Source: Mustelus asterias (taxonomy: Eukaryota). From it: DNA of 64,000 nt. How positions within the stretch are numbered: position 1 is the stretch's first letter; every line of letters begins with the position of its first letter. Below are positions 1 to 64,000 of this stretch, piece by piece. The notes under the pieces were generated by a model, which was not told the DNA's origin, made no database searches, and saw only the letters and a program-made list of their open reading frames with translations. The stretch covers positions 34,534,001 to 34,598,000 of the forward strand of contig NC_135808.1 of NCBI RefSeq assembly GCF_964213995.1, given 5' to 3'. Position numbers and translations under genes: made by a program.

Positions 1-96
1 CAGGCCTTGATCTAATGCAGCCATCTGATTCAATCTTGCAGCCCCTGATCCTATATCACTGGACTTTCACACCTAGCAAACCATCTACCATCTCCC

Positions 97-2890
97 AAGG
101 GTGGTGTAGTTGTATTGTCGCTGGACTAGACCCAGGGTAATGCTCTGGGGACCTGGGTTCAAATCGCACCACAGCAGATAATAAATTCAATTCAATAAAA
201 AAATCTGGAATTAAAAGTGTAATGGTGACCATAAACCATTGCCAAAGTCACTTATGCCCTAAAACCTACCATTTGGTGACTAGGTAAGGACAGTATTGTG
301 ATTGAGTCTTAAATGGCCGAGCAAGACATTCAGTTGTATCCAACCACAGAAAGTCGACCAAATGGAATGAAACTGGACCTGAGCACCAGAAATGACAATG
401 GCAACAAACATCTGTGGGCTTGTGCCAAAGCTGGGAGAGCTGTCTCACAGACTAGTCACACACACAGAATCATAGACAATGTGCCAGACATCACGGTATG
501 TTCACCAGCAGCACTCACCCAATAGAGCTGGCAGCGCGGGGTATACAGTCAGGAGGAAGTTGTCAAGTTTAACCATATCCCATGAGATCAGAGTGAATGG
601 ACCCCATGAGGTGCCATGGCATAAGAGGAAGAAAAGCGCATGCTGTTTGCCACATATATCACCCCCACCTCCAGCTGATGAATCAGTACTCCTCCATGGC
701 AACAAGGGTGCAGAATGTGGCTTGGTAGCACCATTATAATCCTAAAGACTAGATCTTCAGCAGGTGGTGAGGGAAACAACAAGAGGGAAAAACATACCTG
801 ACCTCATCCTCATCAACCAGCCTGCCACAGATGCATCTGTCCCTGACAGTATCGGTAAGAGTGACCACCGCACAGTCCTTGTGGAGACAAAGTCACATCT
901 TCATTTTGAGGATATCCTCTATCGTGTTGTGTGACACTATTGCCATTCTAAATGGGACAGACTTCAAACAGATCGAGCAACTCGAGACAGGGTAACTGCA
1001 GCATCCAGCCACGAATGGTGGTGGACAATTAAACAACTCACTGGTGAAGGAGAAAGCTCCACAAAGGAGCCCAGAACATCAGTGCAAAAGATAAGGCTGA
1101 AGCATTCGCAACAATCTTCAGCCAGAACTGCCAAGTGGATGATGCATCTTGGCCTCTTCCTGTGGTCCCCAACATCACAGATGTGAGTCTCCAGTCAATT
1201 TGATTCACATTATGTGATATCAAGAAATGGCTGAAGGTACTGGATACTGCAAAGGTTATGGACCATATTCTGGCAAAAGATTTGTGCTCCAGAACTTGCC
1301 ACACCCTAGCTAAAGTGTTCCAGTACAGTTACAATACTGTCATCTACCCAACAATGTGGAAAATTGCCCAGGTATGTCCTCTGCACAAAAAGCAGGACAA
1401 ATCCAACCCAACCAATTACCATGCTATCAGTCTACTCTCGATCATCAGTAAAGTGATGGAAGTGGTCATCGACAGTGCTATCAAGCAGCACCTGCTCAGC
1501 AATAAAGTCACCAAAATCCCAGATGACCATAGGCTGTGACTGGTGGTAGTTTAATCTGAGGATCACCACACATTAGGCGAGGGGCAAGGTTGCAAAGGCG
1601 GGGCCTTCTTGAATAACCTCAGCCGTTACAGGAGTTGAACCCACTCTGTTGGTATCGCTTTGCATCACAAACCAGCTTCCAGCCAACTGAACTAAAGTGA
1701 CCCCCTTAGCTCAGCAATAAGCTGCTCAATGATGCTCAGTTTGGGTTCCTCCAGGGTCACTCAACTCTTGACCTCATTACAGCCTTGGTTCAAACATGGA
1801 CAAAAGAGCTGAATTCAGAGGTGAGGTGAGAGTGACTGCCCATGACGTCAAGGCTGCATTTGACTGAGTGTGGCATCAAACTGGAGTCAATGGGAATCAG
1901 GGGGAAAACCCTCTGCTGATTGTAGTTATTGGCACAAAGGAAGATGGTTGTGGTAGTTGGAAGTCAATCATCTCAGTCCCAGGATCTCTCCGCAGGAGTC
2001 CCTCAGGGTAGTGTCCTCGGCCCAACAATCTTCAGCTGCTTCATCAATGACCTTCCCTCTGTCATAAGGTCAGAAGTGGGGATGTTCGCCGATGATTTGA
2101 CAATGTCAGCACCATGCGTGACTCCTCAGTAACTGAGGGCATCCATGTCCAAATGCAGCAAGACCTGAACAATATCCAGGCTTGAACTGACAAGTGGCAA
2201 GTAACATTTGTGCCACAGAAGTGTCAGGCAATGACCATCTCCAGCAAGAGAGGATCTAACCATCACCCCTTGACATTCAATGGCATTACCATATCTGAAT
2301 AGACTACTATCAAAATCCTGGGGGTTATCATTGACCAGAAACTGAACTGGACTATCCATATAAGTACTGTGGCAACCAGACCAGATCAGAGTGAGGAATC
2401 CTGTGGTGAGGAACTCACCTCCTGACTCCCCAAAGCCTGCCCACCATCTACAAGGCACAAGTCAAGCATTTGGTGGAAAAGTCTGCACTTGCCTGGATGA
2501 GTGCAGCTCCAACGACTCAAGATACTCGACACCATCCAGGACAAAGCAGCCCGCTTGATTGCTATCCCATCCACAAACATTCAATCCCTCCACCACTGAT
2601 GAACAGTGACAGCCATGTGTACCATCTACAAGATTCACTGCAGGAACTCACCAAGGTTCTTTTGGCCGAACTTTCCAAATCCATGGCTATTACCATCTAG
2701 AAGGACAAGAGCTACAGATTTCTGGTAGCACCACCACCTGGAGATTTCCCTCCCAAGTCACTCACCATTCTGACTTGGAAATTTATTGCCTTTCTTTCAC
2801 TGTCGCTGGGTCAAAATCTTGGTACTCCCTCCCTATCAGCACTGTGGGTATGCCTGCACCTCAGGGATTGCAGTGATTCAAGAAGGCAGC
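97..2890 (+). mobile_element. Decayed CR1-superfamily LINE (family B) with tRNA-like 5' head
   Basis: Fragmented ORF2 pieces ([28 protein letters not shown]...MFADD). The 5' end has A/B-box-like ggtggtgtagt...ggttcaaatc. The 3' tail resumes at about 3230-3300, after an HE1 SINE. Confidence 0.85.
1506..1708 (-). mobile_element. tRNA-derived SINE (family C) with 12-bp TSD
   Basis: TSD gctcagcaataa at 1494-1505 and 1709-1720. tRNA-like head on the minus strand. Homologous to 12045-12321. Confidence 0.75.
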
Positions 2891-2899
2891 TCAGCACCA

Positions 2900-3232
2900 A
2901 GGTGGTTAGCACTGCTGTCTCACAACACCAGGGACCCGGGTTTAATCCCAGCCTTGGGTGACTGACTGTGTGAAGTTTGCACATTCTCCCCATGTCTGCA
3001 TGGGTTTCCTCTGGGTGCTCCGGTTTCCTCCCACACTCCAAAGATGCGGATTATTTTGACTGGCCATGCTAAATTACCCCTTAGTATCTCAAGATGTGTA
3101 GGTTAGGGGAATTAGTGGGGTATGTGTGGAGTTAGGGGGATAGGGCCTGGGTAGGATTGTTGTCTGTTGGAGAGTAGGTGCAGACTCGATGGGCCAAATG
3201 GCTTTTTCTACACTGTAGGTACTCTATGATTC
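2900..3232 (+). mobile_element. HE1-type V-SINE
   Basis: tRNA head gtggttagcactgctg...gggtttaatcc, V-domain tttgcacattctcccc...ggtttcctcccac, and a CR1/HER1-like 3' tail. Confidence 0.9.
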
Positions 3233-3825
3233 TCAAGGGCAAGTATGGATGGGCAATGAATGCTGCCAATGAAACCCACACCCCTTAAATGAGTTTTTAA
3301 AAATCTACATGTACCACTAGCCTCTGAGCTTGCTTTTTAATGCTCCACTTGGCAGAGACATCACCTGAAAGGGCTATCCAATTTTATACTTCAGAATATA
3401 CACTAATGTCTGTAAGTAGAAACCCCAGTGGCTGGAAGGTGGTCTATCGTTGTGAAATGTTTACCTGACCATATGTAAGTTCTATGCATGTGTTTGGATT
3501 GCCTTTCATAATTTTTGTTTTTCATTATAAAGATGGTTGCAGGATTTCCTCCCATGTTAGCTTGAGATTTCATTTCATGCCAATAAATATTCTTTCAATA
3601 TAATGATATTGATGATGAAGGAAAGTTAATGCACAGGGTTCCCTCTGGTGGCTGCTAGCCCATTCCCATGTGGGCGAGGCCATGTTGCAATGGAGATTGT
3701 ACAGCTCCATTTTGTCCTTACAGTAAAGCTCAACTTTTTCACCTAAACACTATTGTGATATTGTAATCCAATTTGCTGCCTACCTGAAGGTCTTTATATG
3801 CCCTGTTTGTGAACAGAACTCCCAC

Positions 3826-3862
3826 TTACCTGATGAAGGAGCAGCGCTCCGAAAGCTAGTGG
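3826..3862 (+). ncRNA. Minimal type I hammerhead ribozyme motif (5' pLTR of Penelope element)
   Basis: ttac-CTGATGA-a-ggagc agc gctcc-GAAA-gc-TA-gtgg: conserved core, stem II hairpin, palindromic AGCT in place of stem III, and a 4-bp stem I. Confidence 0.8.
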
Positions 3863-5819
3863 CTTTTGCTACCAAATAAACCTGTTGGACTTTAACCTAG
3901 TGTTGTTAAACTTCTTATTGTGTATAACCGAGAGGATCTCCAAGAAGATCGCGCATATCGACACAGACATCAAGTTTCTACAAACATGCAAGAAAGCAGA
4001 CAAGATACCGAAAGGACTACGGATCACGAATCCACTCAGGTCAACCTTTAACACAGACTACGCAGAGAGACTTTGCCGTCGCACCTCTCTCACCCTCCTC
4101 AAATACCTCATACACCAATGCCGCAGCCTGGAAACCAAGATCGAATCCATATTCTCAACTTGCGCTCAGGACGCAGACCAGCTGCGAAACTCTGCCAAGC
4201 AGACGAGACAAAGGAACTACACCATCTACATGCACACCAAGAACAGGAAACTTGAGAAACTCGGCATCACCACCAGTAGCAACCAAGCCTCCCCCGGCAC
4301 CACAGTAGAAAACAGTACCACTGCAGGGAAGTCCATTGTCAACTTATCGGACTACACACTTCAGCCAGATGAAATCGAAGTTCTCAGCCGAGGGCTCAAC
4401 TTTTGCCCCACTACCAAAATAGACCCCATCAGTCTCGCAGCGGACACAGAGGAATTCATCAGGCGAATGAGGCTGCGGGAGTTCTTCCACAAACCCCAAG
4501 AGCCAACAGTGAACACAATGAGACAGCTAATGAACCGGAACAGCAGACAGAGAGATCCGCAGTGCAACCGAAGAGGAAAGAGTCGAATTGGACTCCTCCG
4601 GAAGGCCGCTGCCCTCGACTTGACATGTATGCCCAAATCATCAGGAGGTGCGTCAACACCAAATTCATCAGTCGCACTCACAAGACAACACCGAACATCA
4701 CCCAAGCACAACGCAACGCCATCCACGCTCTCAAGACCAACCGCAACATTGTCATCAAACCAGCAGACAAAGGAGGGGCCATCGTCATACTGAACAGAAC
4801 GGATTACTGCAAAGAAGTGTACCGACAACTGAACAACGAGGAACACTACAGACAGTTACCCACAGATCCGACCAAAGAACACACCCGTCAACTCAACACT
4901 CTGATCAAAACCTTTGATCCGGACCTTCAGAGCACCCTCCGTGCTCTCATCCCACATACTCCACGCGTTGGAGATCTCTACTGCCTCCCAAAAATACACA
5001 AGGTAAACACACCCGGCCATCCCATCGTTTCAGGAAATGGAACCCTGTGCGAGAACCTCTCCGGCTATGTCGAGGGCATCTTGAAACCCATTGTACAAAG
5101 AACCCCCAGCTTTTGTCGCGACACTACGGACTTCCTACAGAAACTCAACACACATGGAGCAGTTGAACCAGGAGCACTCCTCGTCACAATGGATGTCTCG
5201 GCACTCTACACCAGCATCCCCCACGATTGCTGCAACGGCCTCAGTACTCAATGCCGTCAACTGCCAGTTTCCAGATGCAATTTTACAACTCATCCGCTTC
5301 ATCCTGGACTACAATATCTTCACCTTCAACAACCAGTTCTTCATCCAGACACACGGAACAGCCATGGGGACAAAATTCGCACCTCAATATGCCAACATCT
5401 TCATGCACAGGTTCGAACAAGACTTCTTCACCGCACAGGACCTTCAACCGATGCTATACACTAGATACATCAATGACATTTTCTTCCTTTGGAGTCATGG
5501 TGAGCAATCACTGAAACAACTATATGATGACATCAACAAGTTCCATCCCACCATCAGACTCACCATGGACTACTCTCCGGAATCGGTTGCATTCTTGGAC
5601 ACATGCATCTCCATTAAGGACGGTCACCTCAGCACCTCACTGTACCGCAAGCCCACGGATAACCTCATGATGCTCCACTTCTCCAGCTTCCACCCTAAAC
5701 ACGTAAAAGAAGCCATCCCCTATGGACAAGCCCTCCGAATACACAGGATCTGCTCGGATGAGGAGGATCGCAACAGACACCTCCAGACGCTGAAAGATGT
5801 CCTCATAAGAACAGGATAT

Positions 5820-6994
5820 AAGAACATAAGAACATAAGAAATAGGAGCAGGAGTAGGCCATCTGGCCCTTCGAGCCTGCCCCGCCATTCAACAAGATCAT
5901 GGCTGATCTGAAGCGAATCAGTTCCACTTACCCGCCTGCTCCCCATATCCCCTAATTCCCTTATCGATCAGAAAACTATCTACCCGTGATTTAAACATAT
6001 TCAACGAGGAAGCCTCCACCACTTCAATGGGCAGAGAATTCCAGAGATTCACTACCCTCTGAGAGAAGAAGTTCCCCCTCAACTCTGTTCTGAACCGGCC
6101 CCCCCTTATTTTGAGGCTGTGCCCTCTAGTTCTGGTTTCCCTTCTAAGTGGAAAGAATCTCTCCACCTCTACCCTATCCAGCCCCTTCATTATCTTATAT
6201 GTCTCTATAAGATCACCCCTCATCCTTCTAAACTCCAACGAGTACAGACCCAATCTGTTTAATCTCTCCTCATAAGCTACACCCCTCATCTCCGGTATCA
6301 ACCTGGTGAACCTTCTCTGCACTCCCTCCAAGGCCAATATATCCTTTCGCAAATAAGGGGACCAAAACTGCACACAGTACTCCAATTGCGGCCTCACCAG
6401 TGCCTTGTACAGTTGCAGCAAGACCTCCCTGCTTTTATATTCTATCCCCCTCGCGATAAAGGCCAACATTCCATTCGCCTTCTTGATCACCTGCTGCACC
6501 TGCAGACTGAGTTTTTGCGATTCGTGCCCAAGGACCCCCAGGTCCCTCTGCACAGTCGCACGATGTAATTTTTCTCCATTTAAATAATATTCCAATTTAC
6601 TATTATTTCTTCCAAAGTGGATAACCTCACATTTGCTAACGTTATATTCCATCTGCCAGATCCTCGCCCACTCGCTCAGCCTATCCAAATCTCTCTGCAG
6701 ACTTTCCGCGTCCTCCACGCAATTCGCTTTCCCACTCACCTTCGTGTCATCAGCAAACTTGAATACCCTAGATTCAGTCCCCTCTTCCAGATCATCTATG
6801 TAAATGGTAAACAATTGAGGCCCCAGCACCGATCCCTGCGGCACGCCACTGGTCACCAACTGCCAACCAGAAAAGCACCCATTTATCCCAACTCTCTGCT
6901 TCCTGTTAGATAGCCAATCCCCAATCCACGCCAACACCTTACCCCTAACTCCGTGTACCCCAATCTTCTGCAGCAACCTTTTGTGAGGCACCTT
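5820..6994 (-). mobile_element. 5'-truncated CR1 LINE inserted into the Penelope ORF
   Basis: Uninterrupted RT C-terminal ORF ([23 protein letters not shown]) and a (ttcttatg)n tail at 5820-5840. Confidence 0.95.
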
Positions 6995-7932
6995 GGCGCT
7001 CGACTCATCGATCAACAGTTCCGACGCGCCACAGCGAAAAACCGCACCGACCTCCTCAGAAGACAAACACGGGACACGGTGGACAGAGTACCCTTCGTCG
7101 TCCAGTACTTCCCCGGAGCGGAGAAGCTACGGCATCTCCTCCGGAGCCTTCAACATGTCATTGATGAAGACGGACATCTCGCCAAGGCCATCCCCATACC
7201 CCCACTTCTTGCCTTCAAACAACCACGCAACCTCAAACAGACCATTGTCCGCAGCAAACTAGCCAGCCTTCAGGAGAACAGTGACCACGACACCACACAA
7301 CCCTGCCACAGCAACCTCTGCAAGACGTGCCGGATCATCGACACGGATGCCATCATCTCACGTGAGAACACCATCTACCAGGTACACGGTACCTACTCTT
7401 GCAACTCGGCCAACGTTGTCTACCTGATACGCTGCAGGAAAGGATGTCCCGAGGCATGGTACATTGGGGAAACCATGCAGACGCTACGACAACGGATGAA
7501 TGAACACCGCTCGACAATCACCAGGCAAGACTGTTCTCTTCCTGTGGGGGAGCACTTCAGCAGTTACGGGCATTCAGCCTTGGATCTTCAGGTAAGCGTT
7601 TTCCAAGGCGGCCTTCACGACACACGACAGCGCAGAGTCGCTGAGCAGAAACTGATAGCCAAGTTCCGCACACATGAAAACGGCCTAAACCAGGATGTTG
7701 GATTTATGTCACATTATCAGTAACCCCCACAGCTTGCCTCCTGGGCTTGTAGAATCTCACTAGCTGTTCTGTCTGGAGACAATTACACATCTCTTTAACC
7801 TGTGTTGAATGCTCCCTCCACCCACATTGCCTGTACCTTTAAGACCTGGTTGGTTGTAGAGACTCGCATTCTAATTAGTATTCTGTAACTTGATTTCTGT
7901 GTCTGTGCCCTGTTTGAGAGCAGATATCCACT

Positions 7933-7969
7933 CCATCTGACAAAGGAGCAGTGCTCCAAAAGCTTATGG
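7933..7969 (+). ncRNA. Degenerate hammerhead motif (3' pLTR), G8 and G12 mutated
   Basis: ccat-CTGACAA-a-ggagc agt gctcc-AAAA-gc-TT-atgg. Confidence 0.7.
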
Positions 7970-8259
7970 TATTTGCTACCAAATAAACCTGTTGGACTTT
8001 AACCTGGTGTTGTGAGACTTCTTACTGTGAATAACCGATTGGCCATGGAAGCTGTGAAGAGTTGGTGACCTGAGTCAGGGTCATTTATTAATGAGAGGAG
8101 GGACTGTGGTCATTGTGTGAGTTTAATCTGGTTGGTGCTCCAGCTCTGGGATGATTGTTCCAGTCGGTTTGTTCCGGTTGGTTTGTTGTGTTTGATGATG
8201 TTTAAGTTTCTCTGGGTGAGGTGTTGTTAGTTTTAACCCTGTCTCTCTCTCACACACAG

Positions 8260-8508
8260 ATGTACACCGGGATCTCATGGTCCTGTTTGTTCAGGACGGT
8301 ATTCCCGATAAACACTGGGATGTGGAGGTGGACGGGGATGAGGTTTTCTACATGGATTTCAAACTGAAGAAGGAGGTGGCGCGGATTCCCGAGTTTAACA
8401 GCCAGGCAATACAGGGAGGAGAGGCGGGAATCTCAGCCAGTGTCGCCATCGCGAAACAGAATTTAAATGTTTGGAAGAACCGGTGGAACGGAACCGCGGA
8501 ACCGAGAG
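8260..8508 (+). CDS. DAA: MHC class II alpha chain, exon 2 (alpha1 peptide-binding domain)
   Basis: Pyrimidine tract + CAG acceptor (8257-8259) and GTGAGT donor (8509). 249 bp, phase 1/1. Translation (x)VHRDLMVLFVQDGIPDKHWDVEVDGDEVFYMDFKLKKEVARIPEF...AKQNLNVWKNRWNGTAEPR has the class II alpha1 DGDE-FY-DF motif, N69, R76 and the N78 sequon (HLA-DRA numbering), and closely resembles shark class IIA as I recall it. Confidence 0.95.
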
Positions 8509-8581
8509 GTGAGTGACCGGGTTCACCCCCCTCAGCCCCGGGCTGTGGAGCGGAGCGGAGCGGGCTGAGAGTGAGAGCAGC

Positions 8582-8662
8582 CCGGGGTCGGGGGCCTCAC
8601 TGAGCCGGGGCCGGGGGCCTCACTGAGCCGGGGTCGGGGGCCTCACTGAGCCGGGGCCGGGG
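8582..8662. repeat. GC-rich 23-bp minisatellite, about 3.5 copies
   Basis: ccggggYcgggggcctcactgag at 8582, 8605, 8628 and a partial copy at 8651. Confidence 0.9.
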
Positions 8663-8704
8663 CAGGGCCTCCCGGGGCCGGATTCAATCCCAGAGGATCT
8701 GTAT

Positions 8705-10590
8705 TTGGGATCAATCCCGGCCGCCAGTCTCCCAGGCGCTGATTTTTCGCGCAATCAGTTCGGTGCCGAAATTTGGGGCGGAGCTGATTATCATGTGGAA
8801 ATGTCAATGAAATCTTTATTTAAATTTATTCCGGAACTGAAGTGTCTGGGCCCGCTCGCCCCTCACCTCCTGCCCGCCAGGAGTGATTCACTGCAGCGGG
8901 GTTTACAACAGGGAACAAGGGGCCCAATCCCCCTGGAGTGAAGGGGGGCCATGGAGGCACCCCAGGGGGCCGGAGGTACCCCTGGGGCATTGCCAGCCTG
9001 GTACTGGGCATCTTACAATGCCAAGAGGATGAGACCAGAGGGGACGGGGCCTATTCGGGCAGAAAGAGTGAGGAGGGTGATCAGAGCTTGCCATCAAGTT
9101 GGGGTTGGAGCTGGTTAGGGAGGAGTGGGGTGCAGTGCCAAGGTGCCAGGCTGGAACTACCCAAAGGGCTCCTACCCTCAGCCTCAACGGCCTCCGGTTC
9201 TACCCGCAAGAACAACATAAGACCATAAGACATAGGAGCGGAAGTAAGGCCATTCGGCCCATCGAGTCCACTCCACCATTCAATCATGGTTGATTTCAAC
9301 TCCATTTACCCGCTCTCTCCCCATAGCCCTTAATTCCTCGAGAAATCAAGAATTTATCAATTTCTGTCTTGAAGACGCTCAACTTCTCGGCCTCCACAGC
9401 CCTCTGTGGCAATGAATTCCACAGACCCACCACTCTCTGGCTGAAGAAATTTCTCCTCATCTCTGTTCTAAAGTGACTCCCTTTTATTCTAAGGCTGTGC
9501 CCCCGCGTCCTAGTCTCCCCTGTTAATGGAAACAACTTCCCTACGTCCATCCTATCTAAGCCGTTCATTATCTTGTAAGTTTCTATCAGATCTCCCCTCA
9601 ACCTCCTAAACTCCAATGAATATAATCCCACGATCCTCAGACGTTCATCGTATGTCAGGCCTACCATTCCTGGGATCATCCGTGTGAATCTCCGCTGGAC
9701 CCGCTCCAGTGCCAGTATGTCCTTCCTGAGGTGTGGGGCCCAAAATTGCTCACAGTACTCCAAATGCGGCCTAACCAGTGCTTTATAAAGCCTCAGAAGT
9801 ACATCCCTGCTTTTGTATTCCAAGCCTCTTGAGATAAATGACAACATTACATTTGCTTTCTTAATTACGGACTCAACCTGCAAGTTTACCTTTAGAGAAT
9901 CCTGGACTAGGACTCCCAAGTCCCTTTGCACTTTAGCATTATGAATTTTGTCACCGTTTAGAAAATAGTCCATGCCTCTATTCTTTTTTCCAAAGTGTAC
10001 GACCTCGCACTTGCCCACGTTGAATTTCATCAGCCACTTCTTGGACCACTCTCCTAAACTGTCTAAATCTTTCTGCAGCCTCCCCACCTCCTCAATACTA
10101 CCTGCCCCTCCACCTATCTTTGTATCATCGGCAAACTTGGCCAGAATGCTCCCAGTCCCGTCATCTAGATCGTTAATATATAAAGAGAACAGCTGTTGGG
10201 GAACATGATTGTTCCCCATTCATGGGGAGCAGGTTTTTTCCTCGCCTGAGAGACCTGTCCCTATAAGGCCATTAAGGCAAATGAGCTCGCTAAACACATG
10301 CAAAACACTATTTAAATAAATTATTCAGCGTCTCCCCAGAAATGGGCAAGAAGCTGACCGCGCCAGAAATCCTGTTCCAGTAAGATCGCAAGAGACAAGC
10401 AATGGGGCGTGATCCTGATCTCTTGGCTCTCATGCGAGTTTACTGGCTTGCTCCACCCATCAAAAATCACTCTGCTATGCACAGAGTGTGGGAGATTCAT
10501 TCTGGTAAGTACGCTCAAAAAATGGGCGGAAATGCTCCCATTTCCCACCCATTGGGCGCTTAGTTTTGTTTTGGGAGAATCCCGGCCCTT
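8705..10590. mobile_element. GC-rich non-autonomous (Harbinger-like) DNA element, interrupted by CR1
   Basis: The right end ttgggagaatcccggccc resembles the TIRs at 14878 and 60865, and it shares the internal atttaaat and ggcattgccag motifs. The left boundary is uncertain. Confidence 0.5.
9208..10195 (-). mobile_element. 5'-truncated CR1 LINE
   Basis: ORF 9296-10219 (FADD, LEYCEQFWAP, RGHSLRI) and a short-repeat tail at 9208-9235. Confidence 0.93.
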
Positions 10591-10923
10591 GATCCCATTG
10601 GGGGTTGTAACTGGGAGCATTTCAGTGAAATGCTGAGAATTTTATCATGTTCAGTGGGGTGTCTTTGCCACAGTGATCCCAGAGATCAAACCCTATTACC
10701 ATGTGTATATAAACCATTTAAAAACTGTATTTATCCAAAATCCACTTTACAAAGAGAAAAATAGTATGCAATAATCACAAGAATTTCAATCTATAAGGTA
10801 CTCTGGTCATGTTAGCTTCAGTTGTATAGGCCACACACAAGATCACATCTGGAATATTGTGGTAAGTATTGGTCTCCTTAAATGTGTTGGAAGCAGTACA
10901 TAAAAGTTGTACAAGTTTATTAG

Positions 10924-11217
10924 TCTTTTGGCTAAGATCAAGTGTAGTATCGACATGCTGTGCTTGGTTGAAGTCATTAGGTTACATCTTAGCTTCATTT
11001 GAAGCAATGTTTAAAAGCAGCTTCTCGGCCTTTTGGCTAAGATGCAAATGAGATCAAGCCTTGGAGGAGGAGCTGTGCCTACTCCAATCAGCTTGGATCA
11101 TGTAGATCAAGACCAAGACAGGAGGTGAGAGCCCTGTCTTGTCAGCTTGGATCGGGAATGTTGCAACTTGTTGAGCGTCTGAATTGGACTTGATTTGATT
11201 GAATTGGAATTAAAAAA
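10924..11217 (+). mobile_element. U2 snRNA-derived SINE-like retroposon with 13-bp TSD
   Basis: U2 nt 14-40 at 10925-10951 and U2 nt 4-27 at 11020-11043. A-rich tail. TSD acaagtttattag (10911-10923) / acatgtttattag (11218-11230). Inserted in a decayed CR1 (about 10780-11650). Confidence 0.8.
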
Positions 11218-12044
11218 ACATGTTTATTAGCAGGAATGGACAGGTTGTTTTATGAGGAAAGATTCAAAAAGCTAGGCTGGAGTTTAGAAAAGTTTAGGTG
11301 ACTTGATCAAAATCTTTAGGTTCCTGAGGGGTACTGACAGGGTGAATGTGGAGAGGATGTCTTGTCCAAGAATGTGAGGTCACTGTTTAAAAATAAAGGG
11401 TCGCTCGTTTAAGACTGAGATGAGGATAACTTTTTTTGTCCGAGAGCCATGAGTGTCTGGAACTCTTCCTCAAAAGACAGTGGAAGCAGAATATTTGAAT
11501 ATTTCTAAGGCATAGCTAGATTCTTCACTAACAAGAGGGTGCGACAGGCAGGAATTGAGGTTACAATCAGATCAACCATGATCTTATTGAATGGTGGAGC
11601 AGGCTACTGAGAATCTCAGGGGCCAAGTGGCCTACTCCTGCTCCGAATTTGTATATGCAAATTATTGGTGGTTGCTGTACTAGGTGTTTGTACTAATCTG
11701 TTGGTGTGTTGGCGTACAGTTGACCTGAGGGACTGATGATCGTTCAATTACTTGCTCAGGTGGCAAAATCAGATCTGTCTCATAAGTTGTTTGCAGTGAA
11801 GGAGTAACTTCTCCGGTTAAGCATAGATGTTTACAGCTGCAGCAATAGATCTGATCATTCATCTTCATCATGCACGACTAACATGACAATATTTCCATTA
11901 CATTGAGACAAAAGTCCTGGGACCAATTACACCATGACACCAAAACCAGTGATCACTTGCACCATGGTACTGAATCCAGCAGCTCAGTGGCTGCTTGCGC
12001 CATAGTGCTGAATCCAGGAACTGTAGGGTCTTACAGTTTTTCTA

Positions 12045-12321
12045 GGGGCTCGGTTAGCCCAGATAGCTGGATGGCTGGTTCATGATGCAGAGCGAAGGGG
12101 GTTCAATTCTTGTATTGGCTGAAGTGTGGTGATTCTCAGGTTAAATCACCACCAGTCAACTCTTCCCCCTCAAAACTCACCTGAAGAAGGGGCTTAGAGC
12201 TCCGAAAGCTTGTGTGGCTTTTGCTACCAAATAAACCTGTTGGACTTTAACCTGGTGTTGTTAAACTTCTTGCCCTCAAAAGAGCACAGCAGCCTATAGT
12301 CACTGGGACTATGGTGGCTTT
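12045..12321 (+). mobile_element. tRNA-derived SINE (family C) hosting a hammerhead-bearing insert
   Basis: Head ggttagcccagatagctgg...ggttcaattc. Homologous to 1506-1708. Confidence 0.7.
12176..12272 (+). mobile_element. 97-bp Penelope pLTR-derived insert with hammerhead motif (12177-12215)
   Basis: tcac-CTGAAGA-a-ggggc ttaga gctcc-GAAA-gc-TT-gtgt. TSD ccctcaaaa at 12167-12175 and 12273-12281. Confidence 0.8.
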
Positions 12322-13228
12322 CACAGTTTTTATGGTTCGCAAGTTACAAGAGCACAGATGACTCTCTCAAAATGTTGTTATTTTTAATAGTTAAGTTAAT
12401 TTGTATCCATGATAACAGATTTAACATGGATACCAATTTGAAATGGATGCAGAGAAATGAAAATGGCTGCAGATAATGATTCTAGATGTAACAGGTTGAG
12501 AAAAGAAAAAAATAGCAGCAGCTTTGTTACTTAGAGCAAATTAAATGTTCACTGATACTTAACACCAGAATCTTTTCTTTATGCTTTCAAGGAATGAGAG
12601 AGTCACCGGCAAGGTCAGATTTTGTTGCCCATCCCCAATTGTCCTTGAAGTGAGCGACTTGCTCGACAATTTCAGAGGCAGTTAAGAATCAGCCAAGTTA
12701 TTTGTCTGCAGTCCATGTCGGCCAGACAAAAATTGTTCATCCTTCTTCTGCTTTCTCCAGTAATTTTCCATTATGTGAAGCCTCTTTATAGTCAATTTTC
12801 CAGGAAAAACTGTTTATATTTTGCTGGAACACCTTGTATCAATTCAAAGCCTAGTCTTCATAACCAAACCACTCGTGTCTCCTGCTGGTCTGTAATCTCT
12901 TATTTTCCTTGATGGCATTTGTGCTTTTCAAAAAATAACTGCAAAAGCAGTCCATATTCACATGCAACAAAACTTGAATAACATTCAGCCTTGGCTGACG
13001 AGAGACATTTGCAGCACCTAGGGGAGAGTGTGACAGGAGGACACTGAGACAGACAGCAGTACCTAGAGGAGAATTGTAAAGGGAATAGACAGGCGTTTCT
13101 GTGGCTGTAAATGAAACTCCAGGATGATATGTTGCCTCTCTGGTGCTGGGGACAAAGATGTCTCAGAGCAGCTGAGGACATTCTAGAGGGGGAGGGTGGA
13201 CAGCCAGTGGTCATGGTACACATTGGTA

Positions 13229-13385
13229 CCCTAATAATCACATTTTAATTTGATGTTTTTAAGTTTCCTATGTACTTTGATTTCTGTTCGGGCTGTTCCC
13301 CCTCCTTTTTGGGGAGCTGCCCCTTTTATTTTGTCCTGATTTAATCTGAGTTTGTTTACTTGGTTTGGTTTGACCTAAAAAGAGG
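13229..13385 (+). mobile_element. Tx1/L1-clade LINE 3' fragment
   Basis: Matches the 3' end of the 21246-21787 copy (..NHIL* followed by the ggggagctgcccctttt tail). Confidence 0.75.
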
Positions 13386-14877
13386 ACAAATGACATAGGT
13401 TTTTAAAAAAGGGATTCAGCCCTAAAAACAGAATGTGGGGACTTATGAAGCAAGTTGAAAAATAGGACCTCAAGGGTAGTGACCTCAGGAGTACTAACAG
13501 TGCCACGTGCTAGTCAGAGCAGAAATAGCAGGATATAGAAGATGAATATGTGACTGAAGAGATGGTGCGAGGTGGAGGGTTTCAGATTCCTGGGACATTG
13601 GGACCGGTTCTGGGGGAGGTAGGACCAGTACAAACTGGATGGGAACCTATGCAAGGAGGATAAGAACAAAAGACAGAAAGGGGAGTAAGAAAAGTGATGG
13701 GCAGAGATACCGAGGGCCAGATTCAAACAGGGCCACAGTAAAAGAAAAAGTAGGAATGGGACAAGTAATGTTAAAAAGACAAACCTTAAGGCATTGTGCA
13801 TTAATGCGTGGAGCATTTACAATAAAGTGGATGAATTAATCGCTCAAATAGATGTAAACAGGTATGATGTCCAAAGATGTGCGGGTTAGGTTGATTGGCC
13901 ATGCTAAAATTGCCCTAGTGTCCTGAGATGCGTAGGTTAGAGGGATTAGCGGGTAAATGTGTAGGGATAAGGGGGTAGGGCCTGGGTGGGATTGTGGTCG
14001 GTGCAGATTTGATGGGCCAGATGGCCTCTTTCTGTACTGTAGGGCTTCGATGATATAGTCGGGATTATGGAGACTAGGGATAGGAATTGAACATCCAGGG
14101 GTATTTAGGAAAGACAGACAAAAAGGAAAAGGCAGTGGATTTGCATTGCTGGTTAAAGAGGAAATTAACACAATAGTGAGAAAAGATATTAGCTCCGATG
14201 ATGTGGAATCTGTATGGGTAGAGCTGAGTCAGAACTGTTCACATTATATATAATAATGATTTGGAAGAGGGAACTGAATGTATTATCTCCAAATTTGCAG
14301 ATGGTACAAAGTTGGGTGGGAGGGTGAGCTGTGAGAAGGATGCAGAGATGCTTCCGTGTGATTTGGATAGGCTGATTGAGTGGGCTTATGCATGGCAGAT
14401 GCAGTATAATGTGGATCAATGTGAGGTTATCCACTTTGGTAGCGATAATAGGAAGACAGATTATTACTTAAATGGGTGGAAATTGAGAGAGGTGGATACT
14501 CAGTGAGACTTTGATGTCCTCTTGCGTCAGTTGCTGAAAGTAAGTGCGCAGGTACAGCAGGCAGTAAAAAAGGCAAATGGTATGTTGGCCTTCATAGCGA
14601 GAGGATTTGAGGATAGGGATGTTTTGCTCCAATTGTATAGGGCGTTGGTAAGGCCACACCTGGAATATTGTGTGCAGTTTTGGTGTCCTTATGAGGATGG
14701 ATGTCCTTGTTATAGAGGGAGTACAGCGAAGGTTTACCAGACTGATTCCTGGGATGGTGGGTCTGTCATATGAGGAGAGACTAAATTGGTTAGGATTATA
14801 TTTATTGGAGTTTAGAAGAGTGAGAGGGAATCTCATAGAAACTTATAAAATTCTAACAGGATAGATTCAGAAAGAAT

Positions 14878-15916
14878 GGCCGTGATTCTTCCAAAAGCGC
14901 TGAATTGGTGGGAAAACTGTTCTAAATCCCAACTGTTTTGTCAGTTCAGCTTCTCACTCGAATCTCCGCACTCTGTGCACTGCAGAGGTCCCAGTCGTGA
15001 ATCTCATTAAAAACCCAGGGGGCGGGGCCTATTCACGCCAGAGTCTGACAGTTCTGGAACTCTGCACACGCGCAGTGGCCCCAAACTGTCAACCTCCCAT
15101 TGGCCAGCCTGGGACCCCTGCAGTGCTGCCCCTCCAGCCCCTCCCACGGCCAATTGTGGCCCCCACAGCAGTTCCTGGGCCAGCCCTGACCCCTCCCCCA
15201 GTCCCGGAGCGCCCCGATGCCCAGCCCACCCCCCAGCAGTCGCAATCCCCCCACCTCTCTGACCCTGGCAGACCCCTCCCCCAGGGTCAGATCCCCCACA
15301 GGAGGCAGCCCCCCTCCGCCCCCCTCCCCGGCAGACCACCCCCCACCAACCTGCCCCAATCGTTGCCCTCCCTCCATCCCAGACCAATCCCTGTGTCGAG
15401 TGGCAGCAGGACACCCCCATCCCCACCAATCACCCCTAGCCCAGCCCACAATAGGCCCCACCCCCTTGGCACTACCCAATGCCCAATCGGCATTAGCACT
15501 TTGCCCCTTGGGCAGTGCCAAGGGGCACAGGTTGGCATTGCCAGGGTGCCCATGCCCAGGGATGCTACTCCCCCACTGCCCGACCCCCTGGGAGGCCCCG
15601 ATTGCCCCCCCCCTTCACTCCAACAGGGTCTCCTGCTAGTTCGCGGAACGTGGGGAGCTACTCTAAACCCTGCCGGAATGAAGTACTCCTGACGGGTGGG
15701 AGATTCAATCGGGACCTGAAGGGTCCTGATAGATTAAAATGACTTATCTGCCTTCACGCTGGTTTCCAGCGTGGTCTGACTGGCGACTGTTCGCGACTCT
15801 GGGAGACGCGCAGGCTTTCCTGGCGCACGTGCAAATCCCTGTTCAAGGCCGCAGATGCGCATCTCCCACCGCAACCCGACAGAAAAGTTGCAGGTCGCAA
15901 TGGAAGAATTGCGGTC
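14878..15916. mobile_element. Harbinger-like MITE, 3-bp TSD
   Basis: TIRs ggccgtgattcttcca / tggaagaattgcggtc. TSD AAT at 14875-14877 and 15917-15919. Removing it restores the host CR1. Confidence 0.8.
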
Positions 15917-16018
15917 AATGTTTTGAATGGTGGGGGAGTCCAGAACTAGGGGTCATAGTTTGAGGATAGGGAGTAAACCTTTTAGGACTGAGGTAAGGAG
16001 AAATTTCTTCACCCAGAG

Positions 16019-16483
16019 CAGGTGTCTCCAAACTACGGTCCGCGGGCCACATCTGGTCCGCAGTTTGGAAACTGCTGGGTAAGGGTATCAAAGGACATGG
16101 ATCAAATGTAGGTAAATGAAATTAAGGCACAGTTCAGCCATGATCTGATTGAATGACACCACAGGTTCCAAGGGCTGGATGGCCTTATTTATATTTCCAT
16201 GCAGTGTGACTCAAGAATTACCATTGCAGTTTGGGTCTCTGAGAAATGAACAATAAGCATTCTCTGTCAATCCTCTTATTTTATGTTCATGGATTAGAGT
16301 CTGTTTGCACAAGCAAGAAAATTAACAAATTCTCCAGTCCGATCCCAGTTAATTTTAAAGGGAATTCAGGGAGTAAGTAATTAAGGCACCATTGCACCAG
16401 TTCTCCTGCTTGTATTACCTACAGCAGCGATCTCCAAACTGCAGACCGGATGTGGCCCGCGGGCTGTAGTTTGGAGACCCCTG
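16019..16483. mobile_element. hAT-like MITE with about 55-bp TIRs and 8-bp TSD
   Basis: caggtgtctccaaactacgg... / ...ctgtagtttggagacccctg. TSD acccagag (16011-16018) / acctcgag (16484-16491), 6/8 match. Confidence 0.8.
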
Positions 16484-16543
16484 ACCTCGAGGGTGGTGAA
16501 TGTGTGGCATTCACTACCACAGAAAATAGTTGAAGCCAAAACA

Positions 16544-16911
16544 TTTTTTTTATTTATCCGTGGGACATGGGATCGCTGGCTGGCCAGCATTTATTGCCCA
16601 TCCCTAGTTGCCCTTGTTCAGAGGGCAGTTGAGAGTCAACCACATTGCTGTAGCTTTGGAGTCACATATAGACCAGACCAGGTAAAGACGGCAGATTTCC
16701 TTCCCTAAAGGACATTAGTGAACCAGATGGGTTTTTCTGACAATCAACAATGGTTTCATATCATGAGTAGATTCTTAATTCCAGATTTTTAAAAAATTGA
16801 ATTCAAATTCCACCATCTGCCGTGGCGGGATTTGAAGTTGGGTCCCCAGAACATTAGCTGAATTTCTGAATTAATAGTCTAGCGATAATACCACTAGGCC
16901 ATCACCTTCCC
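16544..16911 (-). mobile_element. Bipartite SINE: tRNA-like head and 5' region plus 3' tail of LINE family B
   Basis: The 5' roughly 295 nt are collinear with 32670-32935, and the last roughly 70 nt match the tail at 33495-33570. Poly(A) end. Confidence 0.8.
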
Positions 16912-18009
16912 TGAGGCATTGTGTGACTCATTGTGTAATTCCAAGAAGAAATGAGATATAGCCCTTGGGGCTAAAGGGATCAAGGGATAAGGGGAGAAAG
17001 GGGGATCAGGATATTGAATTCAATGATCAAAATGAATGGTGGAACAGGCTTGAAGGGCTGAATGGCCTACACCTGCTTTTAGTTTCTGTGTTTCTACATA
17101 ACTACCCTGAAGGTGGTGGTGAGATGCCATCTTGAACCGCTGCAGTCTCTGAAGTGTAGATACACACAAGATGCTGTTAGCGAGGAGATCAAGGATTTTG
17201 ACCCAGCAACAGTGATGAAATGGTGATATCTTTCCAAGTCAGCTTGGCATATGGTTTGGAGGGAACCTTCCACACGGTAGTGTTCCTATGTATTTGCTGC
17301 CCATTTCCTTCATAGAGATTGCAGGTTTAGAAGGTGCTATTGAAGCAGCCTTGGTGAGTTACTGTGGCACATTTGATAGATGGTACACACTGCTGCAACT
17401 GTGCTTTGGTGGTGGAAGGATTAAATATCTGAGGTGGTAGAGAGAGTGCCAATCAAGTGGGCTGCTTTGTTTTGGATGATAAGCTTCTTGAGTGTTATTA
17501 GAGCTGGGGAGAGCTGGCAAGGGGAGAGTTAATTCCATTACACTCATGACTTGTGCCTTGAAGATGATGGACAGACTCTGGGGAGTCACTCATCATCCTG
17601 ACTTGGAAATATATAGCCGTTCCTCCAAAAAGCTGGGTAAAAAATCTTGGAATTCCCTCCCTAACAATGCTGGGTGTACAGGGACGATCCTGGTTGAACA
17701 AGGCAGCTTTCCACCACCTTCTCAAGGACAATTAGGGATGGGCAATAAATGCTGGCCAGGCAGTGATGCCCACATTCCATAAATGAATTTAAAGAAAAGG
17801 AAGAGAACTGCTCTCTGCAGGAGATCCCCAGCGTCTCACCTGTTTTGTAGCCACGGTATTTATAGGGCTAGTCCGGTTCAGTTTCTGGTCAATGTTAACC
17901 CCTAGATGTTGATTGTGGGGGGAATTCAGCGATGACAATACTATCATAATACTGATAACAATAATAATGTCAGGTAGAGATGGGTGGATTCTCCTTCTTG
18001 AAAATGTAC

Positions 18010-20500
18010 AATGTTTTGGCCTCCGCTACGTCCGGTGGTAGCAAATCCCACAGGCTGACCACTCTCTTGGTGAAGAAATTTCTCCTCATCTTAGTCCCAA
18101 ATGGTTTACCCAGTATCCTCAGACTGTGACCCCTACTTTTGGACACCCCACCATCAGGAACATCCTCCTTGCATCTACGCTGTCTCGTCCTGTTAGAATT
18201 TTATAGGTTTTTATGAGATTTCCCCCTCATTCTTCTGAACTCCAGTGAATACAGTCCTAACTGACTCAATCCCTCCCCATACGTCAGTCCTGCCATCCCA
18301 GGAATCAATCCAGTAAACCTTCTCTGCATTTCCTCCATCAGAAGAACTTCCTTCCTCCAGATAAGGAGATCAGAACAGAACATAATATTCCAGGTGTGGC
18401 TTCACCAAGGCCCTGTATAATTGCAGCATGACATCCCTGCCCCTATACTTGAATCCTCTCGCTATGAAGGCCAACATACCATTTGCCTTTTTACAGCTTG
18501 CTGCACCTGGATGCTTGCCCTCAGTGACTGGTGTACAAGGACACTCGGGTTTTATTGCACAATCTGCTCTTCTAATTTATAACCATTCAGATAGTAACCA
18601 TAGAATCCTTACAGTGCAGGAGGAGGCCATTCAGCCCATCGAGTCTGCACCGACAACAATCCCACCTAGGTCCTATCCCTGTAACTCCACATATCTACCC
18701 CACTAACCTTTCTGACCTATGCATCCTGGGACACTAAGGGGCAATTTATCATGGCCAATCCACCTAACCCGCACATCTTTGGACTGTGCGAGGAAACCAG
18801 AATGTGCTTTCCTGCTTTTGCTACCAAAGTGTACAATCTCAGACAGAATGAACAATTGTTGCAGTTCACTCATGTGCTCCTTGAATGTTTGCCATTGTTT
18901 ATCCACCACTATCCCTTTAAGTAATGTACCCCAATCCATGTGCTATATACCATCATAGTTCTCTTTAATCATAGAAACCCTACAGTGCAGAAGGAGGCCA
19001 TTTGGCCCATCAAGTCTGCACGGACAACAATCCTATCCAGGCACTATACCTATAACCCCACACATTTACCCTGCTAATCCCCCTGATACTAGGGTCAATT
19101 TAGCATGGCCAATCCACCTAATCCACACACCTTTGGTGTGTGAGAGGAAACCGGAGCACCCAGAAGAAACCCATGCAGACACGGGGAGAACGTGCAAACT
19201 CCACACAGACAGTGACCTGAGGTAAGAATTGAACCCGGGTCCCTGGCACTGAGGCAGCAGTGCTAACCACTGTGCCACCGTGCCGCCCAGTCCAAGATGT
19301 CCTGTTCCTTTGTTGATTCCTCAATGTATTGGTTCAGAAAACCATCATGTATACACTCAATAATTGATAGTGTTGACAGCATCAAACCAATCGTGGTGTA
19401 AGAAAATTCCCAGTCATCACAGGTATAAAGGCAAAAGCCTTTTCTGCAGAGAGAGAACATTTTGGAAGAACGTCTCCAGAGGCCAGGGCAGCCAGTCAAA
19501 AAAGCCAGCATTCATCTCCAGAGCAGCTCTACACCACTACCAATTTAAATAGCTCTTAAGAGAATTATCCAGCTATCTAACAGAAGGATACCGAGTCAGA
19601 CAGAGTTTACAGACAGCCGACAACTACAGAAGAAATCCATAACTCCCGAACGCTACCAGACCTGGTTATATATATTTTTTGAGAGTGACTAACATTCTGT
19701 TATTATTGTTTTGGTAATGAATGTTCCTTGTATTATTCGAACAGCATTTCAATCGAAACGCACTTTAGTTAATATGTTACTTGTTTAGTTAAAGTTCCTA
19801 GTTATTTAAGTAAAATACCTTGTTAATTATTCACCTAAAGTGAGTGTCAGGCTTTTATGTTAATGAATCTAAATGTTAATTTAAGAACAACTAACACCTT
19901 CCCAAATATCTTTACCAGATCACGAAGCGAGGTAAGGAACATTCATTACCAAAACAATAATAACAGAATGTTAGTCAGACTCAAAAAATATTCATCCTAT
20001 ATATCCTGCTGTTTCTACTCTGACTAGGACATGGTACTGGTATTAATCCTGAGATAACTTTCTTTGAGCTCTGACTTGTCAGTTTGCTTCCTAGCTCCCT
20101 ATATTCTGCTTTTAGGAGCTCATCCTTTTTTTCCCTATCCTGTTTGTACCAATGTGCACCACGACTGGATTAATATCAGTACCACATCCTAGTCAGAGTA
20201 GAAACAGCACGATATATAGGGTGAATATGTGGCTGAAAAGATGGTGTGAGGGGGAGGGTTTCAGATGCCTGGGGCATTGGGACCGGTTCTGGGGGAGGTG
20301 GGACCAGTACAAACTGGATGGGTTACACCTGGGCAGGACTGGGACTGATGTCCTTGCTGTTCACCCTCCCCCTTCAGAATGTCCTGCAACCACTCTGAGA
20401 CATTCTTGACCCGAGCACCAGGGAGGCAACATACCATCCTGGAGTCACGTTAATGACCACAGAAACGCCTATCGATCCCCCTTACAACAGAGTCCCCTTT
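18010..20500 (-). mobile_element. Decayed CR1 pieces with nested HE1 SINEs (18595-18800, 18970-19286) and an LTR-like insert (about 19358-19991)
   Basis: ORF2 remnants (RRFTGLIPGMAGL) and ORF1 remnants. The SINE head ggcacggtggcacagtggttagc lies on the minus strand. Confidence 0.7.
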
Positions 20501-20894
20501 ACTGCATCCAGTCAGGGATGAGCACCAGATGCTAGTCTAGCCAGCAACATCAACATGTATGAAAGAATTTTTAAATTAAGGCTTTAAATAGTGGATTGAC
20601 GGAAACTATTTTCAATTGCTGAAGGTTTGATAACCAGAGGAAACATGATTCACAAAAGAATCAAATACAGCAAAAGGCAAAAATTATTTATGCAACAAAT
20701 GGTTATGATTTAGGACACACTGCTTAAGATTGTGAGGAATACAGATTTGATAGTAACCTTTAAAACAGGAGTGGATAAATACTTTAAGGAGAAAAAGTAA
20801 AAGGATCTGTGAAAGGAGTAGGTAAGTGGAACTAACTGGTTTTCAGTTTGGAAGAGTCAGCACAGACTCAGTGGGCTGATGGAAATCCTGTGCC

Positions 20895-21082
20895 TCTTTT
20901 AGGGCAAACAAAATAAACCAACTCGAATTAGCTCAGGGACAAAGTAAAAGGGGCAGCTCCCCAAAAGGAGGGGGAACAGCCTGAACAGAACAGAAGTACA
21001 AAGGAAACTTAAAACATCAAATCATAATGTGATTATCGGGGTCTATAATGCACCCCAGCCCCTGCGGTGCCCAACGGGTGCA
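20895..21082 (-). mobile_element. Tx1/L1-clade LINE 3' fragment, 13-bp TSD
   Basis: TSD gaaatcctgtgcc at 20882-20894 and 21083-21095. Homologous to 21246-21430. Confidence 0.8.
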
Positions 21083-21245
21083 GAAATCCTGTGCCGTGCT
21101 ATTCTATAGTTTTGACTGTTGGCATCCACAGGAAAGATGATGTACTGATTGCTGTTAGAATGTAACCGGTGACAACTTTGTATTGGATGTAATGTGACCA
21201 ATGGTAACAAGCTGTAAGAGTCAGCTGATCCAGTAAACCATGGAA

Positions 21246-21787
21246 TTCTTTTGATACCAATCAAGTAAACGAACTCAAATTAACTTGGGGACAAAGTAAA
21301 AGGGGCAGCTCCCCAAAAGGAAGGGGGGAACAGCCCGAACCAAAAACAAAGTCGAAAGGAAACTTAAAACGTCAAACCAAAAGGTGATTATCGGGGTCGA
21401 TAATACACCCCAGCCCCTGCGGCGCCCAGCGGTCGCGGAAGGCGTCAACTGCGCCCGTGGACACCGCATGCTCCCTCTCCAGAGACACCTGGCCGCAAAT
21501 GTAGCCGCGGTAGAGGGGCAGACAGTCGGGATGGACGGCCCCGTCGATCGCCCGCTGCCTGGACCTATTGATGGCGCGTCTCGCCAGGCCCAGGAGCAGG
21601 TTCACGAGGAGGTCGGCATCCCGACCTGCCCCTCTCCGCACCAGATGCCCGTAGATCAGGAGCGTGGGACTGAAGTGCAAACAAAACATCAGTAAAAGGT
21701 GTTTGAGGAAACCAAAAAGGGTGTGCAGCCTAAAACACAGAACATAGACATGGTCCACGGACTCCACGAGGCCACAGAAAGGGCAGT
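21246..21787 (-). mobile_element. Tx1/L1-clade LINE 3' fragment, 9-bp TSD
   Basis: ORF 21372-21800 with the C-terminal CCHC motif (CPFCGLVESVDHVYVLC) and FRDRW. TSD accatggaa at 21237-21245 and 21788-21796. Confidence 0.85.
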
Positions 21788-22377
21788 ACCATGGAACCAA
21801 TTACAGAATGATGTGATGGTCAGCTGACTCACTATAAATAAGAACCTGTTGGGAATTATGGGGAGCTTGGATTGGCCCAGGGCGAGGCCCCAAGTTTGGA
21901 ATAATGCCGTTTCTTTATTAAACATTTTCTTTGATTTATAAGTCGCAGTAAGTTTTATTATATTTTTATTATCTGCATTTGAAGAGTTCCTTCTGAAGAA
22001 ACAATTGCCCTGACAGAATGGACCTTGGTGACCTGCTGGATGTATGTGCAAATGGCAGACTGTGCAGCAACCTGGAAGAAACTTGAGGCAGGAAATGTAA
22101 GGATTGTGGAGCCTTTACCAGCCACTATGAATGCAGAATCTCAGCAAGCAGCAGGTCTTGGAGCAGCAGGCTGATTGTGTGGAGAAGCGCAGCCCCTCCA
22201 AACACTGATCCTCAAAGCTTCAAGGAGATGCCTCTTGGTGTACAGAGCCAGTGTGCTTTGTACTCCAGAAGGAAGCTCTCCCCCTGCCCCCCACCCTTGT
22301 CTTCTAGCAGACCAGCAGCTGTTGCCTCTAGTTAACCAGCATCAGCTGCTACTCTTGACAGCAATCTTTGAACACAA

Positions 22378-22845
22378 ATATTTGATTCTGATTTGATTTA
22401 TTATTGTCACGTGTATACAGTGAAAAGTATTGTTTTTTGCATGCTATGCAGACAGAGCATACCGTTCATAGAGAAGGAAAGGAGAGTGTGCAGAATGTAG
22501 TGTTACAGTTATAGCTAGGGTGTAGAGAAAGATCAACTTAATGCAAGATAAGTCCATTCAAAAGCCTGACAACAGCAGGGATGAAGCTGTTCTTGAGTCG
22601 GTTGGTACGTGACCGCAGAATTTTGTATCTTTTTCCTGACGGAAGAAGGTGGACGAGAGAATGCCTGGGGTGTATGAGGTCCTTAATTATGCTGGCTGCT
22701 TTGTCGAGGCAGAGGGATGTGTAGACGCAGTCAATGGATGGGAAGTTGGTTTGCATGATGGATTGGGCTACATTCATAACCTTTTGTAGTTTCTTGGGCA
22801 GAGCAGGAGCCTTACCAAGCTGTGATACAGCCAGAAAGAATTTAG
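22378..22845 (-). mobile_element. Rex1/Babar-type LINE 3' fragment (other copies at about 48655-48898 and 52055-52275)
   Basis: Translation IIKDLIHPRHSLVHLLPSGKRYKILRSRTNRLKNSFIP and an (aaatc)n tail. Confidence 0.75.
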
Positions 22846-24345
22846 TTCCATAGCACACTAGTACACAGTTTAGTATGATCTGACTGCCCCTTAAAATATT
22901 TGAGTGGGTCCAGCACAGGGAGGACTTAATTAACTGCTGTCGAAATGCATTGAGATCCTCAGGACATTATAGGACTGTAGTTTGCATGTATTCTTGGAGC
23001 ACCGTCCTGCTTCTCTGGGGCAGTCAGTCACATAAAAAGTGTACATTGAAGCAACAGTGATAAGGAACTGATTTGGAACAGGGAAGTAAATAATTCCAAC
23101 ATATTGTAACCATACACACATTGTATTTCTTCAGGAAAGTTTTGCCACTCCACTCCTTCCCCCCCCCCCCCCCCCCTTCCCCCACCCATGTATTTCATTG
23201 GGTTTTTAGAAATTGTCTCACAGCTCTTTGGTCAGCTGTTGGTTTGTCACCAGTGCTGTTGGTTGTATGTTTACAAAGTACTTACAATTGCAACAAATTT
23301 CTATAGCACCTTTTAATGTAATGAAACATCCCAGGCTGCTTCACAGGAACATTAGAAAATAAAAGCATTACACCGGTGACCAGAAGCTTAGTCAGAGAGA
23401 GATTTTAAGCACTGTCATAAAAGAGGAAAGCGACTTAGGGGCAGAGCAGCGTTGGGAGGGAATTCCAGATCTTTCTGCCTTAGCAACAGAAGGTGTGCAT
23501 TCCAACAATGGACTGATTAAAATTGAAGGTACACCAGAGGCCAGACTAGAGAAGCACAGATATCTCAGAAGGATTGAAGGTAATTAGAGGAGGGGGGGGT
23601 GAGGCTATGCAGGAATTTGAAAACGAGGATTTTAAAAATCAAAACAAACAAGGAGCCAAAGTAAGTCAGTAAGCACGGTAATGATAGGGGAATGGACTTG
23701 GTGTGGGTTAAAACTGGGGCAGCAGGTTTTGAATTACTTTTAAGTTCTAGAGGGTAAAATGTGGGGAACCAGCCAAGAGCCTGGAATAGTTGAGTCCAGA
23801 GGGAACAAAGGCAGGAATGAGGGTTTTACCAGCAGATGAGCTGAGTTGGGGGTGGAAATATACATAGTGATAGCACAGGTATGAGGTTGGAACAAGTACA
23901 CACAGACCCCTTTGTACATCAATATTTTCCAATCTATCACCGATTTAAATAATCGCCTGCCATTCTGTTTCTCCATCTGAGGTGGAGGACTTCACATTAA
24001 TCCATGTTTTGCTGCATCTGTCATGTATCTGTTCATTCACTTAAATTGTCTAAATCACCTTGAAGCCTTTTAACATTCTCCTCCCCACTCAATCCCACCA
24101 GCTTTCAGCACCTCAATCCGTGACCTCCAATATTGATAAATCAAGAGGAGAACTGTGTGGGAACAATACAATCTCCAATTTCCCTCAAATGTCACATCCT
24201 GATTTGGATATATATTGCCATTGTTCATTGTCACTGATAAATATCCTGAAATTTCTTACCTATCAGCACTGTGGGAGAATCACACACAGGCAATTTGGCA
24301 CATCTTTTCTGCGCTGGTTCTCCAAAGGAGCAATTCACCAAGGGC

Positions 24346-24626
24346 CACCTATCTCCACCACACTCTCAGACAATGTATTCCAGATCCTAACCACTCACTG
24401 TGTGAATCTACCTCCATCACACTCGCAATGCATTCCAGATCCTAACCATTTGCTGTGTGAATCTACCTCCACCACCCTCTCAAAAGTACAGTCCAGATCC
24501 TAACCGCTTGCTGTTTGACCCTGCCTCTACACCCTCTCAGTGCATTCCCGATCCTAACCACTTATTGTGTGAATCTGCCTCCACCACACTCGGATAGTAC
24601 ATTCCAAATCCTGACCACTCACTGAC
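24346..24626. repeat. About 55-60-bp tandem repeat (5 diverged units) derived from a CR1 3' segment
   Basis: Recurrent ctccaccacactctc...ttccagatcctaaccact...tgtgtgaatct. Confidence 0.8.
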
Positions 24627-25149
24627 CAAATCTTTAAGACTGATCAGAGTGCTAAATTCAGAAATAAATATTATATTATAGTTTCAAATTTGAGTACAAG
24701 TAATTAGCATTAACCAATCAAATTATAGGAGTTATCTCTATCCACTCACAATTATGGCTTAAGCTTACATTATTCATGAGATACAGATATTAAAACAATC
24801 GCCTTACGCTTGCTTGATTACAATATCCACTCAGCGTAAAGTTTTTAATTGCATCAATAGGCTATTGTCCCAACTATCCTTAACACTACCGCTGCGTCTG
24901 AATATTAGAACACAAATCAACCTAATGGCTACTTTAATAGCCTTTCCCTCGGTCAAGACTCCTTTATCTTCCCTCTTATCTGGAAGGACATTTTTAAAAC
25001 AAATCATTCTAACGTCTGCCTCAAAGACCTTTCCCCAGGCTTCTTCCCCTCTTATCTGAACAGACAGTTTTTATTCAGCAGCTTGTTAGCTTAATATATA
25101 TTTGTTTTCAACCTTTTCACTGGCCATAGTTACTTAATATGATATGGCC

Positions 25150-27024
25150 ACTATTCTCTTCCATAATTATTAGTATGGTATTATTCCCCTTCACCTCTGG
25201 TTCTCAATCCTTCCATCAGTGGTAACAGTTTCTCCTTGTCTACCCTGTTCAGACCCTTCATGATTTTGAAAACCTCTATCAAATTTCATCTTAACCTCCA
25301 AGGAGAACAGTCCCAACTTCTCCAATCTATCCACAAAACTGAAGTTGCTCGTCCCTGGAACCATTCTCATGAATCTTTTCTGCACTCTCTCCAGTGCCTT
25401 CACAGCCTTCCTAAAGTGCCGTGTCCAGAACTGGAGACAATACTCCAGTTGGGTCTGAAACAATGTTTTGTGCGGGTTTAACAAAGCTTCCTTGTTTTTG
25501 TATTCTATGCCCGTATTGATTAAGTCCAAGATGTTGTATGCTTTATTAAAGTAAAGTTTATTTATTCGTCACAAGTAGGCTTACATTAACACTGCAATGA
25601 AGTTACTGTGAAATTCTCCTAGTCGCCACATTCCGGCACCTGTTCGGGTCAATGCACCTGACCAGCACATTTTTCAGACTGGGAGGAAACCAAGCACCAG
25701 GAGGAAACCCACGCAGACATGGGGAGAACGTGCAAACTCCACACAGACAGTGACGCAAGCTAGGAATCAAACCCAGGTCCCTGGCGCTGTGAAGCAGCAG
25801 TGCTAACCACTGTGCCACCGCTCTCTTAACCTGTCCTGCCCCCTTCAATGATTTATGTAATTATACTCCCAGGTCCCACAGACCCTGCGGCCCCTTTAGA
25901 ATTGTATCCTTTATATTGTCTCTCTGCATTCTTCTATCAAAATCAATCATTTCACACTTATAGTTTTGAATTTCATCTCTTGCCCATCCATTCCGCCAAC
26001 CTGAGTGTTCTTTTGAATTTCTACACTATTCTCACAGTTCACAATACTTCCATGTTTTGTATCATCCTCCAATTTTGAAACATTTACAATTTTCCAGTCC
26101 TCTGGCACCACCCCTGAGTCTAAGGAAGACTGGAAAATTATTGCCACTGCCTCTGTCATTTCTACTCTCGCTTCCCTCGGTATCCTTGGATGCATCTCAT
26201 CCACTCTTGTTTTCTTACAACTTTAAGTATAGACAGCCTATCCAATGCCACCTCTTTTATCAAGTTTAAACTCTTCCAGTGTCTGAATTATCTCCACTTT
26301 CACAATGACCTGTGCTACATTTCCCTTGGTAAAGACCAATGCAAAGTATTAATTTAACAGCTCAGCAATGCAGCCTGCCTCTATGGCCTCAATTCCTTTG
26401 CCTGTCTATATGCCGACAGAAGACCATTGGATTCCCTTTTATGTTAACTGCCAGTCTCTTTTCATACTCTCGTTTCTTCTTTTATTTGCTTTATCAATTC
26501 CACTTTGAACCATCAATATTCAGCCTGGTTCGGTTGGATTCTCTACCTGTCATCAGTTATAAATATTCTTTTTCTCCTTCATCTTAATCTCTGTCTCTTT
26601 TGTCATCGAGGGAGCTCTGGATTTCAGCCTTTCTCCTTTGTGGGAATTACCTTGACTTTGCCTGATCTCTCTGCTCTTTAAAGGCAGCCCTTTGTTCATA
26701 GAAACCCTACAGGGCAGAAGGAGGCTATTCGGCCCATCAAATCTACACTGACTCTCTGACAGAGCATCCTATCCAGGCCCTGCCCCATAACTCCACATAA
26801 CCCTGCTAATCCCCCTAACCTATACATCCCTGGACACTAAGGGGCAATTTAGAATGGCCAAACACCTAACCTGCACATGTTTGGACAATGGGAGGAAACC
26901 GGAGCACCCGGAGGAAACCCACACAGATACAGGGAAAAGGTGCAAACTCCACATAAACCCGAGGCTGGAATTGAACCTGGATCTCTGGCGCTGTGAAGTA
27001 GCAGTGCTAACCACTGTGCCACCG
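25150..27024 (-). mobile_element. Decayed CR1 with V-SINEs at about 25550-25820 and 26698-27024
   Basis: ORFs 25191-25529 and 25947-26204 (CR1 ORF2 motifs), plus SINE V-domain sequence. Confidence 0.8.
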
Positions 27025-27099
27025 TCTCCCCTTAAAAGAGTTAAGAAAGTTTGCATTGGACTTTTAGTTCATCAGGGAAATTAGTACTGGAAAGAAAGG

Positions 27100-29670
27100 C
27101 TATGACAGGTGCAGTCACTGTGCTGGGAGTATACTACAGGCCACCCAACAGCCCACGGGAAGTGGAGGAATGGATATGTCAGGAGATTCTGGATATGTGC
27201 AGAAAAAATAGGGTTGTTGTAGTGGGAGACTTCAATTTCCCTGGTATAGACTGGAAAGTGCTTGGGGCTGGGAGTCTGGACGGGGAGGAATTTGTAAAAT
27301 GCGTACTGGAAGGTTCTTTGGAACAGTATGTAGATAGCCCAACTAGAGAGGGGGCTATACTGGATCTAGTTCTGGGAAATGAGCCCGGTCAGGTCGTCAA
27401 AGTTTCGGTAGGGGAACATGTGGCAAATAGTGACTACAACGCTGTTAACTTTAGGATAGTAATGGACAAGGACGAGTGTGGTCCTCAGGGTAGGGTGCTA
27501 AATTGGGGGAAGGCTAACTATAGCCGGATTAGGCAGGAATTGGTGGCCGTTGATTAGGAGAGGCTGTTCGGGGGTAAGTCCACGTCTGGCATGTGGGAGT
27601 CTTTTAAGGAACAGTTGATAAGGCTGCAGGACAGGCATGTGCCTGTAAAAAGGAAGGATATGAAAGGTAGGATTGGAGAGCCGTGGATAACCAGGGAAAT
27701 TGAGGATCTGATCAAAAAGAAAAGAGAGGCGTACGTTAGGTCCAGGCAACTGAAAACAGATGGAGCTCTGGAGGAATACAGAGAGAGTAGGAAAGAACTC
27801 AAACAGGGAGTTAGAAGGGCAAAAAGAGGTTTCAAAATGTTTTTGGCAGACAGGATTAAGGAGAATCCTAAGGCATTTTATTCATATGTTAGGAACAAAA
27901 GAGTTGTCAGGGAAAAAGTCGGACCTCTCGGGGACAAAGGAGGGGAATTATGCTTAGAACCCAAGGGAATAGGGGAGATCCTAAATGAATACTTTGCATT
28001 GGTATTCACAAAGGAGAGGGACTTGTTGACTGGGAGTGTCTCAGAGGGAGGTGTTGACCCGTTAGAGAGAATCTCCATTACAAGGGAGGAAGTGTTAGGT
28101 TTTTTAGGTAACATTAAAACTGACAAATCCCCAGGGCCTAATGGCATCTATCCTAGACTGCTCAGGGAGACAAGAGATGTAATTGCTGGACCTCTGACGG
28201 AAATCTTTGTCTCTTCATTGGACACAGGTGAGGTCCCTGAGGATTGGAGGATAGCGAATGTGGTACCGTTATTTAAGAAGGGTAGCAGGGATAACCTGGG
28301 TAATTATAGGCCGGTGAGCTTGAAGTCCGTGGTAGGGAAGTTGTTGGAGAGGATTCTTAGAGACAGGATGTATGCGCATTTAGAACAGAACAATCTCATT
28401 AGTGACAGACAGCATGGTTTTGTAAGAGGGAGGTCGTGCCGTACAAATTTGGTGGAGTTTTTTGAGGAAGTGACAAAAACGGTTGACGAAGGAAGGGCTG
28501 TGGATGTCGTCTATATGGATTTCAGTAAGGCATTTGACAAAGTCCCTCATGGCAGGTGGGTTAAGAAGGTTAAGGCTCATGGGATACAAGGAGAGGTGGC
28601 TAGATGGGTAGAAAACTGGCTTGGCCACAGGAGGCAGAGGGTAGCAGTCGAAGGGTCTTTTTCCAGCTGGAGGTCTGTGACCAGTGGTGTTCCGCAGGGC
28701 TCTGTACTGGGACCTCTGCTATTTGTGATATATATAAATGATTTGGAAGAAGGTGTAACTGGTGTTATCAGCAAGTTTGCGGATGACACGAAGACGGCTG
28801 GACTTGCAGATAGCGATGAACATTGTCGGACAATATAGCAGGATATAGATAGGCTGGAAAATTGGGCGGAGAAATGGCAGATGGAATTTAATCCAGATAA
28901 ATGCGAAGTGATGCATTTTGGAAGAACTAATGTAGGGGGAGTTATACAATAAATGGCAGAGCCATCAAGAGTATAGAAACTCAGAGGGACCGAGGTATGC
29001 AAGTCCACAAATCCTTGAAGGTGGCAGCACAGGTGGTGAAGAAGGCATATGGTATGCTTGCCTTTATAGGACGGGGTATAGAGTATAAAAGCTGGAGTCT
29101 GATCTTGCAGCTGTATAGAACGCTGGTTAGGCCACATTTGGAGTACTGCGTCCAGTTCTGGTCGCCGCACTACCAGAAGGACGTGGAGGCTTTAGAGAGA
29201 GTGCAGAGAAGATTTACCAGGATGTTGCCTGGTATGGAGGGTCTTGGCTATGAGGAGAGATTGGGTAAACTGGGCTTGTTCTCCCTGGAAAGACGGAGAA
29301 TGAGGGGAGACCTAATAGAGGTGTACAAAATTATGAAGGGTATAGATAGGGTGAACAGTGGGAAGCTCTTTCCCAGGTCGGAGGTGACGATCATGAGGGG
29401 TCACGGGCTCAAGGTGAGAGGAGCGAGGTATAACTCCGATATCAGAGGGATGTTTTTTACACAGAGGGTGGTGGGGGCCTGGAATGCGCTGCCAAGTAGG
29501 GTGGTGGAGGCAGGCACACTGACATCGTTTAAGACTTGCCTGGATAATCACATGAGCAGTCTGGGAATGGAGGAATACAAACGAATGGTCTAGTTGGACC
29601 AATGAGCGGCACAGGCTTGGAGGGCCGAAGGTCCTGTTTCCTGTGCTGTACTGTTCTTTGTTCTGTTCTT
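27100..29670 (+). mobile_element. CR1 LINE ORF2 (APE endonuclease + RT), few stop codons
   Basis: ORFs 27051-27557 (YYRPP, GDFN, LDL, SDY), 27591-28838 (RT) and 28997-29593. (tgttct)n tail. Confidence 0.95.
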
Positions 29671-29976
29671 TGCATTGGTCTTCACTCGAGGATATAAGTA
29701 ACATCCCCGAAATATCTGTAAATTAGGAAATCGGTTACTGTTTCTCCTGCTAACCTTTGACTCCAATGTATCTGGCTCAGATCCATTCTGACCCCATTGA
29801 ATTTTGGCTTTCCCCCAGTTCATTATTCTTACTCTGGATTGTTCCTTGCCGTTTTCCATAGCCATCCTAAACCTTGTGATACAATGATCACTGACCCTAA
29901 ATGTTCTGCTGATACTTGATCCACTTGGACCCCTCATTCTGAAAAACCAGATCCAGCAATGCTCCCTTTCTCATTG

Positions 29977-30121
29977 ATGTGGAGATGCCGGCGTTGGACT
30001 GGGGCGGGAACAGTAAGAAGTCTCACAACACCAGGTTAAAGTCCAACAGGTTTATTTGGAATCACGAGCTTTCGGAGCGCTGCTCCTTCATCAGGTGAGT
30101 GGAGAGACTTTTTACTGTACT
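29977..30121 (-). mobile_element. Penelope pLTR-derived insert with hammerhead motif (30062-30098)
   Basis: Reverse complement tcac-CTGATGA-a-ggagc agc gctcc-GAAA-gc-TC-gtga. TSD cctttctcattg at 29965-29976 and 30122-30133. Short inverted piece at the 5' end. Confidence 0.85.
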
Positions 30122-30413
30122 CCTTTCTCATTGGAGTGGAATCATACTGCAATGGAAATTCTCCTTAATACACTCGAGCAACTCTTACCCCTCTCTGCTC
30201 TTTACCCCATTACTATCCCAGTCTATATTCCGATAACTAAAGTTCCCATTGTAACTACTCTGTAGTTCTTGCACCTCTGTAATTTCCTTGCTAATTTGTT
30301 CCTCTGCATCTTTTTAGTTTGATGGCCCATAGACTACACCAAGCAATGGATTTGCACCTTTTTTGGTTTCTAGTTCAAACCAAATAGATTCTGCCCTTGA
30401 TCTAGCTGGATGC

Positions 30414-30450
30414 TCACTCTCTTTCTCCCTCTCGCTCTCTCTCTCTCTCC
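30414..30450. repeat. Imperfect (CT)n microsatellite
   Basis: ctctctttctccctctcgctctctctctctctcc. Confidence 0.7.
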
Positions 30451-31025
30451 AGCACTGGAATGTTTTCCCCATTCCTAACTTTCCTGAACAATTTATATTT
30501 GGGGATATTTAATACCAAGCACTGCCCACAAGAACTGCAGAAAATCAAAGAGAAGTCCTGGTCGCAACTAACATCAAACCAGGACAGACATTCTGAGGTG
30601 CCGCCTTTCAGATGTAATGTTAAAGTGAGGTTTTTTTTTTGTAAAGTGGTCGTTAAAGGAGCTACTGAAAGAGTCAATATTTTTCCCAGCGTCTTAGTCA
30701 AGTTTATTTTTGTGCCATTAATCCAGATGAACTTCATTTTCATCTGTTTGCAGGATCTTGCTGTGTACACAACAGGTGGAAATCATTGTTTGTAAGGAAT
30801 TTGAGGATGTGCTGAGGATGAGGCTTTATAAATGTAAACTCTTTCTTTAGTTATCTCTCCACTGCATGTTGAAGTAGTCTAATTTCTGATCTGAACTGAT
30901 GGGAATTGATTATAGTCACTCATTGTATATTTTCCACACTGCACAGTCTACCTGTTATATTTTATTTATCCTGCTACATCACATTGGTTAATTGTACCCA
31001 TGCCATGTCCTTTCTCTGTTCACAG

Positions 31026-31307
31026 TTGCCCCTCAGATTGCCATGTACCCTGAAGTCTCAGTAGAATGGGGACAGCCCAACACATTGATCTGTCTGACTG
31101 ATGGATTCTTCCCTCCACGTATCACCATGAAGTTTATGAGAAACAATGAAAAACTGACTAATGGCATCAACATCACAGAGTATTATATAAAGAAGGATTA
31201 TTCCTACCAGAGATTCGCATACCTGCAATTCACCCCGAGTCCGGGAGACATGTATTCCTGTCATGTGGAACATGAGGGTCTGGAGGAGCCAGCGACTGTA
31301 TTTTGGG
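31026..31307 (+). CDS. DAA: MHC class II alpha chain, exon 3 (alpha2 Ig-C1 domain)
   Basis: ttctctgttcacag acceptor and GTTAGT donor at 31308. 282 bp, phase 1/1. Translation VAPQIAMYPEVSVEWGQPNTLICLTDGFFPP...GDMYSCHVEHEGLEEPATVFW contains both Ig cysteines and the YSCxVxH motif. Confidence 0.96.
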
Positions 31308-32669
31308 GTTAGTATGGATTTGATTATCTGGGAGCTGGTTTCAGAATTGATTTATAGTCAGATGCAGTGTAAGAGTCAGACTTTATGTCTCATTCTTGAA
31401 AGGCCTCAATTGATGTTTTTGCACTTCAAATGTGGATAGAATCCCGTGTAATAAAATATAATAATTAGTTTAACTGGCTGTTGAGTATAGTTGGGGCATT
31501 AGATTGGTTTTACAATTAGAATCCAATAAATATCAACATCTGTAATTCAATCAAACCTTGGTTTACAGAGAATGAGAATAAGTGGTTGATTGTGTAATCG
31601 TCAGCAATGAATCTCTGTTCAGTGTTGGATTTCCCTTGTGCTCTGCAGAAAATGTATGTAGCACAACAGAGTAAAAGCCAGTATCAGGCCAGGTGCAATA
31701 TGTGTCTATTACATTTTGGGAATTTTTTTCTCTGTGCTGTATGGTCTATGAAGTTAGAAATATTTAGTTTGAATTATTCTCATGGGTGAGTTTTTCACTC
31801 AACTTGGACCTTCAGACTATATTTAATGAAATCTAGGGCATAAAAGAGATTTAACTAAAGTTTCCACCTTTTCTGAGAAGCAGAATATCACATCAAATCC
31901 TGTTTTAGATTTTAATTGTGAAAAAAAAATCATTGATAAATTAAGAACAAATAAATTAACACATGGCAGGGCTGGTGATGTGTTGCATCTGCTGTATGTG
32001 GGTTGGCATGGACACCAGTGTAATCCACAGCAAACACATCTGCAGTGAATGGTTGCAGCTTCAGGAATTTTGATTCAGAATGAATGAGTTAAGGTTTGAG
32101 CTGTGGACACTGCGATGCATCAAGGAGGGGGAAAATTATCTGAACATTTTGTTCCAGAAGGCAGCTATACCCCTTAGAATAGGGCCCTCTGATTTGGTCA
32201 GGGACAGGAGGGTGTGACTGTGAGTGAGGCAGGTAAGGGGATTGAGAACGTAGGAGCCTCAGCAAATGCCCTGTAGGTGCAGAATGTATGGATGAGAATG
32301 GGGACGGCAAGGTGGATGAGTGAACTGGCCTTGGCATTGTGGTACTGGAAGCCATTCATGTGGGGGGAGTAATAGGAATGTTGTGGTGTAGAGGACAGTA
32401 CAGCACAAGGGATAGACACGGTTCTGTGTCGAGGAAAACAAGAATCCAGCTGACTTTGTTGCCTGCCCAGTGCCAGAGTTTGGGACATCTGATTGGGGCT
32501 GGAGAGGAACTTGCCGTGGGAAGGAGAGGATCCTGTTGTTGTGGTCTATGTGGGGTACTGACAGCAGAAATGGGGCTAGGAAGGAAATTCTGCATAGCAA
32601 GTATCAGCTACGAGAGGCTAAATTGAAAAGCAGAACCTCAAAGGTAATAATCTCTGTATTGGGTGCGGG

Positions 32670-33492
32670 GAGGCGGTGGCAGTGTTTTTGTCACTGGGCT
32701 AGTAATCCAGAGACCTAGTTTAATGCTCTGGGGACCCAGGTTTGAATCTCACCACAGCAGATGGTGAAGTTTGAATTCAGTAAAAATCTGGAATTAAAAG
32801 TCTAATGATGACAATGAGACCATTGTTGATTGTCGTAAAAACCCATCTGGTTCACGAACGTCCTTGGGGAAGGAAATCTGCCACCCTTACCTACATGTGA
32901 CTCAGACCCACAGCAGTGTGGTTGACCCTGAAATGGCCCAACGAGGCACTCCGTTATATCAAACAACTTTAGGAGATTGGATAAAAAAATGAAACCAGAC
33001 AAACCACCCAGCATCGACCTAGGCATCAGGAATGACAGTGGCAAACTCAGCCCTGTCAACCCTGCAAAGTTCTCCTCACGAACATCTGGGGGCTAGTGCC
33101 AAAATTGGGAGAGCTGTCTCACAGACTAGTTAAGCAAAGCCTGGCATAATCAGATTCATGGAATCAGACCTTACAGATAACATCCCAAACACCACCATTA
33201 CCATCCCTGGATATATCCTGTCCTACTGGTAGGACAACCCAGTAGAGGTAGCAGCGGCATGGTGGTATATAGTCAGGAGGGAGTTGTTATGGGAGTTTTC
33301 AACATCGACTCTGGACCCATTAAGTCTCATGGCATCCGGCCAAATACGGGCAAGGAAACCTCCTGCTGATTACCACGTACTGTCTCCCCCTCTGCTGATG
33401 AATCAGTCAGTACCCTTCTTGGAGGGTACACTACTTGGAGGAAGCACTGAGAGGCCAGGGCACCGAATGTACTCTGGGTGGGGGACTTCAAT
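32670..33492 (+). mobile_element. 5' part of LINE family B (tRNA-like head + endonuclease start), probably continuing at 43078-44305
   Basis: Collinear with 97-720. It ends at the WVGDFN codons, and 43078 resumes shortly downstream in element coordinates. Confidence 0.75.
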
Positions 33493-33494
33493 AT

Positions 33495-36400
33495 TTTTTT
33501 TTAATCCATTTGTGGGACATGGGTGTCGCTGGCTGGCCAGCATTTACTGCCCATCCCTAGTTGCCCTTGAGAAGGTGGTGGTGAGCTGCTGCCTTGAATC
33601 GCCATGTTCTGTGGGTTGACCCACAATGCCGTTCGGGAGGGAATTCCAGGATTTTGACCCAGCGACTGCGAAGGAACGGCAATATATTTCCAAGTCAGGA
33701 TGGTGAGTGGCTTGGAGGGGAACTTGCAGATGGTGGTGTTCACATTTATCTGCTGCCCTTGTCCTTCTAGATGGAAGTGGTCGTGGGTTTGGAAGGTGCT
33801 GTCTAAGGATCTTTGGTGAATTGCTGCAGTACATCTTGTAGATAGTACACACTGCTGCTACGGAACGGTGGAGGGTTTGTAGATGTGGTGCCAATCAAGT
33901 GGGCTGCTTTGTCCTGGATGGTGTCAAGCTTCTTGAGTATTGTTGGAGCTGCACCAATCCAGGTAAGTGGGGAGTATTCCATCACACTCCTGACTTGTGC
34001 CTGGTGGATGGTGGATAGGCTTTGGGGAGTCAGGAGGTGAGTTACTCGTTGCAGTATTCCTAGCCTCTGACCTGCTCTTGTAGCCACTGTGTTTATGTGG
34101 CGAGTCCAGTTGAGTTTCTGGTCAATGATAACCCCAAGGATGTTGACAGTGGGGGATTCAGTGATGATAACACCATTGAATGTTAAGGGGCGGTGGTTAG
34201 AGTGTCTCTTATTGGTGATGGTCATTGCCTGGCATTTGTGTGGCGTGAATGTTACTTGCCACTTGTCAGCCCAAGCCTGGATATTGTCCAGATCTTGTTG
34301 CATTTGAACATGGACTGCTTCAGTATCTGAGGAGTCGCGAATGGTGCTGAACATTGTGCAATCATCGGCGAACATTCCCACTTCTGACCTTATGATGGAG
34401 GGAAGGTCATTGATGAAGCAGCTGAAGATTGTTGGGCCGAGGACACTACCCTGAGGAACTCCTGCAGAGATGTCCTGGAGCTGAGATGACTGACCCTCCA
34501 CAACCACAACCATCTTCCTATGTACCAGGTATGACTCCAACCAGCATGAATTTTCCCCCTGATACCCTTTGATTCCAGTTTGGCTAGGGCTCCTTGATGC
34601 CACACTCGGTCGAATGTGGTCTTGATGTCAAGGACTGTCACTCTCGCCTACCTCTGGAATTCAGCTCTTTTGTCCATGTTAGAACCAAGGCTGTAATGAG
34701 GTCAGGAGCTGAGTGACCCTGACGAAACCCAAACTGGGTGTCACTGAGCAGGTTATTGCTGAGCAGGTGCTGCTTGATAGCACTGTTGATGACCCCTTCC
34801 ATCACTTTACTGATGATCGAGAGTAGACTGATGGCGCGGTAATCAGCCGGGTTGGATTTGTCCTGCTTTGTGTGCACAGGACACACCTGGGCAGTTTTCC
34901 ACATTGTTGGGTAGATGCCAGTGTTGTAACTGTACTGGAAGAGCTTGGCGAGGGGAGCGGCAAGTTCTGGAGCACAAGTCTTCAGTGCTATTGCCGGAAT
35001 GTTATCAGGGCCCATTGCCTTTGCAATATCCAGTGCCTCCAACTGTTTCTTAATATCACGTTGTAGTGGGATCTTTCTCTTTACTCCACTTACAGGCCGG
35101 TATTTGGGGGTCTGCCGATTGCTGCGAGTGTCTCTCTCTTACAGGCCTTGAAATTTCAAAGGCCGGGGAATGCTGCACTGGGGCAACTCCGCAGGAGAGA
35201 GCGCTGAACCAGGCTCACCGTTTATACCTGACCGGTAACCTGATACTTATATCACACAGCCGTCCCAAAACCCCCACCAAGGCCTGAGTGATTCTCTCCC
35301 TTGTCAGTGGGACAACGGCCACCCTGCACCCACTCCACTCGAGTAGGTCTCCAAGAGAGAGAACAGAGAGACTCTGTTCTTTATCTCCTGACCAGCAGTC
35401 TCCCTTGAGTGAGTGGGTTCGAATCACTCAGATCACCCTCGGTTCGAGACTCTGGATTTATGGTAAGGGATATTGAAACTGTGACCTTGTCAGAGTGCGC
35501 TGATGAGAGAACAAGAGGCAAGACGAACTCCAAACGAGTTTCAAAATTTACAGTGATTTATTTAACAATAGAATCAACCTCTCCAATACCACACCACGTA
35601 TGAATAAAACTTATACTTTATACTATCACTATGGGAGAAATGCTAACGGGTACAACGTAAAATCTTACTTTCCACAGTTCAAAACAAGATTACTGAACTT
35701 TAAAATTACAATACATCACCCCTCCCCTTGCCTCAACCTCTATCCTATCCTCGGGAGCTTCACAAGGTTGGCTGGGCTACTCACAATTCTACAAGGGCTC
35801 GAACATCTTAGTGCAGGGTCGAAACTGGGCTGCTGTTGGTCTTCACCTCTGCACATGAGCTTGCGATTCTGGAAGAGAGCTCGGTTTGGCTTGTCTGCCT
35901 CCCTTGATCTTAACTTCAGCCTAATTTAACAACCAACTTCCCTGCCCCCGTAGGTGATTTTCAAGGACAATGGGCTTTCGATCACCGGCAGTCTCGGTTT
36001 AACTGGGTCAAGTCCAAACACAAAAGGCTGGAACTGCCTGGACCCCCATTGGTCGTTATTTCAATGTCTTCTTAATGCTCCTCCGGAGCTTCCTGAACGG
36101 TATCCCATTAGTGGGATGGGTCTTCTTGTCTTCTGTGGATGGGCCGATTTCAGTGGCCATTGTCTCCCTGCTGGCCTGTTTACTGTCTTTTGTCCTTCTG
36201 AAGATTAGGTCACTGGTGTGTCTGCCTTTCTGGCCACTTGCATATTCAGGGGGTCACACCTTTCCTTAGCACAGTCCACAGGCAGCTTATGTTTGTCCTG
36301 CCGAGCCTTCTGGGAGGTTTTATCAGCCAGCAGCCAGAGTTGGCCACTTTTAAACTGTCAGGTTTCTCCTGAGTCCTTTTAAAACATGGAGGATTGCCCT

Positions 36401-37495
36401 GAAACTTACAATGTGGAGTGAATCGAATTGGCTGGAGACTAGCATCTGAGATGCTGGGGACCACTGCTGGAGGCCGAGATGGATCATCGGCACTTCTGGC
36501 TGAAGATTGTTGCGAATACTTCAGCCTTATCTTTTGCACTGATGTTCTGGGTTCCTTCATCATTGAGGATGGGGATATTTGTGGAGCCGCTGCCTCCAGT
36601 GAGTTGTTTAATTGTCCACCACTGGATGTGGAAGAACTGCGAGCTTAGATCTGATCCGTTGGTTGTGGGATCGCTTAGCTCTGTCTATCACTTGCTGTTT
36701 TTGCCATTTGGAATGCAAGTAGTCCTGTTTGGTAGCTTTAACAGGTTGACAGTTCATTGTTAGGTATGCCTGGTGCTGATCCTGGCATGCCCTCCTGCAC
36801 TCTCCATTGAACCAGGGTTGATCCTCTGGCTTGATGTTAATGGTTGAATGGGGGATGTGTCGGGCCATGAGGTTGCAGATTGTGCTGGAGTACAGTTCCA
36901 CTGCTCTTGATGGCTCACAGCGCCTCATGGATGCCCAGTCTTGAGTTGCTAGATCGGTTCGAAGTCTGTCCCATTTAGCACGGTGATCGTGCCACACAAC
37001 ACAATGGAGGTTATTCTCAATGTGAAGTCAGGACTTCGTCTCCACAGGGACTGTGCGGTGGTCACTCTTACCGATACTGTCATGGACAGATGCATCTGCA
37101 GCCGGCAAGTTGGTAAGGATGAGGTCAAGGATGTTTTTTCCTCTTGTTGGTTCCTTCACCACCTGCTGCAGACCCAGTCTAGCAGTTATATCCTTTCGGA
37201 CCCGACCAGCTCGATCAGTAGTGCTGCTGCCGAGCCACTCTTGGTGGTGGACATTGAAATCTCCCACCCAGAGTACGTTTTGCGCCCTTGCCACCCTCAG
37301 TGCTTCCTCCAAGTGTTGTTCAACATGGAGGAGTACTGATTCGTCAGCCGAAGGAGGATGGTACGTGGTAACCAGTAAGAGGTTTCCTTATCCATGTTTA
37401 ACCTGAAGTCATGAGACTTCATGGGGTCCAGAGTCAATGTTAAGGACTCCCAGGGCAACTCCCTCCCGACTGTACACCACTGTGCTGCCACCTTT
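33495..37495 (-). mobile_element. LINE family B, long copy (endonuclease + RT + tail), interrupted by a solo LTR
   Basis: ORFs 37028-37312 (GDFNVHH, LDL, SDH), 36608-36997, 34638-35042 and 33803-34603 (PQGS, FADD). Poly(A) at 33495-33502. Confidence 0.9.
35062..36410 (-). mobile_element. Solo LTR (1349 bp)
   Basis: TGTA...TACA termini. 4-bp TSD acgt (35058-35061) / atgt (36411-36414). The host LINE is restored on removal. Orientation is inferred from an AATAAA on the minus strand near 35560. Confidence 0.75.
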
Positions 37496-38094
37496 CATTC
37501 GCTTTAAACAATCATCTTCAATTCATTATAACATCTGTCATATACCTTAGCCAATCACACCTCACCTTCTGGCATGATGGAATTTCATTAGTCTGTAGGA
37601 TTCAGAAGCTAATCACTGTTCTGGCTAATCCCATTTCCTGGATCCTTTAGCAACTCCCAGATGCTTGACCTTAAAGGGTCAGAGGTAAAGTTCCCACCAG
37701 CTCATTGACCAAACCAGGCACATGCCCGTGTCTGGGATGCATCTGTCTTATCTGGACAATAAATAGGCCTATTCACAAATGTATCCTTGAGTGTTCCTCT
37801 ATAAGAAACTTACTGATAATTTACACAGTCTAAGGTTTTCATTGTTAGTTAAGAATGTGATTCTGCCCTTTTGACCACACTTCCATTATTGCCTTTCAGT
37901 TTCTTGCCTTTGACTTAAAACTACATCCAGTATATTAAAAATATCAGCATTTATTTGAAATCACAGTCACTTGTTTAAATCTCTTACTGCCTTTCATTTG
38001 TGTATTAGCTTCTAACTTTGTTTCAAAGTCATTTAACTCTATGTTGGTAGCTCTGTCCGTTTTTAAAATCCCTCTTAACCTTAGAATTCTTTAC

Positions 38095-41000
38095 CGCGCC
38101 TACAATAAAATGATGTTTCAAATGCTCATCCAAATATTTTTTTAAAGTTATAAGGTTTCCAGCCTCCACTACCTTCCCAGGCCGTGCATTCCAGATTCCC
38201 ACCACCCTCCGAATGAAAAAGCATTTTTTCAAATTCTCCATGAATCTCCTGCCCCTCACCCTAAAACTATGCGCCCTCGTGATTGACCCCTCGACCAATG
38301 GGAACAGCTGCTTCCGATTCACCCTGTCGCTACCCCTCATTATCTTATACACCTTTATCTTGTCCCCTCCTCAGCCTTCTCTGCTCTAGAGAAAACAATC
38401 CAAGCCTATCCCGTCTCTCTCATAGCTCAAATGCAACATCCTGGTGAATCTCCACTGTGCAATCACACCCTTCCTATAGTGAGGTGACCAGAGCTGTGTA
38501 CACTACTCCAGCTGTGACTTAACCAATGTTCTGTACAGCTGAAGTTTAAAGTTTATTCAAGTGTGAGATATTGCACATTGGAAGGACAAACCAAAGTAGA
38601 ACGTACAGGGTAAATGGTAGGACTCTGAAGAGTGCAGTTGAACAGAGGGATCTGGGAATACAGGTACAGAATTCCCTAAAAGTGATGTCACAGGTGGATA
38701 GGGTCGTAAAGAGTGCCTTTAGTACATTGGCCTTTGTAAATCGGAGTATCGAGTATAAAAGTTGGAGTGTTATGGTAAGGTTACATAAGGCATTGGTGAG
38801 GCCGAATTTGGAGTATTGTGTACAGTTTTGGTCACCTAGTTACAGGAAGGATGTAAATAAGGTTGAAAGAGTGCAGAGAAGGTTTACAAGGATGTTGCCG
38901 GGACTTGAGAAGCTGAGTTACAGAGAGAGATTGAATAAGTTGGGACTTTATTCCCTGGAGCGTAGAAGATTGGGGGGAGATTTGATAGAGGTGTATAAGA
39001 TTTTGATGGTTTTAGATAGTGAATGCAAGCAGGCTTTTTCCACTGAGGCTAGGGGAGAAAAAAACCAGAGGGCATGGGTTAAGGGTGAAAGGAGAAAAGT
39101 TTAAAGGGAATATTAGGGGGGGCTTCTTCACGCTAGGAGTGTGGAATGAGCTGCCGGATAAAGTGGTAAGTGCGGGGTCACTTTTAACATTTAAGAAAAA
39201 CTTGGACGGGTTCATGGATGAGAGGGGTGTGGAGGGATATGGTCCAAGTGCAGGTCAGTGGGACTAGGCAAAAAATGGTTCGGCACAGACAAGAAGGGCC
39301 AAAAGGCCTGTTTCTGAGCTGTAAGTTTCTATGGTTCTATTTGTGTCACAAGTAGGCTCACATCACTGCAATGAAGTTACTGTGAAAATCCCCTCGTCAC
39401 CACACTCCGGGTATACTGAGGGAGAATTTAGCATGGCCAATGCACCTAACCAGCATGTCTTTCAGAATGTGGGAGGAAACCAGAGCACCCGGAGGAAACC
39501 CATGCAGACACGGGGAGAAGGTGCAGACTCCCCTGTCAGACAGTGACCCAAGCTGGGAATCAAACCTGGGTCCCTGGTGCTGTGAGGCAGCAGTGCTAAC
39601 CACTGTGCCACCCCTGTAACTGTAATCTATGCCACAATTAATAAAAACAAGTGTCCCATATGCCTTCTTCACACTCGTATTCACCTGCTCTGCCACCTTC
39701 AGGGATCTGTGAATAAGTACCCCAAGATCCATCTGTTCCAGGGCAAAAGAGCAACCAGGGAGAAAGTAGGACCTCTGAAGGATCAACAGGGTAACCTATG
39801 TGCGGATCAACAAGATATGGTGAAGATCCTAAATAAATATTTCTCATCATTATTCACTGTTGAGAAAAGCATGGACGCTAGGGAACTTGGGGATATAAAT
39901 AGTGATGTCTTGAGAGCTTCCTAGTGTCCTGCCATTTAATTAATACTCCCTTGTCTTGTTACTTCTTCCAAAGTGCATCACCTCGCATTTGTCTGGGTTA
40001 AATACAATCTTCCATTGCTCTAACCATCTGGCCAATCCATCTATATCTTACGGTAGCCTATGACCTATTTGTTTATTCATCCGTGGGACATGGGCGTTGC
40101 TGGCTAGAATAAAGGGCAAGGCTGGTAGAAGTAGGGAACCTTGGATGACTTGGGATATTGAGGCCCTGGTAAAGAAGAAGGAGGCATTTGACATGCATAG
40201 GCAACTGGAGTCAAGTGGAACCCTTGAAGAGTATAGAGGGTGTAGGAGTAGAGTTGAGAGAGAAATCAGGAGGGCAAAAAGGAGACACAAGATTGTTTTG
40301 GCAGATAAGGCAAAGGAGAATCCAAAGAGCTTCTACAAATACATAAAGGGCAAAAGAGCAACCAGGGAGAAAGTAGGACCTCTGAAGGATCAACAGGGTA
40401 ACCTATGTGCGGATCAACAAGATATGGCGAAGATCCTAAATAAATATTTCTCATCATTATTCACTGTTGAGAAAAGCATGGACGCTAGGGAACTTGGGGA
40501 TATAAATAGTGATGTCTTGAGGAGTGTACACATAACAGAGATGGAGGTGCTGGAAGTCTGAAAGGCATCAAGATAGATAAATCCCCGGGACCTGATGAAG
40601 TGTATCCCAGGACACTGTGGGAGGCTAGGGAGGAAATTGCGGGCCCCCTAGCAGAGATATTTGAATCATCAACAGCCACAGGTGAGGTGCCTGAAGATTG
40701 AAAGGTGGTAAATGTTGTGCTGTTGTTTAAATAGAACAAAGAGCTCTCGGGGTACAGGTTCATAGCTCCTTGAAAGCAGAGTCACAGCTGGACAGAATGG
40801 TGAAGGAGGCATTTGGCATGCTTGGTTTCATTGGTCAGAACATTGAATACAGGAGTTGGGATGTCTTGTTGAAGTTGTACAAGACATTGGTAAGGCCACA
40901 CTTGGAATACTGTGTACAATTCTGGTCACCCTGTTATAGAAAGGATATTATTAAACTAGAAAGAGTGCAGAAAAGATTTACTGGGATGCTACTGGGACTT

Positions 41001-43070
41001 GATGGTTTGAGTTGTAAGGAGAGGCTGGATAGACTGGGACTTTTTTCTCTGGAGTGTAGGAAGCTGAGGGGTGATCTTATAGAGGTCTATAAAATAATGA
41101 GGGGCATAGACAAGGTAGAGAGTCAATATCTTTTCCCAAAGGTAAGGGAGTCTAAAACTAGAGGGCATAGGTTTAAGGCGAGAGGAGAGAAATACAAAAC
41201 GGTCCAGAGGAGCAATTTTTTCTCACAGAGGGTGATGAACGTCTGGAACAAGCTGCCAGAGGTAATAGTAGAGATGGGTACAATTTTGTCTTTTAAAAAG
41301 GGTTTAGACAGTTACATGGGTAAGATGTGTGTAGAAGGATGTAGGCCAAATGTGGGAAATTAGGACTAGCTTAGAGGTTTAAAAAAAAGGGGTGGCATGG
41401 ACAAGTTGGGCCGAAGGGCCTGTTTCCATGCTGTAAACATCTATAACATCTATCTATGACCTCCTTCACTATTAACCACCCTACCAATCTTGGTCTCATC
41501 AGCAAACTTGCTTATCATTCCCCACCCACCCCACTTTATCATCTATATCATTTATGTATATAACAAACAATAAGGGTCCCAGCACTGAATCTTGTGATAA
41601 GCCACTGGATACCGGCCTCCAGTCACTACCACCTATCTCTGAGCCAGTTTCGGATCTATTTTACCAAGTTCCCCTGAATTCCATGTGCTTCAACCTTCTC
41701 AATCAGTCTCCCATGTGGGACTATGTCGAAGACTTTGCTAAAATGCGTATAAACTATATCGGCTGCACTTCCCTCATCCACACACTTGGTCACATTTTCG
41801 AAAAATTCCCTCCAATTAATTTGGCATGACCTCCCTCTGAAGAAGCCATGTTGATTATCTCTGACTAACCCATGCTTTTCCAAGTGGAGATTAATTCTCT
41901 CCTTCAGAATGTTAGAACATAGAACAGTACAGCACAGAACAGGCCCTTCGGCCCACGATGTTGTGCCGAGCTTTATCTGAAACCAAGATCAAGCTATCCC
42001 ACTCCCTATCATCCTGGTGTGCTCCATATGCCTATCCAATAACCGCTTAAATGTTCCTAAAGTGTCTGACTCCACTATCACTGCAGGCAGTCCATTCCAC
42101 ACCCCAACCACTCTCTGCATAAAGAACCTACCTCTGATATCCTTCCTGTATCTCCCACCACGAACCCTATAGTTATGCCCCCTTGTAATAGCTCCATCCA
42201 CCTGAGGAAATAGTCTTTGAACGTTCACTCTATTTATCCCCTTCATCATTTTATAAACCTCTATTAAGTCTCCCCTCAGCCTCCTCCGCTCCAGAGAGAA
42301 CAGCCCTAGCTCCCTCAACCTTTCCTCATAAGACCTACATAATGTTCTTCTAGTTTTCCTACCACTGACGTGAGACTCGTGCTCTGTAATTTCATGGTTC
42401 ATCTCTAGCATCCTTCTTGAAAAGTGGAACCACATTAGCCATCTTCCAATTCTCTGGCACTTTCCCCATGTAAGAAGTCTCACAACACCAGGTTAAAGTC
42501 CAACAGGTTTATTTGGTCGCAAAATCCACTAACTTTAGGAGCGCTGCTCCTAAAAATAAATTTTGTAAATTGAGTTTGTATCAATATATGCCCTGTTTGT
42601 GAACAGAACTCTCACTTACCTGATGAAGGAGCAGCGCTCCGAAAGCTCGTGGATTTTGCTACCAAATAAACCTGTTGGACTTTAACCTGGTGTTGTTAAA
42701 CTTCTTACTATGTTTACCCCAGTCCAATGCCGGCATCTCCACATCATGACTTTCCCCATGGCCACAGAGGAATTAAAATTTTGTGTTAGAGCCCCTGCAA
42801 TTTCCTGCCTCGCCTCCGACAGCAGTCTGGAAAGCAATTCATCCGGGCCTAGGGATTTGCCAATTTTGAAGCTCGTCAGAGCCTCCAATACCTCCTCACT
42901 TCCTATGTCAAACTGTGCAAGTTTCTTACAGTCCCCTTTCCTGAATTCTGTACCTATGTTCTCCTTTTCCTGAATGAATTCATTTAACACCCTTCCAGTG
43001 TCCTGTGGCTTCACACACAGATTACTCCGTGTCTTTAATGGGCCCTACTCTTTCCCTGGTTAATCTCTTC
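38095..43070. mobile_element. Cluster of nested CR1 fragments on both strands plus a V-SINE (about 39340-39612)
   Basis: CR1 ORF2 motifs in ORFs 38029-38352(-), 38571-39267(+), 40097-41363(+), 41656-41883(-), 41989-42340(-) and 42750-43014(-). Confidence 0.85.
42471..42748 (+). mobile_element. Penelope pLTR-derived insert: inverted partial copy + direct copy with hammerhead motif (42616-42652)
   Basis: TSD actttccccatg at 42459-42470 and 42749-42760. ttac-CTGATGA-a-ggagc agc gctcc-GAAA-gc-TC-gtgg. 42471-42550 is an inverted pLTR fragment. Confidence 0.88.
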
Positions 43071-43077
43071 CTCTGTT

Positions 43078-44305
43078 GCTAGACTGCGACAGGTGGAGAG
43101 AGAAAAACATCCTTGATCTCATCCTCACCAACCTACTTGCCGCAGATGCATCTGTCCATGATAGTATTGGTAAGAGTGACCACCGCACAGTCCTTGTGGA
43201 CAGGAATTAATCTTCACATTGAGAATACCCTCCATCATGATGTGTAGCACTATCACCGAGCTAATTGGGATAGCCTTCGAACAGATCTAGCACCAAAAGA
43301 CTGGGAATCCATGAGGCGTTGTGCACCATCACTCGCATTAGAATTGTACTCAACTGCAATCTGTAGTCTCATGGCCCGGTATATCCCCCATTCTACCATT
43401 ATCACCAAGCCAGCGATCGACCCTGGTTCATTAAAGAGTGCAGGAGGGCATGCCACGAGCAGCACCAGCCATAACTAAAAATGAGGTGTCCAGCCGGTGA
43501 AGTTACAACTTAGTATTGTTTGTATGCCAAACAACTTCAGCAACAAGTGATAGACAGCTAAATTATTCCACAACGAACAGATTGGATTTAAGCTCTGCAA
43601 TCCTGCCACATCCAGTTGTGAATGATGGTGGACAATTAAACAACTCGCTGGAGGAGGAGTTTCCACAAATATCCCCATCCTCGATAATGGGGGAGCCCAG
43701 CACATCAGTGTAAAATATTGAGGCAATGCTCTGAAGAATTTGCAATAATCATCAGCCAAAGTGGCCAAAATGGCACTTCACAGCAATAGCCTGCTCACTG
43801 ATGCTCAGCTTGGGTTCCACCATGGGTCACTCAGCTCCTGACCTCATTATAGCCTTGGTTTAAAATTGAACAAATGAGCTGAACTCCAGATGTGGTGAGG
43901 CTAACTGCCCTTAACAGCATTTTACCAAGTGTGGCATCAAGGAGCCCTTGGGAAACTGGAATCAATGGGTATCGGGGCAAACACTCTGCTGGTTGGAGTC
44001 ATACCTGGTACATAGGAAGATGGTTGTGGTTGTGGAGGGTCAGTCATCTCGGATCCAGGACATCACTGCCGGAGTCCCTCAGGGTAGTGTCCTAGGCTCA
44101 ACAATCTTCAGCTACTTCATCAATGACCTTCCCTCCATCATAAGGTTAGAAGTGGGAATGTTCGCCGATGATTGCACAATGTTCAGCACCATTCGTGACT
44201 CCTCAGATACAGAAGAAATCCATGTCCAAATACAGCGAGACCTGGATAATCCAGGCTTGGGCTGGCAAGTGGCAAGCAAGGTTCACGCCTCAAGTGCCAG
44301 GCAAT
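43078..44305 (+). mobile_element. LINE family B fragment
   Basis: ORF 43948-44307 ([13 protein letters not shown]), collinear with 33803-37312. Confidence 0.85.
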
Positions 44306-44498
44306 AAAAATGTATGACCTGATAGCCATCACAGAGACATGGTTGAAAGTTGGCCAAGGCTTGGACCTGAATATTGAAATGTGTTTCACACTTCAGAAGG
44401 ATATGAAACCGAGACAGGGATAGCTCTGTTACTTGGATGGTACAGTAGTTAACACTGCTGCCTCACAGCGCCAGGGACCGAGCATTAGGTGACTCTCT

Positions 44499-47400
44499 GG
44501 GCCAGATTTTATCATTTTCATTCTAAGTGCTGTTTATCATTTTCATTCTAAGTGCTGATTCTGGGCGCAGTACAGATCCGACTCAGAAATCCGCTTTCAG
44601 GTGCCCCCATACACTCTCAGCCATCTCCAGTACGATTCGCGCTGTGGGCGGGGCTTAGCAGAAAGCAGAGAAAGCGGCCCAGGAGCAAAAAGTGGCTGCG
44701 AGGGTGTATCTCGGTGTTGGGGGGGGGGGGGGCAGATGGATCTCTGGTGGGGGGGGGGGGGAGAGCAGATGGATCTCTGGGGGGGGGGGGCAGATGAATC
44801 TCGGGTGGGGTGGGGGGTGGGGGGGCAGATGGATCTCTGGTGGGGGGGGCAGGGGGGTCCGCTGCCACTCTGCGGGCGATTGGAGGGGGCAGGGGTGGCG
44901 GTAGGTCTGGGTGGGGGGGGATGCTGATTTTTAGCTCTCAAGGATCTACTTCCATTCTTTTTTTCACGCCCAGAACTGTTTCATGGTGAGGGTTTTCTCT
45001 GGAGACCTGCCCTCAAGTGCAAGCTCGGCGAATCTTCCAACATCATTTCAAATCTGCACCGTTTGGAACTTTCTGTCCAAGTGCAAGCTCCCACACACAT
45101 TCCTCTTCTGTGGTTGGTCCCTTGTTGCTCTCCCCGACAAGTCCACCACCCCCCCACTACCCAGACCGATCACCCGCAGAGTGGCAGCAGACCCCCCTGC
45201 CCCCCCACCAGAGATCCATCGGCCCCCCCACCAGAGATCCATCGGCCCCCCCCCACCAGAGATCCATCGGCCCCCCCCCACCAGAGATCCATCGGCCCCC
45301 CCCCACCAGAGATCCATCGGCCCCCCCCCACCAGAGATCCATCGGCCCCCCCCCACCAGAGATCCATCGGCCCCCCCCACCAGAGATCCATCGGCCCCCC
45401 CCACCAGAGATCCATCGGCCCCCCCCACCAGAGATCCATCGGCCCCCCCCACCAGAGATCCATCGGCCCCCCCCACCAGAGATCCATCGGCCCCCCCACC
45501 AGAGATCCATCGGCCCCCCCCACCAGAGATCCATCGGCCCCCCCCACCAGAGATCCATCGGCCCCCCCCACCAGAGATCCATCGGCCCCCCCCACCAGAG
45601 ATCCATCGGCCCCCCCCACCAGAGATCCATCGGCCCCCCCACCAGAGATCCATCTGCCCCCCCACCAGAGATCCATCTGCCCCCCCCACCAGAGATCCAT
45701 CTGCCCCCCCACCAGAGATCCATCTGCCCCCCCCACCAGAGATCCATCTGCCCCCCCACCAGAGATCCATCTGCCCCCCCCACCAGAGATCCATCTGCCC
45801 CCCCCACCAGAGATCCATCTGCCCCCCCCACCAGAGATCCATCTGCCCCCCCCACCGGAGATCATCTGCCCCCCCCCATCGGAGATGCATCTGCCCCCCC
45901 CCATCGGAGATGCATCTGCCCCCCCCCATCGGAGATGCATCTGCCCCCCCCATCGGAGATGCATCTGCCCCCCCCCCACCGGAGATGCATCTGCCCCCCC
46001 CCACCGGAGATGCATCTGCCCCCCCCCCACCGGAGATGCATCTGCCCCCCCCCCCACCGGAGATGCATCTGCCCCCCCCCCCCACCGGAGATGCATCTGC
46101 CCCCCCACCCCCCACCGGAGATGCATCTGCCCCCCCCCCCCCCACCGGAGATGCATCTGCCCCCCCCCCCCCACCGGAGATGCATCTGCCCCCCCCCCCC
46201 CACCGGAGATGCATCTGCCCCCCCCCCCCCACCGGAGATGCATCTGCCCCCCCCCCCCACCGGAGATGCATCTGCCCCCCCCCCCCCACCGGAGATGCAT
46301 CTGCCCCCCCCCCCCCCACCGGAGATGCATCTGCCCCCCCCCCCCCACCGGAGATGCATCTGCCCCCCCCCCCCACCGGAGATGCATCTGCCCCCCCCCC
46401 CTACCGGAGATGCATCTGCCCCCCCCCCCACCGGAGATGCATCTGCCCCCCCCCCCACCGGAGATGCATCTGCCCCCCCCCCCCACCGGAGATGCATCTG
46501 CCCCCCCCCCACCGGAGATGCATCTGCCCCCCCCCCCACCGGAGATGCATCTGCCCCCCCCCCCCACCGGAGATGCATCTGCCCCCCCCCCCACCGGAGA
46601 TGCATCTGCCCCCCCCCACCGGAGATGCATCTGCCCCCCCCACCCCCACCGGAGATGCATCTGCTCCCCCCCCCACCGGAGATGCATCTGCCCCCCCCCC
46701 CCCACCGGAGATGCATCTGCCCCCCCCCCCCCCACCGGAGATGCATCTGCCCCCCCCCCCACCGGAGATGCATCTGCCCCCCCCCACCGGAGATGCATCT
46801 GCCCCCCCCCCCCCACCGGAGATGCATCTGCTCCCCCCCCCCCACCGGAGATCCATCAGCCCCCCCCCCCCCCCCCCCCACCAGAGATAGATACATCTTA
46901 CCCACCTCCCCGCCCCCCCCCCCCCCCCCCATGCAATGATCTGGCTCACTCCCCCCCCCCCCCCCCCCCCAGACGGTGATCTGGCCTCATCCTTTTCCTC
47001 CCCCCCACCCCCACTCCAACCAGACAGCGATTGCCCCCCCCCACCAGAGATACATCTGACCCGCCGCCTCCTCTTCCCCTCCCCCCCCCCCCCCCCCCCC
47101 CACAAACAACGATCTGACCCGCCTCCCCCTCCCCCCCAACAACTGATCTGAGCCAGAGACACCGAAAACATTGGAAACACTGAACGTGCTCTTCAGAGTT
47201 CTTCGGACTTTTATTTTGCAGACCCCTAAAAGCGCGGTTCCGGTTTGGTAAACGCAGTGGTAAAGGGGGAAATGATGATAGAGTTGGGCGGGCAGTTCAT
47301 TAATTCAATTTAAATGCATGCAAATGCATTTAAATCGTCCTTGCGCCCGATTTGGGTGCGGAACGGATCCCCGCCATTCGCAGGTCTCGGTAAAGTGGCA

Positions 47401-47503
47401 TTTTGCTCGGACGCGGGTGCAGATCGCGATAAAGGCCTCACACCCGACTTTCCCGCGATTTCAAGCCCGAAAATGGGTGCAAATTGTTGGTAAAATTGGG
47501 TCC
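44499..47503. mobile_element. Harbinger-like MITE (about 3 kb) carrying an expanded minisatellite, inserted in an HE1 SINE
   Basis: TIRs gggccagattttatca / tggtaaaattgggtcc. TSD TCT at 44496-44498 and 47504-47506. The SINE head (44437-44498) and body (47507-47712) are rejoined on removal. Confidence 0.8.
45195..46890. repeat. C-rich minisatellite, unit (C)n-accagagatccatcgg / -accggagatgcatctg, about 22-30 bp
   Basis: Dozens of tandem units with variable C runs, plus inverted G-rich units at 44713-44855. Confidence 0.97.
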
Positions 47504-47752
47504 TCTTGTGTGGTGTTTGCACATTCTTCCCGTGTCTGCTCCGGTTTCCTCCCACAGTCCAAAGCTGGTGGTGGATTGGCCGTGCTAAATTGTGCCTTAG
47601 TGTCCCAAGCAGGGTAATATGTGGCAAGGGGCTGGATAAGATGCTCAGTTGGAGAGTCAGTGCAACTCGATGGGCCAAATGGCCACCTTCTACACTCCAG
47701 GGATTATGTGATTCAATAAGGAGCTGATCTTAGCTGGAAAAAGCAAGTTATA

Positions 47753-48481
47753 GGGTGGAATCTTACCAGAAATGGCAAAGTGCCGACTGTGTGTATCTCT
47801 CCAGAGAAACAGGCAGGTTTTCTTGCCAGATCTTATGACAGCTTGTCACAAAGCTGGCTGCACAGAGATAGGGGCGCCCAGATCAGACATAGCAATAACC
47901 ACCCCCCACCCCACCACAGAGATCTCAGGGGCTCCCCCTCCTCCCCACCTAACCCCCATGATCAACACTGACGTCGGACTCTCTTTGCCCCCTCCCCCCA
48001 CCTAAAAGTCATCACTGGCATCCCCCCCCCCCCCCCCCCCACAAATAAATGAGTCCCCTCTCACGAGGGTCCGCCCCGGTACTTCCACCGGCACGAGTGC
48101 CAACTTGTGCCAGGGGCACTGCCTGGCCATTCCCCCCCCCCCCCCCCCCCCCCGCCCCCCCAAATGGGCTAAAGCCACCTTTATGCCCCTGGGAGGATCC
48201 CCACAACAGGTTCATGTCTGAGTGAACCTTTTGTAAACCTCACAGATGTGACATCATGTTGGCGAGGTTTGAAAATGTGGCTGGGGGGGCATATCTGGTG
48301 CGGGAATGTATCATTATTTTGTAGTTTATTTAAATATATTGTAATCGTATTCATGCCTATTATGAGTGTGAACCTGATTACGTCACCAGTGAGGGGCAGC
48401 GAAAATCGGAGATAACGATCTTGCCAGCAAGATTCACAATTTCTGGGCTTCACTGGATCTTGTGGACTCAAGTTTCTGCTC
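47753..48481. mobile_element. Possible decayed Harbinger-like MITE
   Basis: Left end gggtggaatcttacc, weak right TIR (8/12), flanking ATA/ATA, and shared internal motifs (ggcacgagtgcc, atttaaat). Confidence 0.45.
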
Positions 48482-48489
48482 ATAGAATC

Positions 48490-51400
48490 AGTTTGTGTAC
48501 AGATAAGAAGTAGGAAAGATTAGAGGTCACGTGTAGGAGTAGATTATAGGCCTCTAACAGTAGTTACGTTGTGGGACAGAGTATACAGGAATAAATAAAT
48601 GGGGTGTGTAAGAAATCATGGGTGGCTTTAATCTTGATGTAGATTGGGTGATCAGATTTTGATTTGATTTATTATTGTCACATATATTAACATACAGTGA
48701 AAAGTATTGTTTCTTGCGCGCTATACAGCCAAAACATACCGTTCATAGAGAAGGAAAGGAGAGAGTGCAGAATGTAGTGTTACAATCATAGCTAGGGTGT
48801 AGAGAAAGATCAACTTACTTTGCATTAAGTCCATCCAAAAGTCTGACAGCAGCAGGGAAGAAGCTGTTCTTGAGTCTGTTGGTACGTGACCTCAGACTCC
48901 GATTAACAAAGATAACATAAAGTTTATGTTCAGTTTGGAGGTGAGAAATGTAGGCCAAAAACTACTGTTTAAAACTTACAACTAATAAGAATATGAAGGC
49001 AGAGTTAGCTAAAATGAACTGGGAAACCAGGTTAAATTGCGGCACAGTAGAGATGCAATGGCAGACTTTTAAAAAGATATTTACTAACTCTGAGGAAAGA
49101 TTTATCCCAGTGAGGAAGAAAGGCTCTTTGGGAAGGATGTTTCTTTCACACGTGGCTAAATATGGAAGTTAAGGGTTTTATCAAATTGAAGAAACACTGT
49201 CCAATTCTGTGAAGGTTAGTGTAGGCCAGAAGATAGGACAGAATTTAAGAACCAGCGAGAGAGGGAGAGAGAAATCAAAGAATGAGAAGAAGCTATCGAG
49301 AAATATCAAAACAGATAGTAAACGCTTCTACAAGTATTTAGGAAGGAAAAGACAAATGCAGTGAGTGTTGGTCCTCTGGAGTCTGGGAAATGAATGATGG
49401 GAAATTAGGAAATGGTGGGAGAATTGAACAGGTATTTTGTTTTTGTCGTCACTGGTAAAAGATGTGGAAAACTTCCCAAAGATACTGGAAAATGAAGAGG
49501 GAAAAGGGTGAGAGGAACTTAAAACAATTGTTGTCATCAAGGAGAAGATACTGGGTAACTTTTGACCTAAAGGCTGACACATCTGCAGAAAGGCTTTGTT
49601 TATAATCTTCCAAAATTCCTTAGATTCTGGAACCATTCCAGTGAATTGGAAAAAAATTAATGTAATACCTTAATCAAGGAAAGGAATATAAAGCTATATA
49701 AGACCCTCATCACATCCCACTTGGAGTACTGTGCTCAGTTCTGGTCGCCTCATTACAGGAAGGATGTGGAAAAGATTGAAAGGGTGCAGAGGAGATTTAC
49801 AAGGATGTTGCCTGGATTGAGTGGCATGCCTTATGAGGATAGGCTGAGGGAGCTCGGTCTTTTCTCCTTGGAGAGACGAAGGATGAGAGGAGACCTAATA
49901 GAGGTATATAAGATGTTGAGAGGCATAAATCGGGTGGACTCTGAGGCTTTTTCCCAGGGCGGAAATGGCTGCTACAAGAGGACACAGGTTTAAGGTGCTG
50001 GGGGGTAGGTACAGGGGAGATGTTAGGGGGAAGTTTTTCACACACAGGGTGGTGGGCGAGTGGAATCGGCTGCCGTCAGTGGTGGTGGAGGCAAACTCAA
50101 TAGGGTATTTTAAGAGACTCCTGGATGAGTACATGGGACTTAATAGGATGGAGGGTTATAGGTAGGCCTCGAAGGTAGGGATATGTTCGGCACAACTTGT
50201 GGGGCCGAAGGGCCTGTTTTGTGCTGTAGTTTTTCTATGTTTCTATGAATGAGGTAAACATCTGTCATAGGGAAAATCCATTATTGCTGAATTTGTTATA
50301 AAAGAGATTAAGAGCAGAAAACTGAGAAAATCATTTAAAGTTTTTTTAAATTTTATTAGTGTCACAAATAGGCTTACATTATGCAATGAAGTTACTGTGA
50401 AAATCCCCTAGTCGCCTCACTTTGTGCCTGTTCAGGTACACTGAGGGAGAATTTTAGCATGGCCAATGCACCTAACCAGCACGTCTTTCGGACTGTGGGA
50501 GGAAACCGGAGCACCCGAAGGAAACCAGCGCAGACACGGGGAGAATGTGCAAACTCCACACAGACAGTGACCCAAGCCGGGAATTGAACCCGGGTCCCTG
50601 GCGCTGTGAGGCAGCGGTGCTAACCACTGTGCTACCGTGCCGCCTTATTGGATACGGACAGATTCAACATGGCTTTGTGAAAGGGAAATCATATTTAACT
50701 GATTGATTCGAGTTCTTTGGGGTAACAAACAACATGGATGAAAGAGACCCTACAGATAGGGTATAGATGGATTTCCAAAAGCCATTGGTAAGGTGTCATA
50801 TCGATGGATACTACGATGGAAATAAGAACACATGCTGTATGAGGTAACATATTGGCATGGATAGAGTATTGGTTAGCTAACAGGAAGCAGAGAGCAAGCA
50901 TAAATGGTCATTTTTGGTTGGCAACCTGTAACTAGTAAAATGTGACAGGGATTAGTGCTGGGACCTCCACTATTCATAAATGGGTCTTTTTCTGATTGGC
51001 AGTCGGTGACTAGTGGGGTTCCGCAGGGATCTGTGCTAGGACCCCAACTGTTCACATTATAAATGATTTAGAAGAGGGAACTAAATGTATTATCTCCAAA
51101 TTTGCAGATGATACAAAGTTGGGTGGGAGAGAGAGCTATGAGCAGAGATGCTTCAATGTGATTTGGACAGACTGATTGTGTGGGCATGTGCATGGCAGAT
51201 GCAGTATAATGTGGATAAATGTGAGGATATCCACTTTGGTAGCAATAATAGGAAGACAGATTATTATTTGAGTGGGTGTAAGTTGAGAAGATGGATACTC
51301 AATGAGACCTTGGAGTCCTCATGCATCAGTTGCTGAAAGTAAGCGCGCAGGTACAGCAGGCAGTAAAGAAGGCAAATGGTATGTTGGCGAGAGGGTTTGA

Positions 51401-51640
51401 GTATAGGAATAGGGATGTTTTGCTGCAATTGTATAGGGCGTTGATAAGGCCGCACCTGGAGTATTTTGTGCAGTTTTGGTGTCCTTATCTGAGGAAGGAT
51501 GTCCTTGCTATAGAAGGAGTACAGCGAAGGTTTACCTGGGATGGCAGCTCGGGCATATGAGGAGAGACTAAGTCAGTTAGGATTATATTCACTGGAGTTT
51601 AGAAGGGTGAGAGGGGATCTCATAGAAACTTATGAAATTC
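48490..51640 (+). mobile_element. Decayed CR1 pieces with a younger CR1 3' end (about 49690-50247) and a V-SINE (50345-50644, minus)
   Basis: ORFs 49721-50165 and 51148-51560 with CR1 motifs, and a SINE head ggcggcacggtagcacagtggttagc on the minus strand. Confidence 0.8.
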
Positions 51641-52874
51641 TCCCCCCATACCCCTATGTCAATCCCAATCTAATCACACCGCTCTGAATTCTCCCCATAG
51701 TGCACTTTTAATCTCAGACTAATCCCACTGCCCCAAACTGCCCATAATCCTTTCTCATTTATAAACAAAACCTATTGACAGCCATTCTTTTCATATTGTT
51801 CTGCATCAGCTCCAAAGTCATTTCCCATCCCCATTCCCCTTCTCCCATAGCTCTGCATAAATCCTTAACTAACCCCATTGCCCCATCTCCCCCCATAGTC
51901 CTAAATCCCACTGTCCCACTCTCTCCTCAAAATCCTGTTTCTTTTCCTGTTTTAATATTTGATCAAATATAATTTCAATGTTGTGATGTGCTGTGCTTCA
52001 GCCATTGTATGTGGTGCAATTCTCCATTCTACAACTACCTTTATGTATTGTTGCATGTGTTAGTATACAGTGAAAAGTATTGTTTCTTGCATGTTATACA
52101 GACAAAGCATACCATTCATAGAGTACATAGGGGAGAAGGAAAGGAGAAGGTGCAGGATGTAGTGCTACAGTCATTGCTAGGGTGCAGAGAAAGATCAACT
52201 TAATATGAGGTAGGTTCATTCAAAGGTTTGATGGCAGCAGGGAAGAAGCTGTTCTTGAGTTGGTTGGTACATGTTTCTTGAGTGTTTCAAAGAGTGGAGA
52301 AGATTTTTTTTAACACAAGTTGTTACGGAAATTAGTGTAGGAAGCCGATTGGACCATGACTTTCAAAGAAAATTGTTTAAGGAGTTGAAGAGGAAATATT
52401 GCAGGGCTAGGGGGAAAAGAGCATTGGAATGGGACTAATTGGATAGCTCATTCAAAGAACCTGCAATGATATGGTGCCAAATGGCTGCCTTTTCTGCCTT
52501 GTTTCTGAGTATCTCATATCCCTGCTAGTAACTAGTTTCCCATCCCTGATAGCATCCTGGTGACCTTACACTACTCTTTCTGTACGTTAATATTCTTTCT
52601 CTATAGATGCTGCTCTAACTGTGGACATATTAATATTGTGTTCAAACTTATCACCAGCAATAATACCTAGCGTGTGGATCTTTGAGTATGTGAATATAAC
52701 TGCATCACATGTTATTGTGGACATTTGTGACCAGTATCCAGATTGTTGATATGCATGTCTGGTCAGTGAAACTCTCCACCAGTTTGTAGATTAGTTCAAT
52801 GGTCTCTCCAGTCTGTCGTGTTCACCGTGTTTCACTGTGAGACACTCATTGCCTACTTGTCTCTCTCTATACAG

Positions 52875-53020
52875 AAGCTGAAGTTCCTGAGGAGAAGTCT
52901 GGTGCAGGGACAGTGATCTGTGCTCTGGGACTCGCCCTGGGGATCATCAGTGCTGTTGTAGGGATCATCCTACTGATCAAAGAGAGACAGAGGCTGCAAG
53001 CGCAGCAACACGGTATCTAG
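52875..53020 (+). CDS. DAA: MHC class II alpha chain, exon 4 (connecting peptide, TM, cytoplasmic tail, stop)
   Basis: ctctctctatacag acceptor. In frame with exon 3: EAEVPEEKSGAGTVICALGLALGIISAVVGIILLIKERQRLQAQQHGI*, with the class II alpha CxxGxxxG TM motif. TAG at 53018-53020, then a GTAAGT donor at 53023. Too short for the ORF track. Confidence 0.95.
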
Positions 53021-54300
53021 GGGTAAGTACATGTGGAGCATAAGCTGTGTGTATCATTAACATTCCTGGAAGTGACTGTCAACCAAAGTCCCTTTTCCTG
53101 ATTGTTGGTCACTGAACCCCTGCAGCAATATACACAAATATGGATAATGAATGAGCTTGGCTGTTATACCCCTTATTAACTCTTACACAGAAAGAACTGT
53201 TACTTCCATAACATGCAGGATAGTTTCCCTCGAGAGGCTTCAGGAGAAGGAACACTTTCCCTTTCTGATATTACTTTGCAGTTACACCATAACACTGTAA
53301 TAAAACAACCAGCTTTAAAAACCTTTCAAGCCTTTCTCCCCATTGGCAGTATTACTGGCCATATATTAACCCTTAGAAGTGAATATTTTTAAGGTCGAGG
53401 CAGATAGATTCTTAGTAAGTAAGGGGGTGAAAGGTTATCTGGGGTCAGTGAAATGCAGATTTGAGATTACGATCAGATCAAATCATTGAATGGTGGAGCA
53501 AGCTCGAGGGGCCAAATGACCTATTCCACTTTGTATGTACAGTAATATTTCTGTACATTATGAAAGTAGCTTCAGAAGATGAGCGATATTAAATATGGGG
53601 ATATGCTCGAGGCCACCAAATAGTGGGAAGGAGTTAGAGGAACAGATTTAGAGACAAATTACAGAAAGAAGTGAAAGTTACAGAATGATGATGGTGAGAC
53701 TTTTCAATTATCCTCATAGAACATTACAGCGCAGTACAGGCCCTTCGGCCCTCGATGTTGCGCCGACCTGTGAAACCAATCTAAAGCTCCTCTAATCTAC
53801 ACTATTCCAATATCATCCATATGTTTATCCAATAACCATTTGAATGCTCTTAATGTTGGCGAGTCCACTACTGCTGCAGGCAGGGCATTCCACGCCCTTA
53901 CTACTCTCTGAGTAAATAACTTACCTTTGACATCTGTCCTATATCTATCACCCCTCAATTTAAAGCTATGTCCCCTTGATACGCATCAATTGGACACGAG
54001 GCACGAAGCTTCGGTAAAAGAAGGCTTTTATTAACTAACAATGGAACAACAGAACTTTAACACACTATCCCAGACTGAAGAGGTCCCGCCCGAGCAGGGG
54101 GTCTTATACCTCTCCCAGGAGGCGGAGCCCGACTGGGATGTGCCACAACAGTAACAACCACAGGTGTATCAATCCCATCCTAACCCAACAACAACATTAG
54201 AACAATCCCACAGTGGGAACCAACGATGGTTCACCACATTCACCCCTCCTTTGAGAACAAAGGCCGGCGAGGTACGAAAACAGACTAAAATGTCAACAGA

Positions 54301-56991
54301 TTATAAGTTCAGACGGTCTGGAGGACCGCACCATCGTTGTGACCTCCTCAATACCGGCGGTGACACCGGAGTAGGTGCTTGCGGTGGCGTTCTCCCCAAA
54401 ACAGCGTCCAGCTGTTCTCCCACGGACTCACAGGCCGGTTGACCCTGATGAAATGGTAGTGCAGGGGATCCCGATACATTCTGCGATGGCGCCGATCTTC
54501 GGGGCTCAGGCAAGCTGTGCATTGGAGTAAAACTGTTAAGCACTGGTCCCGGTGCTGTCCGCGCCATGTCTGGGGGAGAAATAAGGGATAAGGGATTCGT
54601 CACTGGGGGTATGGGAGCGACAGGAGTTGCTACGTCCCCTGCAGGCGCCAGGTCTCGGATCGAGACTGTGTCCTCTCGCCCGTCAGGATATGCCACATAG
54701 GCATACTGAGGGTTGGCGTGGAGGAGGTGGACCTGTTCGACCAAGGGGTCGGACTTGCGGGCCCTTACATGTCGCCGCAGAAGGACGGGTCCTGGGTACG
54801 TCAACCAGGCTGGTAAAGATATCCCCGAGGACGACTTCCGAGGGAATGAGAACATCCTCTCGTGGGGAGTAGCATTGGTTGCCGTACACAGGAGGGAGCG
54901 AATGGAGTGAAGCGCATCAGGGAGGACCTCCTGCCAACGGGAGACTGGAAGGCCTTTGGACTTCAGCGCCAATAGGACAGCCTTCCAGACTGTAGCATTC
55001 TCTCTTTCCACCTGTCCATTGCCCCTAGGGTTGTAACTCGTGGTCCTACTAGAGGCAATCCCGTATGAGAGCAGGAATTGCCTCAAGTCATTACTCATGA
55101 ACGACGAGCCCCTGTCGCTATGGATATAGCTGGGGTACCCGAACAGGGTAAAAAGATCACGGAATGCCTTGATCACCGTGGCAGTCGACATGTCCGCGCA
55201 GGGGACAACAAACGGGAACCGGGAGTACTCATCTATTATGTTCAGAAAGTACACGTTCCGATCTGTTGAGGGAAGGGGGCCCTTAAAATCCACACTCAGC
55301 CTCTCGAAGGGGCGCATATGGTCTGGATCAGGGCCAATGACCCCGTTTTCCACCACGTATCCCAGGATGACTAACCGGCGCGTACGGAATACACACTTCT
55401 CCCTGTTGTAGGTCAAATTCAGGCGAGATGCAGTGCGTAAAAAGTTCTGGAGATTTGTGTCATGGTCCTGCTGATCACAGCCGCAGATGGTGACATTATC
55501 CAGGTACGGGAAGGTAGCCCGCAGCCTGTTCTGGTCCACCATTCGGTCCATAGCACGCTGGAAGACCGAGACCCCATTGGTGACACCAAATGGAACCCTA
55601 AGAAACTGATATAGACGACCATCCGCCTCAAAGGCCGTGTAGTGTCGGTCCTCTGGGCGAATGGGGAGTTGGTGGTAGGCGGACTTAAGGTCTATGGTGG
55701 AGAACACCCGGTACTGCGCAATCTGATTGACCATATCAGATATGCGCGGGAGGGGATACGCATCCAGCTGCGTATATCGGTTAATGGTCTGACTGTAATC
55801 AATGACCATCCAGGGTTTGTTCCCGCTCTTGACCACCACAACCTGTGCTCTCCACGGACTAACACTGGGCTGTATGATCCCTTCTTTGAGGAGTCGCTGA
55901 ACCTCAGATCTGATGAAGATCCGATCTTCAGTGCTGTAACGCCTACTTTTAGTAGCGATGGGCTTGCAGCCTGGTACCAGATTCTTGAATAAAGAGGGTG
56001 TGGTGATCTTTAATGTAGAAAGATTGCAGGCGGGGCGCTTTGGACAATTTGGAGACTGCAGCTGTTCCCCCACTGTCAGCGAAGGGAGTGGCCCACCGTA
56101 CTGTAGGATCACACTCTTCATGTGGACCATAAAGTTTAGTCCGAGGAGAATTGGTGCGCAAAGATGCGGCAACACAAGGAGCCTGAATCGCTCGTAAATT
56201 GTGCCTTGCACTTTCAAAGTTACCACACAACGTCCTAGCACAGGGACAGACCGGGACCTTGATGCCATAGAGATTGTCTGTTTGGCAGGTTGAATCTGGA
56301 GTCCACACCTCTTTACAGTGTCAGGGTGAATAAAGCTCTCAGTGCTCCTGCTGTCAAACAGACAATAAATTGCACGACCATTTACCTGTATATCCATCAT
56401 CGAACAATCAAGCCTGTGATGCTTAGCCTGGTTTAGGGTGATTGACGCCACCGTTGGTCCGTGAACGTCACTGCAGGCAGCTGAGGTCGATGCTGAGGAC
56501 CCCTGCTGGTCGCTCATGGTCATCGTCGACCAAAATGGCCGCCCCCATGAATCGCACATGGGTGAGGGCTTAAAACGTAGCGACTCCTGGTGGTCATCCT
56601 CCTCCGACTCCGTCGACCGCAATGGCGTCGTCCTGGACTCGCACGTGGACGAACCCCGTGAGTACTTTGACGACGATGGTGATGATCCCCATTCCGAAGG
56701 GTCACAGGCCGCACTGCTGTTCTTGGGCTTCGATCTGCACACCTTCGCATAATGCCCCTTTTTACCGCATAGGTTACAGACTACCGCTTTAGCGGGACAC
56801 TTTTGTCGTGGATGCTTGGCTCCTCCGCAGAAGTAGCACCGCGGGCCGCATGGGGCTGCAGCCGTCGTCTGGTCCACATGGGAGCACGCCATAACACTGC
56901 GCTTCGAGCCCGTGGGGCGAGGAGGGATTTGTGACTGCTCCTGCCACGTGGTCCTCCGGATACAGGACCAAGCTCTTCGAAGCCGCCTCAA
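54301..56991 (-). CDS. Gypsy gag C-terminus/pol: 2 CCHC knuckles, protease, RT, integrase core (RNase H absent)
   Basis: CYFCGGAKHPRQKC, CNLCGKKGHYAKVC, LFDSRSTESF, IDLKSAYHQ, VPFG, YLDN, SVDFKGP, HSDRGSSF, NGQVERENA. Confidence 0.93.
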   Translation of the reverse strand: MRRLRRAWSCIRRTTWQEQSQIPPRPTGSKRSVMACSHVDQTTAAAPCGPRCYFCGGAKHPRQKCPAKAVVCNLCGKKGHYAKVCRSKPKNSSAACDPSEWGSSPSSSKYSRGSSTCESRTTPLRSTESEEDDHQESLRFKPSPMCDSWGRPFWSTMTMSDQQGSSASTSAACSDVHGPTVASITLNQAKHHRLDCSMMDIQVNGRAIYCLFDSRSTESFIHPDTVKRCGLQIQPAKQTISMASRSRSVPVLGRCVVTLKVQGTIYERFRLLVLPHLCAPILLGLNFMVHMKSVILQYGGPLPSLTVGEQLQSPNCPKRPACNLSTLKITTPSLFKNLVPGCKPIATKSRRYSTEDRIFIRSEVQRLLKEGIIQPSVSPWRAQVVVVKSGNKPWMVIDYSQTINRYTQLDAYPLPRISDMVNQIAQYRVFSTIDLKSAYHQLPIRPEDRHYTAFEADGRLYQFLRVPFGVTNGVSVFQRAMDRMVDQNRLRATFPYLDNVTICGCDQQDHDTNLQNFLRTASRLNLTYNREKCVFRTRRLVILGYVVENGVIGPDPDHMRPFERLSVDFKGPLPSTDRNVYFLNIIDEYSRFPFVVPCADMSTATVIKAFRDLFTLFGYPSYIHSDRGSSFMSNDLRQFLLSYGIASSRTTSYNPRGNGQVERENATVWKAVLLALKSKGLPVSRWQEVLPDALHSIRSLLCTATNATPHERMFSFPRKSSSGISLPAWLTYPGPVLLRRHVRARKSDPLVEQVHLLHANPQYAYVAYPDGREDTVSIRDLAPAGDVATPVAPIPPVTNPLSLISPPDMARTAPGPVLNSFTPMHSLPEPRRSAPSQNVSGSPALPFHQGQPACESVGEQLDAVLGRTPPQAPTPVSPPVLRRSQRWCGPPDRLNL

Positions 56992-57490
56992 GCATTTCAG
57001 CTAATTCCATAGCTTGGGTCAGGTTGAGATTTCCCTTTTCTAGCAGCTTGAGACAGATGTATGAAGACCCGACCCCGGCCACAAACGCATCTCGGGCGAG
57101 GTCGTACATGCTCTGCTCAGCCGACACAGCTTTGCAGTCACAGCCCCTGGCTAGCTGCAAGAGCTCATTGGCGTAATCCTCCATGGTTTCGCCCGACTGC
57201 CGACGTCGTGTAGCGAGGAGGTAACGAGTGTGGATCTCGTTGGGAGGTTTCGTATAGCGCTTTTTTAAAAGCTCGAGGGCCCTCGGGTAAGTGGTGGCCG
57301 CACGGATCGCGAGGTAGACTGTGTCGCTTACCCTCGCATGGAGAACCCGGAGTCTGTCATCATCTGTGGTGACCGCTGCGGAGGCTGCCAGGTAATCTTC
57401 AAAACACTTCAGCCAGTGGTCGAAGATGTTAGAAGCGCCCACCGCACGTGGATCTAGCGTCAGACGTTCTGGCTTTAGGATTTGCTCCAT
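56789..57490 (-). CDS. Gypsy gag N-terminal part (frameshifted near 56945)
   Basis: FDHWLKCFEDY...RRRQSGETMEDYANEL...RDAFVAG is a typical Gypsy capsid (Q-xx-E-x-x-x-x-Y/F) motif. Confidence 0.85.
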   Translation of the reverse strand: MEQILKPERLTLDPRAVGASNIFDHWLKCFEDYLAASAAVTTDDDRLRVLHARVSDTVYLAIRAATTYPRALELLKKRYTKPPNEIHTRYLLATRRRQSGETMEDYANELLQLARGCDCKAVSAEQSMYDLARDAFVAGVGSSYICLKLLEKGNLNLTQAMELAEMLEAASKSLVLYPEDHVAGAVTNPSSPHGLEAQCYGVLPCGPDDGCSPMRPAVLLLRRSQASTTKVSR

Positions 57491-60400
57491 ACTCTCCTTT
57501 CTTTTTTTTCTTCTGTCGAGAGTTTAATGTTAGTTAATAAAATTGATGCGCATCAATTGGACACGAGGCACGAAGCTTCGGTAAAAGAAGGCTTTTATTA
57601 ACTAACAATGGAACTAACAGAACTTTAACACACTATCCCAGACTGAAGAGGTCCCACCCGAGCAGGGGGTCTTATACCTCTCCCAGGAGGCGGAGCCCGA
57701 CTGGGATGTGCCACAACAGTAACAACCACAGGTGTATCAATCCCGCCCTAACCCAACAACAACATTAGAACAACCCAACAACAACATTAGAACAATCCCA
57801 CAGTGGGAACCAACGATGGTTCACCACACCCCTCGTGCTAGCCATCACCATCCGAGGAGAAAGGCTCTCACTATCCACCCTATCTAATCCTCTGATCATC
57901 TTGTATGCCTCTATTAAGTCACCTCTTAACCTTCTTCTCTCTAACGAAAACAACCTCAAGTCCCTCAGCCTTTCCTCATAAGACCTTCCCACCATACCAG
58001 GCAATATCCTAGTAAATCTCCTCTGCACCCTTTCCAATGCTTCCACATCCTTCCTATAATGCGGTGACCAGAACTGTACGCAATACTCCAAATGCGGCCG
58101 CACCAGAGTTTTGTACAGTTACAGCATGACCTCCTGGCTCCGAAACTCAATCCCTCTACCAATAAAAGCTAACACACCGTACGCCTTCTTAACAACCCTA
58201 TCAACCTGGGTGCCAACTTTCAGGAATCTATGCACATGGACACCGAGATCTCTCTGTTCATCCACACTACCAAGTATCTTACCATTAGCCCAGTACTCTG
58301 TATTCCTGTTACTCCCTCCAAAGTGAATCACCTCACACTTTTCCACATTGAACTCCATTTGCTACCTCTCAGCCCAGCTCTGCAGCTTATCTGTGTCTTC
58401 TGTAACCTGCAACAACCTTCCACATTGTCCATAACTCCACCAACTTTAGTGTCATCCGCAAATTTACTAACCCATCCTTCTACGCCTCATCCAGGTCATT
58501 TATAAAAATGACAAACAGCAGTGGCCCCAAAACAGATCCTTGCGGTACACCACTAGTAACTGAACTCCAGGATAAACATTTCCCATCAACCACTACCCTC
58601 TGTCTTCTTACAGCTAGCCAATTCCTGATCCAAACCGCTAAACCACCCTCAATCCCATGCGTCCGTATTTTCTGCAATAGCTTACCGTGGGGAACCTTAT
58701 CAAACGCTTTACTGAAATCCATATACACCACATCAACTGCTTTAGCCTCATCCACCTCTTTGGTCACCTTCTCAAAGAACTCAATAAGGTTTGTGAGGCA
58801 TGACCTACCTTCACAAAACCGTGTTGACTATCCCTAATCAAATTGTTCCTTTCTAGATGATTATAAATCCCATCTCTTATAATCCTTTCCAAAACTTTGC
58901 CCACAACAGAAGTAAGGCTCACTGGTCTATAATTACCAGGGTTGTCTCTACTCCTCTTCTTGAACAAGGGGACAACATTTGCTATCCTCCAGTCTTCTGG
59001 CACTATTCCTGTAGACAATGACGACATAAAGATCAAAGCCAAAGGCTCTGCAATCTCCTCCCTAGCCTCCCAGAGAATCCTGGGATAAATCCCATCCGGT
59101 CCAGGGGATTTATCTATTTTCACACTTTCCAGAATTGCTAACACCTCCTCCTTATTAACCTCAATCGCGCCTAGTCCAATAGCCTGTATCTCAGTATTCT
59201 CCTCGACAACATTGTCTTTTACCTGCGTGAATACTGACAAAAAATATTCATTTAGTGCCTCTCCTATCTCTTCAGACTCCACGCACAACTTCCCACTACT
59301 GTCCTTGACTGGCCCTAATCTTACCCTCGTCATTCTTTTATTCCTGACATACCTATAGAAAGTTTTAGAGTTTTCCTTGATCCTACCTGCCAAAGACTTC
59401 TCATGTCCCCTCCTGGCTCTTCTTAACTCTCTTTTTAGGTCCATCCTGGCTAACTTGTAACTCTCAAGCACCCTAACTGAGCCTTCACGTCTCATCTTTA
59501 CATAAGTCTCCTTCTCCCTCTTCACAAGAGATTCAACTTCTTTAGTAAACCATGGTTCCCTCGCTCGGCCACTTCCTCCCTGCCTGACAGGTACATACTT
59601 ATCAAGGACACGCAGTAGCTGTTCCTTGAACAAGCTCCACATTTCAATTGTGCCCATCCCCTGCAGTTTCCTGTCCCAACCTATGCCAGCTAAATCTCAC
59701 CTAATTGCATCATCATTTCCTTTCCCCCAGCTATAACTCTTGCCCTTCGGTATATACCTATTCCTTTCCATCGCTAAAGTAAACGGAACCGAATTGTGGT
59801 CACTATCACCAAAGTGCTCACCTACCTCCAAATCTAACACCTGGTCTGGTTCATTACCCAGTACCAAATCCAATGTGGCCTCGCCTCTTGTTGGTCTATC
59901 TACATACTGTGTCAGGAAATCCTCCTGCACACATTGGACAAAAACTGACCCCTCTAAAGTACTCGAACTATAGCTTTTTCAGTCAATATTTGCAAAGTTA
60001 AAGTCCCTCATAACAACTACCCTGTTACTTTCGCTCCGATCCAGAATCATCTTTGTAATCCTTTCCTCTACATCACTGGAACTTTTCAGAGGCCTATAGA
60101 AAACTCCCAACAGGGTGACCTCTCCTTTCCTGTTTCTAACCTCAGCCCAAACTACCTCAGTAGACGAGTCCTCAAACGTCCTTTCTGCCACCGTAATACT
60201 GTCCTTGACTAACAATGCCACACCTCCCCCTCTTTTACCACCTTCCCTGTTCTTACTGAAACATCTAAACCTCGGAACCTGCAACAACCATTCCTGTCCC
60301 TGCTCTGTCCATGTCTTCAAGATAGCCACAACATCGAAGTCCCAGGTACCAACCCATGCTGCAAGTTCACCCACCTTATTCCGGATGCTCCTGGCGTTGA

Positions 60401-60864
60401 AGTAGACACACTTCAAACCGCCTTCCTGCCTGCCAGTACACTCCTGCGACTCTGAAACCTCATCCATGACCTCACTACTCTCAACCTCCTGTACACTGGA
60501 GCTACAATTCAGGTTCCCACCCCCCTGCTGAATTAGTTTAAACCCTCCCAAAGAGCATTAGCAAATCCCCCCCCCCCCCCCCCCCCAGGATATTGGTACC
60601 CTTCTGGTTCAGGTGTAGGCCATCCCTTTTGTAGAGGTCCCACCTACCCCAGAAAGGGCCCCAATTGTCCAGGTATCTGAATCCCTCCCTCCTGCACCAT
60701 CCCTGTAACCACATGTTCAATTGCTCTCTCTTCCTATTCCTCTCCTCACTATCACGTGGCACGGGTAACAAACCAGAGATAACAACTCTGTTTGTTCTAG
60801 CCCTAAGCTTCCACCCTAACTCCCTGAATTTCTGCCTTACATCCCCATCCCTTTTCCTACCTAT

Positions 60865-62070
60865 GGGGCCGATTTTACCAAATCGGCTCTAAGTGCCGGG
60901 TGCGGTCGTAAATCAGACCCGCGCCCGGCAGCCGTGCTCCAGCGCCCCCATACGCCTTTTTTCGGCGCGGGTCCAGTGAGCGGGGCCTAGCGCATTTGCA
61001 TCTGTCGGAGCACCGGACTGTGCATGCGCAGTTCGAAGCCGACAGCACTCAGCGCGCCCCAGCGCGAAAGTCAAAGGCAGCGCTGACAGCACTGCGCTGT
61101 CTTTGACTTTCCCTGGTTGGGGGCAGGGGGGCGGAGTTCGGATGTGACGTCTCTTCCCTGGGGGGAAATGTCCCATTTTCACTCCATCTGACGAAGGGGC
61201 AGCGCTCCGAAAGCTTATGGTATTTGCTACCAAATAAACCTGTTGGACTTTAACCTGGTGTTGTGAGACTTCTTACTGTGCTTACACCAGTCCAACGCCG
61301 GCATCTCCACATCATAATATCACAGGACAGGGATGGGGGGATATACATTTTGAAATATTATCCCAGATTTTGGACTGTCAGGTTTTTAGTTCCTGTGATT
61401 TGGACATTATCCTCCAAAGGGAATTCCTTTCATCCTCTCTGCTGTCTGTGCTGCTTTGCCTTTCCCGGGGGGGATCAGTCGCAGACTGGCAGTGCCCCCC
61501 CCCCCCCCCCCCCAGGTAAAGGCAGAGCAAGGCCAGAAACGTGCAGGAGGCTGTCGACGGACTGCAGATCGGAACGATGGTGGAGGGAGACCAGCGATCA
61601 AGCTTGGTCGGGGGTGTGCCTCCCAGGGGGGTCCGATCCCGGCGGGGGGGGGGTCTGCCGGCAGGGCCTGCCTCCCAGGGGGGTCCAATCGGGGAGGGGT
61701 GTGGGGGGTGATTTGTGGGGGGAGGTCCGCGAAGGATGTTCGGGGGGGATTGGCTTCGGCGGTTCCCCTGCTGAATTGGAGTCCCATTCGGACTTTTATT
61801 TAGCAGGTCGTTTAATGCGCGGACGCGAAATGGGCCGCAACCTGGTAAAGTCAGATTCGTCGGTAAAGTTGGGCGCGAGCTTCATTAAGTCGATTTAAAT
61901 GCATTTGCGCTGGCCGATTCGGACGCACGCCAGACCCGTGCCCGGATCGGCCATTGGTAAAGGCGCGATTGGCCTTGGGTCGGGTCTGGACCGCGTTTTA
62001 GGCCCGACGCCCAACTGTACCACAATTTCGTGCCCGAAGACGGGCGCGAAATTTTGGTAAAATCGGGCCC
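60865..62070. mobile_element. Harbinger-like MITE, 3-bp TSD, in CR1 ORF1
   Basis: TIRs ggggccgattttaccaaa / tttggtaaaatcgggccc (17/18). TSD TAT at 60862-60864 and 62071-62073. Confidence 0.85.
61181..61315 (+). mobile_element. Penelope pLTR-derived insert with hammerhead motif (61184-61220)
   Basis: ccat-CTGACGA-a-ggggc agc gctcc-GAAA-gc-TT-atgg followed by the shared ccaaataaacctgttggactttaacctggtgttg tail. No clear TSD. Confidence 0.82.
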
Positions 62071-62889
62071 TATGTCTTGGGTGCCGATGTGCACCACGAC
62101 TTGGGGCTGGTCCCCCTCCCCCTTAAGGATCCCGAAAACACGATCCGAGACATCACGGACTCTGGCACCTGGGAGGCAACACACCAGCCGCGAGTCCCTC
62201 TCGTTCCCACAGAATCTCCTATCTATCCCCCTGACTATGGAGTCCCAGTAACTAATGCTCTACTCCTCTCCCCCCTTCCCTTCTCAGCAACAAGAACAGA
62301 CTCTGTGCCAGAGACCTGTACCCCATGGCTTACCCCTGTTAATTCGTCCCCCCAACAGTATCCAAAACGGAATACTTGTTGAACAGGGGATCCAGGGGAT
62401 CGCTGCTCTGACTGCTTGTTACCCCTTCTAGCCGTCACCCATGTATCATAATTTCTAGGAGTAGCTACCTCCCTGTAGCTTCTATCTATAGCTACCTCTC
62501 CCTCCCGAATGATCCTGAGTTCATCCAGTTCCAGCTCCAGATCCCTAACACGGTCTTCAAGGAGCTGGAATTGGGTGCACTTCCTGCAGGTGTACTCAGC
62601 TGGGACACTGGTGTCCCTCACCTCAAACATCCCACAGGAGGAACATTGCACTGCCTGCACTGACATCCCTGTTAACTTCTGCTAATGTAGATTGAGATAA
62701 AAAAGAAAGGAAAATGAAATATTTTTAATCATGTACCACCATTCGTAAGCATTGGATGTCCCAAAACAGGTTTTGCAGGCAATAAATGATCTCTGTTACA
62801 GGAATAAGTCACAAAATGTATGAAATCTTCTTGATCATTGGGAAACACTGTATACTCTAACTCCTATTCCTATGCAGACTGACACAATC

Positions 62890-64000
62890 ATTCCGCCCCC
62901 AAGTGCTTATTCCATCATCCAATCAGATCATATTGATCTGCAACCTAACTCCACACACTGTCTTTGCTCCACATCCCTTGATATCTTTGGATAATAAAAA
63001 TCTGTCAGTCTCAGATCTAAAATTAATAATTTATCTAGCTTGCTGTTTGAGGAAGAGAGTTCCAAACTTGTACCATCCTTTTATTGTGTTTTTAAATTTC
63101 ACTCTTAAAATGTCTGGCTCTAATTTTTAAACTATGTCACTTAGCTCCAGACTCAACAACTCATGAAAATAACTTCTCTCTGTCAACTTTTTATTATTTT
63201 CCAATAATATCTTGAATATCTGATCACTTCATCCCGTAACGTTTGACAATTTGGAGAATGTAACTCTCACTTGTTTAATCTCTCCTCCTCATTTAACCAT
63301 TCCAGTTAATCTACACTGCCTTCTCACCTATCCTTCCTGTTGCGAGGGACCTGAACTGTTCCCAATAATCCAGGTGTGGTCAAACCACAGCTGAAATATT
63401 CCTTCGACCTCTTTGGATTATTTTCCTCCAGAAATTAAACCACCTTTCCATTCACCTTTCTGATTATTTTCACCAACAGTTCATGACATTTTAATGATCT
63501 CTGTACAGAGTCTCCAAGACTCTTTGAAACTCCACTTTTTCTAGTTTTTCACCATTTATAAAATATTCTACTCTCCTTTTTAGCTCCAAGTGGATGGCCT
63601 CACACTTTTCTACACTGAAATCTGTTTCCAGTTTTACCCATTGACAGGTCCTCTGAATGAGCAGTTCACCCAGTGCCATTCCTTGTCTCCATAACCAGAA
63701 AGCGTTTAACAAAGTCCCGCATAAGAGATTATCATGCAAGATTAAAGTGCATGGGATTGGGGGAAGTGTATTAAGATGGATAGAAAACTGATTGGCAGAG
63801 AGGAACCCAAAAGTGGGAATTAATGGATCCTTTTCAAATTGGCAGGCAGTAACTAGTGGGGTGCCACAGGGATCAGTGCTGGGACCCCAGCTATTCACAA
63901 TATATATCAATGATTTGGATGAGGGAACAAAATGTAACATCTCAAAGTTTGCAGATGATACCAAATTGGGTGGGAGTGTGAACTGTGACGAGGATGCAGA
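62890..64000. mobile_element. Decayed CR1 (minus, to about 63660) and CR1 RT fragment (plus, 63697 to window end)
   Basis: The plus-strand piece encodes KAFNKVPH...VPQGSVLGP...FADD. The minus-strand piece matches the CR1 3' end. Confidence 0.75.

Follow-up and report, generated by a model that had tools for sequence, protein, structure and literature searches.

Ultraconserved intronic hammerheads of amniotes are full, conserved ribozymes that occur as single copies. Minimal hammerheads have been reported in the pseudo-LTRs (pLTRs) of Penelope-like elements (PLEs) in fish, coelacanth, Xenopus and reptiles, as described in the cited sections of Cervera and De la Pena 2014 (PMC4209133). A sequence-only reading of a 64,000-nucleotide stretch of shark DNA (the window) had placed seven hammerhead motifs in and around an MHC class II alpha gene and had identified them as minimal type I, dimer-dependent hammerheads on a Penelope-like element. 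All seven lie where it put them, with the sequences that it described, and the identification is right: it agrees with the anatomy of the RT/GIY-YIG ORF and with the published class (PMC4209133). Very probably, each motif is a minimal type I hammerhead sequence lying in a pLTR end of one very abundant shark PLE; six insertions brought them in, and these insertions likely sit in the MHC class II alpha introns as neutral passengers. As such, the finding is ordinary annotation, since both the ribozyme class and the retrotransposon class that carries it are already known. The fresh point is that, in one branch of the family, copies often start precisely at the RNA's predicted self-cleavage site.

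The hammerhead core (C3 U4 G5 A6 N7 G8 A9, G12 A13 A14, the A15.1-U16.1 pair and H17, read as CUGANGA, GAAA and UH) is intact in five of the seven motifs, one on the reverse strand (30062) and four on the forward strand (3826, 12177, 42616 and 61184); the latter had been called core-intact and sense to the MHC gene, and both points are borne out. The core of motif 7933 is broken by the loss of G8 and G12, and motif 42526 lacks CUGANGA and has an altered G12. Because the genome holds 52,205 exact matches to the core-intact pattern and 0 to its reversed control, the motif is not a chance occurrence. The seven window motifs are non-independent, all being drawn from one repeat family. Sampling of 140 evenly placed 10-kb stretches of the genome yielded 118 copies (one per 11.9 kb), of which 90 were parsed, with a bias towards intact copies because a recognisable core was required. 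In the parsed copies, each position of the AGCU palindrome of helix III, already recognised as a palindromic stem III, is kept in 87-90 of the 90, and an extra A stands between positions 9 and 10.1 in 87. This extra A had been proposed as a new variant, whereas the cited sections of PMC4209133 already state it as a consensus feature of PLE minimal hammerheads. An Rfam scan returned no hammerhead family among its 11 matches at E up to 10, and so no curated covariance model recovered the motif; the MIR821 match is nothing but the long fold-back. As monomers, six of six motifs are predicted to fold no better than shuffled sequences (z -0.91 to +0.63), which lends no support beyond stem II.

Each motif occupies a fixed place in the pLTR end of the same PLE family, for which we estimate about 300,000-310,000 copies in the shark genome, 165,000 of them core-intact. 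Five subfamilies (A-E) were assigned in 107 of the 118 sampled copies by short diagnostic motifs rather than by a tree. In sufficiently long copies the hammerhead sits downstream of the RT/GIY-YIG ORF, and in tandem copies it sits upstream of the ORF start, at a distance of 165 bases in 9 of 29 ORF-start loci. The family has the features of an EN+ PLE: a single ORF with RT and, at the C terminus, a GIY-YIG domain (RVT_1 scores over the cut-off at one locus, L029, and under it for the pieces in the window), pLTRs at both ends in partial tandems, an inverted arm, a tail and a target duplication. It shares RT followed by GIY-YIG, a DKG motif, a CX2-5CxxC linker and a CCHH motif with the Neptune/Nematis-type C-terminal EN+ PLEs, as these are defined in the cited sections of PMC8557442. 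We therefore class the family as putatively Neptune/Nematis-type, by motifs rather than by a tree of reference elements and with Neptune and Nematis left undivided.

The gene and the insertions are listed in the table below. tblastn with named shark proteins places six of the seven motifs in introns 1-3, which confirms the intronic status earlier given to 12177 and 42616. A splice-donor-like site follows exon 4, as it does in a paralogue of the gene, and a putative last exon, 93% alike in the two paralogues, lies about 19 kb past the end of the window; the motif at 61184 is likely within a 3'-UTR intron.

Features of the MHC class II alpha gene and of the insertions in the window
Feature	Position	Strand	Content	Target duplication
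MHC class II alpha exon 2 (alpha-1 domain)	8260..8508	+	PF00993 E 1.7e-14	
MHC class II alpha exon 3 (alpha-2 domain)	31025..31307	+	C1-set E 7.5e-22	
MHC class II alpha exon 4 (connecting peptide, membrane span, tail, stop)	52875..53020	+		
Solo pLTR, subfamily A	3795..3925	+	Core-intact minimal hammerhead 3826-3862, predicted cut 3858/3859; intron 1	
5'-truncated Penelope-like element, subfamily B	3930..8030	+	Broken ORF and 3' pLTR with core-broken hammerhead 7933-7969; intron 1	8 bases
LINE-type RT fragment nested in Penelope ORF	5820..6993	-	RVT_1 E 8.4e-16; Penelope ORF resumes past junction	
Short pLTR stub, subfamily C	12175..12271	+	Hammerhead 12177-12215 with intact core, stem II of 6 pairs and stem I of 3 pairs; predicted cut at 12211/12212; intron 2	9 bases
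Short pLTR stub with tail, subfamily D	29975..30106	-	Core-intact hammerhead 30062-30098, antisense to gene; intron 2	12 bases
Single fold-back insertion	42470..42750	.	Inverted core-less arm 42470-42551 (-); on the forward arm, of subfamily A, core-intact hammerhead 42616-42652 plus tail; intron 3	12 bases
Short pLTR stub with tail, subfamily B	61180..61315	+	Core-intact hammerhead 61184-61220; likely 3'-UTR intron	none clear

The seven motifs stem from six separate insertions, four of which have their own target duplication. The solo pLTR abuts the long element, and the two motifs 3826 and 7933 might be taken for the pLTRs of one element; this was ruled out, as they belong to different subfamilies and are 84% alike. 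Since the 8-base target duplication falls between the 3826 pLTR and the ORF, that pLTR is a separate insertion. The ORF of the long element comprises RT, a zinc linker and GIY-YIG, with DKG, CX4CxxC and CCHH motifs (RVT_1 E 4.1e-5 and GIY-YIG E 4.5e-4, both below the Pfam cut-off), and its full-length relatives carry a B-type pLTR and 70 further bases. The tcac/gtga stem is not a private deletion but the state of subfamily D, found in 21 of the 118 sampled copies. Five of the six insertions are shorter than 300 bases and have no ORF, and pLTR-derived retrozymes have been reported in one chondrichthyan (bioRxiv 10.64898/2026.07.22.740005). On these grounds the short copies might be read as a non-autonomous retrozyme family of their own and not as Penelope ends cut short. 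We regard this as very improbable: the tandem arrays of a fixed non-coding, hammerhead-bearing unit that mark non-LTR retrozymes were not found in the window, the 5' ends are scattered and extend into the ORF in longer copies, and on the 3' side the copies stop at the two tail ends that PLE insertions typically show.

In the sampled copies the stems vary and keep their pairing. Of the 90 parsed copies, 83, 86 and 83 keep stem I pairs 2.1, 2.2 and 2.3 respectively, and only 57 keep pair 2.4; overall, 92.5% of cells are paired, compared with 26-45% in slid controls. The 2.1-1.1 pair is C-G in 44 of 71 copies and U-A in 19, the change from C-G to U-A being that of subfamily B. Among the five subfamily majorities, 0 of 14 core positions differ, and N7 and H17 do. 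Paired changes are thus found in helices I and II, in few independent events: stem I covariation amounts to about two changes among the five subfamilies, and the two-sided changes in stem II are single copies. The covariation first noted in stem I is accordingly real across sampled copies, but it belongs to the source elements of the subfamilies and not to these seven sites. Conservation of the core alone does not prove catalysis, because the pLTR sequence just 3' of the hammerhead is conserved as much as the core. We propose that selection has maintained the ribozyme in the five subfamilies' source elements, with its core fixed and its stems changed in pairs. When one tandem transcript holds two copies, these would exchange their palindromic AGCU to form helix III, the element's protein probably aiding the dimer, and the cut after GCUH would set the end of the element RNA.

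The 5' ends of genomic copies bear on whether such cutting occurs. In subfamily C, to which the 12177 stub belongs, starts of copies are 2.2 to 3.5 times as frequent at the predicted cut as at adjacent bases, and about 5% of the copies start exactly there. This peak could be a genomic record of hammerhead cutting in living germ cells, with self-cleaved RNA as the insertion template, a reading that we hold tentatively, at a little less than even confidence. In subfamily A, 616 copies start at the cut, 787 at +4 and 26 at -4, and the comparison is confounded by fold-back junctions, which dominate the controls; in an unbiased but small sample of 30 truncated copies, spanning about 40 positions, 3 start at 0 or -1, with no clear peak. 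Both results would suit a motif that is a relic, non-cutting even in source elements and conserved through pLTR promoter function or protein binding, the 5' ends piling up by transcription start or junction preference. The high conservation of flanking pLTR sequence and the location of PLE promoters in the pLTR (PMC6765202) point the same way, and of the 100 cut-site starts listed, 32 follow AAA, which could be fold-back microhomology, and 39 follow G (hand count; P=0.11). However, variation falls only at N7, H17, loop II and paired stem positions, as a hammerhead permits, H17 is G in just 1 of 90 copies, and the peak coincides with precisely the base that the fold predicts. We consider a relic unlikely.

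Once inserted, copies would decay unconstrained and would cut host pre-mRNA rarely if ever. The sequence-only reading had proposed instead that pairing in cis between sense copies in the introns could cleave the intron RNA co-transcriptionally; such cleavage of MHC II alpha pre-mRNA would tune expression. Four core-intact copies are indeed sense to the gene, three of them certainly intronic; PLE minimal hammerheads cut weakly as dimers, according to the cited sections of PMC4209133, and one subfamily may cut in vivo. Yet the intact sense partners are 8.35, 30.4 and 18.6 kb apart with an exon between each, so that 12177 has its nearest partner 8.35 kb off, and the four-pair helix III is worth only -2.5 kcal/mol. 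The fold-back is predicted to form a hairpin (-135.8 kcal/mol) in which the hammerhead of 42616 is buried, its stem II, GAAA region and cut site all being paired to the inverted twin. In the cited sections of PMC11167929, an anole PLE hammerhead remains uncut without the element's protein, with zero reads ending at its cut.

The genomic setting likewise argues against cutting in cis. Enrichment in the MHC gene was ruled out: the window contains seven copies against 5.4 expected from the genome background (P=0.32), four exact core-intact matches against 1.3 expected (P=0.07), and the inferred gene carries one copy per 12.9 kb. Over the two paralogues, 7 copies are sense and 6 antisense, a count (n=13) that is blind to weak selection. 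No insertion is common to the gene and its paralogue, whose six copies lie at other places and whose sequence matching the 8031 junction has no pLTR. The C11.1-G12 CpG is changed in 18 of 88 copies and the tail CpGs in 22 of 92 (P=0.60), a neutral-like decay; the G12 CpG has nevertheless been changed less often than the loop-II CpG (18 of 88 versus 24 of 54, P=0.004), which counts against a neutral reading, although the loop-II site probably also differs between source elements. The conserved position, strand bias and protection from decay of a domesticated intronic ribozyme were thus not found at this locus, and cis-cutting of the MHC intron RNA seems extremely improbable.

The link between the motifs and MHC II alpha looks incidental, with no sign of an immune role, and it serves as a caution that seven copies per 64 kb are no more than the genome background. 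With an estimated 165,000 intact copies spread over five subfamilies, the family is a resource for testing whether PLE hammerheads cut in vivo, a question open in published work, and could also show whether active sense copies are under-represented in introns. If the subfamily C peak does reflect cutting in vivo, it would answer whether weak, dimer-dependent ribozymes act there, and tens of thousands of intact intronic copies, the MHC ones included, would be possible cut sites given element RNA or protein.

Compared with the minimal hammerheads in the cited sections of PMC4209133, the shark motifs are likewise type I without loop III, with palindromic 15.2-16.2, an extra nucleotide between 9 and 10.1, a G10.1-C11.1 pair and a helix I of 4-5 pairs, and they too are mostly single dispersed copies in families with compensatory changes. 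They differ in a helix II of 5-6 pairs, and the main text of that paper names no sharks; the estimate of 165,000 intact copies far exceeds the 4,000-9,000 given there, by different counting methods. Like the amniote ultraconserved hammerheads, for example that in the RECK intron (cited sections of PMC6155905), shark copies can be intronic and on the sense strand; unlike them, they are minimal, repetitive and unshared even between two paralogues. With the anole Poseidon element PAc and rotifer PLE insertions, in the cited sections of PMC11167929 and PMC3846280, they share a pLTR hammerhead, an optional 30-40 base tail, an inverted pLTR arm and target duplications of 8-12 bases. In the shark element, about 120 bases separate the hammerhead from the likely ATG downstream of it, whereas in PAc the two overlap, and in contrast to PAc, whose RNA-seq has no ends at the cut in the cited sections of PMC11167929, the genomic copies of shark subfamily C peak at the cut.

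All seven hammerhead motifs claimed by the sequence-only reading are present as written in the window. The whole core is intact in five; G8 and G12 are gone from the copy at 7933, and that at 42526 is a 5′-truncated arm without CUGANGA. Because the same 60–100-base sequence continues from all seven motifs, with a mutual likeness of 80–96%, they are copies of one repeat. When six copies were folded singly, all formed stem II and two also showed stem I in the minimum-energy structure, but no copy folded better than shuffles. An Rfam search returned no hammerhead match for the window motifs, which we infer reflects the missing helix III.

The carrier is a Penelope-like element (PLE). The copy at 42616 and its 30 best genomic relatives have a common 3′ end, and the 5′ reach of these relatives varies from 60 to >1000 bases, into one reverse transcriptase and GIY-YIG ORF. 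Target duplications of 8–12 bases surround four of six window insertions. Copies 42526 and 42616 are the two arms of a single fold-back insertion; rotifer PLEs are reported with this arrangement too (PMC3846280). Every copy of the hammerhead-bearing pseudo-LTR (pLTR) has an AATAAA signal ~15–20 bases past the predicted cut; in sense intronic copies, this signal could affect the host more than the ribozyme does.

One core-intact pattern matched the genome 52,205 times (control, 0). A sample of 140 evenly spaced 10-kb stretches (1.4 Mb) contained 118 copies, or 1 per 11.9 kb, which extrapolates to about 310,000 copies, both estimates being drawn from chromosome-scale contigs only; in 63 of the 118 the core is intact and stem I has three pairs. 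The seven window copies are as expected (mean 5.4, P = 0.32), and the exact core-intact pattern is mildly high (4 versus a mean of 1.3, P = 0.07).

Covariation was assessed on 91 copies (6 from the window and 85 of 90 parsed, the five with indels or truncated cores being left out; 71 distinct), in which 92.5% of cells pair, versus 26–45% when slid. The signal comes from two stem I pairs, 2.1–1.1 (C-G 44, U-A 19) and 2.4–1.4 (C-G 19, U-A 17, U-G 13, unpaired 22). Subfamilies (A–E) were assigned for 107 of the 118 sampled copies and 88 were compared: the 2.1–1.1 swap occurs in subfamily B alone, and subfamilies C and E lack pairing at 2.4–1.4, the fourth pair. Stem I pairing is therefore kept through sequence changes, as had been proposed, but the covariation comes down to roughly two compensatory changes, which took place in source elements. 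None of 14 core positions differs between subfamilies, whereas N7 and H17 do. Of 88 copies, 18 show a changed C11.1–G12 CpG, as against 22 of 92 for CpGs in the tail (P = 0.60); judged from these sequences, the core appears to decay freely once inserted. Opposing this, the loop-II CpG is changed more often than C11.1–G12 (24 of 54, P = 0.004), an excess that is probably due in part to differences between source elements. Stem II variants with other letters and loop lengths, pairing kept, occur in subfamily C and at L151:1347-1393 (minus strand), another stretch of the genome, and suggest further minor subfamilies.

The host gene encodes an MHC class II alpha chain; the named proteins most similar to it come from sharks, the top one being labelled Mustelus asterias. 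The placement of exons 2–4 and the upstream leader puts six copies in introns.

Exon map of the MHC class II alpha gene (window positions)
Feature	Position
Leader	about 7 kb upstream of window
Exon 2	8260-8508
Exon 3	31025-31307
Exon 4	52875-53020

Another complete MHC class II alpha gene lies 274 kb upstream (G000:C8:34249878-34321500), with alpha-1 exons 85% identical in protein and widely different intron repeat content. In both paralogues a donor-like site follows the stop codon, and ~30 kb further on is a mostly non-repetitive block, 93% alike in both, with an acceptor-like site and ATTAAA. This block is a putative last exon, in which case copy 61184 would be intronic too. The paralogue holds six copies, all at other places, and its sequence at the 8031 junction contains no pLTR. 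The two genes together show no strand bias (7 sense copies among 13, P = 1.0), and the density over the window gene, as inferred, is 1 copy per 12.9 kb.

Copy 3826 resembles a 5′ pLTR belonging to the intron-1 element, a reading that was rejected because the copy is of another subfamily and lies outside that element's target duplication; PLEs are said to insert beside older copies (PMC6765202, accessible text). At 3922–3934 two subfamilies abut at one site, and in intron 1 of both paralogues (L063–L064 in the second) independent Penelope insertions lie between the same flanks, making site re-use possible. Intron 3 contains a C-rich 24-base minisatellite (45200–46868, about 64 copies) and, inverted relative to it, a short G-rich array (44708–44857; whole region 44700–46870). 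An LTR-retroelement gag/pol remnant lies past the stop codon (54304–57523, minus strand; zinc knuckle, protease, RT and integrase by Pfam). Two short stretches at 10912–11110 are similar to U2 snRNA at its 5′ end (E 0.1); they may represent a U2 fragment or the site of a U2-targeting element.

Some insertions elsewhere in the genome start at the predicted cut. With three non-matching bases demanded before the start, subfamily C gave 1169 starts at the cut, 369 at −1 and 352 at −2; a narrower pattern that catches subfamily A too gave 339 at +1. Normalised values for the cut, −1, −2 and +1 were 2849, 853, 813 and 1272, and starts at the cut represent about 4.7% of subfamily C. AAA precedes 32 of 100 cut-site starts listed, and these may reflect microhomology; a capped start at the cut base would be expected to give the same pattern. 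As further points against a derivation from cleavage, the test for subfamily A was confounded, and an unbiased sample, in which 3 of 30 truncated copies start at 0 or −1, shows no clear peak. None of the seven window copies starts at the cut. Genome-wide, 2443 very short palindromic insertions have arms meeting ≤30 bases from the T-run after the cut; by hand count, 14 of the first 50 have an arm starting at the cut base (2 ambiguous). Our literature search, which mostly excluded subscription papers, found no paper on insertions starting at the cut or on shark PLE hammerheads, although the PMC4209133 supplements may include sharks. Retrozymes are reported in one chondrichthyan (2026 preprint, bioRxiv 10.64898/2026.07.22.740005, accessible text); a review (PMC6155905) was also consulted.

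Cleavage of MHC intron RNA by pairing in cis, as had been envisaged, is not borne out: gaps of 8.35, 30.4 and 18.6 kb separate the intact sense copies, helix III between copies is computed at −2.5 kcal/mol, and copy 42616 is predicted to be locked in a −135.8 kcal/mol hairpin. Regulatory cutting of the MHC pre-mRNA by intronic copies is very improbable, and the MHC link looks incidental. Published motifs of this type show no activity as monomers and weak activity as dimers; their consensus features already include the palindrome and an extra nucleotide (PMC4209133), so the extra A is not a new variant. In the accessible text of PMC11167929, the anole PLE hammerhead requires the element's protein, is dispensable for in vitro insertion and leaves no ends in RNA-seq. 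Taken with the monomer and dimer activities, these findings suggest that the hammerhead's likely place of action is the tandem transcript of the element itself. Of 29 other loci retrieved with the start of the ORF, 9 carry a hammerhead 165 bases upstream of it, matching the partial-tandem layout of PLEs.

Follow-up and report, generated by a model that had tools for sequence, protein, structure and literature searches.

A young U2-headed retroposon family in the shark Mustelus asterias, likely copied by a Keno-like LINE and likely transcribed from U2 genes

Introduction

How a retroposon that begins with a piece of U2 snRNA can be transcribed and copied is the question raised by an insert at positions 10924..11217 of the DNA analysed here, a 64,000-nt stretch of the Mustelus asterias genome (NCBI RefSeq assembly GCF_964213995.1, contig NC_135808.1, positions 34,534,001 to 34,598,000; hereafter, the window). 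Since the promoters of snRNA genes lie outside the transcribed region, the paper that defined snRNA-headed SINEs posed their transcription as an open question. The available text of that paper describes SINEU as "found only from crocodilians", ties it to Tx1-Mar via a Mariner target, and leaves its transcription open (PMC4494074). The original prediction read the insert as a dimeric, U2-derived, SINE-like element, plausibly mobilised by a Tx1-clade LINE. Here, we show that the insert belongs to a young family of U2-headed, non-coding retroposons with several thousand members, of which it is a 5'-truncated copy, and we identify a LINE and a set of U2 loci that may account for its spread.

Results

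Structure of the window copy

All features of the insert lie on the plus strand, and U2 positions are numbered on this genome's own U2 gene (locus L032). As initially described, the insert is bounded by a 13-bp target site duplication (TSD), whose left (10911..10923) and right (11218..11230) copies are identical at 12 of 13 positions. The U2 head (10925..10951) corresponds to U2 nt 14-40 and includes the region that pairs with the branch site, while the second U2 module (11020..11043) corresponds to nt 4-27, i.e., U2 stem-loop I. Both are 100% identical to the U2 gene, which upholds the two exact modules of the original prediction. The copy is 5'-truncated, as its relatives reach U2 nt 1. Rfam recognised U2 in it only below the gathering score (28.1 bits, E = 0.0013), and the body returned neither an Rfam family nor a tRNA.

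The spacer between the two modules had been taken as non-U2 sequence. Its length of 68 nt stands, but it is not simply unrelated to U2, because pairing with the head is predicted for its first 30 nt (-28.6 kcal/mol, with 0/1000 shuffles as good). As DNA, the likeness of the spacer to antisense U2 is not significant for the window copy (213/2000 shuffles). The term dimeric holds only for the U2 module, as the alignment of the two halves covers ~31 nt and stops there. Downstream, a perfect octamer (11042..11049), which we take to be the octamer motif, has no PSE-like partner that we could find, so a promoter role is unsupported. The body (11044..11185) is predicted to form long hairpins whose stems are conserved and whose loops vary by subfamily, among them the reported 9-bp hairpin, with arms (11114-11122 and 11133-11141) that are exact reverse complements. 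The element closes with a T/G/A-rich tail and a poly(A) (11186..11217), as read from the sequence; the A-rich end is thus present, and short at 6-7 A.

An MHC class II alpha-1 exon (MHC_II_alpha, ~8260-8509, Pfam E = 1.7e-14) and an alpha-2-like exon (~31,020-31,310, identified by motif search and reading by eye) lie on either side of the insert on the same strand. Therefore, the element sits in sense orientation within an MHC class II alpha intron, in agreement with the placement first proposed, where it is an ordinary, and probably inert, member of its family. Elsewhere in the window, long open frames on the minus strand (54,301-57,523) look by eye gag- and pol-like, as in an LTR retroelement, and a G+C-rich tandem repeat (44,900-47,000) opens long low-complexity frames on both strands.

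Predicted RNA fold

In the predicted fold, the 30 nt that follow the head pair with it and cover its branch-site-pairing region. This fold-back arm lies at 10955..10983 of the window copy, and its helix (helix 1) comprises 19 pairs, with 97.4% of cells paired and no two-sided change; the second U2 module forms helix 2. A full copy folds better than 100/100 shuffles (z = -3.9) and the window copy better than 197/200 (z = -2.7). In 20 copies picked by hand, the predicted fold has 97.9% of cells paired. Because a two-sided change was seen in only 1/72 pairs (1-4 in slid controls), the fold is predicted and not proven. If it does form, the arm would be expected to prevent the element RNA from acting as a faulty U2.

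Family size, subfamilies and marks of retroposition

A DNA search with the element gave 1,987 first-look candidates, and the best 40 of the 1,987 were all full length at 95-100% identity. A 24-mer from the tail has at least 4,734 exact matches in the genome and a 22-mer across the head/body junction of the window subfamily at least 257 (both are lower bounds), while the reversed controls of each had none. A check of the body's copy number had been proposed, and these counts rule out a single-copy chimera. Among 87 near-full copies of the window subfamily (subfamily A), the mean distance from the majority sequence is 1.9%, and the window copy lies 3.5% from it. Divergence of the sister group was scored only in columns conserved in at least 85% of copies, with 21 of 151 copies left out, and is therefore an underestimate. 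Several sister subfamilies differ from one another at the head/body junction and in loop regions, including the loop between head and fold-back arm, and junction type largely tracks the tree of copies.

Full copies, of ~295-330 bp, carry exact U2 nt 1-40 at their 5' end. Of 75 headed copies, 64 could be scored for their starting point: 13/64 begin at U2 nt 1 and 37/64 at nt 1-5. TSDs of at least 7 nt flank 59/158 copies, compared with 1.4 in shuffled pairings. Head-to-tail stacks that share a single TSD were found at 9/30 and 12/30 sampled loci, and the first 100 family copies listed contained eight close pairs, where 0.03 would be expected. The sequence upstream of 40 exact full-length heads is not shared, except in stacks and in one duplication. 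No headless parent family, and no LINE with the same body, was found among 30 tail loci. From the single junction held in common by 257 copies and from the subfamily structure, the family appears to have been amplified from master copies and not to be a sum of independent chimeras.

A small set of near-full copies (5/151) is hypermutated from A to G on the sense strand, defined as at least five A-to-G changes that make up at least half of a copy's changes; no copy shows the T-to-C mirror pattern. In the copies at L081 (~1668, minus strand), L109 and L133, A-to-G accounts for 23/28, 18/27 and 14/19 changes, respectively. We infer that this excess fits ADAR editing of a structured RNA ahead of reverse transcription. 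As regards additions in front of the head, extra U2 pieces precede two copies (L098 and L100), and at locus L174:1394-1500 (contig C12) a complete U6 (107.8 bits) runs straight into nt 1 of a window-subfamily copy, forming a U6-element chimera.

A Keno-like LINE that shares the U2 insertion site

U2 genes occur in tandem arrays on contig C24, and a second U2 type lies on contig C21 in a 450-bp unit (175.5 bits). This second type is ~90% identical to the main type, and its cluster (C21:28,044,000-28,083,600) consists mostly of copies of one LINE in both orientations. On C24 (L061, 44.81-44.94 Mb), an 8,035-bp unit made of an intact U2 and a LINE-interrupted U2 has been amplified as an array; in the units looked at, ORF2 of these LINE copies is broken into several frames. 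The LINE is 5.7 kb long and has its own U2 head. Its ORF1 holds ZCCHC3-like and CCHC domains, and its ORF2 an APE endonuclease (Exo_endo_phos, E = 2.7e-13), a reverse transcriptase (RVT_1, partial) and zf-RVT, the same three domains as in its homologues. One copy on C21 keeps an unbroken ORF2 of 1,144 aa (28,065,689-28,069,120, minus strand).

The 3' end of this LINE lies at U2 nt 38/39 at five junctions in the C21 cluster and at more in the C24 array. It is mostly dispersed, however: of its 286 exact 3' ends, the first 30 (contigs C1-C3) include none with U2 nt 38 next, and because it is thus not specific to U2 genes we call it Keno-like rather than Keno. No named Keno or Tx1 sequence was among 51 homologues of its protein, and its apparent Tx1/Keno type is judged from domains and target alone.

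Eight element tails run directly into U2 nt 38-51, compared with none in the control and at most 0.06 expected. They fall in several sub-lineages of the tree and include one window-subfamily copy (L070, which continues into U2 nt 38-58). In addition, 4/30 LINE 3' ends adjoin a family copy, against <0.01 expected. At 32 dispersed, unstacked sites, AG[CT] precedes the A in 8/32 (4.3% in the background), as at the U2 site, this motif having been picked post hoc, whereas TT before the cut at the same sites (4/32) is not significant. As to an origin of the element as an internally deleted, non-autonomous derivative of the LINE, the U2 head is the sole clearly shared part of the two. For the window subfamily, likeness of the body to the LINE 3' and 5' UTRs is not significant (51/150 and 55/150 shuffles); comparisons of other parts with the LINE UTRs gave 4/150 for a sister subfamily, 26/1000 for the segment after the head and 117/1000 for the terminal 46 nt. 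Given the common insertion site at U2 nt 38/39 and the mutual stacking, the family was likely copied by the Keno-like LINE, which supports the proposed mobilisation by a Tx1-clade element.

The LINE fragments within the window itself fared differently. Two tandem 3' ends at 20,900-21,800 (minus strand) belong to a young family with 3,012 candidates, the best 40 of which show 98-100% identity. Its label Tx1 comes from the original prediction, because Pfam found no family in a 142-aa fragment. These fragments had been tied to the element by their tails, and the likeness is real (0/300 shuffles, with a better score than the Keno-like LINE), but they form a separate family without poly(A), with ATAC following in 19/30 copies, and adjoin a full family copy in 0/30; one has a short U2-head piece ~20 nt downstream. 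Hence, this family is probably not the partner LINE.

Other snRNA genes were also surveyed for both elements. The retroposon is present at 0/30 U1 loci and 1/20 U5 loci. In the latter case (L251:1089-1377, minus strand, in a U5 cluster on contig C15), a window-subfamily copy is followed by U5 nt 38-115 and the U5 3' flank; the site matches the U2 site in its distance from +1 and not in its sequence, and the U5 gene in question lacks its 5' part. On contig C8 (L238-L249, 13.03-13.07 Mb), the repeat unit of a U1 array includes, ~390 bp upstream of U1, a 3' fragment of the Keno-like LINE. At L067:3630-3760, the degraded 5' end of a LINE carries, ahead of its U2 head, a 5' piece that we take to be U1-like, an arrangement that presumably resembles the U1- and U2-headed Tx1-Mar of crocodilians.

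Element copies behind U2 5' flanks with a PSE-like element

It had been suggested that a source locus with a U2 PSE promoter be sought, and candidates were found behind U2 5' flanks with a PSE-like element. Of 12 exact matches to the type-2 U2 flank plus the start of U2, six continue into the element, two into the LINE and four into an intact U2. With one further copy behind the type-1 flank, seven promoter-linked sister copies lie directly behind U2 5' flanks. Scored with a profile built from seven U5 and two U1 flanks against 2,995 background windows, a PSE-like 18-mer ranks in the top 0.3% at -62 of the type-1 flank and in the top 0.8% at -64 of the type-2 flank. The type-2 site is not significant in an unconstrained scan (14/200), nor was a PSE significant in the pairwise U1-U2 comparison; it appeared only once U5 flanks were added. 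The octamer is absent from both U2 flanks.

Only 2/7 promoter-linked copies are in place in U2 arrays (one each on C21, at 28,064,205-28,064,533, and on C24, from 43,060,550 onward), and the C24 copy has no second U2 module. Such array-resident copies may be end points and not sources. Blocks of U2-array sequence together with the element are enclosed by one TSD pair on contigs C1, C6 and C14 (TSDs of 10, 15 and 18 bp). On C12, U2 pieces lie to either side of a copy within a 13-bp TSD; these four were read by eye. No TSD was seen around the copy on C8. The TSD-bounded blocks show that element-bearing U2 loci were transcribed and retrotransposed, and because the array-segment retrocopies begin upstream of U2 +1, read-through RNA must also have been used.

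For the window subfamily, 40 exact full-length heads were examined and none has either U2 flank upstream; its clade in the tree likewise contains no promoter-linked copy. In one of its copies (L098), U2 nt 1-51 stand ahead of the element within the TSD. This is the form that a U2-resident source would be expected to give, and may be taken as an indirect sign of one, as may the copies that run into U2 nt 38-58 (L070) and U5 nt 38-115 (L251).

Discussion

Proposed mechanism

We consider it reasonably probable, on the genomic evidence above, that a U2-headed retroposon of several thousand copies is both copied by the Keno-like LINE and transcribed from the external promoter of U2 genes. Under this model, Pol II would start at U2 +1 of an element-bearing U2 gene and read through the body to the A-tail. 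Target-primed reverse transcription is established for LINEs, and the Keno-like ORF2 would in this manner reverse-transcribe the element RNA at the nick. With relaxed specificity, most copies would land elsewhere, e.g., in the MHC intron, and be promoterless, while an occasional return to a U2 gene would create a new source copy.

Alternative sources of the element RNA also need to be weighed. With the same family and the same LINE, the RNA could derive from read-through of upstream units, such as U2-array neighbours, the LINE or host genes, and the pile-up of 5' ends at U2 +1 from reverse transcription or processing. The TSD-bounded blocks on C1, C6, C12 and C14, which begin upstream of the element, favour such an origin, as do the 0/40 promoter-linked copies of the window subfamily and the flank-driven transcription suggested for SINEU-2 in the available text of PMC4494074. 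Still, upstream extensions are rare and 37/64 heads begin at nt 1-5; the 40 full-length heads have no upstream sequence in common save for stacks and one duplication, and read-through alone offers no reason for a stop at +1. We therefore think this origin unlikely. An internal promoter is highly improbable, both in the form of Pol III boxes within the body and in that of an octamer which, in a stack, would serve the copy downstream of it. In its favour, the second U2 module contains a match to what we take to be an A box, stacking is seen in 9/30 and 12/30 sampled copies, and the perfect octamer lies 184-193 nt before the 3' end, near its position in this genome's U1 genes (-196 to -206). Against these points, runs of 4-5 T in head and body argue against Pol III, a B-box-like match is missing from a sister subfamily, there is no tRNA, and no PSE-like score was found in the tail (148/200 and 158/200) or upstream of 11 stacked copies. 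A stacked neighbour as promoter was accordingly rejected, the octamer being present and the PSE-like site absent.

Other routes of copying can be judged in the same way. A different LINE, either the Tx1-like family of the window or an L1-type element, might be the main mobiliser, with the Keno-like LINE responsible for only a minority of copies at the U2 site. With 3,012 candidates, the young Tx1-like family is abundant, and its tail resembles that of the element (0/300 shuffles); moreover, the U6-element fusion at L174 has a form known from L1 biology (PMC4494074, available text). Yet the Tx1-like family carries no poly(A), has ATAC next to its end in 19/30 copies and abuts full copies in 0/30 cases, compared with 4/30 for the Keno-like LINE, and TT shows no excess before the cut, all of which makes another main mobiliser quite improbable. 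Independent chimeras of mature U2 snRNA and a body RNA, joined through template switching or ligation, would explain the U6 fused to nt 1 of a copy (L174), the extra U2 pieces at L098 and L100, and the different junctions among subfamilies. This explanation is largely refuted, and now has very little chance of being right, because one exact junction is common to 257 copies, junction type largely tracks the tree, and 30 tail loci yielded neither a headless parent family nor a LINE that shares the body. Copying by the Keno-like LINE and transcription from U2 promoters thus stay the preferred reading.

Beyond this reading, we tentatively propose a broader scheme, which we regard as possible though rather doubtful: a promoterless SINE renewed by homing. 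The LINE would recognise both the sequence and the position of its target, ~+38 in Pol II snRNA genes, since one window-subfamily copy precedes U5 nt 38, where the sequence differs from that of the U2 site. On each return, the U2 head would join in register with U2 +1 and thereby yield a new promoter-driven master that founds a subfamily, and the fold-back arm would hide the branch-site-pairing region and thereby spare splicing. Whichever way this scheme turns out, the family makes the transcription question testable, because it offers named loci, namely the element in register behind a U2 5' flank, retrocopies of such loci, and, inserted at the same base, a LINE whose ORF2 is unbroken in one copy.

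Comparison with known systems

In the literature searched, to which this comparison is confined, no shark U2-headed SINE was found, and the accessible parts of a 2017 review (PMC5381603) and of Kojima 2018 (PMC5786205) contain no shark case. The element departs from the classical SINE (SINE1/2/3, with a 7SL, tRNA or 5S head and an internal Pol III promoter), as it has no tRNA, a Rfam hit below the gathering score and internal T4-T5 runs. U2 and U6 retropseudogenes and snRNA-LINE chimeras, as presented in the available text of PMC4494074, have an snRNA 5' piece, a TSD and the use of LINE machinery in common with it; unlike them, the shark element has thousands of copies, a common body and subfamily-fixed junctions.

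Among U2-targeting LINEs, the portion of PMC4640811 available to us places Utopia of Phytophthora at U2 nt 39, with the same 3' flank for Keno, and gives Keno an APE endonuclease. The partner LINE resembles them in its APE endonuclease, its 3' end at U2 nt 38/39, and some insertions that have lost the U2 sequence upstream (PMC4640811, same portion). Keno is U2-specific, whereas the LINE here is mostly dispersed, with 0/30 sampled 3' ends (C1-C3) followed by U2 nt 38, and the shark element, in contrast to both LINEs, is itself non-coding. R2 in 28S rDNA borrows transcription from its target gene, according to the available text of PMC4494074, as we propose for the shark element, which differs in that its promoter would be a Pol II snRNA promoter, it is non-autonomous, and most of its copies are off target.

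The closest likeness is to SINEU. As far as the available text of PMC4494074 goes, SINEU-1, -2 and -3 and the shark element share an snRNA head, a length of <500 bp, poly(A), TSDs, repeated U2 modules and tandem copies with one TSD. Both also have T-runs that speak against Pol III, no clear tail likeness to the partner LINE, a Tx1-type partner inferred from shared targets, and snRNA-headed LINEs (PMC4494074, same text). The two differ in host, cartilaginous fish as opposed to crocodilians only, and in target, which is U2 nt 38/39 itself for the shark element and Mariner-N4_AMi for SINEU; copies behind U2 gene flanks and a predicted fold-back over the head set the shark element further apart (PMC4494074, same text). 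With its U2 head, its size of <500 bp with poly(A) and TSDs, its master copies and a target common with a Tx1-type LINE, the shark family shows the class features of SINEU as given there, a likeness of features and not of body sequence. If the model holds, a SINEU-like class would extend beyond crocodilians.

Follow-up and report, generated by a model that had tools for sequence, protein, structure and literature searches.

Self-priming is usually regarded as a speciality of Tf1/sushi chromoviruses. Elements that start reverse transcription without a tRNA site include Tf1 and Tf2 of Schizosaccharomyces pombe, Tj1, Tosmo1–3 and the Tf1/sushi group (PMC7175516, PMC4600332, PMC10085805, PMC5341516). 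According to the cited sections, the Tf1 primer comprises the first 11 nt of the RNA, and RNase H cleaves Tf1 RNA where a duplex comparable to the one described below ends (PMC7175516). Self-priming has also been predicted for plant Tcn1 (Ty3/gypsy) and TAR (Ty1/copia), the criterion being at least 10 nt complementary to the LTR and starting 0–5 nt after it (PMC6317226). HIV-1, which has a tRNA primer, carries a polyA hairpin at both RNA ends; it holds AAUAAA in a paired region near the RNA 5' end and represses 5' polyadenylation (PMC2645353, cited sections). Among animal lineages, Saci2 has tRNA-type sites (PMC12471100), and mollusc clades including the Mag lineage, Cigr-1 and MolGy are named without primer data in the cited part of PMC6238403. 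Searches of the open-access literature turned up no account of a non-chromoviral animal Gypsy lineage that primes itself.

Here we analyse a Ty3/gypsy element of Mustelus asterias that displays a chromovirus-type trait, namely, a primer site complementary to a stretch of its own LTR (the arm) and not to a tRNA. As in Tf1/sushi elements, the tRNA site is absent, CA forms the end of the LTR, the post-LTR position has its pairing partner in RNA derived from the LTR, and a cut at the duplex edge would be a natural source of a 3' OH. By contrast, no chromodomain is present, and the arm is 12–18 nt long, has the poly(A) signal at its end and follows the predicted transcript start at a distance of about 37 nt, whereas the Tf1 primer, as described in the cited sections, is the RNA 5' end itself. 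The complementarity agrees with the criterion used for Tcn1 and TAR, although these belong to other lineages and hosts, and, as far as the cited sections of PMC6317226 go, the link to the poly(A) signal is particular to the present element. AAUAAA is paired near the RNA 5' end as in HIV-1, but here its partner is the primer site, found at the 5' end only. Our best reading of these sequences is that the element would operate in a Tf1-like manner, but in a group without a chromodomain and with a primer ending 50–53 nt behind the predicted start.

The element and its primer site

The window, a 64,000-nt stretch of M. asterias contig NC_135808.1, holds the Ty3/gypsy element on its minus strand, from 57828 to 53977, with the following features.

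57829..57833, minus strand: target site duplication AGGGG, upstream copy, within a host repeat that we take to be LINE-type from the look of its protein
57544..57828, minus strand: 5' LTR, TG...CA, 285 nt, with its CA end at 57544
57774..57795, minus strand: extra 22-nt copy of the U3 repeat, without counterpart in the 3' LTR
57670..57676, minus strand: predicted TATA box, present in 8/8 own-genome representatives
57641..57646, minus strand: predicted initiator-like TCAGTC, start A at 57644, 32 nt behind the TATA box
57593..57607, minus strand: LTR arm, 15 nt, predicted as the likely self-primer
57590..57592, minus strand: GCC directly behind the arm, predicted cut between 57593 and 57592
57571..57580, no strand: 10-nt palindrome, subfamily-specific
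57541..57558, no strand: 18-nt palindrome across the LTR edge, subfamily-specific
57543..57543, minus strand: spacer A between LTR and primer site, 1 nt, A in 20/20 families
57528..57542, minus strand: primer-binding-site position, complement of the LTR arm, without TGG
56789..57490, minus strand: gag from ATG, frame broken in the window copy ahead of two CCHC knuckles
54301..57000, minus strand: two CCHC knuckles, protease, RT and integrase core, pol frame
54239..54252, minus strand: polypurine tract with AA at its end, followed by the 3' LTR
53977..54238, minus strand: 3' LTR, 262 nt, second arm copy at 54026-54040
53972..53976, minus strand: target site duplication AGGGG, downstream copy, 5 bp

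TG...CA LTRs, a target duplication and a polypurine tract are all present, as expected of Ty3/gypsy, and the best solved relative is Ty3. The window copy has the order PR-RT-IN, and RNase H lies between RT and IN in four of the five relatives scanned; the remaining one is a compound protein. Compared with a longer copy, a deletion of ~790 nt near 55310 has removed RNase H and the integrase zinc finger; since RNase H is lost, the window copy is dead. No chromodomain is found in the window copy, in any of the five relatives scanned or in the precomputed domains of 120 listed relatives. The LTR begins with TGTGGYG as in the CsRn1 clade, but CsRn1 elements, as described in the cited sections, have a site for tRNA-Trp, duplicate 4 bp of the target and carry a CHCC motif in Gag (PMC2582038, PMC3601003). 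Membership of this clade is rejected in view of the missing TGG (207/207 loci), the 5-bp duplications and the two CCHC knuckles.

The position of the LTR end at CA is supported by solo LTRs and full copies, which show 5-bp duplications directly after CATCA. The two LTRs differ by four mismatches and by one 22-nt repeat unit. This U3 repeat occurs in 1–3 copies (window 57752-57800; LTRs of loci L031-L060), and LTRs across the family measure about 262, 284 or 306 nt; because the copy number varies, the two LTRs of a single element can differ in length.

A sequence-only reading of this DNA had proposed that the leader is a 15-nt complement of the poly(A) region of its own LTR. Indeed, 57528-57542 and 57593-57607 are exactly reverse-complementary, with no further match beyond either end, whereas the longest match in 2000 dinucleotide shuffles of the LTR reaches 11 nt at most. 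The hexamer AATAAA is where that reading had placed it, within the arm, where it occupies 57599-57594 and leaves one base to the arm's 3' end. The string it quoted after the LTR is likewise complementary, but it is one letter too long: the first A of its 16 letters (57543) is the unpaired spacer. The 3' LTR carries the arm (54026-54040) but, as it had noted, no adjoining partner. The possibility that the arm is a copy-specific rearrangement is rejected, because the junction CA-A-TTTTATT is common to 30/30 of the closest copies; moreover, the complementarity persists in diverged families. An Rfam scan of 57350-57900 returned one chance match far below the cut-off and no tRNA-like family.

Both palindromes pointed out by the same reading are perfect in the window, but neither is conserved. 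The 18-nt palindrome occurs in 1/22 representatives and is broken even in the element's own 3' LTR. A role of the palindromes as dimerisation signals is rejected on this ground.

Covariation of arm and primer site across families

Searching the M. asterias genome (3.68 Gb) with the LTR-leader piece gave 3229 candidates, of which 40 were scored and 30 of these examined; two diverged gag proteins and two DNA sequences, used as queries, led to more families of this genome. In each further family the letters of the arm differ and the primer site changes along with them; one, for instance, has ATTAAA in the arm and TTTAAT in the primer site. Pairing is perfect over the first 12 nt in 109/138 own-genome loci, which include 13 different 12-mers. 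Furthermore, within one family, represented by 87 copies picked with a pattern that leaves the variable positions free, two segregating sites covary between arm and primer site (79/85 copies against 41.9 expected, and 82/85 against 53.6). The primer site thus covaries with its own LTR both across and within families, which is the compensatory change that the sequence-only reading had put forward as a check. A fixed tRNA or tRNA-half primer is rejected, albeit indirectly, as the site varies with the LTR and 13 paired variants coexist in one genome: neither primer could have followed such changes of arm and site.

To these loci we added relatives from metagenome contigs, where 142 were found, 80 were kept in the gag alignment (32–41% identity) and 69 had a usable gag start. 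The resulting 207 loci fall into 32 clusters at 80% gag identity; merging seven single-copy clusters into the families to which they evidently belong gives 25 families, 6 from the own genome and 19 from metagenomes. The best-pairing copy represents each family (in one case another member), and the search was scored on Watson-Crick pairs. At least 12 of 13 positions are paired in 20/25 families (6/6 own genome, 14/19 metagenome), a score never reached in 1500 shuffles put through the same fitted search. When primer sites are compared with the LTRs of other families, 12 pairs are reached in 12/380 combinations and 13 in 0/380. The five families below the threshold have 9–11 of 13 positions paired, two of them with less than 120 nt of upstream sequence. 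TGG is absent within 5 nt of the anchored LTR end in all 207 loci, and no relative with a canonical TGG site is among them, in agreement with the original claim that this element lacks a tRNA site. The CA-A-TTT junction was verified against the second LTR in five metagenome families; 29 loci were long enough for this comparison, 10 of them having no second LTR in reach.

The 20 paired families share a strict geometry. Positions 1–12 are Watson-Crick pairs in 240/240 cells, with no G-U, an absence that is partly built into the search, also when applied to the shuffles. The three positions past the arm's 3' end are paired in 0/60 cases, and pairing drops from 15/20 families at position 15 to 6/20 at position 16. 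The spacer is A in 20/20, although the loop spans 24 to 72 nt. RCC follows directly behind the arm in 19/20 families and never pairs with the LTR end, and position 10, counted from the duplex end, is a G-C pair in 18/20, despite a one-base shift of the hexamer between the own genome and the metagenome families. The register follows the LTR end and the duplex edge rather than the hexamer, which ends one base earlier in the own genome than in metagenome families, is missing in canonical form from 4/20 arms and has a copy in the loop in 3/20 families. In 67 distinct arm/site pairs, G-U does not outnumber A-C (12 against 16). These counts fit templated copying followed by decay better than selection on an RNA helix, a comparison to be read with caution because Watson-Crick pairs were given preference in the anchor search.

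What the sequences show directly is the pairing, its register and the covariation; the complementarity is clade-wide, surviving complete sequence turnover. By comparison of the loci, tRNA-independent priming is well supported, given the fixed register, the strict covariation and the missing TGG in 207/207 loci. This part of the sequence-only reading is therefore supported, and neither of the two refutations that it had named, judged indirectly in the case of the tRNA, counts against it. The closest named gag and RT relatives come from sharks and rays, and cnidarians, a crustacean, an insect and a nematode are also represented by name among the RT relatives. Viral contigs yielded 48 pattern matches, none of them a relative. 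In the metagenome families L121, L133, L151 and L182, the gag ATG lies 0–3 nt after the primer site, and whole elements measure only 4.0–4.5 kb.

Fold-back insertions

Four genome searches (5, 5, 7 further and 21) recovered 38 fold-back insertions in which U5-CA-A is joined to the complement of the arm, whereas controls with the backwards pattern gave 0 matches. The reciprocal junction, tested in one family, also gave 0 matches. Structurally, such an insertion consists of LTR-CA-A followed by an inverted LTR from the arm to its first base, that is, a by-product with two U3 ends (loci L201-L210, L213, L214, L216, L220, L221 and L360-L379, most with clean 5-bp target duplications). In the largest family, 18/19 fold-backs with both ends have exact 5-bp target duplications, which indicates insertion by integrase. 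Of 37 fold-backs, 31 cross the predicted start site and reach the first base of the LTR (L204 could also be a deletion), four stop after 22–33 nt, and two (L202 and L213) run on into the polypurine tract and integrase, so that a 3'-end template is needed for them.

Use of the junction in the course of reverse transcription is thus shown by the fold-backs. As template switching across any 15-bp inverted repeat can also make them, they are no proof of priming, nor do they settle whether the 5' or the 3' arm primes. In L203, L213 and L221, the two LTR halves come from different templates, differing at variants common to other copies. However, in the largest family the halves of 19 fold-backs differ only once at four lineage-marking sites, which fits snap-back of plus strong-stop DNA ending in a copy of the primer site. 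Accordingly, fold-backs as proof of a 3' or second-RNA primer are not upheld in the largest set. In the family of L233, LTR positions -175 and -86 are non-CpG sites that differ both ways between fold-back halves and may be mutation hot spots.

Three loci have unusual junctions. L211 and L212 (junction at about 1505) have a normal gag start and a leader complementary to the LTR for 22–23 nt instead of 15, as if primer copying had overshot. At L220 (junction at about 1505), where only one LTR is present, six bases complementary to the U5 end take the place of the five behind the arm, and the target duplication is exact.

Candidate primers and possible poly(A) masking

From these patterns we infer the start site, the cut, the identity of the primer and the masking of the poly(A) signal. 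Self-priming in some form is highly probable from the comparison. As to its course, we lean, with modest confidence, towards a duplex that primes reverse transcription after a Tf1-like cut at its edge in the 5' LTR. The transcript would start near 57644; the arm, 50 nt upstream of the primer site, would pair with it while the RNA is being made, and cleavage by the element's own RNase H would follow where the duplex ends (AAAA|GCC). The capped piece so released, about 52 nt long, would offer a 3' end from which synthesis proceeds across the spacer A and U5, and the resulting strong-stop DNA (about 50 nt) would then jump to the RNA's 3' end, onto the 10–30 nt between the arm and the poly(A) site. 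Finally, plus-strand synthesis would copy the primer, just as the retroviral plus-strand primer site is a copy of the primer (PMC7472051, figure legend), and the primer site would be rewritten from the arm in every cycle, which would explain why the two stay perfectly complementary. The duplex would often hide AAUAAA of the 5' LTR as well, but this would be a by-product and not its reason.

In 8/8 own-genome representatives, the predicted TATA box and initiator are spaced 31–37 nt and lie 50–53 nt before the arm's end, and thus the arm is predicted to be internal to the RNA. Structure prediction pairs the primer site with the 5' arm 50 nt away; the folding z-score of the whole leader is only -1.76. 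For these two reasons, an internal arm and its fold with the site, the 5' cut is preferred over the 3' arm, a 15-nt primer or masking alone. Linkage over the 87 copies of one family, which bears on the first strand transfer, reveals few discordant copies, possibly later mutations, at few diagnostic U5 sites. In partial tests, the three-duplex pretzel of Tf1 was not found as a conserved fold, and a short helix right behind the arm, seen in many metagenome families, reached P ≤0.05 in 4/16 and was absent in the eight own-genome representatives. Where predicted, this statistically weak helix has the form RCC(U)...(A)GGY and is stacked on the duplex edge (L121, L123, L126, L127, L132, L182, L186 and others).

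Alternatively, the arm of the 3' LTR might prime, either on the same RNA, circularised, or from a second packaged RNA, after being cut or trimmed to the end of AAUAAA(A). Although we regard it as unlikely, this course would give a reason for the coincidence of the arm's end with the poly(A) signal, and 16/20 arms do end at, or one base behind, AATAAA/ATTAAA. It is also favoured by the extension of L202 and L213 past U3, by the differing halves of L203, L213 and L221, and by the observation that none of 37 fold-backs ends at the predicted start site, which is at the same time a counterpoint to a capped 52-nt primer. The 5' arm, however, is at hand within 50 nt and pairs with the site in the predicted structure, the near-identity of the halves in 19 fold-backs fits plus strong-stop snap-back, and L221 differs only between start site and arm, where a 5' fragment fits as well. 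It is similarly doubtful that this large animal Gypsy lineage uses the poly(A)-signal stretch at the 3' end of its own or a co-packaged RNA as primer, in a route that evolved independently of Tf1.

The exact Tf1 geometry, in which the reverse-transcribed RNA would start at the arm's first base and provide a primer of ~15 nt, with the TATA box and initiator serving another transcript or none, seems improbable. It accounts for the drop in pairing between positions 15 and 16, as if a primer of about 15 nt had been copied, and alternative start sites are used by Tf2 (PMC5341516, cited sections). Nevertheless, the constant spacing and placement of the TATA box and initiator in 8/8 representatives speak against it, as do L211 and L212, whose longer complementarity, followed by a normal leader, suggests a primer longer than the arm. 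Least probable is a duplex that mainly masks the 5' LTR poly(A) signal as in HIV-1, some host RNA or a nick priming elsewhere. The partner arm is indeed found only next to the 5' LTR, a canonical hexamer is present in 16/20 arms, and repression by the HIV-1 hairpin, as reported in the cited sections, offers a precedent (PMC2645353). However, masking would tolerate wobble pairs and does not call for a constant 1-nt offset from the LTR end, 4/20 arms lack AATAAA/ATTAAA, three of the 20 families have a canonical hexamer in the loop, outside the duplex, and no other primer site is seen. Poly(A) masking is thus possible for the 16 families with a canonical hexamer, but would not be obligatory.

If priming from the duplex is correct, a second Gypsy lineage, without a chromodomain, would have escaped from tRNA priming, implying that this escape arose again or is ancient. 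Its scale may be considerable, with thousands of candidate matches in this genome and protein relatives from rays to cnidarians, a crustacean, an insect and a nematode. Such elements would present no tRNA site for silencing by 3'-tRNA fragments. The CA-A spacer, the A|RCC edge and the G-C pair at position 10 form an invariant frame that provides exact, testable coordinates of primer and cut, as well as a simple rule for annotation tools that currently require a tRNA site. Much hangs on which end of the RNA supplies the primer: should the 3' arm prime, 3'-end formation and priming would share one sequence, a route unlike that of Tf1.

Apart from the element, the window contains a long C-rich minisatellite (44685-47192, unit of about 24–30 nt), bordered on the left by an inverted G-rich block, and one dispersed repeat in long, partly inverted copies (746-3046, 33600-37200 and 43100-44250) that are 82–91% alike.
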